Positions 1-64,000 of a stretch of 64,000 nt of DNA are shown here, one piece after another. Numbering within the stretch: the first letter of the stretch is position 1; each line of letters begins with the position of its first letter. Below the pieces are notes generated by a model. It was not told the origin of the DNA and did not search any database. It saw only the letters and a list, made by a program, of their open reading frames with translations. The translations under genes were made by a program, and so were the position numbers. The stretch is from Chiloscyllium plagiosum (lineage: Eukaryota): positions 7,747,510 to 7,811,509 of the forward strand of contig NC_057758.1 in assembly GCF_004010195.1 (NCBI RefSeq). Reading direction: 5' to 3'.

Positions 1-878
1 CCCCCTTTCTCCTTAGTTTGCACAACCCTTTCTCGAGTTAGCCTCTTTCCCCTTTTATGCAAGAAAAAGGCTTTGAGATTGTCCTTATTCCTGTTTGCAC
101 AGGACATTTCATGGTGTCTTTTAAACTTCTTAATTCTTCGTTTCAGATTGGTCCGACTTTCCCGATACTCACCCAAAGCTTCATTTGCTCTCAGTCACCT
201 AGACTTTGGCTGTACATACTTTTTCCTCTCAGCTGATCTTACAATTTCACTTGTCATCCATAGTTCCTTAATCTTTCCATGTGTATCCGTCATTTTCGCA
301 AGCACCTGTGTGTCCTGCACTCTCATCAAACTCTCTTGAAAAGCCTCCCACATATCAACTGTGGATTTCCACTCTAAAAGCTTCTCCAAGTCCACTCCCC
401 CAGATCCTGCTGAATTTGGCTGGAGTTGGCCTTCCCCCAGTTTAGCACTTTTCCTTTTGGGCCACTCTCCTCTTTGACCACGAGGATACTAAAAGTTATG
501 GAAGTGTGATCACTATTCCCAAAATAATCCCCAGCTGAATCATGATCCACCTGGCCAGGCTTGCTCCTCAACATAATTTCCAGTCTGACCCCTTTCCAAG
601 TGGGACTATTTACATGCTGCTTTACAAAACTCTCTTGGATGCTTCTTACAAATTTTGTACCATCAAGAACTCTAACACAAGTCATTCCCAGTCAATATTG
701 GGATAATTAAAATCTTCCATTTCCACCACTATGTTGCTCCTATATCTTTCCTTAATCGGTTTATATATTTGTACCTCTGTCTCACGCTGGCGTTGGCAGG
801 CCTTTAGTACAGCCCCAGCATTTGATAACCACTGTCCATATTGCCTCACTGCCCGAGTCCTACATGTGTCCTCCTTCA
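1..878 (-). mobile_element. CR1 LINE fragment (ORF2 APE endonuclease region), decayed; host of a nested insertion
   Basis: Minus-strand ORFs give DFNYPNIDW, FVRSIQESFVKQHVNSPT and GNSDHTSITF, typical CR1 APE motifs, with frameshifts; sequence resumes at ~3961. Confidence 0.85.
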
Positions 879-3800
879 AAGAAAAGAACAAAGAAAATTT
901 ACAGACCTGGAACAGGTCATTTAGGCCCTCCAAGCCTGAGCCGATCCAAATGTACTGTCGAAACCTGTCTGTCAATTCCTGAGAATCTGTATCCCTCTGT
1001 TCCCCATCTACTCATGCATTTGTCCAGATGCATCTCAAATGAATCTACCGTGCCTGCCTCTACTGGCAATGCGTTCTAAATGCCCACCACCCTCTGTGTG
1101 AAGTACTTGCCGCGTGTATCCCCATTCAGCTTTCCACCTCTCACCTTGAAAGCGTGACCTCTCGTTCTTGAATCCTTCACCCTGGGAAAAAAAACTTGTC
1201 TCTATCCACCTTGTCTATAAACTTCATGATTTTGTAAACCTCAATCAGTTCGCCCCTCAATCTCCTTTTTTCTAACCTACTCAATCTTTCTTCATAGCTC
1301 GCATCTTCCATACCAGGCAACATCCCTGTAAATGTTCTCTGCACCCTCTCCAAAGCGTCCACATCCTTTTGGTAATGTGGCGACCAGAACTGTACACAGT
1401 ATTCTAAATGCGGCTGAACCAATGACTTGTACAAATTTAACCTTCCCTTGCCAGCTGTTATGCTCAATACCCCGTCCAATGAAGGCAAGCATACTATAGG
1501 CTTTCTTGACCACTCTATCCTCCTGTGCAGCAACCTTCAGGGTTGGACCTGCACTCCCACATCTCTCTGCCTATCAACTTTTCCCAAGGCTCGTCCATTC
1601 ATTGCATAATTCGCTCGAGAATTAGTCTTGCCTAAATGCATCACCTCACATTGTCTGGATTGAAAACCATCTGCCACTTTTCCGCCCAAGTCTCCAGTCT
1701 ATCTATATCCTCCTGTATTCTCTGACAGTCCGTTATGCTTTCTGCTACTCCAGCAATCTTTGTGTTATTTGCAAACTTGCTTATCATACCAACAGTGCCC
1801 TCTTTCAGATCATTTATGTATATTACAAACAGCAGTGGCCCCAACACTGACCTCTGTGGAACACCACTGGTCACCTTTCTCAATTTCAAGAAACTCCCTT
1901 CAACTACGAGTCTCTGTCTTCTGTTTCTCAACCAGTTATTTACCCACCTAGCTAAAACACTCTGCACACCATGTGATTTCACTTTCTCCATTAGTCTACC
2001 ATAGTGAACCTTATCAAACGCCTTACTAAAGTTCATGTATATGACATCCGCAGCCCTTCCTTCATCTATCAGCTTGATCACTTCCTCGAAGAACTCTCTA
2101 AAGTTGGTAAGGCATGATCTCCCCGCAAAAGAAACATGTCTCCTATCACTGATAAGCCCATTGTTTTCTATACATAAACGTATCCGATCCCTCAGTACCT
2201 TCTCCAGCAACTTTCCCACCACTGACATCAGGCTCACTGGTCCGTAGTTTGCAGGAATATCTCTTCTACCCTTCTTGTACAGGGAGACAACATGAGCAAC
2301 CCTCCAGTCGTCCGGCTCCTCACCTGTATTTAAGGATGCCAGAAAAATATCTGTCAGGGCCCCAGCCATTTCCTCTCTCGCCTCCCTCAGCAACCTGGGA
2401 TAGATCCCATCAGGTTCTGGGGATTTGTCCACCTTAATAACCTCTAGCCTACCCAACACGTCTTCCCTACTTATGACAACGTGATCCAAACTAATCAAAC
2501 TTCTATCTCTAATCTCAACATTCATCATGTTCCTCTCCTCAGTGAACACGGATGCAAAGTAATCATTCGGAATCTCACCTATTCTCTCAGGTTCGACACA
2601 CAGCCTTCCTTCGTTAGTCTTTAGTGGACCCAATCCTTTCTCTAGTTAGCTGGTTGCTTCTTATATAAGAATAAAATGCTTTGGGATTCTCCTTAATTCT
2701 GCTCGCTAAAGCTATTTCATGATCCCTTTCAGACCGCTTGATTCCTCATTTAAGATTTGTCCTACTCTTCCGATATTCTTCCAGGGTCCGTTCTGTTCTT
2801 AGCTGCCTAGACCTTTTCCTTTTCCTCTTGGCTAGTCGTACAATTTCTCCTGTCATCCACGGTTCACGAATCTTACCCTTCCTATCCTTTGCCTTCAACG
2901 GGACATGCCTATCCTGCACGACCTTTAACCTATCTTTGAAAGCCTCCCACATCTCAAATGCGGACTTCCCTTCAAATAGCTGTGTCCAATCCACATTTCC
3001 GAGCTCCTGCCTAATTTTGATATACTTGGCCTTGGCCCAGTTTAGTACTCTTCCCTTAGGACCACTCTCTTCTTTATCTACAAGTATTCTAAAACTTACA
3101 GAATTGTGTTCGCTGTTCCCAAAGAAATCCCCCATCGCAACTTCTACCACCTGTCCTGGCACGCTCCCCAGTACCAGGTCCAATATGATCCCTTCCCTCG
3201 TCGGACTATTGACATACTGCTGTACAAAACTCTCCTGGATGCTTCTTACAAATTCTACCCCATCCAATCTTCTGACGTTAAGTGTATCTCAGTCAATGTT
3301 GGGAAAATCAAAGTCTCCCATCACCACTACCCTATTGCCTCTACATCTTTCCATAACCTGTTTACCTATTTGTTCTTCTACCTCACACTCAGTGTTGGGA
3401 GGCCTGTAATACAGCCCTAACGGTATAACTGCACCATTCTTAATTCTCAGCTCCACCCATAATGCCTCACTACCCAAGACCTCCGTAGTGGGCTCATTTG
3501 GCATAGATGTGATATCGTACTTGAACAGCAATGCAACTCACCACTTTTACTTCTCTCCCTGTTCTGTCCAAAGCGTCTATATTCTGGAACATTTATTTGC
3601 CAGTCATCATGCCCTTCCTTCAACCAAGTCTCTGTGATTGCAGTAACGTCATACTCCCAGGCACCTATCCAAACCCTAAGTTCATCTGCCTTACACACAA
3701 TACTCCTTGCATGAAATTGAATGAATTTTAGGCCACCAGCTTTTTTGCACTCATCTGCTCTTTGCCTATTTTTCGCTTTATTCATGCTATCTTCATAATT

Positions 3801-3962
3801 CTTACAGTCTCCAATCTCCACCTCGCTGCCTAATGTTTTCTCTTCTGGTTCCAAGTCCCTTGCTACATTAGTTTAAAACCTCCAGAAAAGCAGTAGCAAA
3901 AACTCCCCAAGGACATTGGTTCTGGTCTGGTTCAGATGTAGACCATCCATTTTGTAATAGTC
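879..3962 (-). mobile_element. 5'-truncated CR1 LINE with ORF1 tail, near-complete ORF2 (APE + RT) and 3' UTR; inactive
   Basis: APE motifs (AITETWL, VMGDFDFPNID, GNSEHNSV) and a 330-aa RT piece at 1641-2633 (FSKAFDKV, SGVPQRSVLGPLLFVIYINDL, KFANNTK with the catalytic DD lost); C-terminal LEYCVQFWSPHY; T-rich 3' tail at ~880-900. Confidence 0.93.
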
Positions 3963-4540
3963 TCTGTGATATCCTCTCTGTCCAGAGGTGCAGCTCCTCC
4001 ACTCCATTTACGTCCATGTGTATGCCACCGGATGCCTCTATATCATGGTATATTTATTGCCAATCTTGCACGATCCATCAACCAAGTCTCATTAATATCA
4101 GTAGCATCATACTCTAAGGTATTAATTAAAGCTCTAAATTCATCTGCCTTAACTTTTACACTTCTCTAATTAATACAAATGCATCTCAGACCACCTGTCC
4201 CTTTGTGTTAATCATGTGCTCCCTCCCACTCCCTCACTTAGTCACGCGAACTTCAATATCTCATTCCTTACATGCTTTAGTTACTACTTCTTCACTATCT
4301 GCTAACTTCCTCATGTGGTTTCCACCCCTGGTGTCGCATTCATTTAAAGCCTACGCAACAGCGTTAGCAAGGGGACACTCAAGCACATTAGCTCCAGTCC
4401 AGCCCAGGTGTAGACCGCCCATTTTGTAATAGTCCCAGCTTCCCCACAACCGGTGCCAAATTTCCAAAAATCTAAACCATCACTCTTGCACCATCTCTCA
4501 ACCCTTCGTTCATCTTGTCTGTCTTTTCATTTCTACTGTG
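3963..4540 (-). mobile_element. 5' continuation of the host CR1 (APE N-terminus and ORF1 end)
   Basis: ctccttca (~871-878) joined to ctgtgatatcctctctg (~3964) reproduces the uninterrupted CR1 sequence seen at 7871-7900; ORF1 motif YKMGGLHL on the minus strand near 4400-4430. Confidence 0.75.
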
Positions 4541-4679
4541 GCCAGCTATATCAATGCACTGACCCACCCACAGCCCACTGGCTGCCGATGAAAGTCCTTT
4601 TAGAGGGAAATTTATCTTCCCAGCAGACCCCTGCTCCTCGCTGTCTACTCCCTCTGCTACTGGAAATGGAGGCTTGGAA

Positions 4680-5230
4680 TTGTGCAATGTATCACTCACT
4701 TCCTGAAACTGCCCAAAGCCCTCTTCACAATCGACACAAGTCAGGATGATAAGGGAATAACCCCAACTACACTGTTAGATGAAAATTCAACAACACTCTG
4801 GGAATCCATCATTATAGAAGACAAACAGTCAACGTCTTTGGCACCACATTCACAAATGTCCACTTAACCAACTATTAACGCTAAAGAGTAATAATATGTG
4901 CTGCCTGCAGCATGAACTACAGAAATTTTCGGAAGATACATAGGCAACACCTTCCAAACTTACAAGCATTTTCTTTTAGAAGGACATCTGCAAGTTGACT
5001 TCCATGCCACTCACCATCGTGACTTGACAATCTATTGGCCTTTCGTTCCGTTTGGCTGGATTAATGTCCGGATCACCTCCCTCAGCGAATTGTGTGTTTA
5101 CCTACAGCATGTGGACTGGCAACGTTTCAAGAAGGCAGCTCACCAACATCTTCTTAATGGGCAGCTACAGATGAGCAATACATTTTGCTCTCAACCATTG
5201 ATATCAACATTCCACCAGAGCGGACAAAAA
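4680..5230 (+). mobile_element. Old LINE 3' fragment (CR1/L2-group family distinct from the main CR1s)
   Basis: Decayed RT C-terminus and 3' motif ttcaagaaggcagctcaccaacatcttct; a related reverse-complement fragment lies at ~25335-25940. Confidence 0.5.
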
Positions 5231-5934
5231 AAAATCAATAGCGAGATGACTTGGAAAATAGTCTACAAAAGGAATTTTAAGTTGTATTCAATAATTTTGA
5301 AGGAGTGAATAGAAACGGGTATGAATCCAACAACATAATGAGGACTTGGATTCCTGGTAAATATAGTAGAGAATAAGAGTTCTTTCTTCACCAGTGGAAA
5401 CAGTGGCACAGAAGAAGGGTCTCTGTATTTCAAGCTTTAAGACTGATTTCTGATGCTGCCAGACCTGTTGTGTTTTCCCAGTACTTTATCTTTTTGTATC
5501 TGATGTCCCAAAATAAGCAATTCTTCCGGTTTGTTTGGGTCTGTCGGTTTGGCTGTGAGAAGGTCATCAGGAATGACAACAAAGATTGCTGGAGAAACAC
5601 AAATTTGCAGGTAGGAGATGACATACGTTTGGCAAAAGAATGAGGAGTAAGTCAGTTAGGATTCCAGTTTCTGAAGATGCCAAATGCGTTGGGGTGAATA
5701 GATGGAAAGGATGGCAAATGACGAATAAAGCCAAGAATTCCATTTTGCAGCAAAAGTCAAGAAATGATGCAACATCACACTTGTTTTTCAGGAGAGAGAT
5801 TTCGACTATTTAAGCACACATCATAAAAGGAAGAAGTACAGTTTGTGTGAGTCATTACAATGTCAAATTCCAAACTTCGATCCATGCATTATTCTTATTT
5901 GCATCTGGAATGTGATCATTTTTGATTGTGACAG

Positions 5935-8243
5935 CATGTTATTACCCTTCTTGACCACTCTATCGACTTGCTTTGCCACCTTCAGGGTACAATTGAACTT
6001 AAAAACGTGATCTCTCTGGATATCAGTTTTCCCCAAAGCCTGTCCATTTACTGTATGGTTCACTTTGAATTGGCTCTTCCACCCTGCATTGCCCGGATTG
6101 AACTCCAACTGCCATTTCTCTTCCCAACACTCCAAACTATCTATATCCTGCTGCATTCTCTGACAGTTAACTTCACTACCTGCTGCTCCAGCAATCTTTG
6201 TGTCATCTGCAAACTTGATGATCAGACCACTTCTACATTTATGTATATCACAAACAGCAATGGCCACTACATGGATTCCTGTGGACTACCACTGATCACA
6301 GTTCGCCATTTTGCGTAACTCCCTTCCACTACTAATTTTTGTGTCCTGCTGTCGAGCCAGTTCTTTATCGATATAGCTAGTACACCCAGAAGACATGCGA
6401 CTTCACTTTCTCTGACACCCTACCATGGGGAAACCGATCAAACAACTCACTGAAGTGCATATATATGCAATCTACATACCTTGCCTCATCAATCAACTTT
6501 GTCACTTCGTCAAAGAATTCTATTAAGTTGATATGCCGTGAACTACCTTGCACAAAAATATCTGCCGTTTACAGTTAAGCCCATTTTCTTGCAATCCTGA
6601 ATGCATCTTATGCCTCAGTACCTATTCCAGCATTTTCCCTATCACTGACTTTACCTTGAACAGTCTATAATGGTCTGGATTATCTCTGCTACCCTTCACA
6701 AACAGAGGGACGCCATTGTACTCCTCCGAAACTTCCGGACCTCATACATGTTTAAGGATGCTGGAAAGATATCTGTTAAGGCCCCAGATATTTCCTCTCT
6801 TGATTCTCTCTGTAACCTGGGATAGAACCCATCAGGATCTGAGGACAAAAAAAAACCTAATGCCTTTTGCAAAAGCCAACACTTCATTCCTACTAATGCC
6901 GATTGTTCGAGAGTAAACAAACATCTGTCTTTAATCTCCACATTCTTAATATCCCTCTCCTCAGCGAATACCGATGCAAAATATTCATTAAGATTCCGAA
7001 TCTTCGCATAACTGAGTGGGCGAAAACTTTGTTGTGTTACCCTCTTATTCCTTTAATACAAATATACAGCTTTGGGATTTTCCTTGACGCTGTTTGCTCA
7101 AGCTCGCCTTTAGAACTCTTAATTCCTCATGTAAGTTTTGTCCTGCTTTCCCGATATTATTCCAAAGCATCGCCTGTTTTCAGTCACGTAGACCTTACGT
7201 TTGATTCCTTTATCCTCTTAGCTCGTCTCACAATTTCACCTGCCATCCATGGCTCCTTCATTTGTTTTCCATTTCTAGTCCTCAATTTCACAGGCACATG
7301 TACGTCCTGCAGTCAACTCAATCTCTCTTTAAACATCAGATGTGGATTCACCCTGAAACAGCTGCTCCCAATCCACATTAGCCAGCTCATGCCGAAGTTT
7401 GCTGCAGTTGGCTTTCCCCCAAAGTATCAGGCTTTCAATAGGGCCACTCTCTTCTTTGTTCATGGCTCTTCTGACACCTCCAGAATTGTGATTATTATTC
7501 TCAAAATAATCCCCTACAGAAGGTTCAATCACCTGGACGGGCTCATTCCCCAACACCAATTCCAGTATGGCCCCATCCCGAGTTGGACTATTTGCATACT
7601 GCTATATAAAACTCTTTTCGATGCTCCTTACAATTTTGCTTCATCTCAATCTCTAACGCGAAGTGACTCTCAGTCAATGTTGGGAAAATTAAAATCTCTC
7701 AATACCACCACACTGTTGCTCCTCCATCTTTCCATAATTGGTTTGTATACGTGTACCTCAATCTCACAATACTGTTGGGACGCTTTCCATACAGCCCCAA
7801 ATTGCTACCTCACACTTCGTATTTTTAAGGTCTGCCCATATAGCCACACTGCTCCAGTCCTACATATGACCTCCTTCAGCATGGCTGTGATGTCCTCTCT
7901 GACTAGTAATGAAAGTCCTCTACTCATTTCAACTTCTTATCTCTCCTGAATAAATCATCAATATCCTGGGATATCTAGATGGCATTCTTGTAAATCGCTC
8001 AACCAAGTATTAGTAATAGCAATAACACCATACTCCCAGGTACTAATCCAATCTCGAAATTCATCTGCCTTTAACTTTAATGCACTTCTTGAATTAAAAC
8101 AAATGCCCACTCCAGCCCACCTGTCCCTTTGCGTTCGTCATATGCTTCCCTTCTCCCCAGCCTTCACCCACCCCACTGGTCAGTTTGACTTCATTATCTC
8201 GTTCCTTATATGTTTTCGTTATTACGTCCTTACTGTCCATTAA
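5935..8243 (-). mobile_element. Decayed CR1 LINE ORF2 (APE + RT)
   Basis: Minus ORFs IKFADDTKIAG...WQLEFNP, PDGFYPRLQRE and VLGNEPVQV; many stops. The 348-aa plus ORF 6903-7949 is its antisense shadow. Confidence 0.87.
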
Positions 8244-8547
8244 TTAGGGAACAGCTGCAAAATAACCAGCTGTTCCCTAAATACAGAGTGATATCGCTTG
8301 GAGATAGATCTTCAACTGAGGAATTCTGCTGTCTCCCTCGCGATCCCGTTCCTGATTCTGAAGCTTTCTGACATGGCTGTTTTACGTACCCACAATTCCT
8401 AGAGAGTCAGAAACCACTCTATGTGCATTCCCAAGATGTCTGTTTGATCATCGCAGGCTCAACGTGACCTTGGGGTCATTTCTGTTAGAGCAGCTGACAA
8501 GGTAATTAATCAATTACACAATAGCAGGCTATTGTCCAACAGGTTTA

Positions 8548-8685
8548 TTTAAAAGTGCAAGCTTCCAATACCTTCCTGATGAAGGGGCAGAACCCATAAA
8601 GCTACTGCAGGCAAATAAACCTATAATCTGGTGTTGTGAGATTTTTAACTTTGCCTGTACCAGCCCAGCACTGGCTCTGCAACAT
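8548..8685 (+). mobile_element. PLE terminal fragment (family 2) with a degenerate hammerhead core and a short inverted 5' piece
   Basis: cctgatgaaggggcag...aaagcta...aataaacc...ctggtgttgtgagatttttaactttg matches the ends at 34280-34460 and 40293-40575. Confidence 0.6.
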
Positions 8686-8689
8686 ATCA

Positions 8690-8990
8690 GGCGGCACGGT
8701 GGCACTGTGTTTAGCACTGCTGCCTCACAGCGCCAGAGACCCAATTTCAATTCCCGCCTCAGGCAATTTTCTGCGTGGAGTTTGCACATTCTTCCCGTGT
8801 GTGCGTGGGTTTTCTCCACGTGTTCCTGTTTCATCCCACAGGACACAAGTGTGCAGGTTATGTGAAATGGCCAGGCCAACGTGCCTGTACTGTTAGGTAT
8901 AGGGGAAAGTTTTTGGGGGTTTGCTCTTCGGAGGGTTGATGTGGACTTGTTGGGCCGAAGGGCATGTTTCCACACTGTAGGTAATCTAAT
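8690..8990 (+). mobile_element. HE1-like V-SINE (tRNA-derived)
   Basis: tRNA-like head ggcggcacggtggc...agcactgctgcctcacagcgccag, V-domain gtggagtttgcacattct..., CR1-like 3' tail; possible TSD tatcag (8685-8690 / 8997-9002). Confidence 0.85.
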
Positions 8991-9884
8991 TATGATTATC
9001 AGTCCAATGGGAGGGGCTTGGGTTCCAGTCTGCTCCTCCAGCCGATGGGTGTGACTGGGTTGGGGCCAATGGCGGTACATGTTTAGGTTTTGCAAGCGTC
9101 TGTCATAAACATGGAAAAGTGGTGGAATGACTGCGAAAAAACAGAGAGCCAGGGACAAAAACAGAGTATGCGATTCACTGGGAAGGGAGCAACATTGAAA
9201 GAATCAGATGATGCATATTGTACAAAAATTGGCAATTTGCACTGTACCTGTTGAGAGCAATGATGAACACCAAGGTCCATCAGCCAAGCAGTTTCAGTGT
9301 TTCCAGTGTAATGGGTAGTAGAGCACCCATCCTCCAATCCCGTGACTCCATACAGATATGCCATCGACTTTGCCACTTCTGCGCAGGTCTGAGGCAATTT
9401 TCAGGAACTGCCAGCTGGTAGTAACGTCAGTGAGCTGGGCTCGGATAGGGGAGGGAGTGCTCCTCCTCTTGATTGTGGTTGTTTCACATTGCGTTGTGAC
9501 AGCGTTTCTAAAATCTTTCACCCCCATCCGAAGAAAGTGACTAGTGGGTAACAGTCAGTGTGAGATAATGTCACTTTTCCTCATTCTTCCTATTTCTCCC
9601 AGTGCCAGACTGCAGGCTCCTGGGACAATGATGGGAGTGACGGCTGGCTGCTAATTTGTTTCATTACAGAGCAGTTCTTGGCATGGAAATGGACAAGAAA
9701 CTACTGGATGTAACTTTGACACCATGCAGATACATGAATTTCCAGTCTGATATTTTCAAGGGAGGGAGATGCTGTTGGGCACTAGAATTTTATCGGGGCA
9801 TTGTCTAACCAGCGTAACTTGCGCTGATTTTGTGATGCTTATTTCTATAAAGCATTTAAATCCATTTCACACTTTTTTTTTAAT

Positions 9885-10678
9885 AAATAAGACGATAAGA
9901 CGATAAGACATAGGAGTGGAAGTAAGGCCATTCGGCTCATCGAGTCCACTCCGCCATTCAATCATGGCTTATGGGCATTTCAACTCCACTTACCCGCATT
10001 CTCCCCGTTGCCCTCAATTCCTTGTGACATAAAGAATTGATCAATTTCTGCCTTGAAGACATTTAGTGTCGGTATCCACTGCACTCTGCGGCAATGGATT
10101 CCACAGGCTCACCACTCTCTGGCTGAAGCAATGTCTCCACATATCTGTTCTGAATTTACCCCCTCTTATTCTAAGGCTGTGTCAACGGGTCCTAGTCTCC
10201 TTGTCTAACAGGAACAATTCCCTCGCGTCCACCCTTTCCAAGCCATGTTTTATGTTGTAGGTTTCTATTAGATCGCCCCCTAATGTTCTAAACTCCAATG
10301 AATACAATCTCAGGATCCTCAGCCGTTCCTCATACGTTAGATCTACCATTCCAGGGATCATTCGTGTGAATCTCCGCTGAACACACTCCAGTGCCAGTAT
10401 GTCCTTCCCGAGGTGTGGGGACCAAAACTGGACTCAGTACTCCAAATAGGGCCTAACCAGAGCTTTACAAAGTCCCAGTGGCACAACAGTGCTTTTATAT
10501 TCCAACCCTCTTGAGATAAATGACAATATTGCATTCGCTTTCATAATCACGGACGCAACCTGCATGTTTACCTTTAGAGACTCCTCGACTAGCACTCCCA
10601 GATCCCTTTGTACTTTGGCTTTATGAATTTTCTCACCGTTTAGAAAGTAGTCCATGCTTGTATTCCTTTTTCCAAAGT
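9885..10678 (-). mobile_element. 5'-truncated CR1 3' end
   Basis: QRDLGVLV...ALVRPYLEY on the minus strand; 3' tandem tail (ataagacg)n at ~9888-9910. Confidence 0.88.
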
Positions 10679-11023
10679 GAAAAGTTCGAATAAAACTCGA
10701 ATCTTCGACATTGACAAGCTTGGGTAGAGCAAGACAGGCATGAACTGTCAATTCCCAGGTGTCTGTAAACCGGATGACAGAATGTCATATGACCTGTCAC
10801 TGCCGTACCTGTGCTGAAGGTTCACATGCGATGCTTTCATTCTGAGGGTTGTTAAACTGCAGTAATGAAGGCACTGTCATATATTTATAGATAGAAAAAT
10901 AAGTCGTGGCATTAAGATACCACCCTGACTACAATGAAATGCTCCCTCATACTGCACAGACATATTATATTACAATACTTGATTTAGGGACCAGGCCAGG
11001 CTTCCTCAAACATTTTAATAACG

Positions 11024-11392
11024 TAGAACATAGAACATAGAAAAGTACAGCACAGAACAGGCCATTTGGTCCACGATGTAGTTCCGAGAGTTAATCCTAA
11101 TGTAAAATGTAATAACTTAACCTACACACGCCTCAAGTCACTGCTATACGTGTGCATGTCCGGCAGTGCTTTAAATGTTCCCAATAACTCTGCTTCCACC
11201 AGCACAGCTGGCAACGCATTCCATGCATTCACAACTCTCTGCGTAAAGAAACCACCTCTGACATCTCCCTTAATCCTTCTTCCTAATATCTTCAAACTAT
11301 GACTTCTCACACTAGTCAAGCCTATCCTGGGGAAAAGTCTCTGGCTATTTACTTTATCTATTCCTCTCAGTATTTTGTACAACTCGATAAGA
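11024..11392 (-). mobile_element. CR1 3' end
   Basis: YKILRGIDKV...FFTQRVVNAWNALP; (agaacat)n tail. Confidence 0.88.
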
Positions 11393-11869
11393 TAGCCCAG
11401 ACCTTAGCTTTTTTTCTTATTTTAACGGCAGATGTGAGTGGAAATTCCTGGTGTGATGCAGCTGGTTTAAACCACTCGTCTTTAAGAAAAACCTCAAACA
11501 AAAAAAATACAGTTTGGAAGAATTTAATTACTGAACACTAAACCGACTGTAAATAAAAAGAATAACCAACAAAGCTGTTCCACCTCCCGCAACATCCCAT
11601 AAACCCGAACTCCAGCAAAAGATAAATGTAGACACAGGTTCTTATGGGCAGTAGAGATTTCAGATAGAATGCCACTCAGGAACCACCTACTTAAGCTCGG
11701 AACCTTTTTTCCACTGGAGCAACTTCCCATTGTTACAACGACAACAAACGAGGAAAAAAACCTGGACTGAGAGAACGGTAGGCAGATGTTTGCTGGTAAA
11801 GTTGTGGCTGGAAAATGAGAAGACTACATAAATGAGGTAACGAAGTCCAGATACTGTGCATTCGCGTTA

Positions 11870-13860
11870 GGTTGAAAGGAAAGGCTGGTAGGTGTTGGGG
11901 ATGTGGGATGACGAAAGAACCAGAGGGTTTTTGTTCAAAAAAGAAGGAAGCATATGCCAGGTATAGACTTGATAGATCGAAATAAAACTTCGAAGAGTCT
12001 CAAGGCAGGAGGAGTATACTTAAGAGGGAAAGGAGGAGGAGCTTTGGCAAATAGATTTAAGGAGAATCCAAAATGATTTTATAAATTCAGTGAAGATAAA
12101 AGGAAACTGCGGAGAGATCAGAGCCCCTCAAAGCGACCTTTGTGTGGGGATGCACGAGATGGGCGAGATAGTAAACGAGTATTTCAAATCAGTGTTTATT
12201 GTGAAAAAGGATGTGGAAGATACAAAATGTTGGGAAATCGATGGCGCCGCCTTGAAATATGCCCCTAATACAGAGGATAAAGTGCTGTATGACATGAACA
12301 CACAAAAAGGATAAATCTCCAGGAACAGATCAGGTATACCGCCAACTCTGTGCGAAGCTGGGTAAATGATTGCTGGGCCCATTGCTGAGATATTTCTATG
12401 GTCGAAAGGTACAGGTGAGGTGCGAGAAGATTGGAGGCTGGTTATCGAGGTGCCACTGTTTAAGAAGGGTGGTAAGGAAAAGCCAGGGAACTGTAGACCC
12501 AGAGACCCTGACGTCAGTGGTGTGCAGGTGGTTGGACGTCATCCCGACGGGTAGGTTGTGCGTGTATTTAGAAAGGCAATGGCTGATTAGGTATCGTCAA
12601 CATGGCTTTGTGTGTGGGAAATCATGTCTCACATACTTGATTGACTTTTTTCAAGAAGTAACGAAGAAGATTGATGAGGGCAGAGTAGGGGACGTGATCT
12701 GTATGGGCTTCAGTAAGACATTCGACAAGGTTCCCCATGGGAGGCTGGTTAGCAAAGTGAGATCTCAAGGAATACAGGGAGAACTAGCCATCTGGACACA
12801 GAACTGGCTCAACGGTAGAAGATAGGTGGTTGGTTTTCCGACTTGAGGCCTGTGGAGTGTCAGAAGGATCGGTGCTAGGTCCACTATGTTTCCACTTTTA
12901 TATAAATGATTTAGATGTGAGCAGAAGCGGTATATTTAGTAAGTCTGCAGATGACAACAAATTTGGAGATATAGTGGACAGCGAGGGAGGTTACGTCAGA
13001 TTACAACGGGATGTAGATGAGAAGGGCCAATTGGCTGAGAAGTGGCAGATGGAAATTAATATAGGTAAATGTGTGGTGCTACAATTTAGGAAAGCAAATC
13101 TTCGCAGGACTTATACAATTAAAGATTAGGTCCCAGGGAGTGTTGGTGAATAAATAGACCTTGGAGTGCAGGTTCATAGCTCCTTGAATATGCAGTCGCA
13201 GTTGGATATGATAGTGATGAAGGCGTTTGGTATGCTTTTCTTTATTGGTCAGAATATTGACTGCATGGGTTCGGGTGTCTTCTTGGAGCTGTACAGTACA
13301 TTGGTAAGACCACTTTTGGAATATTTCGTGCAATTCTGCTTTCCTTCCTATTAGGCGAATTTTGTGAAACTTGAAGGGTTCAGAAAAGATTTATAAGGAC
13401 GATGAAAAGGTTGGGAGATTTGGCCTCTAGGGAGAGGTAGAATAGGCTGGGGCTATATTCCCTGGAACGTCGGAGACTGAGGAGTGACCTTATAGACGTT
13501 ATAAGGGGCATGGATAGGATTACTAAGCAAAGTCTCTTCCCTGGGTGGTGGGAGTCTAGAAGCAGAGGGAATACGTTTAGGATGAGAGGGGAAAGATAGA
13601 AAAGAGACCTCATAGGGATCGTTTTCACGCAGAGGTTGGTACGTGCATGGAATGAGCTGCCAGATGAAGTGGTGGAGGTTAATCCAATTGCAACATTTAT
13701 TTGGCATCTGGATGCGTACATGAATAGGAAGAGTTTGGAGGGATATGGGCCGGGTGATGGTAATGTGAATCTAGATTGGGTTGGGATATCTGGTCTGCAT
13801 GGACGAGTTGGACAGAAGAGTCTGTTTCCGTTCTGTAAAATACTTTGACCCTATTACTCA
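11870..13860 (+). mobile_element. Decayed CR1 ORF2 (RT through 3' UTR)
   Basis: EDWRLV..VPLFKKG, QHGFVCGKSCLT, FSKTFDKVPH, YINDLD, LVRPLLEY and AWNELP spread over frameshifted ORFs. Confidence 0.9.
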
Positions 13861-14445
13861 ATAAGTAATCATTCTCCTGCGATTTTTATCTCAGCTCTGG
13901 CCCAGACATTTCAGCAGTTCCATCTTGATCTCTCTTGAAAAAAAAGACAAATAAACCTTGTTAAAAGAGCAGTTTCACCACAAAACATCAGACAACCAGT
14001 GCACAAAACTCCTGTAATGTATATGTCAGTAAATATCAAAAAGAATGATTCAGATGCTACTCTACTGACTAAGGGTGTCAGCAGTTTCTGTCTATTGTTC
14101 GGTTTTCTTGAAATTTATTTCTGTGCTTGTTTTATTTGTGAGTGAGCAAAGGCGTTGGTGAGAAATCGGGAAAAGTCTGGTTGATTTGTAGATCGATAAC
14201 ATGATTCCTTCAGCGCTGTATATCCCAATTCTGACTCTTTCTTTTTACATGTTCCATGCATTTAATATTCGGTTTTAATAACAATCCAACAGATTACCTA
14301 GTAATGTTTCTTCCCAAGTGTCAGCTCCACAAAAGTATCAGATGATTTTCTCTCAATTTCACGAATCATATGTGTTGATTGTCTTTCTCTCTCCCTCACT
14401 ACTGTGTTCATTCCTAGCCCGAAAGGCTGATATATATAATCACAG

Positions 14446-15173
14446 GATTCAGACAATCTCAAACGTCATTCCGTTTATTGGATCTCTATTATCAAAGAAT
14501 TTTGAACACGAAACAGCAGCATTTACACTGGGCACGAACACACCCACACTGCGTGTGTAACAATCTACTAGCATCTAATCGAAATGTCAAAACATCAGTG
14601 CAGCCACAGGAGGAAGGCACACTGGATTGCCAGAAGGAAATTCTTACCAACCCAGCAGGAAATCCCAGTGGGAGAAGTTGGCCACCTGCTGTTCGTGTGA
14701 AAACCGTTTCACTCAGACAACACACCTGTTAGCACATATATTGCTTCGTAGTGGGAAGAAAGCATTCAGCTGATGTGAATGTAGGAAGGGCTTCACACAG
14801 TCATTTTTCTGGATGAGACAGCAGTCAGCTCAAATTGGGGAAAACCATTCACTTTCTCTGAATAGGGAAAGAGATTCACTGTGTCTGCCCACCTGCTGAG
14901 ATGCCATCGAGTTCACATGGAGACACCGTTCACTTGCGCCATGTGTGGGAAAAGATTTACACAGTTATTCAACTTGCTAAAACACCAGAAAGTTCAAACC
15001 AGAGAGGGACCCTTCACCTGTCCTGTGTGTGGGAGGGATTCTCTCAATCATCCTGCCTGCTGAGACGCCAATGGGAAGACTCACAATGAGGAGAGACCAT
15101 TCAGCTGCTCTGAGCGTGTGAAGGCTTTAAGTCAGCCATCCAGGCTTCAGATACACCAACAGACTCACAAATA
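14446..15173 (+). pseudogene. C2H2 (Kruppel-type) zinc-finger gene exon with about 6 degenerate fingers
   Basis: PFTCAMCGKRFTQLFNLLKHQKVQTREGPFTCPVCG and EERPFSCSE...LQIHQQTHK*; TGEKP-like linkers; in-frame stops, frameshifts and lost Cys/His; candidate acceptor cacag at ~14445. Confidence 0.85.
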
Positions 15174-16489
15174 ACCAGAGCTCAAGTATTCTTTTTGCTG
15201 TTCATACCAAGTAATTAGTAATGGTCTTTGACAGTTTAATTGTTAGAGACTATCCATCGGAACAGTGTGTGAACAGATGTTTTCAATTTCCTCAGGATAG
15301 GTTCATCGTACATGAGTTTGCAGGGATTTTGACATCCAAACCATACTTTATCAGCACCACCACTTGGTTATCATTTGGGAATAATAAGAAAAATACTATC
15401 ATTTTCCTTTATGTTGAACACATGGTGATCAAATTTATCTAATCATTCTAAGGGAGAATCGTTTATTTGTAGGGCTCTCCGTCTCTCCAAATTTCTCCAT
15501 CCTCACCTCCAACAGGGCAATAAACTCATGGAGTTACTTTGTGAGGAGGAATTCGACAATTTGAATTCTTTTGCCTCCTTCTGCCAACCTTCATCAAATT
15601 GTCTCTTAAAATCGCCTCTCTGAAGTTGTGATATTACATTATTTTTGCTCGTATTTACTTCTTGTCCGATCAGCAATCATGCAACTGTGTATAACTTCTT
15701 GCATGTCGGGCCTACAATGTAAGCGTTTCGCACTTTTCTTCCATCAACAGCAATAGAATTGTTCGCCAACAAAATGAGCAAACTGAGAACCTGGCATATT
15801 CCCCGACTTACCTATTACTTTCAAATCAGAGGACCTACAAGGTTCAATTGAGAATCCAGGATGGCATGCCAGAAACAGCCGCATGAAAACCTAACAATGA
15901 GATGTCAACCTGGTGAAGTTACTAAAGAGGACATGTTTGGCAAACAGTATATCAGCAAGTCAAAGATAGAGCTAAGCAATCCAGTGAATAATAGAACAGA
16001 GCAGAGAATTGCAGCCAATCCACACCAAATTGTTAATGACGTTAAGCCACAGCTGGAGTTCTGAGAACAGTTCCATTCATCATATGACGAGATTAATTCT
16101 CGTAAAACGCAAGTTCATTTCATATCCATATATTTACAGTCAATGTTCATTTAACCAAATGTAGCTGATGAAGATAAATGTAACCTACAACGGATTGCAA
16201 CAGTGAAGACATCTGAACTTTTTTTCAACAAATTAAAATCTGTTGTCTTTAGATAATAATTTAAAACAATATTTTGGTAAACTCCTCACAAAGTAAGGTG
16301 ACTTCAGTATAATGGAAGCAGTTGGTTGGTGAGTAGATGGTAAATCTTCATTTTTATTTGAAGTCAATTTTGGTTTTGTCAATAAATAAGATTCCTGGTC
16401 CAAAAGATGCACACCGAGTTCCATGTGGAAAATCCAGGACACTCTCGGTATCAAGGACAAGCACAACAGCAGGGATTTAACTCAGGAAT

Positions 16490-16920
16490 TGTGGTAAATA
16501 TTAGCTTGACCACAGCTGAAGTACTGCGCTCAGTTCTGGTCCACACATTCCAGGATCAATGTGATCCCACCTGACTTGGTGCAAAGCAGATTGATGAGGA
16601 GGTTTTTACGATTGGAGAATTTCCTCTCTGAGGAAATATTGGAGGGGTTTTAAGAGGAGGCTGAGGTGAGATTTAATTTAATTGATAAATTGATGAAGAG
16701 TCCAGATAGAACGGATAGGAAGGAACAATTCATTTACAGAATGGTCAGTAACTCTAGGTATCAGGTTAAACGTCGTTCATCGAAAGAGAGTCGGGGAGAA
16801 ATCATTTCATGCAGAGATGGTGGGAGCTGGAATTCTGTCGCAGGGGATGTTAGAGGCAGAACATCTCATCTCATGTAAATAAGAGCACATGGATGCATCA
16901 GGAATGCTGGAATATTAGAA
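16490..16920 (+). mobile_element. Highly decayed CR1 3' fragment
   Basis: gaccacagctgaagtactgcgctcagttctggtccacac corresponds to the RPQLEYCVQFWSP motif. Confidence 0.6.
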
Positions 16921-16959
16921 GCATGAACAAAGATCTACAGGATGGGGTCAACATGTTTG

Positions 16960-17265
16960 AAGTGAACCAGCATCCGAGGGGTAGGAAAATCGACGCTTCG
17001 GGCAACAAAAAACTCTTCACCAGGAATGGGGCTGGGAGCCTCAGGGATATAGAGATGAATGGGAAGGGGATCTGGCTGGTTGAAGTCAGCTGAGAGTGCA
17101 AGAGGTGAATGGAGGTGAGTTTAAATGTGATGGTAGAGCGGATAGGTGGAAATGAAGATGAACAGTTGGGATGGCTCATGACGATGGAGCTGAGCTGGAA
17201 GGTTCGAAGTGGGGTGGGGTGTGGGGAGGAGAAACAAGAAAACTAGCGAAATTCACATTGATAGC
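16960..17265 (-). mobile_element. PLE 3' terminal fragment with a decayed hammerhead
   Basis: Reverse complement reads attcctggtgaagagtttttgttgcccgaagcgtcgattttcc and resembles 55660-56050. Confidence 0.7.
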
Positions 17266-20008
17266 AAGCTGCACGTGATCTCTCTGGGTGGTCCATACGG
17301 TGTGAAGAAAGGTACTAACTCCTGAACCACAATTTTTGCTTTGATACCCCATAATGGAATTGCTTCTGGACAATTGGTTGACACATCCATTATGGTTAAC
17401 AAGTGCTGTTTCCCAATTTTAGTGCTCTGCAGGGGACCTAAACAATTAATTATATACCGCGGAAAAAGTTAATCAAATGCTGGAATCGGCAGTAATGGTG
17501 TTGGTTTTATTGTCACGTTTGGTTTACCAATTATTTCGCATGTATGACACGTTCTGCGCAAATGAACTAACTCCTGCTGCAAATAAAAATGTTTTTTTCA
17601 CTTTACGCTGGGTCATTGGTACCCTTGAGTGATTTCCTGCAGGTAGTTCATGCTCTACCCGTAACATCTCTTGTATGTATTCTGCCAGCAATACAATCTG
17701 TTGCACTTCAGTGCATCTCTCCTCTGCACTAACTTGTGGTCTTCATTTCTGGCCTAGGATTTTTTTTTATTTCAGGTTCTAATCCTCCGGAATAAGCCAT
17801 GCCTTATTCGTGGAGTACACTTCCACGTATGTATTTTTTATCGTCTTGTCTTGCTCTTACAAGTCTTTCAGTCTTTCAGGACTAGGCACTTCTGTCTGAC
17901 CTCTTCCAATTCAGATTTGTACTGAACCATTACTCCAAACAGGATATCCGCTAAGTGAACATCAACTCCTTTATCTTTATCTTTACTTTTCGCATTGTGC
18001 TGTAACTGATGATAGTGGGATCTGGAAACCACACAGTCTGGGGAAAAAAAGCAGGATATTTCTGTTTTGACTCCATGGTTTCTTGGTCCTTCTTAGGATT
18101 CACCAAAACAACGCATGCCACTCCCACCTTAGAACCTGCCAAATCATTTCCAGGATACACTGAATTCATTTAACTGACACTCTGTCGATTACTCCCACTG
18201 GAACTTCCCTACCTTGATTTGGCACTCCAACCTGATCTTATACAGTGGAACGCTAAATTTCTGTTCACCTTGCTCACACATTACCACACTGTCAAGTAAC
18301 AAATCAGAAAGAGTGCATGTTTATTCAACCAAGTGTATCAGCGACTGGTTAAATCCTGTATCTCTCAAAACTATAACGTCTTGTCCTCGTCTTACGGTGC
18401 TTTCTGAGTTAACATTACCCACAAAGATAATTCTTTGTAAAGATCAGGTACTAACTCCATACCCGCCCTGTCCAGATTGTGCAATCTCCTGCAGCTCCAC
18501 GGATTTTCTTTGGGTCTCTTTTGGGAGTTTCACGAAGCCACTGGCTTAGTTTATTTTATCATGTCTTTTTCCACAGCGCCCTTTTTGACGACCAGCACTG
18601 TGACTTTACCTGTTCCACTTTACCACAGTGGAAGCATCTGGGGGCTTTCCTTTCATTTCCACCATCTTGGGTTTCTCTTCTATCCTGTGGTAACCTCTTA
18701 CGAGTATTATCTACTCTTGAATTCGTAGTATAGAACATCATCTTCTTCCAACTTCTATCCCTCACAGGATGGACTTCTGGCCAGAAGGATGTTTTATGCA
18801 CCAACGTGCACTCATCTGCTGATTCTTCTGCCCTTCTCACTTCCTCACCTTTCCGTTCCACCATGTGAATTCTTACCATCTTGGATGTTTGTTGTTTTAA
18901 ATCTTCCCCAGCAGAATATTCTGTTTTAGAGCCTCAAAGATCTTATATATTTGTTAATACATGCACTCAACGATCAAAATGACAGTGTTTAATTTCTTCG
19001 AGCTCAATAAAAGTTTAACCTGGCTACATCTTCTGTTTCTGCATCGCATTGTATATGTTTCTGGTTCCAAATTACAAACTCTTAAAATAGCCTGTTTTAC
19101 ATCTTCAAAATCTCTTGACACTCATTTAACAGCATAGCAAATGCTTTACGAGTTCTGCCGACCATTTCGTCTGAACTTGCCTTACCCATCAATCCTCGGA
19201 CCACTCCATCTGCACAGCCAATTTTCCAAATGAAATAATGAACGCTTCAATATCTTTCTCATCAAAATGTGCCAACGTATTTGTACGTATCACTGCATGC
19301 TCTTTTAATCTCCATCCTGTTATATTGATTTTGTTGACTAAGTCACAATTTCTCAAGTTCAAGCTCGCTGTCGTTTTGTCTCGCCCCTTCTTCTCTCTCT
19401 TCGCCTCTTCTTTTGTCTCCCTTTCTCTCTCTCTCTCCTTTTGCTCTCTGTCTTTAGTCAGCAAAGAGTTTTCTCTACTTTTCCCCTTTCTCTCGTCTCT
19501 CTTTCTTCCTCTATCTCTTTATCTCTCTCTTCCCGTGCTCTCTTCATTTATCTTCTAACTCAATTTCCCTCAATTGTAAATTACGTTTCTCTACCTCCAC
19601 TTTACTTGTCTGTTTCGCTGACACATTTAAGTGTTTCAGTAATTCTCGTACAATTTCAGCTTTAGTTTTTGTCCTTGGTGAAATCCAAATCTAATTCCTT
19701 TGCTAATTCTAAAAGCATGGTCTTCCTCTTTCCTTCGCTACTTTATTGGCAAATTTGGGAGTCATCTTTAAATCCAAGGAGCTCTTTAGCAATTTTAAGA
19801 GACATTTCTCTCACTTCTAATTTAATCATCCGTAAATCACCGAAATTAACAATTTGTCTCACCTACGTTTTATTTATAGATCTAAAACATTAACCTGCAT
19901 ATGCTTAAATCTGCTGGGATTTTTTGTACCCCCCAATCAATTTAAATCTGTTTAAAAGTTAAAATCAGATTTACAAACTAGTTAAATCGAGAAAAAAGCC
20001 CCCAATCC

Positions 20009-20034
20009 GTTCAAATCCCGACGATGCACCGCCA
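20009..20034 (-). promoter_or_regulatory. Primer-binding site, tRNA-Pro-like
   Basis: Minus strand TGGCGGTGCATCGTCGGGATTTGAAC, 3 nt after the LTR end; resembles TGGGGGCTCGTCCGGGATTTGAAC. Confidence 0.6.
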
Positions 20035-20037
20035 GAA

Positions 20038-20730
20038 CGTTACGACACGGGAGAAAACCTCCTGCTTATTTTAAACCAGCAGCACGGTAACGATTTATCC
20101 TGTGCAGTAATGTGCGAAAATTCGCGATTCCAAGAAGTATTTAAAGTTTACGTAACAACTTTACGTAAAGTTTACGTAATAACAGAGAATAATTAACTAA
20201 CTACTGTTTACAACTCCTTCCTGTCACCTATCTTTGACCACCCTCTTCTACAATAGTAGTGCAATAAAAACACCCGATTAATTTTTTTTAATCAAGTTTT
20301 CCAATCCTGCCAGTTGTCGATTCCACTCTTCCTCAGCATTCTTTTCTTCTTCTTATGGATTCCTGTATTACAGATTACTTGCTGATAAACGTACTAATTC
20401 TCCGGTCAGTCTGCATATAGTGGTGGCTTGTCGGTACTCCACCCACCTGTTCACTTTTCTCCAGACTTAAACCCGACAAAACATCAGATTGTGGCATTGG
20501 CGTTTGACAATGTCAATGTGCTAAATTCAAATTTGATAGGAGTTTGGTATTTTCGCGGTATGATTTGAACTGGTTGGCCTAATTCGAATCTGTTTTGTCG
20601 TTTTCCCTGGCTTCCCGACTTATGACATAAAGTTTACATTACATCTTGTTCAGAATATTTGGTACTGCATCAAGTAATTCGGCTAGTTTTTAACTCTGTA
20701 TCATTACACGACACCCAAATCTTCATAACA
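20038..20730 (-). repeat. 5' LTR (~690 bp) of the Gypsy element
   Basis: Minus strand begins TGTTATGAAG and ends ...TCGTAACG (degenerate TG...CA), directly before the PBS. Confidence 0.75.
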
Positions 20731-20989
20731 CAAGTGGTTTAAATTGTGCAGCAAAATACCAAACCGAAATCAAAGTTGAAAGGAGTATTTGGTCAATACT
20801 AACACCCATGAAATGATCGTATACTTTGGTATATAAAACCAAAAACAAATTGAACGGTTGGAAGAAAACTACCAATCCACTGGCATATGCAGACAAACTG
20901 GAGAATACCCCTCGTTAAGGTACCTTTATCTATCAATGACCTGTGAAACAGAAATGCCTATGAATATGAAAGGAAGACAGAAAAATGTC

Positions 20990-21282
20990 CAAAGAGAAGA
21001 GTCGACATCTATCTAGTTTTGAAATGTGATTTCTATTTTTGGAAGATCCTAATTGTGGGTTTTATCGTACTAGTAGAGGGGAAGGTAAAAAAAAAGTGAG
21101 AGAAAGTAGTTGAAAATAGTAGTTAGTTTATATTCTATATTAGACTTAAAGAATATAGTTTTTTTTCCTTATACTGTTGCTTAATTGGCCTCTCATATTT
21201 TAACAGATTACCGCATGGGGTAATCCTTTTCTGTGTTGAGGTTTTAAATTATCGGGAAGGGGACTACCCCGTATCGTAAAAA
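20990..21282 (+). repeat. Partial LTR related to the 20038-20730 LTR, opposite orientation
   Basis: ...agtagttagttt...cagattaccgcatggggtaatcctttt...ttttaaatta...ccccgtatcgtaa resembles the reverse complement of 20040-20280. Confidence 0.55.
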
Positions 21283-21598
21283 TCTCCTTCGTACCTGCTC
21301 CAGGGCAATCACATTCTTTCTTATTACGATGATCAGAACAATGTTCAGGTCTCCAGCTATAGCTGAAGCCATATTCTGTACAACTCCAATATGATATTCC
21401 TATTCTAATAATCTATAGAACATTTGATCGGTTCAGGTGCCCACGTACCTTCTTAAATATACCTTTAACCTTCCGTGCCACATTCATGGAACCATGGGGC
21501 AAGCACCCCAAAATTGCTCTGTGCATCAGAGCAAAAGTGCATTGCCATTCGTTTAGTAACACACTTCTTATTCCTTCTTCCAAATTGCGTGACAGCAT

Positions 21599-22150
21599 TG
21601 TTATGAAAATGGGTAGGACCCCTCAAAATATTTTAAGATGGAAGTCTGGACCCTCTATTTATCTCATTTTGGAGACTGATGTGAAGTGGGTGTTCCAGGT
21701 GTGATGCAGCTGATAAAACCATTTGGCTTCAAGCCAAGTAGAATATAGTTAAACAGTACAGTTGAATTACGAGCACAAAACTTGGAACTTAGAATAACCT
21801 AACGATTGGAAAGCTTAACCGCCTCGGCACAGTACCTGATAGTACTTAACTGTTTCAATAAAGTATCATCCCAAAAAAAAGGTCAATTTCGAACGCAAAT
21901 TATTCCAGGCAGGATGGAGCATTATCGAGAGAGAGATCTCAGAAAAAAGTCAGACGAATTCTTTATTGATGCTCACAAGTTCACTGCACGGACATGTCTT
22001 ATTTCTGCTACAGCAAAAACAAACTTGGCAACCTGAACTGGGAGAATTGACCACACCAATTCCCTTGTTAACCTAGACAATTCTACACCTCTGACGTGAC
22101 TAAAACCCTTTTTATAAAGGACAATATAAAACTTATTAAAGTGAGAGCAT
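21599..22150. repeat. Probable solo or partial LTR of another family
   Basis: Starts TGTTATGAAA, like the LTR termini nearby; noncoding. Assignment by resemblance only. Confidence 0.35.
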
Positions 22151-22516
22151 TTTATGGATGCAAATTCGACGTGCTGCTGATCTGCCCAGCTGAAAAAAAT
22201 GTTTATGTCTTCCTCACTGTCAAAACATATTGCATTATTTAGTGTTAGAAAGTTTGTGGATCTCGCAAAGGAAATAAATAAGCATTTTATATGCCAAAAA
22301 ATGATGATTCCATAATTTCAGAATTCATTTGCATTTTAAAACTTATCAAATGCATCCTGTTTTCCACCCAGGGACGTGATTGTGATTAAACCCTCATGTT
22401 CAAACATTTGCATGTTGCACTGGAGACGGACATGTATTTCATCATCTAAGGAAGTGCACAATCAAAGTCAATGCAATTCTGATGCACAATTTCTCTGTTC
22501 ATTCCGACTGTCACAG

Positions 22517-23545
22517 TCAACATACTGAAGAATGTGACACTGTGTCAGAAAAGGTGTGGTCTCCCCAATGTGTCACACGATACATAGTTGCCTATGTAAG
22601 TGACGGACCAACTTGCCATGTCAGTGACGGACCAATTCTCTTCGACTTGGTGTTGAAAAATGTGGTGCTGGAAAAACACAGCAGGCCAGGCAACATCCGA
22701 GGAGTAGGAGAATCGAGGTTTCGGGCATATGACCGAAACGTCGATTCTCCTGCTCCTCGGATGCTGCCTGCCTGCTGTGTTTTTCCCGCACCACATTTTT
22801 CAACTCTGGTACTCCAGCATCTATAGTCCTCACTTTCTCCTACTCCTCTGCGACTTGGTGCTAAGACACATTCTATTCGTCGAAAGAGAACAATTTCCTT
22901 TCTTTGAGATGATTCCCATGTGTACAATACATGCTGTACTGTTATATGCAGCCACAGATGCATCTGTCTGGTTTACTGTTGCTTTCACGTTTGACCGATT
23001 GTAACCATCCGCTGTAGGAAGTGGTAGAGTACATATTTCAGCGTGGAGGTAGCACATGTGGAAACCCCCTTGGTTTTGTATCATGGAACAGGATACTCAA
23101 TTGTCTCTGGTACTTGCAACACATTCTATCATTGGCGTTTCCATTTGTGCTAATTCTGCTATTCAATGTTTTCGCCATCAAACAGGTTTTAATGATCACC
23201 CGCACCCACACCAGTAACAGGCTCCAATCTCATAGATCTTGGAAATCTCATACAGATGCAGCAGGAGAGAGCTGAAGACAATCTGCTGTTTTCAAATTTT
23301 TCATTTCAGGAACTTTCTTCTTCTTACGTGTACTATTTATGATATTCTGTTTGTGGAGACAATTTATAATTTGTGTTACAGGACTGAACATTAACTTTAC
23401 TTTGTGCTTGAATTGAGCTTTGTGTTTGAGCTGTTGCGAATCTTTTCCTGCTGTACCAATACTTGAGTTCATGTTGTTATTCAAAGTTCAGAGAACTCAA
23501 AAATATCTTTAAATACCCCTTCACTTTAGTTTTTCTGTTCATTTT
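22517..23545 (+). pseudogene. GPR139-like class A GPCR, main (second) exon, disrupted
   Basis: Acceptor cacag|TC AAC; VNIL...RCGL..CVTRYIVA, CTIHAVLLYAATDASVWFTVAFTFDR, FPFVLILLFNV, ISGTF, SCCTN and KFRELKNIFKYPF; stops, frameshifts, apparent TM4 deletion and a 198-bp insertion. Confidence 0.85.
22653..22850. mobile_element. Fold-back PLE mini-element with a 10-bp TSD (CGACTTGGTG at 22643-22652 and 22851-22860)
   Basis: Inverted arms of ~75 bp (22652-22728 / 22729-22804) centred on CATATG within hammerhead stem II. Confidence 0.88.
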
Positions 23546-25571
23546 ACGCTGCAAATTACAAAATCATTCGAAGGCAAGAAGGCCTTCTCAATACATTTCA
23601 TTTCCTGGTCTGTATAAAAAATGGGAAGTTGCTGTCGTGTTCTCCACATGGTAAAGCGTTCTCGCAAGGATCATCTTCACCGGGACGTGGGTGTCATTAT
23701 GATCATGTCATAATTTGAGACCTGCTTCCATGATGACACCAGTGTTGCCTGAGATTCATCTTCTGTAGTGTTGTTGATTACTCCTGGCAGAGTGAGTAAC
23801 GAGATGTGCTGATTTTCTTTCGCCGAAAATCCCCAAAGTATGCTGGGTCAAAATATTTAGAATCAGCCCACGTGGTTAGCATCAACTGTGGCTCTGCATT
23901 CGACCAATCTGCTTTCGAACAGTAAAACCTCAAATCTTAACTCAAGGATCGAATGGAGGGGGTTCTTTCTTTCTTCGATTCTTCTTACCCCATTTTGCAC
24001 TTCAAATCTGCACATTTAATTTGATGATTAAATTTGCATTCACAGTCTTAATTCAACCTACAGTGCTGATGATCTCCAGTAGCACACATGCCATCTTACT
24101 CATTCCCTTCATGAAGAAATATTGTGTGATCATGCAAACATTATTTGTTTTCTCACTCATTTAATGTGTGCCCCAGGCGTCACCATCCATGAGTCAATGA
24201 AAGTTGTTCCACCATATATCATGCAAGTTTCCCATCCCTGAAGTATTCTTATGAGTCCTTTTAAGTTTTCATAATTTCACACTCTTCCGAAAACACTGAA
24301 ACAAGAACTGCACTCAATCATTCATTGTGGTCGATCTATTGATTACGCTGGTATACCGAGTCCTCAGATAAACCAGCCTGACGTTTTTGCTTTCGAATTG
24401 GCACTGTTGAATCAAATGCACCTTGGAAAAGTCTCCAATCCTCCGTAAAATTGTCGACACTCAGAGAGCTGGAGTAAAAAACATAACCTGTGTAATTTCC
24501 ATTTTCAGAGTTGCTGAATAAACACTATCAGGTTTTGATTTATCATCAATTTTAAGACGGAAACATTCGCAATTGCTGTTCTCTTACAATTTCATTGCAT
24601 CATCTCTCCTCGTCTTACCGTTATATTTTCGAAGAGAACACAGAGGGAAACACTTTCTTTTCCCAATGAGAAACCATTTAATCAATCGCTTATTGATTTC
24701 TCCATGCTGCCATTCCTAAATCACCTCATTGTTCCTTATTCTGTATCGCTCATTTTATGTTTAAAAGTCTGCAAATGATACTTGTATTTCACGGTATATT
24801 GGTTTTAGTCTTTTCTTAATCTCCTTCATCAAACATTTATTTTTGACAACCAAACAGTGAATGATGGACTTGAGGCATTGTCAGATTCAAGGTTTCCTGC
24901 TGTTCTCAACAGCGTTCATCAAATAAAAATGTACCATGGACAATTTTGCAGTTGTGAGACAAAACTAAAGGCTGGACAGAGCTTTTTCTTTAATTACTGT
25001 CGTCATTGTCGTTTACATAATCTGTCTAGGCACGATGTACAACGATGTCACACAACTTTAGTTCCACGCTACCGATAAACCTTGCCTCAGTACCGTTATT
25101 ACTCTCAGTCATTCATTCCTTCTCTCAGACAATCACACCAACCGGCAAAATCCCTTTCCACATTTTCATGCTCTTTCTTTTATTGATTCAGATTTCCCCT
25201 GATTCCAGATCTCTGGACCCTTTCTCTTTCTTCAGTGTATCCATATCCGTGTATCGATAATTGATTCACTCTTCCTTGCAAATTGTTATTCTCTTCCTGC
25301 CTCTCTGTCTATCACACACTTGTTACTTTTTCACTCGTGAAGTGCGAATTCACTGGTTGGCTAGAATTTATTACAACTTGAAGTTACACTTGAGATAATG
25401 GTGCTGAACATAGTTTTTGAAAAGCTGCAGTCCACGTGCTGTAGTTTAACCCCATATATCTAGTGCCATTGAGTTTGTGGATGGTAGTGGTTATCAGTTT
25501 GTAATGTGCCTTTCAAGGATGTCTGGAAAATTTCGGTACTGAATCAATGTACTGATGATTCGAAGTTAAAA

Positions 25572-25768
25572 GTGAGAACTGCAGTTGCTGGAGAACATAT
25601 TCGAGAGTGTGGTACTGTAAAGGCACAGCAGGTCAGGCATCCAGGGAGCAGGATAATCGATTATTTGGGCTCATGACGGCTTAAGACCGGAAATTCGATT
25701 CTCCTCCTCCTCCTCAAATGCTACCTGACCTGCTGTGCTTTTCCAGCACCACGCTCTTGGCTCTGCTG
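25572..25768. mobile_element. Fold-back PLE mini-element (decayed), inserted in an older LINE fragment
   Basis: Left arm gagagtgtggtactg...cacagcaggtcaggca and right arm acctgacctgctgtgcttttccagcaccacgctc; centre lies at the hammerhead remnant. Confidence 0.7.
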
Positions 25769-26659
25769 ACTTGTGCCTTGTGAATGGTGAACAGACATTG
25801 GGAAGTCATGAGGTGACTTCCTCACCACAGAATCACGAGCATCAGATCTATCTTGGAGGCACTTTGTTAATTTGGCGAGCCTATTTGCATTTCTGCCCTA
25901 TTATAACATCCAGAAAGTTTTCTGGGAAAATTCAGTGATTGACGCATGATAGAACAATGGCGCAAAATTTAGATTTTTGCCTTATTTCGAATCCATCCTA
26001 CACTATTTGTCAGACTCGCTGTAAACCTTCTTGTTAATACTCCTAATCCTATTTCACTTTGCCCCTCCCTTTCACGCTGTGACTACATTGATGTCTCTCT
26101 GAACCTTAATTTGTATCATCCAGCAGTAAAACTTCTTTTAAACTTACTGTAATAAACCCTAAAGCTAGTAATCAAATATATGTTCTTTCTTTAAAATTAA
26201 ATCCATGATATGGTCACGTAGTTGATGCAAATCTCCAGTACATGTACTTATTCACTCTGATAGGAATGAATGCTCTATATTTTGTTCCAGCCTTTGATCC
26301 AAATTTCCTCTGAGTCAAATATCAACGCATTGGAGATTTAACACGACTTTTTGAGTTAGAGGATGGATGTCAGGTCATTCTGTGGAAATGGTGTCTGTGT
26401 TAGTTTGGATTAAATGCGCAAAATATTTTGTCCTCTGGCTGACAAACTTTGCTTGAAGGAAGAGACTGTCACGAACTCAAAATTGAAATCAACGATGGAA
26501 GTGATGAGAACAGAAAGGGAGAAATTCTTCAAACCAGCGTTTAACTGATACCTCGTCGCTTGTGATATATTATTAGGTTCAATACAGAATTTGATCAATT
26601 CATTGATGGTAAAATGTCTCACGTTCTTTTAATTCTAAATGATTATGACAGCATCATAA

Positions 26660-27005
26660 ATAGATAGAGTAGAATTCCTACAGTGTGGCAACAGGCCTTT
26701 CTGCCCAACAGGTCCACAATAACCTTCTGAAGAGTAACCCAGCCCCCCGACACTGTTACTCTACATTTACCCCTGAATAACGTCAACCTAACCTACACAT
26801 CCCAGAACATTATGGCCAATTTAGCAATGTCAGCTCATCTAACGTTCACATCATGGAGTGTGGAAGGAAACTCGAGCATCAGGAGTTAACCCACGCAAAC
26901 ACAGAGAGAATCTGCAATCTCCACACCGTCATAAAGTCTGGAATCAAACACAGGCCCCTGGCACCGTGAGGCAGAAATTGCAACCGCTGTGCCAACGTGC
27001 CGCCC
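26660..27005 (-). mobile_element. HE1-like V-SINE
   Basis: Reverse complement of the 8690-8990 family (head gggcggcacgttggcacagcgg). Confidence 0.8.
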
Positions 27006-27961
27006 CAGACAAATGGAAATTTTAGAGAAAGACAGTGCTTAATTCAAAATGTAATTGTTCAATTGGCTGGTTGCAAGGTACGTCGCGATGGAAAAAATGC
27101 ATATTTGCTTCTTTTTGTAGGTGTATCCAAAGATATTTCCATTCTTGAAAATTTCAATTGGAGTATTTTGGCATTCATGATGAAACAACATCTTTATATA
27201 GAAGAATAAAACAGATTATCTCGATGCAATTTGTGTGAACAAACACGACTGCAAATCAGTTCAGTCGTTAACGAGGCAGCAGAAGGTCGACGTGAGCCAC
27301 CGAGTTGGTGGTGTGAATGGATGCAGTTGATGACTGGACACATATTTGCATTGCTTACCTACGTGAACTTTGATTTAGATTTTACTACCATGTACACTTT
27401 ACAGTAAAATACAATATATAGTGAAATTTCATTGTCGCCATAAAATGGCCACCTCTTGAATGATTTTAACACCAGAAAAAAATAGCTTGAAAATAGCCCA
27501 TCACTTCTGAGCCAGTTCATTCCCATTAACGACGCCTGCAAAGGGAACATTAATGAAGAGGATATTTTCCAAAATGATTCAAAATTGTCTCTGATGACTT
27601 CAAAGAATCACATGGAATGCGACTGTGGTGCCAAGTATGTAGATGAATAAGATCAGTTATTAGCTTATTCAGTTGTGTCGTAAGCTTGAGATGCCAAGAA
27701 CAGACAGATGTTATGAAATTCTGTCCTTTCATCTTCATAACCAAACATAACTCCAATGCTTATGTGTGGAATTTGGGTGTGAGGCTAGGAAGGGTGTGAT
27801 TGTATGTATGAAATTGAAATTGAAATATCCAAGGTCCTTTTGCCAATTATTGCTTTCCAGATCAACGTTACTAGATTGACAGGAAAGGCTGAGTATCAAA
27901 TTCTGAAGGACAGTGTTCTGTGGATGTGGGCGCGCTAGGATCCAATCCAATTTAATGATCC

Positions 27962-28145
27962 AATCATCCCCCCAGTCCCTGGCCCATTCTCTTATTTATC
28001 TCTCAACACCCTTCCCATTCACCCTACAGTCGTGATGAAGGGCTTATGTCCGAAACGTCGACTCCCCTGCTGCTTGAATACTGCCTGACCTGCTGCGCTA
28101 TTTGGTGCTACTCTTTTCGACACTGACTCAGCAGCATCTCCCGGA
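27962..28145 (+). mobile_element. PLE 3' end with a near-consensus hammerhead (first core C mutated to G)
   Basis: gtgatgaagggcttatgtccgaaacgtcgac at 28032-28062, followed by ctgcctgacctgctg. Confidence 0.75.
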
Positions 28146-28504
28146 ACCCACTTTCTTCCAACCCTAAGTCCTGTTGCTGTTACAATTTTACTATAATATG
28201 CCATTGGTGATGTTTATATGGGAAAACAGTAATTAAACTCGTCAAGAATGAATGTATTTGCAATTTCATATTAGTGACTTGGAGGGGGACAAACGAGTGG
28301 AAAGCATGTGCATATATTGTTCATGTCCTTTATGGTGTTTTCAGCTTAAGACTGCAGTCAAAGTATGCTCTTTTTGAACCAATTCCCGAGCTATGAACAT
28401 TGGTGGAAACGCCAAATGTTATTGAATATCATTAATTACTAGAGTCTTGTTAAGAGTTAAAGGCATTGCTGTGCGTCGGGAATCTTATGTCGACTGTCCA
28501 GGAT

Positions 28505-28715
28505 TCGTGAGTGTGGTGATGGAAAAGCAGAAAAGCAGGTCATGCAGCATCCGAGGAACAGGAGAATTGACATTTCGGGCAGAAGCCATTCATCAGGGCT
28601 GATGAAGGACTTATGATCGGAACATCCATTCTGCAGCTCCTCAGATTCAGCCTAACATGCTGTTCTTATGGAGCACCACACTCTTGACTCTGATCTCTGG
28701 CATCTGCAGTGAAAC
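28505..28715. mobile_element. Fold-back PLE mini-element with two back-to-back hammerhead cores
   Basis: ...tttcgggcagaagccattcatcag-gg-ctgatgaaggacttatgatcggaac...; arms gagtgtggtg / caccacactc. Confidence 0.78.
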
Positions 28716-30229
28716 TTGTAGTTGAATCGCCCCCAACCGCGCCCCCTCCCCCCCCCCCCACCCCCCAATCTCTTTGTAAAAATGTGAAGCCTGCTTCAAG
28801 ATCGACAAACCTCTTCTCTTGGCTGTTTGTCACTGGGCACGACAGAGCCGATGTCAGAGAGGCGTCACAATAATTTTTCGGCACTACCCGACTTTGCACC
28901 ACAATATGTGGACCATGGTCACTCCCTACTGTTTTGGGATTAAGATCCAGCAAGATATATATCCCGTCAGTCTGTTATACCTGCTAATACAAATTCATTA
29001 AAACTATCTCTGGCCATTTGGGATGTTCATCCACGACTACTGACATCCTGTGCCTTTCTCTGCCAATTCCCCTGAAATCGACGTGAGTCCTTTACAGCAT
29101 TCCTACAGGTGAAACGATAACAGCACCTTTCTTGCTAATGCGTGTGATTCGTATGATCCCCATTTCACCTCAATTTGGAAGACGAGATTTGCCAACCAAA
29201 AAGGGCTGCAAGCCCTCGCTTTCATTCACACCATGCTGAAGTGCACTTGCTGCAATGCCTCCTGCACATCTCCCTCTAAAGGGGTGGAATAACAACTGAA
29301 CAAACATCCAAAAGAGCTGCGAGTGCTGTCAATCATGAAGAAAAATAGAAATTGCTGGAGAAATTTCTGCATGTTAGGCAACATCTTGCAGAAAAAATAT
29401 TGGTTCGTGTTTTGAAATTCAATTCCGTTTTGATGGTCCATGCTTCGAAGCATTTTACAGGTGTCAATAGAGCTCAAGTACGCTAATGCATGATGAATCG
29501 TTTCAAACAAAAAACTTGGAGGGTACTCGCACTGTTTCCTCAACTAAACTGAGAATAAACAGCAACTGCCGTTATCAATGCGTTTCTAAACGGGAGTATG
29601 TGTAGTGTTGAAAGAAATTGCATATTATGTATTCGTTTTTCACTCTGGTTCTTATTATTAAAACAGTGCACCGTCTGTCATTTGTCTAATCAACAGGATA
29701 TGGCTAAACCAGCGAAATCTATGTTTAGATAAGGCAAATTCTGATAGAGATGTAACAATTGTACCTATTTCATTATTATTTACGGATGTTGCTATTCAGG
29801 GAGAGTAGCTGTTTGCAAAGCATACTTTCAGCCAATAATATTTTTGTCACACTGGTTGGGTCACTTCCAGGAAGTAAAAATAAGCGAAGACGGTGAGAAG
29901 AAATCAAAATGTCAATTGCAATGATTTCAGCAGTGAGGAAACGTAAATCTACAGACCTGGTATAATCAAGATATTTTGAGACCTTAACAGAACACTTTGT
30001 AACAAATGTAATCGAAATTACTTGTATTGAAAGTCAAATCATACAAAGTGTTGTTTGAAGCACGATTTGTCAAAATATGCGAGGATCAGAACGATGCACA
30101 ATAGTTCAAATATAGTCGCAGAATAACCGTTAAATTCAGACAATCGTTAGTTCAAGGTGCTTTGTGGAGAGAAACAAGCAGAAAGCTGCAAGTATTATTT
30201 AGCCAAATATGTCATGATATATTTCCTGT

Positions 30230-33200
30230 ACGGGAGCAACGGGAGACAGAGAGGATGTAACGTTGCAGACCAGGAGGCTGCTGGCACCGTAATGACTTTG
30301 TGTACATTTGGGCTGCGGCTGAACCAAAGGTACCACACATGTAATGTCTCCCTCCCGCTCCCCAACCCTCAACCTCTGAACAGATGAAAAGAACTCCGTA
30401 AGGTATGTTTGCTTTCATATATTTAAGTGCATTGTTTGGTTTGGTTCGATGATATAAATCTAAGGCTTACAATGTCAGAGTACCTCAAACCCGTGGCATA
30501 TGCTTCTTGTCTGATGCCGGAGTACAGGGATGTGATTGACGTCCCTGAATCTAACACTTACTAGAAGTGTGTCCTGCTGCAGGTTTTGTTTGACCGCATG
30601 ACGGGTCTGGAGCTGCAGATGGACCAAGTGTGAAGCATAATGAGGTCATCAACAGTCCGCTTAGTGAATTGGTCACACAGCAGATTAGAGCTGCAGAGGG
30701 AGACAGCGAATGCGTGACGAAAAGGCAGAGAAAGAGTCGGAAGGCAGTTCAGGTGTGCTCTGTGGTCATCTCCCTCCAAAGTAGCATACCGTTTTGGATA
30801 TTGTTGGGGGAGGTGGCACACCCAGGGAGGGAGGCAGTTGCCAGGATCATAGCACCGTGACGGGCAGTGCTTTTCAGAAGGGCGACAAAATAATTTGGAG
30901 GGTCATAGTCAAAGAATTCTATTGTAAGGGGAGGAGATAGGCGGTTCTGTGGCCAAAAACGTTGCCCACCCAGATCTTCGGTCAAAAATGTCACCAATCG
31001 GCTGCAGAACATTCTGAAGTGGGGGGTGGGGGTTGAGGTTGGTGAACAACCAGTTTTCGTGGTGCATATAGACACCAATGGTGTCAGTAAAAAAACGACG
31101 TGATGTCCTGAAAGCAGACTTGAGGGAGCGAGGAGAGTAGTTGAACAAGAGGACCTCAAAGATAATGATCTCAGGATTTCTACCAGTGCCACGTGCTAAC
31201 CAGGGTAGAAATGAAAGAATAATTAGGATGAACACATGGCTTCATAGATGGTGGAGGATGAAGGGGTTCAAATTTTGGGGTTATTGTGACCGTGTCTGGG
31301 GAAGGTGGGACTATTGCAAATTGGGTGGTCGACACCTGAACCAAACTGGATCTGGGGAATTGTTGTGGAGTTTTTGTTACTGCTGTTGGGAAGGTTTAAA
31401 CAATTGTGGCAGGGAGCTGCGAACTAGAAGAGAAGACCAGTAGACAGTAAGGTGTAAAGTAAAGACTGTAATGATCATCAAGTTAGTATTACCAAGGGAA
31501 AGAATAGGCAGACAGCAGATGAAAACAAAAGAACTGGCGGCCTGAAATGGCATTTACTTTAATGCAAGGCATGCAGTGAGTAAGGCAGATAAACGTAGGG
31601 CTTGGAGTGGTGCCCGGCAGTTTGATATTATTTCGATTACAGAGACTTGGTTGAAGGAAAGAAATGATTGGCAACTAATTGTTCTCGTATTTAGATGCTT
31701 CAGACGGGAAAGCGAGGCAAGTAAAAGGGGGGAGGATATGCATTGCTGACAGAATGATATCACGGCTGTGCAAATGCAGGACAAGATGGAGGGCTTTACC
31801 AGAGAGGCATTATAGGTAGAGCTGAGAAATAAGAAGGGTGCAGTTACATTGTTGGGGCTCCATTACAGGCCATCCAATAGTTAGTGTGAGGTAGAAGAAT
31901 AAATAGGTAAAACGATTATTGAAAGATGCAGAGGCAACAGTGTGGTGGTGATGGAAATTTTTAATTTTCGCACCAATTGACTCGGACACACTTATTGTCA
32001 GAGGTCTGGATAGGATAAAAATTTTAAGTGCGTCCAGGAAATAATTCTAGAGCAGTATGTCAATAATTCGAAGCAGGAGTGGGCTATATTGGACCTGGTA
32101 TTGGGGAATGAGACAAGCCAGGTCATAGAAGTTCCTGTGGGGAGATTATTTGGCAATTGCGATCACAATTCTGTAGATTTTCGAATACTCTGAGACAAAG
32201 TTGAGAGTGGTCCAAAGGGAAGAGTTTGTAACTGGGCCAAGGCCAATTATATTGAAATTCAGCAGGACCTGGGAAATGTGCTTTGGGAACAGCTATATGA
32301 ATGGCAGTCTACAGTTGATATGTGGGAGACTTAAAAAGATATGTTGAAGATAATGCAGGATAGGCATGTCCCTTTGAAAGCAAGGGATAGGAAAGACAAG
32401 ATTCGCGAACCGTGGATGACAAGAGAAATCGGGCGAGGAGCCAAGATGAAAAGGGAAGCGTATACAACCTCCAGGCAGCTCAGAAAAGAAGGGGCTATTT
32501 TTGGATTATAAGAATCAAAGGGGTAACGAGAGACGTGTTTGGTCCACTAATGGAAAAGGAAGGTTGTTTGTCGAACCTGAGAAAATGAGTGAGATTCTGA
32601 ATGATTAATTTGCATCAGTGTTTACTGAGGAGATAGACATAAATGTTGAGATATGCGATAAACGTTTTTGTTCTGGATCACGATGACATTAGGAGAGAAG
32701 GTGTATTGTTTAAGATAAAGAATATTAAGCTGGACAAATCCCCAGAACGGGATGGGATCTATCCCAGGTCGCTGAGGACGGCGAGAGTGGAAATAGCTGG
32801 GGCCCTGCCAGATATCTTTGTAGTATCCTTCAACACGGGTGAAGTGCCAAGGACTGAAGGGTTGCTTATGTTGCTCAAGTTGTCCCCTATACAAAAAGGC
32901 AGCAGGGATATTCCAGGTCACCACAGAACAGTGAATCTGACATCAGTGGTGCGTCAGTTGCTGGAGAAGGTACTGAGCGATAAAGTCTCTTCAAATTTGG
33001 AAAATAATGGGCTTATCAGTGATAGGCAACATGGTTTCGTGCGGGGAGATCCTGTCGTACCAACTTCATAGAGTTTGTTGAGGAAGTGACTAATTGTTCA
33101 ATGATGGAACGGCTGTAGAAGTCATATACATGGACTTCAGTAAGGCATTTGATATGGTTCCCCGTGGTAAACTAATGGAGAGATTGAAGTCGCATGTTGT

Positions 33201-34262
33201 ACATGGTGTTCTGGTCAATAGGGTAAATAATTTGTTATGTAACAGGAGACGGAGAGTAGTAGTTGAGAGAAAAGTGAACAAGTAGTGTTACACAAGGATC
33301 AGTGCTGGGCCACTGTTATTTGTCATATACATATATGACCTCGAATAGGGCATCGATGGCCTGATCAGTAAGTTTACAGATGACACGAAGATTGGTAGTG
33401 TAGCAGAAAGCATAGGGGTCTGTCAAAGAATTCAGGCAATATAGATTTACTGGAGGTTTGGGTGGAGAAATGGCAGATTAAGGCAAATGTGAGGTAATGC
33501 ATTTTGCGAAATATAATTCTAGAGCCAAATATACTGTAAACGGATGAGCAGAGAAACCTGGTGTTGAGGTCGCTTTTACCCTGAAGGTAGCTGTAGAAAT
33601 GGATAGAGTGGTCAAGAAGCCATATAGTATACTTGACAGCATTTGGACGTGTATTACGTACAAGAGCTGGCAGGTCATGTTAAAATTGTACAAGGCTTCA
33701 GTTTGGTTCCATTTAGAAAACTGTGTTCAGTTCTGGCCACCACATTACCAAAAGGCGATGGACGCTTTGGAGAGGGTGCAAAGAAGATTTCCGAGAATGT
33801 TGCCTGACGTTGAAGGTAATAGCTATGAAGAGAGGATGAATAGGCCTGGACTGTTTTCGTTTGAACAGAAGAGATTGAGGGGCGTACCTGATTGAAGTCT
33901 ACATGGTCATGAAGGTGTTGACAGGGTGGATAAAGAACAGGCATTTCCTGTTGTGAGCGGTTCAAAACGTGACCTCACGTGTTCAAGCTGAGAGGTGAAA
34001 AGATTGAGGAGGACAAACACGGTAAATGCTTTACACGGTGGGTTGTAGGTGCCTGGAACGAGTTGCCAGCAGAGGTATTAGATGCAGGCACGGTAAATTC
34101 ATTTAAAGTGCTTCTGGATAGATGCATATTTCGGTGGGGATCAGAGGGATACAAATGCTTAGAAAGTGGGCGATAGGTTTAGGCAGTGGATTTGGATCGG
34201 CTCAGGCTTGGAGGGACGAAGGGCCTGTTCCTATGATGTAAATTTTCTTTGTTGTTTTTGTA
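30230..34262 (+). mobile_element. Near full-length decayed CR1 LINE (ORF1 with SGNH esterase; ORF2 APE-RT; 3' UTR)
   Basis: ORF1 from ATG ~30472 (MSEYLKPV...KCVLLQVLFDR; ISGFLPVPRA...GRHLN); ORF2 ITETWL, YMDFSKAFDMVP, KFTDDTK, CVQFWPPHY; tail aattttctttgttg as in the 879-3962 copy. The 5' boundary is uncertain. Confidence 0.9.
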
Positions 34263-34279
34263 TGATAAGAACATGACTT

Positions 34280-34462
34280 AGAGGTGCCAGTGTTAGACTG
34301 GTGTGGACAAAGTTAAAAATCACATAACACCAGGTAATAGTTTTATGTTAAAGAACCAGCTTTCCGAGCACTAATCCTTCATCATGCGGTTGATGAAGGA
34401 CCAACACCTCAAAACCTATTGCGTCCAAATTAAAAAGTTGCACCTAATATCATATTGTGTGA
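34280..34462. mobile_element. Fold-back PLE mini-element, family 2
   Basis: aaagttaaaaatcacataacaccagg...ctttccgagcactaatccttcatcat-gcgg-ttgatgaagg...tgtgtgat: two decayed cores head-to-head. Confidence 0.6.
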
Positions 34463-34949
34463 TCATAAGATCAGTTCACAGTCATGTACACGCAAGCAAA
34501 TTTGAACAAGACAGCAATTGTAGTACATCAGAGTGAAATGGTGTTCTCAATGATGTTATGTTCTCTAGTACTTTCTTTTAGCAGGGTGATATTAAGACTT
34601 GCCTGCAGTTTTCACACTGTCCAGAAAACAATGCACACTCAGAGAAGCTATGGTGCATCTTTTTCAGAGTTAGGATTTTGGCAAAACCTCTCAGGTATGT
34701 TCACCATAATGATAAGAAAGGTGGATGGATGTACATTATCAGCCAATGGATAAGGTGAACAGAGCCTTGATGATAAATAAGTTTATATCTTACAAAAAAA
34801 AACTGTCCTGGTGGTTGACATCACATGAGAATCTAACAACTAGGAGCAGGAGAAGGCCTGTTCTGCCTGTTCAAACCTGTTCTGCCATTTAATTAGATCA
34901 TGGATAATCTTTCTGACCTTTGACATTGAGGAGATAAATTAATTGATCA

Positions 34950-35700
34950 AAGGAGCAGATGGATTGCACACGCTATTAAATGCAGTTAAACGCATGGTGA
35001 GATCGTTTGGAAGAAGGAAAGTTCAGAGTATCCCTGACGGGAGCAAGGCAGGACAATAGAATAGCTAAGAAGGAAAATCTGCCGTTTATCTTTTTTCAGT
35101 CATGGCTTGGATGATAAGAACAACGATTTTCCGTTGAAGCTGAAATTGGAACAAGAAAAACTGCTTCAGATGCACCTAATCTCTCAATTTCTGATCACTA
35201 CACTTCAGGAAGCAGTTTACAGCACTTCCAGTGGTAGCATAGGCGCTTAATCAGAATGTTGTCTGGGCAGGAACATTTCAGTAATGATGCAAAGTTGGAA
35301 AAGTTTCCGTTGAATCTTTGAAGAACTAATTGTTAAGGGAGACCTGATGCAGCTGTCTAACATCATGGGGCAGGAACACGGTGAATAGAATGCAGCGTTT
35401 ACTTCAGTTGAACTGTAATTCTCAATTGGCATGAAATTAAAATGAAAGGCAGAAGTTTTAGAGTGACATGTAACACAATCCGTTTAACCGAGATGATGGG
35501 AGCGTCTAGACTATAACGTGTTACAAAGAAAGTTGAGCCGGGAATCCTCACAGACTTCATAAAAGTAATTGGAGGAGTTTTGGAATTGGCATTAATTACA
35601 AGGCAGTGGGAGGAAGTCGTGCCAGAAATTGATGGTAGTTTCGATTTAGTCATACATGCTTGATAGGTCGCAGGCCTTGTTTTGTACGTTGTGCTTCTGC
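34950..35700 (+). mobile_element. Very decayed CR1 3' fragment
   Basis: Residual gttaagggagacctgat (LRGDL) and atgaaattaaaatgaaaggcagaagttttagag motifs. Confidence 0.45.
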
Positions 35701-36397
35701 GCATCAATTGGCAGATTTCTCCTGAGATGTGTACTGTAAATACCGCCACATTGTATCTGGAACAATTCAGTTATGAAACAATGACGAGACATTAATTTTC
35801 CTAGAGATATTGCCCTTTGGGTTTCCGTGCAAATAGTGATGTATTATTGTAAATCCTGCATGGGTATCGCCACAATTCGTTGGGGCTCCTGTCAATGCAG
35901 ACACACAAACTGTTAACCGATGTAAGTAATGAAGCACAGACTAGTAACAGCTCTCGACATCTTTGTCGTGACTAACGCAAAATACCTCGCGGAGCCTCCA
36001 CATATACACCGACAAGGTCACCTATGAAATCTCAAAACCTGACAAAATCAAACGTTATATAACGATGGTGAACGGCACACCTGATGTAAACATCACCTCA
36101 AGTTTCTCCAGTGAAAAAATGAAAAACCATCGGAGCCATAGAAATACAGGAACTCGCCCAAATCTCCATAACAACTGACGCACATTCACAATGCCTGTCA
36201 AATAGGAAGCACCGTGGGGACATTTTTACACGTCACTGTCAATGCTGCTCTAATGCCATTAGAAGTATGGTCAGGTTCATTTTTTTGTAATTCGTTTAGA
36301 CTACCGTCATTCTCTACAAACAGTCATGCAATGTAAAGCAGATTTATTTAAATATTCCTTTGGCTGGTAGCCGATTCTGAAACTGACAGTCTCATTC

Positions 36398-36685
36398 GAA
36401 GTGTTGCCTCGCAAAACCAAAGACCCGGTTTGGATTCGACCCTCTGGCAACTGTCAGTGTAGATTTTGCACATTCTCTCTGCATCTGCGTGCACTTCCTC
36501 TGGATGCTCCAGTTTCCGTCCACTGCACAAAGTTCGACAGGTAAGTTGCCTAATTTGTCGAAAGTGATCAGGGATGTGAGGGCTACTTGGATTAGTGTGG
36601 TTATTTAGATAGTGTCAGTGGGTGCGGCTGTGAGTGAAGCTCTTCGGAGGCATAGTCAGAACTCTGTCGGGATTCTATGCTTCTG
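36398..36685 (+). mobile_element. HE1-like V-SINE, decayed
   Basis: agacccggtttggattc...gtgtagattttgcacattctc...tctgcgtg...gctccagtttcc. Confidence 0.7.
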
Positions 36686-36817
36686 ATTTGAAATTTGATA
36701 AAGCGGACAAAGTCGCCATGCAAACTACGTCAAGGTGACATATGGATTAAACTCAACTGTCCGTGTTCAGGTTGGGAGTTGGGAGGTATTTGATAGGGGC
36801 GGAAATTGGCCGAGTGA

Positions 36818-37317
36818 NNNNNNNNNNNNNNNNNNNNNNNNNNNNNNNNNNNNNNNNNNNNNNNNNNNNNNNNNNNNNNNNNNNNNNNNNNNNNNNNNNN
36901 NNNNNNNNNNNNNNNNNNNNNNNNNNNNNNNNNNNNNNNNNNNNNNNNNNNNNNNNNNNNNNNNNNNNNNNNNNNNNNNNNNNNNNNNNNNNNNNNNNNN
37001 NNNNNNNNNNNNNNNNNNNNNNNNNNNNNNNNNNNNNNNNNNNNNNNNNNNNNNNNNNNNNNNNNNNNNNNNNNNNNNNNNNNNNNNNNNNNNNNNNNNN
37101 NNNNNNNNNNNNNNNNNNNNNNNNNNNNNNNNNNNNNNNNNNNNNNNNNNNNNNNNNNNNNNNNNNNNNNNNNNNNNNNNNNNNNNNNNNNNNNNNNNNN
37201 NNNNNNNNNNNNNNNNNNNNNNNNNNNNNNNNNNNNNNNNNNNNNNNNNNNNNNNNNNNNNNNNNNNNNNNNNNNNNNNNNNNNNNNNNNNNNNNNNNNN
37301 NNNNNNNNNNNNNNNNN
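36818..37317. other. Assembly gap (500 N)
   Basis: Run of exactly 500 N; the true size is unknown. Confidence 0.99.
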
Positions 37318-38271
37318 GTAACTGCCTTGCACGGAGAAATGTGCGGTTCACGCTGTGAGTAACAGTGAATGGCGCTCCCACCAATGTGCGTCTCTATACC
37401 TTCATTGCAGTAGAACAAGGGAAGGGAGGGAGGGGGAGCGAGAGAGAGTGCGTGTGTGTTGGTTGAATTAGACGTGAATATCATTGAGACAGAACACACA
37501 TTTGGAAATCAGTATGACAATGAACAACTGGCATGGCGTTGGTTAATGATCAGAGAAAGACCAAGGAACATTTCATGGAGAGGTGCTATGGTGTGCTTGA
37601 GAATATTAAAATAAAGGGATTGCCAGACTCAACAATAAGTTAATCAGGGCACACAAAAATAATGGAGAGTGATGTGAATTCAGGGAACATCCGTGGAGAA
37701 TCGACAGTGTGTTGTCTCTGCAGGTTTGAAGATGAGATTGTCAGCCAGAGATTATTAGCATCATTCAGACTGCATTTCATAGTTCAAGTTGCAAATTGCA
37801 GATGCAATGAGTCAGTGAAATACATTCTGGAAGTGTTAGTAGTTACAATTAGGAATGTTCAGGATATGGTAGCGGGAATCAGCTTCTGGCCAAAGGGATC
37901 ATCACTGTTGTGATTCGTCTGCTTTAGCTGTAGATGTTGACCAGGGATGTGCTGAAGTCAGCGGGACGTAATGGAGCATGTCCCCAGAACAAAAGGCGTG
38001 ATCGCCATGCTTGTAATATTGAAATAACAAGAACAGTGATGAAATGAGCATTTGAACATCGAAACCCACTGGGCACACTTCCAGAAGCAAAGAGGGAGAG
38101 AGACAATGAAGAAATTCACGGATGCACTTAATAGTGGTCTTTAAACTGAATATCTAGATGTAGACTTTCAGCAGAAACATTAATAGAAAGAAGGAGAGTA
38201 CAATATCTGAAATGAACAGTAAAACAATCATACATGGTTAATACAAATATTAAACTGACAATGAGACTTAC

Positions 38272-38410
38272 CAGGGATACCAACGACAGCTAGAATAGGG
38301 TAATAAAATAATTGAATGATGAGAATTGAGTACTTGATCCTTGTTGGTAATGACTGTACATCATAATAGTTAGAAAGAACCCAAACATAATCGGATAAAC
38401 TCTTGTCCAT
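38272..38410 (-). CDS. GPR139-like GPCR first coding exon (N-terminus to TM1), reading frame intact; partner exon not seen
   Basis: MDKSLSDYVWV...IQLFYYPILAVVGIP, then a phase-1 donor G|GTAAGT at 38272/38271; the phase is compatible with an acceptor like that at 22517. Confidence 0.75.
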
Positions 38411-38907
38411 CGTTAAAACATTCCAGTTTATTGTTCTCAGATTCACATATATTCTCCTACTTTCCACGGAGCTGCTAATCCCTGTTAGTGCGATTGGTGA
38501 TGCTCCCACTCAGACTATTGGATAACACAATGAACCGAGCCCATTTACCATTTAGGATTGAAAACCCTCCACCAGGACAATTGGAATCCATAGAGACTGT
38601 CATTAAACACACTCACCAAACACAAGTATTCTGTTAACCCTTTTCTGACAACACTTTTCATATCACAATAACAGGGAACATTTACTCCATCTGAATGGAA
38701 TGTGCGAGGATTACTGTGAGCCAGACGGTAACATTGTCAAAGCATTTATTCACTGTTCCTAGTATGAGGGAGTAGTGCCAGACACTGACTGTTTGTATTT
38801 GTTCCGGACTGTTTCCAAAAGGTTGACTGGACAACGTAACACACTAGTTGCGTAAAATGTCTTCTGGGCATATTTCGAGAGACCATAAACCACGATAACA
38901 AAAGGAT

Positions 38908-39032
38908 GAAAGCAAATTACTATGGATGCTGGAATCTGAAACCAAAAGAGAAAATGTTGGAAAATCTTAGCAGGTCTGGCAGCATCTGTAACGAGAGAAA
39001 GGAGCTGACGATTCGAGTCTAACTGACGCTTT
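38908..39032 (-). mobile_element. PLE-type terminal fragment (third family)
   Basis: gatgctggaatctgaaaccaaaagagaaaatgttggaaaatcttagcaggtctggcagcatc, followed by a decayed hammerhead remnant. Confidence 0.55.
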
Positions 39033-39438
39033 GTCCAGCGTTGACACGTGGCCGCACAGCTAGTGCAGGAGGGACGGCTTCAGATATTTGGATCAATGGG
39101 ATACCTGCTTGGGAAGGTGGGACTGTACAAGGAGGTCTGCCTGAACCTGAACTGGAAGGGCACCAATATCCTGAGCGGGAGGTTTCCTTGAGCTCTTTGG
39201 GAGGTTTCAATCTAGTTTGGCAGGCGAATGGGAACCAGAGCTACAGACCAGACGATGGGGTAATGTGAGCAACTGCGAGGTTTTGCACTTTGGAAAAAAG
39301 AATACAAGCATGGACTACTTTCTAAACGGAGAGAAAAGTCATAAAGCCAAATTACAAAGGGATCCGAGAGTGCTAGTCGAGGATTTTCTAAAGGTAAACA
39401 TGCAGGTTGAGTCCGTGATTAAGAAAGCGGACATTTAT

Positions 39439-40665
39439 CTTGCTGCGAGTGTTGGAAACGTTTGCCCCACTGAGGCAAGGAAGAGCATGCAGGATACATG
39501 AACGTTGGATGACAAGAGATATGGGCCATCAAGTCAGAGAAAAAGAATGAAGCTTACTTAAGGTTGTGAAAGCATGGATAAAACAGGAATCCAGGCGGTT
39601 ATAAGATGGCCGTGGAATGAACCAAAGGATGCACTTAGAAGAGCGAGAAAGAGGCATAAAAAAAGCTTTCCCAGGGAGGAATAAGGAAAGCCTTAAAGAG
39701 GTCTATGTTTATTTGAGGAACAAATGAATGGCCAGGGTGAGAATAGGGCCGATTGGGGATATTAAATGAACTCATGCCTGGAGTCAGAGTTGGTGGGGAA
39801 GTCATCAATGAATGCATTACTTGAGTTTTCACTACGGTCGTTTGTGAGGACAAAGTAAAGTATGCTGGTTTGCTCAGCAGGTTGATGGGAAGAAGGAGCA
39901 TGTACTGGAATTTTAAGGGCTTAAGACGGAATCGTTGATACTCCTGCTCCTTGGATGCTGCCTGACTTGCTGTGCTTTTCCAGCACCACACTCAAGACTC
40001 TGATCTCCAGCATCTGCAGCTTCAGTTTAGCCGATTTACCTGCGCCAGACGGGTTATAACCAACGTTTCTACGGGAAACAATGGAAAAGATGACTGTTCC
40101 TTTGACAATAATTTTTGCATCCTCATTTTCAATCAAAGTAGTACCAGATGATTGGAGGGTGGCAAATGTTATTGCCTTGTTCAAGAAAGCTATTCGGGAT
40201 CATCATGTGAATTACAGACCAGTCAATCTTGCATTGTTGGTTGGCAAATTAGTGGAAAGGATTCTGAGAGATAGGAAACATGATTATTTGTTTATTGTCC
40301 AACAGGTTTAATTTAAAACACTACGTTTCGGAGGATTGCTCCTTCATCAGGTGGTTGTAGAGTGTGAGATTGTAAAATTCAGAAAATATAGCAAACTTTT
40401 ACTGTGTGATGTAAATGAAATTATACCTTGAAAAAGATCCGGATTATTTGTTAGAGATTCTCATCTTTTAGAATGACCACGTTGGTTTCAGAACTTTCAT
40501 ATGTAAATCGCAAAACCTTTTCTTTAAAAGTTACATTCTCAACTGAACTTTAACAATTGGAGACTGTCAACCCAGGGTGGACATGGCAATAGGAGGGGAC
40601 ATACTTTTAAGGAGATTGGAGGAAAATGTAGGGGTGATGTCAGAGGTAGGTTCTTTACACATATT
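39439..40665 (+). repeat. Copy 1 of a ~1.23-kb direct duplication
   Basis: Colinear with 41797-43020, including the same nested PLE insertions; near-identical ORFs 40081-40311 and 42437-42667. Confidence 0.92.
40319..40353 (-). ncRNA. Minimal type I hammerhead ribozyme motif in a PLE end (40293-40575)
   Basis: Minus strand CAC-CUGAUGA-A-GGAG-CAAUC-CUCC-GAAA-CG-UA-GUG: full core, 4-bp stem II, 3-bp stem I, palindromic ACGU stem III. Confidence 0.72.
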
Positions 40666-41796
40666 TTCATGGAATGCCCTGCCAGTAGCAGTGGTGGACT
40701 CTCCCTCATTATGGGCATTTAAGCGGGCATTGGATAGGCATATGGAGGATAGTGGGCTAGTGTAGGTTAGGTGGGCTTGGATCGGCGCAACATCGAGGGC
40801 CGAAGGGCCTGTACTGCGCTGTATTCTTCTATGTTCTATGTTCTAATGGCGGGGTGGACTCGATAGGCCGAATGGCCTTACTTCCACTCCTATGTCTTAT
40901 AGTTTTATTGTCTTATGGTAATTGTTGAACTGGCAGATACACTCTTCAGAGAGTCTGTTAGAAGCATAGACAGTCGTTAGCGGAAAGGTGCAGTTAGTGC
41001 AATGTGTTGAAGTGTGCTTATTTTAATGCAAGCCATATCAGGAATAAGGGTGACAAACGTATAGCATGGATCAGTTTGGAGCTCCGATATTGTGGCGATT
41101 ACAAATACTTTGATTTCGCAGGGTCAGGAATGGTTGTTGGATGTTCCGGTGTATAGATGCTTCAAAAGCAATAGGGAGAGAGGGAAAAGAAGTTGAGGAA
41201 TGCCATTGGTAATCAGGGATAGTCTCACAGCTGCAGAAAGGGAAATCCTCGACGAGGGTTTGTATACTGAAACAGTATGGGTAGAAGTCAGTAACAGTTA
41301 AGGAGCAGTCATTTTACTGGGGTTACCTAAAGAACACTGTTCCCTAGAATAGGATCAAAGATACAAAGGAACAGATTGGGAGGCAGATTTTAGAAAGGCG
41401 CAGATGTAACAGAGTTGTTGTCATGGGTGATTGCAACATCCCAAATATTGATTGGAACCTCCTTCGTGCAAATAGTTTGGATGGAGCAGATTTCGTTATG
41501 TGTGTCCAGGATTGATTCCTGAGTCAATATTCAGATAGGCCGACTAGAGGGGAGTCTAAACTGTATTGGTTGCGTGGCATAAGTATAAGATCTCTCTGGA
41601 GACAGGATTTCAGTTTTAGTGATCACAACACCCTGACGTTTATTGTAGTCATGGAGAAGGATAAACACACACGGTATGGGAAAGTAATTAATTGAAGAAA
41701 GGCGAATTAAACTGCTCTGAACTGTGGAGCGTAAGTTGGGAACTGATGTTCTCAGGGAAACGCACGAAAGAAATGTGGAAGTTGTTTCGTGAACAC

Positions 41797-43020
41797 TTGC
41801 TGCGAGTATTGGAAAAGTTTGTCCTACTGAGGCAAGGAAGAGCATCGAGGATGCATGAACGTTGGATGACAAGAGATATGGGCCATCGAGTCAGAGAAAA
41901 AGAATGAAGCTTACTTAAGGTTGAGAAAGCATGGATAAAACAGTGATCCAGGCGGTTATAAGATGGTCGTGGAATGAACCGAAGAATGCACTTAGAAGGG
42001 CGAGAGAGATGCATAAAAAAGCCTTCCCAGGTAGAATTAAGGAAAGCCTTAAAGTGGTCTAAGTTTATTTGAGGAACAAATGAATGGCCAACGTGAGAGT
42101 AGGGCCGATTAGGGATATTAAGTGAACTCATGCCTGGAGTCAGAGTTGGTGGGGAAGTCATCAATGAATGCATTATTTGAGTTTTCACTACGGTCGTTTG
42201 TGAGGACAACGTAAAGTATGCTGGTTTACTCGAATAGGTTGATGGGAAGAAGGAGCATGTCCTGGAATTTTAAGGGCTTAAGACCGAATCGTCGATATCC
42301 TGCTCCTTGAATGCTGCCTGACTTGCTGTGCTTTTCCAGCACCACACTCAAGACTCTGATCACCAGCATCTGCATTTTCAGTGTAGCCGATTTACCTGCG
42401 CCAGACGGGTTATAACCAAGGTTTCTCCGGGAAGCAATGGAAAAGATGACTGTTCCTTTGACAATGATCTTCGCATCCTCATTTTCAACCAAAGTAGTAA
42501 CAGATGATTGGAGGGTGGCAAACGTTATTGCCTTGTTCAAGAAAGCTACTAGGTATAATCATGTGAATTACAGACCATTCAATCTTGCATTGTTGGTTGG
42601 CAAATTAGTGGAAAGGATTCTGAGAGATAGGAAACGTGATTATTTGTTTATTGTCCAACAGGTTTAATTGAAAACAGTACCTTTCTGAGGATTGCTCCTT
42701 CATCAGGTGGTTGTAGAGTGTGAGATTGCAAAATTCACAAAATATAGCAAACTTTTACTGTGTGATGTAAATGAAATTATACCTTGAAAAAGACCCGGAT
42801 TATTTGTTAAGATTCTCATCTTTTAGAACGACCACGTTGGTTTCAGAACTTTCATATGTAAATCGCAAAACCTTTTCTTTAAAAGTTACATTCTCAACTG
42901 AACTTTAACAATTGGAGACTGTCAACCCAGGGTGGACATGGCAATAGGAGGGGACATACTTTTAAGGAGATTGGAGGAAAATGTAGGGGTGATGTCAGAG
43001 GTAGGTTCTTTACACATATT
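41797..43020 (+). repeat. Copy 2 (in native CR1 context) of the ~1.23-kb duplication
   Basis: Matches copy 1; both end at ttctttacacatatt. Confidence 0.92.
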
Positions 43021-43241
43021 GTAGTGGGTGGATGGAATGTACAGCCTGCAATGGTAGTAGAATCAGATGCGTTAAGGACATTTGAGCAACTCTTGGATCG
43101 GCACGTGGGTGATAGTAAATTGAAGAGAATGTTGTTTAGTTTGATCTTGCAGTAGGATAACAGGTCGGCACAAATCTAATACAATCATTAAAAAACATTA
43201 TCGCGGGTTGAAGACCCTGCATTGTGCTGTAATGTTCTATG

Positions 43242-44990
43242 TTATTTGTTGAAATCATTTATATAAATGACGAAAAGAAGTGGACATAGCACTGACCCTT
43301 GTGGCACACAACTGGTCACGTCCCAAAAAAAATAAAGAAAACAACCCAATACCACCTCCCTCTGTCTCCTATCTCTGAGCCAATTCTCTGTACAAGTGGC
43401 TACTTCTCTCTTTATTCCATGTGATTTTACTTTGCTACACAGTCTTCCCTGCGGAAAATTGTCAAATGTTTTACAGATGGTAAAATCGACAACGTCGACC
43501 TTTCTTCCCCACATACATTCTCTTCGTCACTTCTTCAAGAAATGACAACTGAGGATTGCAGATGTTGGAGAGTCCGAATCAAAAAGTGTGGTGCTGCAAA
43601 ATAACAGTGGGTCAAGCAGCATGCGAGGATCAGGAGTGAGACGTTTCGAGCATATGCGAAAGAGCTTATGACCGAAACATGCCCTTCTCCTCGAATGCTG
43701 CATGACATGCTGTGATTTTCGAGCGCCACCCTTGTCGAATTTTAAAGAGGCTGAAGCTATTCAGTGAGACGCATTTTCTCACGCACAATGTCATGTTTAA
43801 TATCCTTGATTATTCCTTTCCTTTCAAAATATATCTAAATTCTGTGCCTCATATTCCAGTAAAACAATTTGACTAACACTGACGTCAAACTTATTTGTCT
43901 ATAGCACCTTGGATTTTCCTTTTCAGCTTTCTTAAATTCTTTAAATAGTGGGTCCACTTCCCACAGAGTTCCATGAGGTATGTAATGGCGTCGTGGGAAT
44001 TTATCGATATTTATACGTTTTTAGACATAAAGTACCTTATCCTCTGTAAAAACAGACAGCTTTCAAATTTGATAATTTACTTCCGAATTTCTCTAGCTTG
44101 CACATCCTTCCGTATAATAAAATGCTCATGCAAAATACACTGTTAGTACCTCCCCCATCTCCTGCAATTCTGCACATTGGCAATCTTTCTAATTTTTAAG
44201 GGGACCTAGTTAGTCCCTAATTACTCTTTTTCCTTAATTATTTGCAGAGTCCTTTCGAATTCTCCTTAACCCTATTTGCCAACGCTATCTGAGGTCCCCT
44301 TTTTGGCATCGTAATTTCCCTCTGAAATGTAATCCTACTGCCCTTACAATCTTCCAACGATGCACTTTCTGTCTGGAATTAAAGTCTAATAACGCCCACG
44401 AGTGCGTTTTGGATTTTTGGAAAAGCTTATTTGTTTTACTAATGCTCTTCAAAGAAACAAAACACCATCCTTAACTGTCTGGCCGGCATGTTCCCCATTA
44501 ATGTGGAGGACACTTCACTGCCCTCTGGGCAATGAGGGATGCGCAGTAAATGCCGCAAATCCAGCGACATCTTCATCTGATGAATTATTTTTTAAAAAAA
44601 TAACGATTTCCTGCTCTCTCTATCTGGCATAGGTTAGCCTCTTATCCAGGATCAGAACCTCAATTGCTCCAGTCATCTAGCACTCCTCATCACCTACCAA
44701 CCTTTCCCTTCACCCGAACAGGGTATACTCTCTCGGGGCTCTTTGCATTTCATTTTTGAAGGCTCCCCGCTTACTAGCAGGCCCCTTTCTGCGAATATCT
44801 ATCCCAATCGACTTTTGAACGTTCTTGCCTAATATCATCAAAATTTGCATTCCTGCAATTTCGATCGTTCACATTTAAACCCAGTTCTCCCCTTTCCATC
44901 TCTATTTTAATACGAATAGAATAGTGATCTCTCACTTAAACGTCAATCACTTGCCCTGCCCTGTCTTATTTCCCAAGAGTAGGTCACGTT
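43242..44990 (-). mobile_element. Decayed CR1 ORF2 fragments with nested small repeats
   Basis: KTFDNFPQGRL...VTSCVPQGSVLCPLLFVIYIND; further CR1-like sequence to ~44990; a SINE-like tail at ~44400-44600. Confidence 0.7.
43548..43740. mobile_element. Fold-back PLE mini-element
   Basis: aagtgtggtgctg...gcagcatgcgagga...gacgtttcgagcata / gagcttatgaccgaaac...ctcgaatgctgc...gcgccac. Confidence 0.72.
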
Positions 44991-46621
44991 TAGCTCCTTC
45001 ACTGTGATGGAGAGCATTGGGCAAGCAGCTGCAGCTTTATGGGATCAGCACAGGCTTCGCCTCATTGGGCTGAAATGAACAATAATTTGCCTTGTTTTCA
45101 TTTTTATTGAGTGAGACACAGTGGTTGTCTGCACGAGTTCGAGGTCGCTTCCCTACCCCACCCCTCAGAATCCCTCTCATTTAATGCCTGTCGGATTATG
45201 CCATTCATTATGGATTGAAGTACTCACCATCGCCCGGATGCCTCCGAATATTCTGTGATCACGTGCACGGGTGCCATCTTTAAAGTGGGAATACAGTTGA
45301 GCTTTCTCAATTCAGAGCTGCCTTGCACAGTTTTCCCCGAGCATGCCAGATAAGGGAAATTGCGCCATAATTTGCCGACAGGTGCACAGAGGTCCTGCTG
45401 GTACAGAAGAAGACCATTCTCTTCCAAGACGAGGCCACAAGACCAGCCCCAACAACATGGTCTGAGCTCAACAGCCAGCTCAGTATAGTATCTGTAGCCT
45501 GAAGAAATGTCCAGCTCTACAGGACAACCGTCAATAACCTACTCCGCTCTGCCAGGATAAGTCTCACTGTATTATCTCTGCTCCGTCACACTCATTGTAT
45601 AACTGTTACAGCACCTTCGCCCGAAAACGTGCCATGCTCCACTACACTCAATATGCGACACCTTCACCTCTCTCTCTCTATCTCGCTCTCTCTCTGTCTC
45701 GTTCTCTCTCTATCTATCTCTCTCCCCCTACCTCCAGACACCGCCCTAATGTACCCTCACATTATTGACACTGCATGGATACAACATTGTCGACTCGCTC
45801 GCCTCTCCACCGAACACCTTACCATTTCCGGTCCATGCATCCACCAGCACTAACGACAAGCCCACACAAACCTTCTCAGGCTCCCTCCTTCTATTTCTTC
45901 CCTTTCAGGAGAAACAGCCTGTGATAAGACAGAAAGGGCCACGCCAGTTCGTAGAGGGATTGATGTCAGTTCCCTCCTCCTAACCCCCTCCGCATGTGGG
46001 GAGTAGCCTGGTACGCGGCAGTGAGGATCAGATCAATTCATGTAGAGATTCTGAAAGATCCATGTCCCACCAGCTATGGAAGCGGTAATGTTAAGTGAAG
46101 GGCAATTCTGACGGAGCACGTCAGAAGCACGTGCGCGCACACATACACACACACATTTCCACACACCCTCCTACAGACAGATTTCCAGAGAGAGAGAGAA
46201 AGAGAGAGATAGAGACGGCTGACCGAGGGAGGGTTGCAATTATACTTAAGCCCATCAGAATGGAAACGGTCACAGCCGAGTAAACCATTCTGTCAGAGGA
46301 TAACACAAATATAATTTACGTTCTATTACTTGCAATGTTTTTGTATTTCTTAAAAATTATGTCAGAACGGATTGAAAAGTCATGTAAAAGGCCAGATTGT
46401 GGTGGTAATATCTCTGGAACAGCATCGCTCAGCATCGGACAAAACTTCTCTGTGCTCTCAAAAATGTTATTTAAAAACCAAACAGCCATGCAATGTGAGA
46501 GGTTCACAGGATTTGTTGTGTTCTCCGATGATAAAGATCTGCCACTCAGGCAATGGTGTGGGCATGCCAGCAGAGGGTGTTATTATATGAATTTCATCAC
46601 AACATGGACAGACAGTGAGAT

Positions 46622-46785
46622 AGAGAGAATGTAGTGCTGCAAAAGCGCAGCAGATCAGGCAGCATCCGAGGAACAGGAGAAAAGACGTTTCGGGCAAAAG
46701 TCCTTCGTCAATTCTGCTCCTCGACTGCAACTTGACGTGCTGTGCTTTTCAGGCACCACACTCTCGACTCTAATCTCCAACATCA
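46622..46785. mobile_element. Fold-back PLE mini-element
   Basis: gagagaatgtagtgctg...gacgtttcgggcaaaagtcctt / cgtcaattctgctcctcg...gcaccacactctc. Confidence 0.72.
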
Positions 46786-46788
46786 CCA

Positions 46789-46810
46789 AGAGAGATAGAG
46801 AGAGAGAGAT

Positions 46811-46897
<87 letters not shown>

Positions 46898-46948
46898 CAG
46901 AGACAGAGACAGAGAGACACGGAAGAGAAAGAGAGAGAAGAGAAGGGA
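46789..46948 (+). repeat. (AG)n / (AGAGAC)n microsatellite
   Basis: Seen directly in the sequence. Confidence 0.97.
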
Positions 46949-47899
46949 GGCTTTGGTGCCAATTTTCAATTGATTTACTCCAAGAATGCAGACGCCTCAT
47001 TGCACAGAGACACGCATAAACGTCGGTACTTCCATCATACATATAACATATACAGACAGATATACACACACGGATAAGAACACTTAAAACTAAACACATG
47101 TATGCATCCACACACACAGAGTATTTAAGACAAAAGTACATGAGCTCTTATTAATAGGCGATAAATATTCAATCGCTGAAGGAAAGAGAATGGGGTTAAA
47201 ATACATTTCAGTCGTGTTCAAATGTTATAGCACCCACAAGGGCCGCAAGGCCGAATTCTTCTCCAATTTCTCATTCTTTTACGATCTTATGGTGTATGGA
47301 ACTGTCTTCCCGTGAGTAAAGCGGAGGCCGAATTTCATAAGTATTTGATTGAAGAGATTAGTGAGAATGTGGAGAGGTTTGAGGGTTCGAATGCTGTATA
47401 TCTGCTCCTAATTGTTGTTTCTTTCTGTTTCTAAGAAGTGGTGATTGGTTTGTGGGGAATAAATTGTGAGCATAATGGCCTTCCAAATTTAGACACAGAT
47501 AGAGAGATTCCTTTTTCTTTCGGTTCCCAGAAAATATTCAAGGTTGTGTTCCGTCGAGCTTTGATTCACAAGAGCATCAATGTTTATTGGGAACAGACCG
47601 GAATCGAGTGTTCAGCTGCAAACTCATCAACAGTGAGCATTGTGAATGTTGCAGCAGGGCCAACGACCTGAAAGACCAATTGATGCTCGTTTGCAATATG
47701 TTGTCCCCTCACTAAAGCCCAAAGTACTGTTACAGAGGGAGAGGTAGACTCCATTCAATCAGTCAGCATCGAATTATTGAAACAGGAGCAGGCCATTCTA
47801 CTCCAAGAATTTATGCAGGAATAATTCACCCCTTGAAATACACTACACAGCATCGAACAGAGCTATCCAGCCTTTCTCGCCTGCTACCGGACAACAGCG

Positions 47900-49650
47900 G
47901 AGTTCTGATTAACTACCAGGTAACAAGCATTAGAGAAAAATGTTTATTTTCAGGTTGTAAAGCTGCAACTTGGTGGAGTGGCTCAGGGATCAGTGTGAGG
48001 TTGTCAACTATTCACAATCTGGCCCAAAGATTTGGATGAGGGTACTGATTAGATTGGAGCTCAGCTAGCTCATAAAACAGCACAGTCAGTCAATAGCATA
48101 TGCATGCAGACTGTCTGCAATGGGACATAGACGGGGAGGAAAGCGAGTAAAAGTTTGGCAGAAACAGTATAACGTGGGGTAAGGGCAGATCGAGCTGTGA
48201 TGGAAGGATAAAACAGCATTATACTACTTAAAGGCAGAGAAAATCACATAAGTCAGTGGTACAGAGGGATGTGTATATCCCGTTATATGAATCACATAAA
48301 GTTAGTCTGCAGTTTCAGCAGGTGATCAGGAAAATGTACGGAATGATATTCTGGTGTCAACTGTAAACTTACTAACCATGCCTTCTGCATTCCCATATAA
48401 ATCATTTATGTGAATGCCACACAAACGATGATCCAGAATCGATCCCGATGTAACACCACTGGTAAAAGACCTCGAGTCCGAAAACCAAACTTCCATCACA
48501 ATTCTCTGTCGACTGGCATTAAACCAGTTAAGTGTAGAATGACAAGATTTCCCTGAACCCCAAATGACCTTACACAGACAAATTATTCTACGATGTGGAA
48601 CACTGTCGACAGTTTTACGAAAGTCCATGTAAACAAAGTCAAATGTTCTTTGACAACCTCTGACACAATCCATAAATCTACTGATCTTAAAAATACTAAC
48701 CCAGATATCTGTCTAATCCCTACAGTGTGGAAGCAGGCCCAACAGACCAACGAATGTTTAGCAACCTTCCAAAGAATACTTCACCCAGACCCATTCCCTT
48801 TTCCCATTTGTATTTACCCCTGACTAACTGACATACCCCTGAACACTCTGGGCAATTTAGCATGATCAATCCACCTGATCTGCACATTTTTGAATTGTGG
48901 AAGGAAACCGCAGCCCCTGGAGTAAACCCACCTAGACATAGGGATAATGTGCAAAGTCCAGACAGACAGTCGCCGAAGGCTGGAATCAAACCCAGTTCCC
49001 TGGCGTTGTGAGGTAGCTGTGCTCGCCACTGATCCAGCGTGCTGTGATACGGAAACATCTATCTTTCTATTCAAATCATTTGCATTCAACAGAAACAGCA
49101 AAATTACCAGTACAGATCCCAATGGAACATCGCTGATCACAGACATCAAACCAGAAGAGTACACTTCCATCACTACTCTCCATTGTGTATGGAAAAGTAA
49201 ATCCTGAAACCAATTGTATACACCCTAATGTTCTGGTCGCCATTAGGGACCATTTCGAAAGCATTGCTAAAATCCATGCGAGCAAGATCCATTGCTCTAC
49301 CCCGACTGATCACCTTCGTCACCTCCTTGAAACAAACAATCAAGGTAATAAGACTTGACATGTCCTGAACAAAGCCAGTCCCTTAGCAGGACTTCTTCAT
49401 GCATTGAACTTCTCTTGTTGATAGCTACTTGCACCACATCAACTGCATCTTTTCCCTCCGTCAGCAAGTTCCTCTGTAGGTCACATGAGTTATCCTGATG
49501 TCTGGCACCGTGCAGGAACGCAGTGTTTAAAAATCTAGATCCTAGCCACAAAGAATATTGTCGATTGTCCTCACTTTAGTTTCCTGGACTACTACTGTAG
49601 ATTGCTTCCCTCTCACACCCCTGTTAAAATGCTCCCTGTGTCTTTCTTTT
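47900..49650. mobile_element. Patchwork of decayed CR1 fragments (plus 47900-48330; minus RT 48330-49370; minus ORF1 esterase 49380-49650)
   Basis: VYMDFRKTVD, SKFTVDT, SDVPLGSVL; ORF1 LHGARHQD...LQRNLLTEGKDAVDVVQV. Confidence 0.7.
48705..49045 (-). mobile_element. HE1-like V-SINE
   Basis: Reverse complement of the 8690-8990 family. Confidence 0.82.
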
Positions 49651-49764
49651 TGTTCTTTTCTTCTAATACAATGCAGACCTGTAAGCAGAATACATGTCGA
49701 AGATCCATTGGTGAGCAATAGTAGAAAAAAAATAAGTTAATACCAAATGGGATACGGAAAATTG

Positions 49765-51340
49765 GATATGCTGGATGGCATCCTCCTCTTCCTCTTGTAA
49801 TAGAATCAAGAAGTTTATCGACCTGCGTCTGTTCCCTTGTAACAGGCTCGAGAGGCTTACTGAGCACTTTGTGTCCCTGTGGTACAGAGACGAGAGATTA
49901 AAGTATTTCCTCCTGTGCTTCGTTAGGTGGGTCAAAAGGCTGCATGACCTCCTCCTATTTATTGGAAGGGATTCGAGAGGGTGAATGACTTCCTCTTGCT
50001 CCTGTGTCACAGGATAGTGAGGGTGAATGACCTACTTCTGTTGCTGTGTAACAGGGCCAGGTAGCTGAATTACTTCCACGTGCTCCTGTGTGACATGATA
50101 GAGAGAGTAAATGACCACCTTTTGCTCCTGTGTAATAGAATAGAGAGGATGAATGATCACTCCCCTTTATCCTGTAAGTAACTTGAGATATTAAGTGACC
50201 TCCTCCTGGTCGAGAACGGCAGGCACAAGAGACTTATTCGCCTCTTCCTGTTCCTCTGTAACAGTTTAAGAGGTTGAATGAATGACTCCTGTCCGACTGC
50301 AGCCCGCTCAGGAAGCTGAATACAATCTTCCTATTTCTATGTAAGGGGTTTGAGTGGCAGAAATAACTCATCCTGTTCCCCTGTAGCTGATTCGAGAGGC
50401 CGAATGACCGCCTCCTGTTCCCTCTACCGGCTTGAGAGTCTGAATGACCAACTTCTCTTCCCGGTATTAGGCCTGAGAGGATGAATTGTGTTCCCTGTAC
50501 CTGGATGGAGACACCGAATAACCTCCTTCTGGTTCTCTGTTGCAAGCGAGAGATGCTGAATGACCTCCTTCTGGTTCTCTGTTGCAAGCGAGAGATGCCG
50601 AATGACCTCCTTCTGGTTCTCTGTAGTAAGCGAGAGATGCCGAATGACCTCCTCCTGCACATTTGCGACCGGCACAGAATTTACTGAACTACCCCTATTC
50701 AAATGAACAGGATCAGCAGGCTGAATTACTTTCTCCTATTCCCTGTTTAACAGGTTCAGAGATTAATTGAACTCCACCTTTTCCATTGGAACAGATTTGA
50801 GGAGCGGAATGCCCTCCTCCTGTTCCCATGTAACAGATTTGAGACGTTGAATGAACACTTCCTCTTCCTGAGTGACAGTCTGGAGAGGTGTCTGCTCCCC
50901 TTCAGCAGATTCGAAAGGCTGATTGACCAGACTTTGTTCCTGTCTAACAGGCTGCAAAGGGTTAATGACATCTTTCTCTCTGGTGTAAGAAGTTCCACTG
51001 GCGTAATAGCATCTTTGTCTCAGGTGTTACAGACTCCATAGGGTTAACGAAATCACTCTCTCAGGTATGACATATCTCGAGCGGTTGAATTATCGTCCCC
51101 TTATTTCTATAAAAGACACAAGAGGTGAAATGACGTCCTATTGATCCTTAAGATAGTGAATGACTTGTTCCTGATCTTGCTGAACAGACTCGAGAGGCTG
51201 ATGACGTCGCTCTGTGCCTGTTCAACAGTCTTGAAAAGCGGAATGCTCTTCGCCGTGCCCCATCACATGTTTGAGAGTCGAAATGGGGCCCTGTTGTTCG
51301 TATACACCAAGTTCGAGAGACTGAATGACCTCCTTTTTTT
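49765..51340 (-). repeat. Degenerate 42-bp tandem array (~35 units); minus-strand unit translates as approximately VTxEQEEVIxPLEx
   Basis: gaatgacctcct motif recurs at 42-bp spacing (e.g. 49983, 50025, 50067, 50109, 50151); three near-identical units at 50516-50655. Confidence 0.85.
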
Positions 51341-52254
51341 TGAACCGTATATTGTATAATTTTTTAACTGTATTTAGAAGTTAGTCTGTTTAATTTGGCT
51401 TATTCGTTTGTGTCATTACGCACCTCTCTCAAGGCAAAAGAATAGAAACGCTTTCTAAACGATATTATGGTGATTACTTCGCGATATAAGAGTTCATGGT
51501 GGTGAATAAGCCATGATGCTATGATTGATGAAAGCAACATAGAGATGGGTAGATAAACACAGCTGTTCTGGTATCTTTAGATAGAGTAACAGGGATGTAT
51601 TTCAGGAATACAATAATGTATTATGATTAGCTCTTATTCAATATTCATTTTGTGGTCTTAATAGGGACCTGTGAGTTCCTATGTCTCCTGACAAATCTTA
51701 TAATGTGGGCAAAAGCTTTTGGTGAGCGGCAATTGATCAAACTACATAATTCAGTAGAGAGACAGAAACATCCTGTCATCACCTGATGTTAAAGATCAAA
51801 CACGGAAAAGGAAATTCAATTAATAAATCAGGAATTTAAAGCTCATTTCATTAATAATGACCATGGAACAACCGTCAACTGCATCACAAATCTTTTTCAT
51901 CATCCACGTATTTCAGCGAAGGAACTCTGCTCTGTTTTACTTCCCTGGTATTGCACATACGTTCGGAACCAACCTTCGTGGCTCAATAATATCGACCTTC
52001 GAATATCTCAAACATCTCTAACAATGTGAAACATCTCAAAAATGCATTCAAAAAGTGGGTGAAGCATGAAGTATGTATTTAAGCAAGCTAACAATATTAA
52101 AGAAGATTGTGAGACTTTTTCCTGTTAGAAGAATGCAAGATAGAGGCAAGATTGGATATTGAAATGCTGGAAAATCATAATTGTTGAAGCAATGATGAGA
52201 TATAAAAATTACTGGAGAATCTGAATAGAAGTATTGCATCTATTTCCACAATGT

Positions 52255-52670
52255 AAGACACCCCAGCATAATTCCAGAACTTCAAGCTAGTCATATAGTA
52301 AGCAGAACGAATATCATTAAGGAGAAGCGGCTGTGGAACCTCAAAGTTCTGAAGGTGGAGAAATCACTTAAATCACCGGATCATATTGATGAAGAGACTA
52401 TGCGGTGGGACCACGGGTGGACAGCATGGTGAAGATGTCGTTTGCTACACGTGCCTTGCTTGGTCAGAACGTTGAGTATAGGAATTGGGACGTCATGTTC
52501 TGGCTATATAGGACATTGGTGTGGCAACTTTTAGAATGCGGAACACAATTGTACTTTCCCTTCTCTGGGAAATATGTTACAAAACTTGTGGCCTGCAATA
52601 AAGATTTGTAAAAATATTGCAGGGGAGGGAGGATTTGAGTTATATGGAGAGGCTAAATAGGCTGGGACGC
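52255..52670 (+). mobile_element. Decayed CR1 fragments
   Basis: VEYRNWDVMFWLYRTLVWQLLE; LSYMERLNRLG. Confidence 0.7.
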
Positions 52671-52719
52671 TTTAGATTGACGGGACATCATACTATATTT
52701 AATTTTCGTTTACTTGATT

Positions 52720-54700
52720 TTATGTTGTTTTATTTTATTTATTATTGTCACATGCATCAAGGTACAGTGAAACCTTTTGTTTTGAGAGCATTGCAGGCAC
52801 ATCATACCGTGCCAAATCGTATTAGCGTAATAGAACGACTTATGAATGCAATGTTACAGCTGCAAAGAAGACCCACAAACAGCGAGATGAATATTATATT
52901 TACAATTTGAGATTTCGATTCAGAAGTCTAATAACAGTGAAGAAGAAGCCATGTTTAATTTGTTGGTTTGTGTATTAAAGCTTTTGCATCTTCTGCCAGA
53001 TGAAAGAGTTTGCAAGGGATTATAACCAGGAAAAGGGGGAATTCGATTATGTAGCCTGCCTTCCCGTGGCTGATGGAAATGTAGGTCAGACCAATGTAAG
53101 GAAGATTGGCTAACCTGCTCGACTGGGCTGTCTTCACTACTCTGTAGTTTCTTATGGTCCTGGGCAGAGCAGTTGACATACCAAGCCGTGATGCCATCGG
53201 ATAGAATTCTTTCCGTGATACATCTAAAAAAATTGGTAAGGTTTTTATGGACATGCCGAATTTCCTTACACTACCAAGGATGTAGAGGCGTTGTGGTAGT
53301 TTCTTGACTGTACGTGCTTGAAGCAGGACACAGTTTTGGTGACCATCAGTCTGAGGTGTGTGACACTCACGACCATCTCCAACTCAGCACCATAGATGAA
53401 GGGAAGGACGTGCCCTCCACCTTGGGTCTGAAGTCAATGACCAGCTCTTTCCTTTTGCTAACTTTTTGAGAGAGGTTGTGTTCTTTACACCATGCCACCT
53501 AGGACTCAAACTCTGTCCTGTCTTCTGTCTCGCCCTTGTTTGTGACTCGATTCACAATGGTGTTGTCGCCAGAAAACTTGTAGATGGATGTTAGGACGTG
53601 GGTTAATCACACAGACATCAGTGCACGAAGAACATAGTGAAGGGCTGAGGGTGCAGCCTTGCGGGGTGCTGGTGTTCAGGATTATCGACAAGGCCTTGTT
53701 GCCTATTCTCACTCATTGTGGTCTGTGGGCCAGGAAGTCGAGCCTCCAGTTGTGAGGGAGGGGCGGAGACCTAGTTCTCGCAGGTAGGAGATTAGTTTGG
53801 TTGGAGTTCTGGTGTTGAAGTTGGAGCTGAAGACAATAACAAGGAGACTGAGATTTGTATCCTATCTTATCCAGAATTTGGAAGGATCAGTCTGGGGCCA
53901 GAATGACCGTGTCTGCTGTTCTGAAAGTAGTTACATTTCATGGGATCAAGGCAGACTGGGAGAATAGATTTGATTGAGCCTTGACTAAACCTTTCAAGCA
54001 CTTCACTACCATGGAGGTCAGAGCCACCCAGCAGTATTGATTACGATATAGTACATGTGTTTCATTTCGCACGGGGATGCTGATCGTCTCCTTGAACCAA
54101 GTGGGAATTTCATATCATAGTAAGGAGAGGTTAATGATGTCGGCGAATTCTCCCACCAGTTCTCCCACCAGTACGCACAGGATATGAGTGCACGACCCGG
54201 AACACAATCTGGTCCAATCGATTTCAGTAATTTCACTCTCAAATAGGCCAATTTGACCTCTGGAGTGGTAACCAAAGGAACGAGTATATCTGAGATTGTA
54301 GGATCAGGTGACATAATTTCCCTGACCAGTTCAAAACGCGAGTTAACTCCATTGAGCGCTTCAAAGAGGAAGAGACGTTGTGCACGAATTTGCTCTGCTT
54401 CGTTTTGTAGGCCATTATGCCATTTAAGCCTTGCTATAAATGCATGTCCGTATGATTAATTTCGTTCTTTAGCTTAGTCTGGTTTTGCATCATGACGTCT
54501 TGAATGTCGTTACGGAGGTCGTATCTGGTGTTCCTGTAAACGTCAGGATCATCTGACATGAACACCAATCACCTGAACTTCGGCACACAATGGAGTTCCC
54601 GGTTCATCCATGGTTTCCAGTTGTGGTACGTTCGAATTAACTTCTGTGACAACAACCTTCTACACACGTGTCAGTTAAACCGGTAATGGCAGAGAGAACT
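52720..54700 (-). mobile_element. Rex1/Babar-clade LINE, decayed RT and 3' end
   Basis: IILNTSTPQGCTLSP, KFSGDNT and GPDCVPGRAL; A-rich 3' tail at ~52720-52745. Confidence 0.75.
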
Positions 54701-54874
54701 AAAACAAGTAAAAGTCACGGTTGAAACTGGAAACTCTCTCTCTTTCTTTCCATCTTTCAGACATTGTTACCAGTAAGCAATTTATGCTAAGGAATATGTT
54801 TATTGGGACTGTTGCAAGAATTTTCGGTACAGAATCTTTAAGTTGGATTTGTAATGGATAAGTTATTCACTATC

Positions 54875-56115
54875 CTATGTTGAAATGTTGGGCCACAGGG
54901 CGGTGGGGTTGATTGTTGCGGGTGTCCCGGAAATATTCCCTAATGCACTCCGCTCGAAGGCATCCAGTCTCCCCAATGTAAATGAGACGCATCGAGCGCA
55001 ACAAATACAGTAAATAATATTGGTGGATGTGCAGGTGAAACTTTGATGGATGTGAAGGCTCCTTTGGGACGTTGCCTGGAGGTGAGGGAGGAGGTATGGG
55101 CGCAGGTTTTGCAGTATTGCAAACCACATCATCCGACGACAATTCCATCACGTCCAAATGGACCCAACCACCAGGGATACATTTCCCTGCCCAATAATTT
55201 CCACTTTCCGCAAAGACCGCTCCCTTAGTGACTACCTGTCAGGTCCAAGTCCCCCAACAACCCACCCTCCCTTCCTTGCACAATCCTGTGCCACCGGAGG
55301 AATTGCAAAACCTGCACCACACCTCCTCCCTCACCTCCATCCAAGGCCCCAAAGGAGCCCTGCACATCCATTAACTTTTCACCTGCACATACACCCATAT
55401 CATTTATTGTATCCGTTGCTCCTGCTGCGGTATCATCCACATTGGGGAGACTGGACGCCTCCGAGCTGAGGGCTTTAGGGAACATCTCCGGGACACCCGC
55501 ACCAAACAACCTCACCGCCCTGTGGCCCAACATTTCAGATCCTCATCCTACTCTGCCGAGGACAAGCAGGTCCTGGACCTCCTCCAACGCCGCTCCCTTA
55601 CCACCCGACGCCTGGAGGAAGTACGCCTCATCTTCCGCCTCAGAACACTTCAACCCCATGGCATCAATGTGGATTTCAAGAGTTTCCTCATTTCCCCTTC
55701 CTCCACCTGATCCCAGTTCCAGCCTTCCTGCTCAGCACCGCCCTGATGGCCTGTCCTACCTGTCTATCTTCCTTTTCACCTATCCACTCCACCCTCCTCT
55801 CTGATCTATCACCTTCATCCCCATCCCATTCACCCATTGTAATCTTTGCTACCTTCCCCTACCCTCGTTTCTGACCTATCACCTCCATCCCCACCCCCAT
55901 TCACCTATTGTACTCTATGCTACTTTGTCCCCACCCCCCCCCCACTCTCATTTATCTCTCCACTCTGCATGCACCCTGCCTCTATTCCTGATGAAGGGCT
56001 TTTGCCAGAAACGTCAATTTTCCTGCTCTTCGGATGCTACCTGACCTGCGGTGCTTTTCCATCACCACTCTAATCTAGACTCTGTGTTTCCAGCATCTGC
56101 AGTCGTTGTTTTACC
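54875..56115 (+). mobile_element. Penelope-like element 3' part: GIY-YIG endonuclease remnant and hammerhead-bearing end, with an inverted 5' copy (54875-55125, minus)
   Basis: FTCTSTNIIYCICCARC...IYIGETG...PVAQHFN on both strands; RRLEEVRLIFRLRTLQPHGINVDF; cctgatgaagggcttttgccagaaacgtc at 55987-56015. Confidence 0.88.
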
Positions 56116-59100
56116 TCAAAATATTTATATCAATGAGTTTGATCAAATGGATAAATTTGGAGTTGCAAGTCATTCGTTAACTGTGACGTCAGTTGGAAAC
56201 TATACCTTCCTCTCTTCACTGGTGAGCTGTAATGTTTGTAAGACAGATGACGAGTGGGGAGAGAAAACGCAGGTATCTGAGAGATGAAAATATTCGTGTG
56301 TAAAGTACAGAGAACCAAATAAAACAAAAGGAGTGAATACTAAGGAACCTTGGGATAAGATAGAGACGTACATATTTAGGGATGTACAGATACACATTTA
56401 AATTCAGATTATTAAGGAAGTTTGCAATTCAAGATTCTGGTTAATGTGTGGGAGTGAGAGATAAGGAGACAATGAAAATGTGTTTCCAGTTTTTTTGATA
56501 AACTGAAAATGTCAAAATGAAAATAAAGCAGACGGAAGAGAGGAGGGAGATCATCAGAAAGGACAAGTGAGGGACATAAATATTGAGAGTGTGAAGAGGT
56601 GGAAATGAAAGTTTCAAAGTGAGGAAACACATAAAAATCGTACAAAGGGATACTTGAACGACTGTGGGCAAACTTGGAAAACGATATTGCGACAAAGTAA
56701 GTTTCACAAAAAAGGAAAAGGAATGAGCTAGTCTAAGACTGCTGGCAGCTTGAAAGATAAACATCATGGTTGGAAACACGAGCCCAGAAATATATGCGTC
56801 TAAAATCACAGATGGTTGTACGTGCTGCATGGCATTACTGAGATTGCGGTAATTGAACACGTTGGAAAAGTTTGCATGCAAAGTGAACAATTCAACTGAC
56901 CTGCTGGATCGTGTGTTAATTATTAAAAATAATTGCGTTACGTGCACGTTGCTTGCCAGTCTGGAGGTCCTTGCAGAAACAGGGAGAATATACAGCTAAT
57001 GAAAAAAATTGGCATATAGAATGTTTTCAATCTGTGGGTAGTTAAAATAAAGGAAGGTGGATTCCAGAGAAATGATTACGAGGTAATAGCATTTATATTT
57101 AGATTATCATTTAGATTTAGATTTTATTTCCACGTATACACAAGTATGGAGAACAATAGTACAGCGAATAGTGTGTAATGTCACCATACACGGCGCCACT
57201 TCAGCTAAAAATATCCAGTTTACGAAATAGAAAAACTTAAGAAGCAAGTTAAAATGTTCAACACTTTAGTCTATTTACATATCAGCAGAAATATAAAACA
57301 ATGAAATTAACATATCAATATACATTATTTCATGATTTGTGGTTTCACAGCCTGGATGGTTTTACCGTAGTTGAAAGGGTATAATATGAGAGAACAAATT
57401 CGGTGTAGATAGAATTTGAGGACATGAGCCTGGACGTGGTCATGGAAGCAAGGAGATAGACGGAGCAGGAATATAGAAAGCACAAACATGGAAGACGTCT
57501 TCCAGCGGGAATTCCAGTCCGAGGGCGATCATTGTTCAATCTCACCCCGAGATACCGTCGAACTGTTTCTCCAGTTGTCTTTTATCTATTATTCCACTCT
57601 CTTCATTTGATTTTGCTATTGTTACTTTCCTAAGACGAAAAGGAGACTTGTGCAGAACAAAAACACTAAACAACGATATGCTTTGCCTCATATCTCAAAC
57701 CCTATTTAATTGACAGAGTTCATCATATCAGTATTTTTTTTTCTGTTGCACTGAATACTTGGAAACAGATTGTTATTCTTTACACATTAAAAACCAAACA
57801 ATAGATATTTATGGATCTCTATAAATTGCATTACAGTCCAGAAGATGAAACAATTATACTTAAAAATTACTCTAGTACAGAGCTTACGTTTAGACAATTC
57901 CTGTATCTCGAATATACCAGTGCGAGGGGAAAACTGAAGGATATATTTATTGACAAGAGATAACACCGAGTAGTATAGCGTATCGGTCTTAATCAAACAT
58001 GGAAGTCTTACTTGAACACCAAATATATCTCTTTCCAACTTCTGATTGTGGAGCTGATCATCATGCAATGTCGAGATTAAATTTGCAATTCCATGTTGTA
58101 CTTCGCTCTCAAATGAAAAGAATCAGCGTCACATGATTTCAGACTTCAAACTTCTGCATCAATTTTTTTTATTATATTAGAATAATGACTGAACATACAT
58201 CTTGATTTTTGTGTCATTAAATTATATCAACCATCGTATGATATTTCCATATTACAGGACAGATGCAGAAATGCCACAGGTTAATAAATGTAGGAAACAC
58301 TAAGATGTTGGAGAATGTTTCAGAGATTGAAAGTATTGTCGTTCCAAAGCAGGTTATCGAAGTATTGAAAACTACTTTTAAGCGGTGATTTATAAGAGGT
58401 AGTTACTTTCGTTTGGATTCTGATGCTTCACAAGGCCAGAAAAGGCTATTGTGACTGGTAGCATTGTGAATTAAGGAGCATTTTGCTGCAATAGGATGTT
58501 ATCGTTTTAGTGAATGGTGTACCTGTCAGATAATGTTTTGGATAGCAGGAAGTTGTAACAGCTGAATAAGGGTTCCGTTAAAAGTAGTGTCGAATTCATG
58601 GAGAATGCTTACACACGGAAGAGCACTTTAAAATCAAAGTGAAGCGAGAAAAAATGCCATTCACTCAGCAATCATAATTGCCATAAGTTAGACAATAGCA
58701 GAGAAACCAATAGTGTGTTGAAACCTTTAGTAGAGAGGGCAGAACAAAATGATTTTCGATTTAAGTGACTTGAACGATTGGTTGGAGACGTGAAGTCTTC
58801 AGATTGATTTCAGTCGAAATTCTTCTCAGTCTCAAGTGTTAGCCTCTGTTTGGGAACACTGGAGAGAGTTTCAGGAAACGGATGGTATATGGAGGCATAC
58901 ACGTTCCTTGCCACAGATACCAGTTGTTGCCTGTAGGCACTTCTCCATGGCGTGTGAAGGGTTTCGAGCATTACACGAATGAGAACCTTAATTATTTTAA
59001 ACAGTGTTATTGCCATTGGTGGAATAAATTTCCCAGCTTCTACAGTTCCTAGTGTTTGGAAGAACCAAAATATTCTGACTTTTCTAGATGTGAACAGTTG

Positions 59101-59479
59101 TGAATCCAGCCATTGGAATTGGAGAAGATGTTGTGGAACCTGTTTTTTCATACTGCTCCAGTGGAAGCTGCGACTGTGTTCCTATCTGGTTTCTTCAATG
59201 TTCCGAGGTCAGCACTTATCCTGGTTTCATTGCGTTTCTGTTCTTTCAAATTTACAGTGAACTTCGACTTGTCATCCAATCATGATTTATTGACCTTGGT
59301 ACACTTCAATGTGGCAAACACATATCCTGATTTGAAACTTTCTGTGGTCCCCTTCTGACTGATAATTCTTTCCAATTGCTCCCAACTCCAGCAATTTTGT
59401 TCTCTCAAAATCGTTTTGTCTGCTCTCTCAAGAAAGTGCACATAATATTTCAATAGGAGGAAACGATAAAGTGATACAT

Positions 59480-59630
59480 GATGCCTCTCGACAGATGTAT
59501 GTACGGGCATAGAGCAGAGGAATACACATCCTCAGAAAATAGGCCACAGTTTGAAATAGAGGAATTGGATTGGGGCAGGCTTGGAGCGCTGAATGGCCTG
59601 TTCCTGTGCTATAATTTTCTTTTCTATTTG
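59480..59630 (+). mobile_element. CR1 3' UTR tail
   Basis: aggcttggagcgctgaatggcctgttcctgtgctataattttcttttc resembles 34200-34260. Confidence 0.7.
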
Positions 59631-59799
59631 TATTATGAGTCATGTAGCTTTTCTTTAGGTTGAATAGCGGATCACAGTCCTGGTGAAAAGTGCTTGGATT
59701 CGAATTGTGAACTCTGCATTCTTTCCAAAGTTGAGCTGAGACATGCTGATTTTCTCCTGCAATTTCCGGCTTTGTTTGAAATGGTTATTGAGCATGGGA

Positions 59800-59889
59800 T
59801 GGAAATGTGTTGCTGGAAAAGCGCAGCAGGTCAGGCAGCATCTCGGGAACAGGAGAATCGACGTTTCGGGCATTAGCCCTTCTTCAGGC
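59800..59889 (-). mobile_element. Short PLE end with an intact hammerhead core
   Basis: Minus strand C-CUGAAGA-A-GGGC-UAAU-GCCC-GAAA-CGUC-GA at 59888-59857. Confidence 0.8.
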
Positions 59890-61162
59890 ACGGGATCCGT
59901 TCAAACAAAAAAAAAATGAAACTAGCCGAGCTTGACCAGATGTTTCTATTGCATTGCATCAAGCTCTAGTTTGTGATTTGGAAATTGTTAATAAGTAGCA
60001 GCGTTCAGTGACTAATGCACTCATGCGTTTAAAGTCATCCTGCTTCCAATTGTGACTGGAAAGTCCACGTGGTACTGGAAAGAGAATGAAACAAACAGGC
60101 ATAGAATTGCGTCCTGAGCTGAAATGACATTCGAGAGCTCAAATGTACCATAAAGACGCTGATTTACGTTGAGAATTAACATCCATAACTTAATTAAATA
60201 TAATTCTTTTATTATAACACCAGTACGTCATAAAGTCTCAAATGCACTAATTAGTGTTGAAATCTCTGTGGTAGAACTCTGAAAATGAACAGCCAGACCT
60301 GATAACTGGTTTGTAAACTCACCTTCGAGCATACACACACACAATAGTTCAGACGGTCTGTGGCTTTTTTGCAACAGGTTTGGAGTTGTGGGCACGATGT
60401 GGGCAAAGTACGAAAAAGGTTGAAAATGTTGCTGCAGTGTGTTCTCACATATTTCCGTCGCTAATGTCCACATCCTTCTACCACTTTTTCTCCAAATTCA
60501 CATTTTTGCACATGACTCACATCTGTCGCCCATTATATTTCGACACATCCCACTTATGTTGTTTTCCACCATTCTCTGCTTTCTTGTCATGTCATTGTTT
60601 TCAGAAGTAGTTAATTTCTGAAAGTTTAAAAGCTCAAATATACTGTTAATCTCATTTAAAAGCATCGTCTCTCAGGCTTGAAGGCTCTTGCCCTTCTGCT
60701 CTGTTGTTCACTGTTACACCACAGTTAGTTCTCTCTCGCACGGTCTGCAACTCTTTAAATCTCCCTCGGTGTCTCCTCTCTCTTGTTTTCAATCCACTGT
60801 TCACTGTATCTCCCTCAATGGTATCTCTCTGTCTCTATCTCTGTTCCCCCAAAACCCACCTCACTTTCTTTCTGAAAGGAAAGACAATGTCTTTCAGACA
60901 CAAAAAGTAAGAAATAACAGCAAGGGGGGAAGGGGAAACGGGTAATAGAGGGTAAATGCAGGGAAACAGAAACGACGTTTTAGATGTCCAAGAAAGCAGA
61001 ATTGAGACAGGGGATGAGAGACCAATTTCACCAAAGAATGCAAACTGAAATATAAACGAAAGAAAATGTGAAATTCCTGCCATCTCTCGATGCATTTTCA
61101 CAATCCGTCTCTCACATCAATTACAAAACCATGCTCGTCGGCTATTGTAAGGCTGGTCGGCG

Positions 61163-61166
<4 letters not shown>

Positions 61167-61198
<32 letters not shown>
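61167..61198 (+). repeat. (CA)n microsatellite
   Basis: Seen directly in the sequence. Confidence 0.97.
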
Positions 61199-61200
<2 letters not shown>

Positions 61201-61964
61201 TGGACATCAATGTGGTTAATGAATGCATCTTTTTCAGGCATTCCTGTACATATCCTGAGGACTGTCTTTCAACGAAGCATTCTCCCACCCCAGAATTTCG
61301 GATTCTTCATGAAGCTCCAAGACTTTTCCATCTGGACCCTACATCACTCAGCTATGCAACACAGCAGAAGTTTTCTTTGAAACATTCTCATTGGCTGGAA
61401 AGTCCAGGAGTTAAATAGTTTACCCCAGAGGGGCCTCGAACTTTCACATTTCGCTCTACTAACTAACTCTTAGAGAAAACACAATGAGTGCATTTCCAAT
61501 TCTACTCTTTGTCTGAAGTTGACTTTTCAAATTTGCGACTCCTTTCATCAGGACTGAACCCGTTTGAAGTGTTCACGGTGGAGATTATAGTTCAAGGTAA
61601 GCATTGCAGGCACACTGTTGCATTTTCCAGGGAAAGATATAAAACAGAAGTCCTGAGTCCCGAGTCCTGTGCTCAGCAGCACAATCAACATTCATTCTCA
61701 GCTCCTTCCCAATGCAGGGTGGGAAACGTCTCTCTAATGGATACTCTGCCTTTTCCAAGCCAATTACAGCAGGTTTATGTATTTTGCATTGGAAGTATTT
61801 ACATGCAGCATTGATGTCATTGTTAGCCACATTTCCTTAATCTACACATTCAATCCTGTGAACACACAATCAATGATGGACAACACGACGGGAACCCCTC
61901 AGTCCTCCCATGAACCTTGCAGTCATAAACTTGTCTTTTGGGTGTTGCAAGAGATCTCATTTAT

Positions 61965-62190
61965 TCCAAATCATTCAATGTGGAATGCGCATGGAATTAG
62001 CTGCCAGTAGAAGTGGTTGAGGCAGATACATTAACAATATTTAACATTCATTTGGACAAAAACATGGACATGAAATATTTAGAATAATATGGGCTAAATG
62101 CAGGGACGGAGGGTGAGCGTGGACGGAAGTTTCGTTCATCATGGAGCAGTTTGGGCCTGTCAGCAAGCGGTAGGACTCCATGACTCGATA
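61965..62190 (+). mobile_element. CR1 3' end fragment
   Basis: tggaatta/gctgccagtagaagtggttgaggcag...catttggacaaaaacatgga. Confidence 0.65.
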
Positions 62191-62782
62191 ATGTTCTGAC
62201 TTCTCCGTTATTTGCCTTTAAACTGGGTGTTTATTTAACACTAAAGACTCCTTTGAACACCGTGTTGTAATTTATATGTCGCATTAAATTTAATTCAGAT
62301 GATTTCAAAGATTGGTAATCGCTACTATGTTTATAAAGATTTTTGTGAAGATTAACTCGAACAAAAAGCGACCTTAGTCTGTGGCAAGGTTGATGAACTG
62401 GGAACAGATTCTCATTCACGTAGCCCTGAGAGAGCAAATACCCACAGTTTGTCTGTCTTGAAGCTACAATTATCGACTTCTGTCGTTTTGTTTTGATAAT
62501 TCAGGGGATAAAGGTATCACTGGTTAGGGGGGAACAATTGTTTGTAACCATTCAAACTGTCTTGGGCATGTGAGTAATGGCAGAAGTTTATCGGAGCATG
62601 AACATGCTTTTCAGTTTATAAATGAAAACATGCAGCCTGTAACTACTGATAGCAGGCATTGCAATATGATTTAAAAAGAGAGAACTTTTAGAGTCCATAA
62701 TCTGAATAGAAAATGTGCCTTAGACAACGTGAGGTTATAACAGTCAAACGGCGTGTATATGTAAGAATGAAATGTAAGTAGG

Positions 62783-63070
62783 AGATAATGGGGACTGCAG
62801 ATGCTGGAGAATTCAGAGCTGATAGAGCAGGGCGGTGGAAAAGTCACAGTTGCTCATGCAGCATCCGAGGAGCAAGAGAGTCAATGATTCAGGGCAGCAC
62901 CCTTCTTTAGGACTGGGGAGAGGCAAGGGTCCTGAGAGATGAATGTGTTGGAGGGGTGTGGCTTAAAGAGAGGTAGACCATAAGTGAGTGAAGGTTGGAG
63001 GTGATCGTGATAGTTCGGTGTGGAGTGTGGAGTGGATAGGTGGGAAGGACGATGCACAGGTATTAATGCA
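62783..63070 (-). mobile_element. PLE 3' end, decayed
   Basis: ggactgcagatgctggaga...gcagcatccgaggagca...cccttctttagga, followed by a purine-rich stretch like 17020-17200. Confidence 0.7.
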
Positions 63071-64000
63071 AGTGAAACTCAATCTGCCACACCTCAGCCC
63101 AATGTGTGCTAATACCGATCCATCACCCTTCAGTTTTGAAAGATCTTCCCCTCTCAAGAAGCCCTACAAACACCAACCTTGATTTACCCAATCATCCAGA
63201 GCTTTATTGGCTTTGCATAGGTACAGGGAGGAGTGGGTGAGGAGAGGCCGGAAAGTAAGCAGGTGCATTTTATCAATTAATGATTTTAGGAAGAGGGGAG
63301 CCACATTCTTGAGGATGAAAATAGTGGCCGTGTTTTCTGGCCAGAAATGGTGCTATTTCGTCGTCTCTGGCATTCAGTATTGATAGCTATTCGAAATCCT
63401 TCATACTACAGATTTTATCTACAGGATTTCTTTCCCAAATATTGCAAACTAAATACACTAGCCATTTAAGCTGGAATTATAGCCAAGCAATTACAAATGT
63501 CCACAGTTTATCTCGAAGGCAGGGCATATACACTCATCTGTTTAGCAAAGAGAAATGTCCCTATGTAATTCAGTAATGTTTTCCAGAATTTAATAAATCG
63601 GTATAGAGCTGAAGCTGACACAGAAATTAATGGTCCAAAGTCTGTGCATGGTATAAGTCTTGTGTATTGTGTAGCACCCATGCCTCTGAGCCAGAAGTCA
63701 AGATTCGGTTCCAGAACATAAGCTTGTGATCGTGACTCTATCTCTGGAGCAGATGGTGTGGAATTAATTCTTGATGTCACAGAAGTGTTTCATAGCATGT
63801 CAGTCAGGTTGATGAACAAACACACAATATAATAATGTTGCAGCTTTCGGGCCGATTGCTGAATGACGGTGGTGTCCCTACCTCGAGGCCAAATGTTTGG
63901 ATTCGAATTCAACAGAGATCCATAATACATTTTATGCATTTCGATGCATTTCCCTTGCAATCGAGAATATCTGTGAGCATCTTTAATTGATAACACATTA

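Follow-up and report, generated by a model that had tools for sequence, protein, structure and literature searches.

The DNA analyzed here (the window) was a 64,000-nt stretch of the Chiloscyllium plagiosum genome (GCF_004010195.1, NC_057758.1, positions 7,747,510-7,811,509 of the forward strand). Seven fold-backs of 154-209 bp are found in it, each made of two 3' ends of a Penelope-like element (PLE) placed head to head. They fall into two sequence families: family A (pairs 22653, 25572, 28505, 43548 and 46622) and family B (34280 and 8530-8683). Six of these loci, five of family A and 34280 of family B, had been described in an initial annotation as inverted pairs from at least two families, and all six were verified. 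The pair at 8530-8683 had gone uncounted, as had an eighth inversion (54881-55113 against 55304-55537). Arm starts are given on a reference ruler in which 1 is the first base (C) of CUGANGA and the cut site lies at 28/29. Segmental duplicates (42272 and 42706) and family C pieces (5395, 29313 and 38915) were excluded from the counts. The fold-backs are as follows:

8530..8683 (F8548), family B: short arm 8530-8567 (-), start ca. 21 (6 if an internal deletion is assumed); long arm, which carries the tail, ca. 8573-8683 (+), start ca. -3; candidate target-site duplication (TSD) 8521-8529 / 8684-8692, 8/9 identical
22652..22845 (F22653), family A: short arm 22652-22729 (-) and long arm 22728-22841 (+), both with start 14 (9-14; a 12-nt helix II quasi-palindrome overlaps both arms); clear TSD 22638-22652 / 22846-22860, 14/15
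25569..25765 (F25572), family A: long arm 25569-25670 (-), start 17; short arm 25670-25765 (+), start 1; 1-nt overlap at the junction; TSD not found
28502..28710 (F28505), family A: short arm 28502-28597 (-), start 0; long arm 28599-28710 (+), start 1; 1-nt spacer at the junction; TSD not found
34274..34461 (F34280), family B: long arm 34274-34384 (-), start 2 (or ca. -5 with the 6-nt spacer included); short arm 34391-34461 (+), start 2; candidate TSD 34262-34273 / 34462-34473, 10/12 by eye and 8/9 by script
43547..43737 (F43548), family A: long arm 43547-43657 (-), start 11; short arm 43660-43732 (+), start 7; 2-nt spacer at the junction; TSD not found
46622..46784 (F46622), family A: short arm ca. 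46625-46710 (-), start 2; long arm 46706-46784 (+), start 25 (29-30 if the 5-nt junction overlap is assigned to the other arm); adjoins an (AG)n tract from which a TSD is inseparable

In all seven pairs, the tail is present on one arm only; in family A, the long arms extend to 106-126 and the short arms to 84-99. A TSD surrounds the whole unit in three pairs (clear in F22653, candidates in F8548 and F34280), and none was found around the four older pairs. No two junctions are the same, and four of the seven are blunt or contain filler bases. The youngest pair, F22653, has arms that are 94% alike and lacks the CUGANGA box. The likeness between family B arms is weak when taken alone (score 20, a value that 5% and 15% of segments drawn at random from the window also reach); these pairs were accepted because each weak arm matches other family B copies (≤0.25%). 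In both of them, one arm differs from the other as a sequence variant, and the long arm is without the same ca. 8 nt that are present in the short arm. The long arms of different loci had no more private variants in common (0.8) than long arms had with short arms elsewhere (0.5).

A family A profile search of the window returned 19 matches at E≤2e-4, including two of the third family and one segmental duplicate. The family B profile had six strong matches, five of which were its training set. The PLE ends outside the fold-backs are as follows:

54881..56112 (+), M559: longest family A piece, with a broken ORF end, a pyrimidine-rich pLTR, a hammerhead core (55988; helix I from 55984; cut site 56015/56016) and a tail to 56112
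16963..17262 (-): single family A end whose upstream part covers >300 reference positions and enters the ORF end
27989..28156 (+): single family A end, reaching upstream of the ribozyme
39915..40028 (+): single family A stub, start ca. 7; duplicate at 42272-42374 in a 1.2-kb segmental duplication
40290..40380 (-): family B end, running on upstream, whose hammerhead is the best preserved (core 40350); duplicate at 42649-42736
59803..59888 (-): single family A stub, start 0/1, with a complete core; candidate TSD 59792-59800 / 59888-59896, 8/9
62780..63062 (-): single family A end, with ≥140 nt of its sequence upstream of the ribozyme

In M559, the ORF end, pLTR, core and tail are contiguous, which shows this arrangement for family A. 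A GIY-YIG domain lies at 55375-55707, with a frame-shifted CX4CXXC linker motif upstream. This piece aligned with the C-terminal parts of proteins 813 and 882 aa long (E values of 1e-15 and 2.6e-15), and an Atlas match assigned it to GIY-YIG at 0.95. A domain scan of six long protein matches found RVT_1 and GIY-YIG together in four, GIY-YIG only in one and RVT_1 only in one. Pfam, run on the window's reading frames, gave no match for the GIY-YIG piece, and word-indexed protein searches returned none. The reverse transcriptase of the parent element is not within the window. By its sequence, the parent of the family A fold-backs is an endonuclease-bearing PLE of the GIY-YIG type. The CX4CXXC motif fits the Neptune-clade pattern of CX2-5CXXC in the linker between reverse transcriptase and endonuclease, and fits Nematis as well. 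The inverted partner of M559 (54881-55113) constitutes the eighth inversion; its strand switch lies within the ORF, ca. 860 nt upstream of the ribozyme. A motif resembling a 3' splice site was noted 12-17 nt upstream of helix I, a hint that, as with D. virilis Penelope, the true transcription start could be located farther upstream.

Hammerhead motifs

The window contains six strict core matches, where shuffled sequence would be expected to give 0.05; five of the six are in PLE ends. Among the 14 fold-back arms, only the short arm of F28505 has a complete core (28596, minus strand); the earlier figure of more than 12 motif-bearing ends was thus too high. The assignment of the PLE ends to minimal type I hammerheads held, given the five strict matches and the pairing of the helices. 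Pairing was counted with manual anchors (the MAFFT core alignment was one column off for family B): 16 of 20 cells were paired in helix I, compared to 3-9 when slid, and 35 of 44 in helix II, compared to 4-24 when slid. Compensatory changes were present in both helices, and helix II is 4 bp long. Judged by sequence, the core boxes, helices I and II and the palindromic helix III stub of the minimal type are present in the families, but 13 of the 14 arms do not have the full set.

An Rfam search of the window detected no hammerhead, and monomer folding gave significant z-scores in none of six cases, as expected of minimal motifs. The predicted fold of F22653 has an energy of -136 kcal/mol (z ca. 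-22), and positions 22671-22785 matched an unrelated microRNA model, far below the model threshold. A 19-base motif scan of viral contigs found no match. The same motif had 48 matches in metagenome contigs, which were taken as chance; none extended beyond ca. 40 profile positions.

Positions of the arm starts

All 14 arm starts lie within -3..25, and the claim that the strand switches are tied to the ribozyme region was borne out, both here and genome-wide in the reads. Seven starts are at -3..2, the 5' edge of the hammerhead. The other seven lie inside the fold, at 7..25 (five in helix II and two at 21-25). The cluster at -3..2 had P=0.0015 against a uniform null over -4..45, or ca. 0.01 after allowing for the choice of window, with arms that are not independent. 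No arm starts at the cut site (0/14), and 5' ends defined by cleavage were rejected on this count.

The initial annotation had suggested that reverse transcription stalls or re-primes at the ribozyme. In the stalling version, reverse transcriptase would halt within the folded or dimerized ribozyme, and the stalled cDNAs would be joined. The seven starts inside the fold, and the conservation of that fold by compensatory changes, speak for such stalling. However, stalling would place ends on the 3' side, at ca. 21-34, and only 2 of 14 are there. The main peak, in the window as in the reads, is at the 5' edge, which is reached only once the fold has been unwound; stalling is disfavored because starts at this edge come after the whole fold has been copied. 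Helix II has just 4 bp, and a helix II joint was not among the 15 best-supported in the reads. We therefore rate stalling as distinctly improbable. The clustering at the hammerhead is genuine, but it is not where stalling or cutting would place the starts.

The ribozyme region showed no excess of short inverted repeats (15 half-counts in 1-40, compared to 39 in 41-80). Microhomology alone therefore fails to explain where the junctions fall, and it was ruled out as their sole cause.

A further possibility is that the place is not special at all, and that ordinary short 5' truncation, the loss of long palindromes and detection limits together produced the pattern, with the read peak marking nothing more than where the subfamilies cease to be homologous. 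Genomes purge long hairpins and assemblies under-represent them, which by itself favors short arms. The single long inversion switches far from the ribozyme, and starts at the ribozyme site were found in 7 of 8 inversions as against 2 of 6 single copies (Fisher one-sided P=0.063). Against this reading, the clustering is 7 nt wide, and because the partner arm leaves ≤6 nt of room in the pairs, no edge effect accounts for their starts at -3..2.

Head-to-head joints in whole-genome reads

Three whole-genome runs (samples of one study) were mapped onto 55560-56125, using only reads ≥80% alike to one subfamily. Depth at the motif was ca. 38,000 from 1.9 billion letters per run, which means a very large copy number in the genome. 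Among the 15 joints listed (415 weaker ones besides), five change strand, and all five use 55984 (-3). The four best-supported head-to-head joints pair 55984 with 55984-55987 (-3..0), at the 5' end of helix I, with 201, 77, 137 and 79 reads (494 in total over the three runs). The joint 55984/55986 has a 2-letter overlap in all three runs and is a perfect palindrome. No strand switch upstream of the ribozyme was among the 15 joints listed. Depth at the ORF end was 56% of that at the ribozyme, so copies that reach upstream are common. One single-cell polyA RNA run had no reads on the element.

Position 55984 is also the limit of homology between subfamilies (the sequences upstream of 55988, 17023 and 62910 differ), and part of the pile-up there is consequently an alignment edge. 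This coincidence speaks for the absence of a special place. The asymmetric joints, however, exceed the 21-55 reads each that an alignment edge and 5-12% mismatch would predict, and we give that explanation the least credence of those considered. A library artefact was also rejected: the same structures, with TSDs, occur in the assembly, and the joints listed do not include the strongest inverted repeat (46 with 100).

The proposal that the hairpins form a MITE- or retrozyme-like class of their own was not sustained. It would have some of them multiply as units, forming a non-autonomous family of retro-hairpins for which certain fold-backs acted as masters. One precise joint type does recur, and the reads that contain it have 30-50 distinct starting points per run (ca. 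4% of each run was read), and the same ca. 8 nt are missing from the long arms of both family B pairs. On these observations, a subset of the hairpins may spread as units. As an account of the fold-backs in general, however, unit spread is very unlikely: a junction recurs in the reads for this one joint, but in the window all seven junctions differ, the family A arms show no long-with-long or short-with-short clustering, and 13 of 14 arms are without a complete core. A transcript of a unit would be one long duplex burying the ribozyme, as the fold of F22653 suggests. Nor do the pairs have the uniform length and center of MITEs (centers differ in 7/7, and there is no clustering by side) or symmetric terminal inverted repeats served by a DNA transposase; the tail makes the ends asymmetric, and the parent is a retroelement. 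No head-to-tail tandem array with at least two complete hammerheads was found in the window.

Discussion

The fold-backs are probably minimal head-to-head PLE insertions, in which two cDNAs from one cut ran off an RNA that ended at the 5' edge of the hammerhead and were then joined; we hold this with some reserve. In the available parts of PMC11167929 (Frangieh et al. 2024), PAc, a Poseidon element of Anolis, cut and extended both strands in vitro, and two initiation sites bounded the tail. A PLE protein acting likewise here would start reverse transcription at both sites, leaving one arm of each pair ending at the outer site and the other at the inner, as the arms do here, three pairs of them within one TSD. 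The template's 5' end would lie at -3, where transcription would begin or 5'-to-3' trimming would be halted by the folded or protein-bound ribozyme; the arm starts would then concentrate at the first base pairs of helix I, as observed, with a second group in helix II. End-joining would then connect the 3' ends of the cDNAs; the join would be blunt, padded with some filler bases, or bridged, following slight trimming, by short self-complementary overlaps (helix II; AT at -3/-2). Self-cleavage would have no visible part in hairpin formation. Each hairpin would be rebuilt at every landing and would be a dead end. The family B arms within a pair are different variants, which fits two templates rather than one self-copied cDNA. 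Several points count against this account: the coincidence at 55984 makes the read peak partly an alignment edge; the starts in helix II (5/14) and at 21-25 (2/14) also fit stalling; the contrast with single copies in the window is weak; the loss of long hairpins favors short arms; the splice-site-like motif hints at a start above helix I; and four of the seven pairs yielded no TSD.

Arkhipova et al. 2013 (PMC3846280) read PLE inverted junctions as self-priming, in which one cDNA or antisense template folds at a short palindrome, here in the ribozyme region, and copies itself into the second arm. The palindromes reported at inverted junctions in the available parts of that paper favor this, as do the switch of F22653 at the center of the helix II quasi-palindrome, the 94% likeness of its arms with their private variants, the 5-nt overlap in F46622 and the palindromic 55984/55986 joint. 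We nonetheless consider self-priming unlikely. Four of seven junctions are blunt or have filler bases; inverted repeats are no richer in the ribozyme region than in the sequence behind it; the family B arms inside one TSD are different variants; and the end of the short arm coincides with the second initiation site.

On the preferred account of two joined cDNAs, the fold-backs invite comparison with several known systems. As described in the available parts of PMC3846280, PMC8557442 and, for D. virilis Penelope, PMC2377424, the insertion unit of an endonuclease-bearing PLE comprises a pLTR, an adjacent inverted 5'-truncated copy, a one-sided 30-40-bp tail and a TSD. Such published units (Arkhipova et al. 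2013; Craig et al. 2021) likewise have arms placed head to head, only one of them tailed, a TSD enclosing the unit (here in three pairs of seven), palindromes or overlaps at the junction and a GIY-YIG parent. In contrast to those units as reported, both arms here measure only 40-125 nt, no ORF separates them, and the junctions concentrate at the 5' edge of the ribozyme. Palindromes at pLTR 5' ends are mentioned in the same portions of the three papers, where they are not related to the ribozyme. The tail asymmetry is described in PMC8557442 and PMC3846280 and attributed to two initiation sites in PMC11167929, as far as the available text goes.

The motifs share CUGANGA, the extra A, helix II, GAAA, the palindromic helix III stub and a 4-bp covarying helix I with published minimal PLE hammerheads. 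Unlike those, most arms here are without part of the core, and cleavage of these motifs is putative. The available part of the published account reports pairs of motifs on opposite strands, separated by 100-700 bp, and traces many solo motifs to truncated PLEs; truncation and inversion points are not mapped in it. For PAc, the accessible portion of PMC11167929 reports that ribozyme cleavage was dispensable and that RNA ends at the cut site were absent; inverted junctions and 5' ends are not treated there. The fold-backs resemble PAc in their two initiation sites bounding the tail and in the absence of ends at the cut site, and differ in clade, the linker motif here being of the Neptune/Nematis type. 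Non-LTR retrozymes (bioRxiv 10.64898/2026.07.22.740005) are head-to-tail tandems with at least two complete type I hammerheads. Like them, the fold-backs are short, non-coding, PLE-derived and hammerhead-bearing; unlike them, they are arranged as inverted pairs, and no pair has more than one complete core.

LINE-1 offers a further comparison. In twin priming, two primers arise from one target cut, a non-overlapping 5' part of one RNA is inverted, and the junction is sealed by end-joining or microhomology. The fold-backs differ in that the same 3' segment is copied twice.

How PLE inverted ends form and what PLE hammerheads do are treated as open in the available parts of PMC8557442, PMC3846280 and PMC11167929. 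The head-to-head, tail-asymmetric architecture is already known, and the novelty is the hot spot of junctions at the 5' edge; a literature search that reached few subscription papers found no prior report of PLE junctions at the ribozyme edge. Annotators should be warned that such hairpins are liable to be mistaken for MITEs or microRNA precursors. The sharpness of the peak gives a base-level prediction for 5'-end sequencing and for the existing in vitro PLE system. As a tentative generalization, which we would not call likely, the hammerhead may serve these elements as a boundary and not a blade. Helix I, either as the seat of the start site or as a block to 5' trimming, would fix the 5' end of a dedicated 90-130-nt RNA, two of which a dimeric PLE protein would copy at a single cut and seal head to head. 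The solo stubs and the PLE inverted junction would both originate in this way, and a subset of the hairpins may spread as units.

Repeat families and the hammerhead

Self-comparison and profile searches of the window yielded two families of Penelope-like element (PLE) repeats, A and B, as many short 3′-anchored pieces, together with the remains of a third. Ribozyme positions are given on a ruler that counts the C of CUGANGA as its first base (55988 in M559, the longest family A piece); helix II spans 9–20, GAAA occupies 21–24, the cut site is 28/29, and helix I consists of −3 to 0 paired with 29–32. Six strict hammerhead matches were found in the window (0.05 in shuffles), and five were inside PLE repeats; the sixth, at 61521–61551 (−), was outside known repeats and is probably a chance match. 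Helix I was paired in 16 of 20 cells in the five copies that extend upstream (3–9 in slid controls), and helix II in 35 of 44 cells in eleven copies (4–24 in slid controls). Compensatory changes were present in the helices. A hammerhead match was absent from the Rfam search. On the sequence evidence, the hammerhead is a real feature of the family. The initial annotation counted the motif in more than 12 ends, which is true of recognizable remains only; the complete core was present in just one of 14 fold-back arms.

Other features of the window were as follows:
5395–5612 and 59694–59888: tail-to-tail (convergent) neighbors involving the third PLE-like family
29313–29431 and 38915–39037: further decayed pieces
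39439–40665 and 41796–43020: direct duplication of 1.2 kb, the copies being 94% alike; it contains one stub of family A and one end of family B
1–8200 and 31200–34260: several degraded LINE-type reverse-transcriptase copies (RVT_1 at 1641–2645, E 2.9e-15)
49945–50878: decayed array of 40–42-bp units
36818–37317: assembly gap of 500 N

Parent element

The family A end runs on into a pLTR and a broken ORF at 54881–56112 (+). The frame at 55375–55707 had 1851 protein matches at E ≤ 0.001; six long matches were scanned, of which four had RVT_1 followed by GIY-YIG, one GIY-YIG only, and one RVT_1 only. GIY-YIG clusters were returned by the Atlas at 0.95 for this frame, and a CX4CXXC motif upstream of it fits the Neptune/Nematis linker. 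Because of the pLTR/ORF continuity, the RVT_1/GIY-YIG homologues, and the linker, family A is judged to be an endonuclease-bearing PLE, probably of Neptune type, as assessed from the linker motif. The grounds for treating family B as a PLE are confined to its ribozyme and its layout. The host is probably a cartilaginous fish.

Anatomy of the fold-back pairs

All six loci initially named as head-to-head pairs were divergent inverted pairs, and a seventh was located at 8530–8683.

Arm starts (5′ limits of the two arms on the ribozyme ruler) in the seven pairs
8530–8683 (family B): 21/−3
22653 (family A): 14/14
25572 (family A): 17/1
28505 (family A): 0/1
34280 (family B): 2/2
43548 (family A): 11/7
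46622 (family A): 2/25

The pairs were 154–209 bp long. Family A arms were 82–91% alike to the in-script majority sequence. The arms of family B are older than these: 5–15% of random window segments equalled their arm-versus-arm score, but each weak arm matched a different family B copy at ≤0.25%. Every pair featured a long arm with a tail (an extra 3′ stretch) and a short arm without one, the family A 3′ ends being at 106–126 and 84–99, respectively. In the family B pairs (8530–8683 and 34274–34461), the tail-bearing arm lacked the same ca. 8 nt that were present in the short arm and in the 40350 copy. A 15-bp target-site duplication (TSD; 14/15 matching) was found around 22652–22845, and candidate TSDs around 8530–8683 (8/9) and 34274–34461; the search at the remaining four of the seven pairs found none.

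This tail-asymmetric inverted layout is the same as that of published PLE insertions, which, in the passages cited, consist of an inverted 5′-truncated copy with a one-sided tail (PMC8557442), carry TSDs and palindromic junctions (PMC3846280), and are common in D. virilis (PMC2377424).

Positions of the strand switch

Half of the arm starts (7/14) fell in −3 to 2, five in helix II (7–17), two at 21–25, and none of the 14 at the cut site; five of the seven pairs had an arm at the 5′ edge of the ribozyme. The clustering in −3 to 2 had P = 0.0015 against a uniform null over −4 to 45, or ca. 0.01 allowing for window choice, with arms within a pair being non-independent. Since the partner arm leaves 0–6 nt of room, the pair starts can hide no upstream sequence. 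Two observations count against edge clustering: an eighth inversion switched strands ca. 860 nt upstream of the ribozyme, and the comparison of inversions (7/8) with single copies (2/6) starting at the ribozyme gave only P = 0.063. No earlier report of strand switches at the ribozyme edge was found in searches of an open-access library; opposite-strand hammerhead pairs 100–700 bp apart are mentioned in a passage of PMC4209133.

Whole-genome reads

Reads from ca. 4% of each of three whole-genome runs (three samples of one study) were mapped, and 93,573–96,120 per run were placed on 55560–56125 at ≥80% likeness. Joints were ranked by support, and the best 15 of 430 were considered; by the ranking, each of the other 415 had fewer than ca. 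70 reads. Five of these 15 changed strand, and all five used 55984 (−3).

Strand-changing joints among the 15 best-supported
55984/55984: 201 reads
55984/55985: 77 reads
55984/55986: 137 reads
55984/55987: 79 reads
55984/56086: 90 reads

The asymmetric joints (77, 137, and 79 reads) compare with 21–55 reads each under an edge-only model, and 55984/55986 had a 2-letter overlap in all three runs, which describes a fold whose arms meet directly. In the 55984/56086 joint, the edge of helix I meets an inverted tail piece of only ca. 27 nt, as in fold-backs with a tail-only partner arm. Another joint, 56015/56086 (112 reads), departs from the reference where the cut site lies and re-enters it in the tail; it may represent another subfamily with a different middle. 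A reference mismatch lies beside it at 56016.

Position 55984 was also the largest loose-end site (8,323–8,586 reads per run), with an agreement of 0.39; the true 3′ end had 0.43, and two subfamily boundaries had 0.72–0.89. Likeness between subfamilies also stops at −3, and reads of other subfamilies are therefore clipped there, a caveat on the 55984 peak. Depth at the ORF end was 56% of that at the ribozyme; thus, upstream-reaching copies are common. No upstream strand switch was among the 15 joints on 55560–56125.

Proposed mechanism

Stalling of reverse transcriptase at the ribozyme fold, as initially proposed, would leave cDNA ends on the 3′ side of the fold, which was seen for only two of the 14 arms. 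Starts defined by ribozyme cleavage were expected at 29, a position absent from all arm starts. According to a passage of PMC11167929, a PLE protein cuts and extends both strands, two start sites bound the tail, and ribozyme cleavage is dispensable.

Self-complementary overlaps were present at 22653 (a 12-nt helix II quasi-palindrome), 46622 (5 nt), and 25572 (1 nt); four of the seven junctions were blunt or filled. Inverted repeats of at least 4 nt were fewer in ruler 1–40 than in 41–80. Microhomology shapes some junctions.

Run-off from a template that ends with the first base of helix I would give the peak observed there, and we therefore infer a two-cDNA run-off. Two cDNAs would be primed from both ends of one cut, at two initiation sites; both would run off the template at about −3, and their ends would then be end-joined, some after trimming into helix II. 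At both family B loci (n = 2), the arms enclosed by a single TSD are different variants, which favors two templates over snap-back, although shared descent from an earlier hairpin would also account for the difference.

The template end at −3 could be a transcription start site, a point at which trimming halted at the fold, or the product of release at a protein-bound ribozyme. In three subfamilies, the bases around −3 agree with a loosely defined initiator pattern. The simple start-site version is weakened by a splice-acceptor-like motif 12–17 nt upstream of helix I and by the D. virilis intron, which according to PMC4209133 terminates at the 5′ edge of helix I. The motif, a pyrimidine tract followed by AG/G, was found in three subfamilies, although the 55988 copy shows it only once its bases are replaced by the reads' majority letters:
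55940–55971 (+): pyrimidine tract and AG/G
62925–62945 (−): pyrimidine tract and AG/G
17035–17060 (−): pyrimidine tract and AG/G
This motif may be the 3′ splice site of an intron in the pLTR, comparable to that of D. virilis Penelope.

Status of the fold-backs

The initial annotation had suggested a MITE-like or retrozyme-like class. All seven junction centers were different, and private variants shared per pair numbered 0.8 (long–long), 0.4 (short–short), and 0.5 (long–short of other loci), and 0.8 within a locus. Retrozymes, as defined in the part of the preprint cited (bioRxiv 10.64898/2026.07.22.740005), are tandems that contain two complete hammerheads. A full core is missing from 13 of the 14 fold-back arms, and fold-back transcripts would be long duplexes. 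For these reasons, the fold-backs are regarded as neither MITEs nor retrozymes. Because one joint type recurs in the reads, spread of a subset of hairpins as a unit is conceivable, if very improbable. The initial observation largely stands, and the mechanism and class drawn from it mostly do not. The sharp, testable detail is the placement of the junctions at the ribozyme edge, on a known PLE layout at minimal size.
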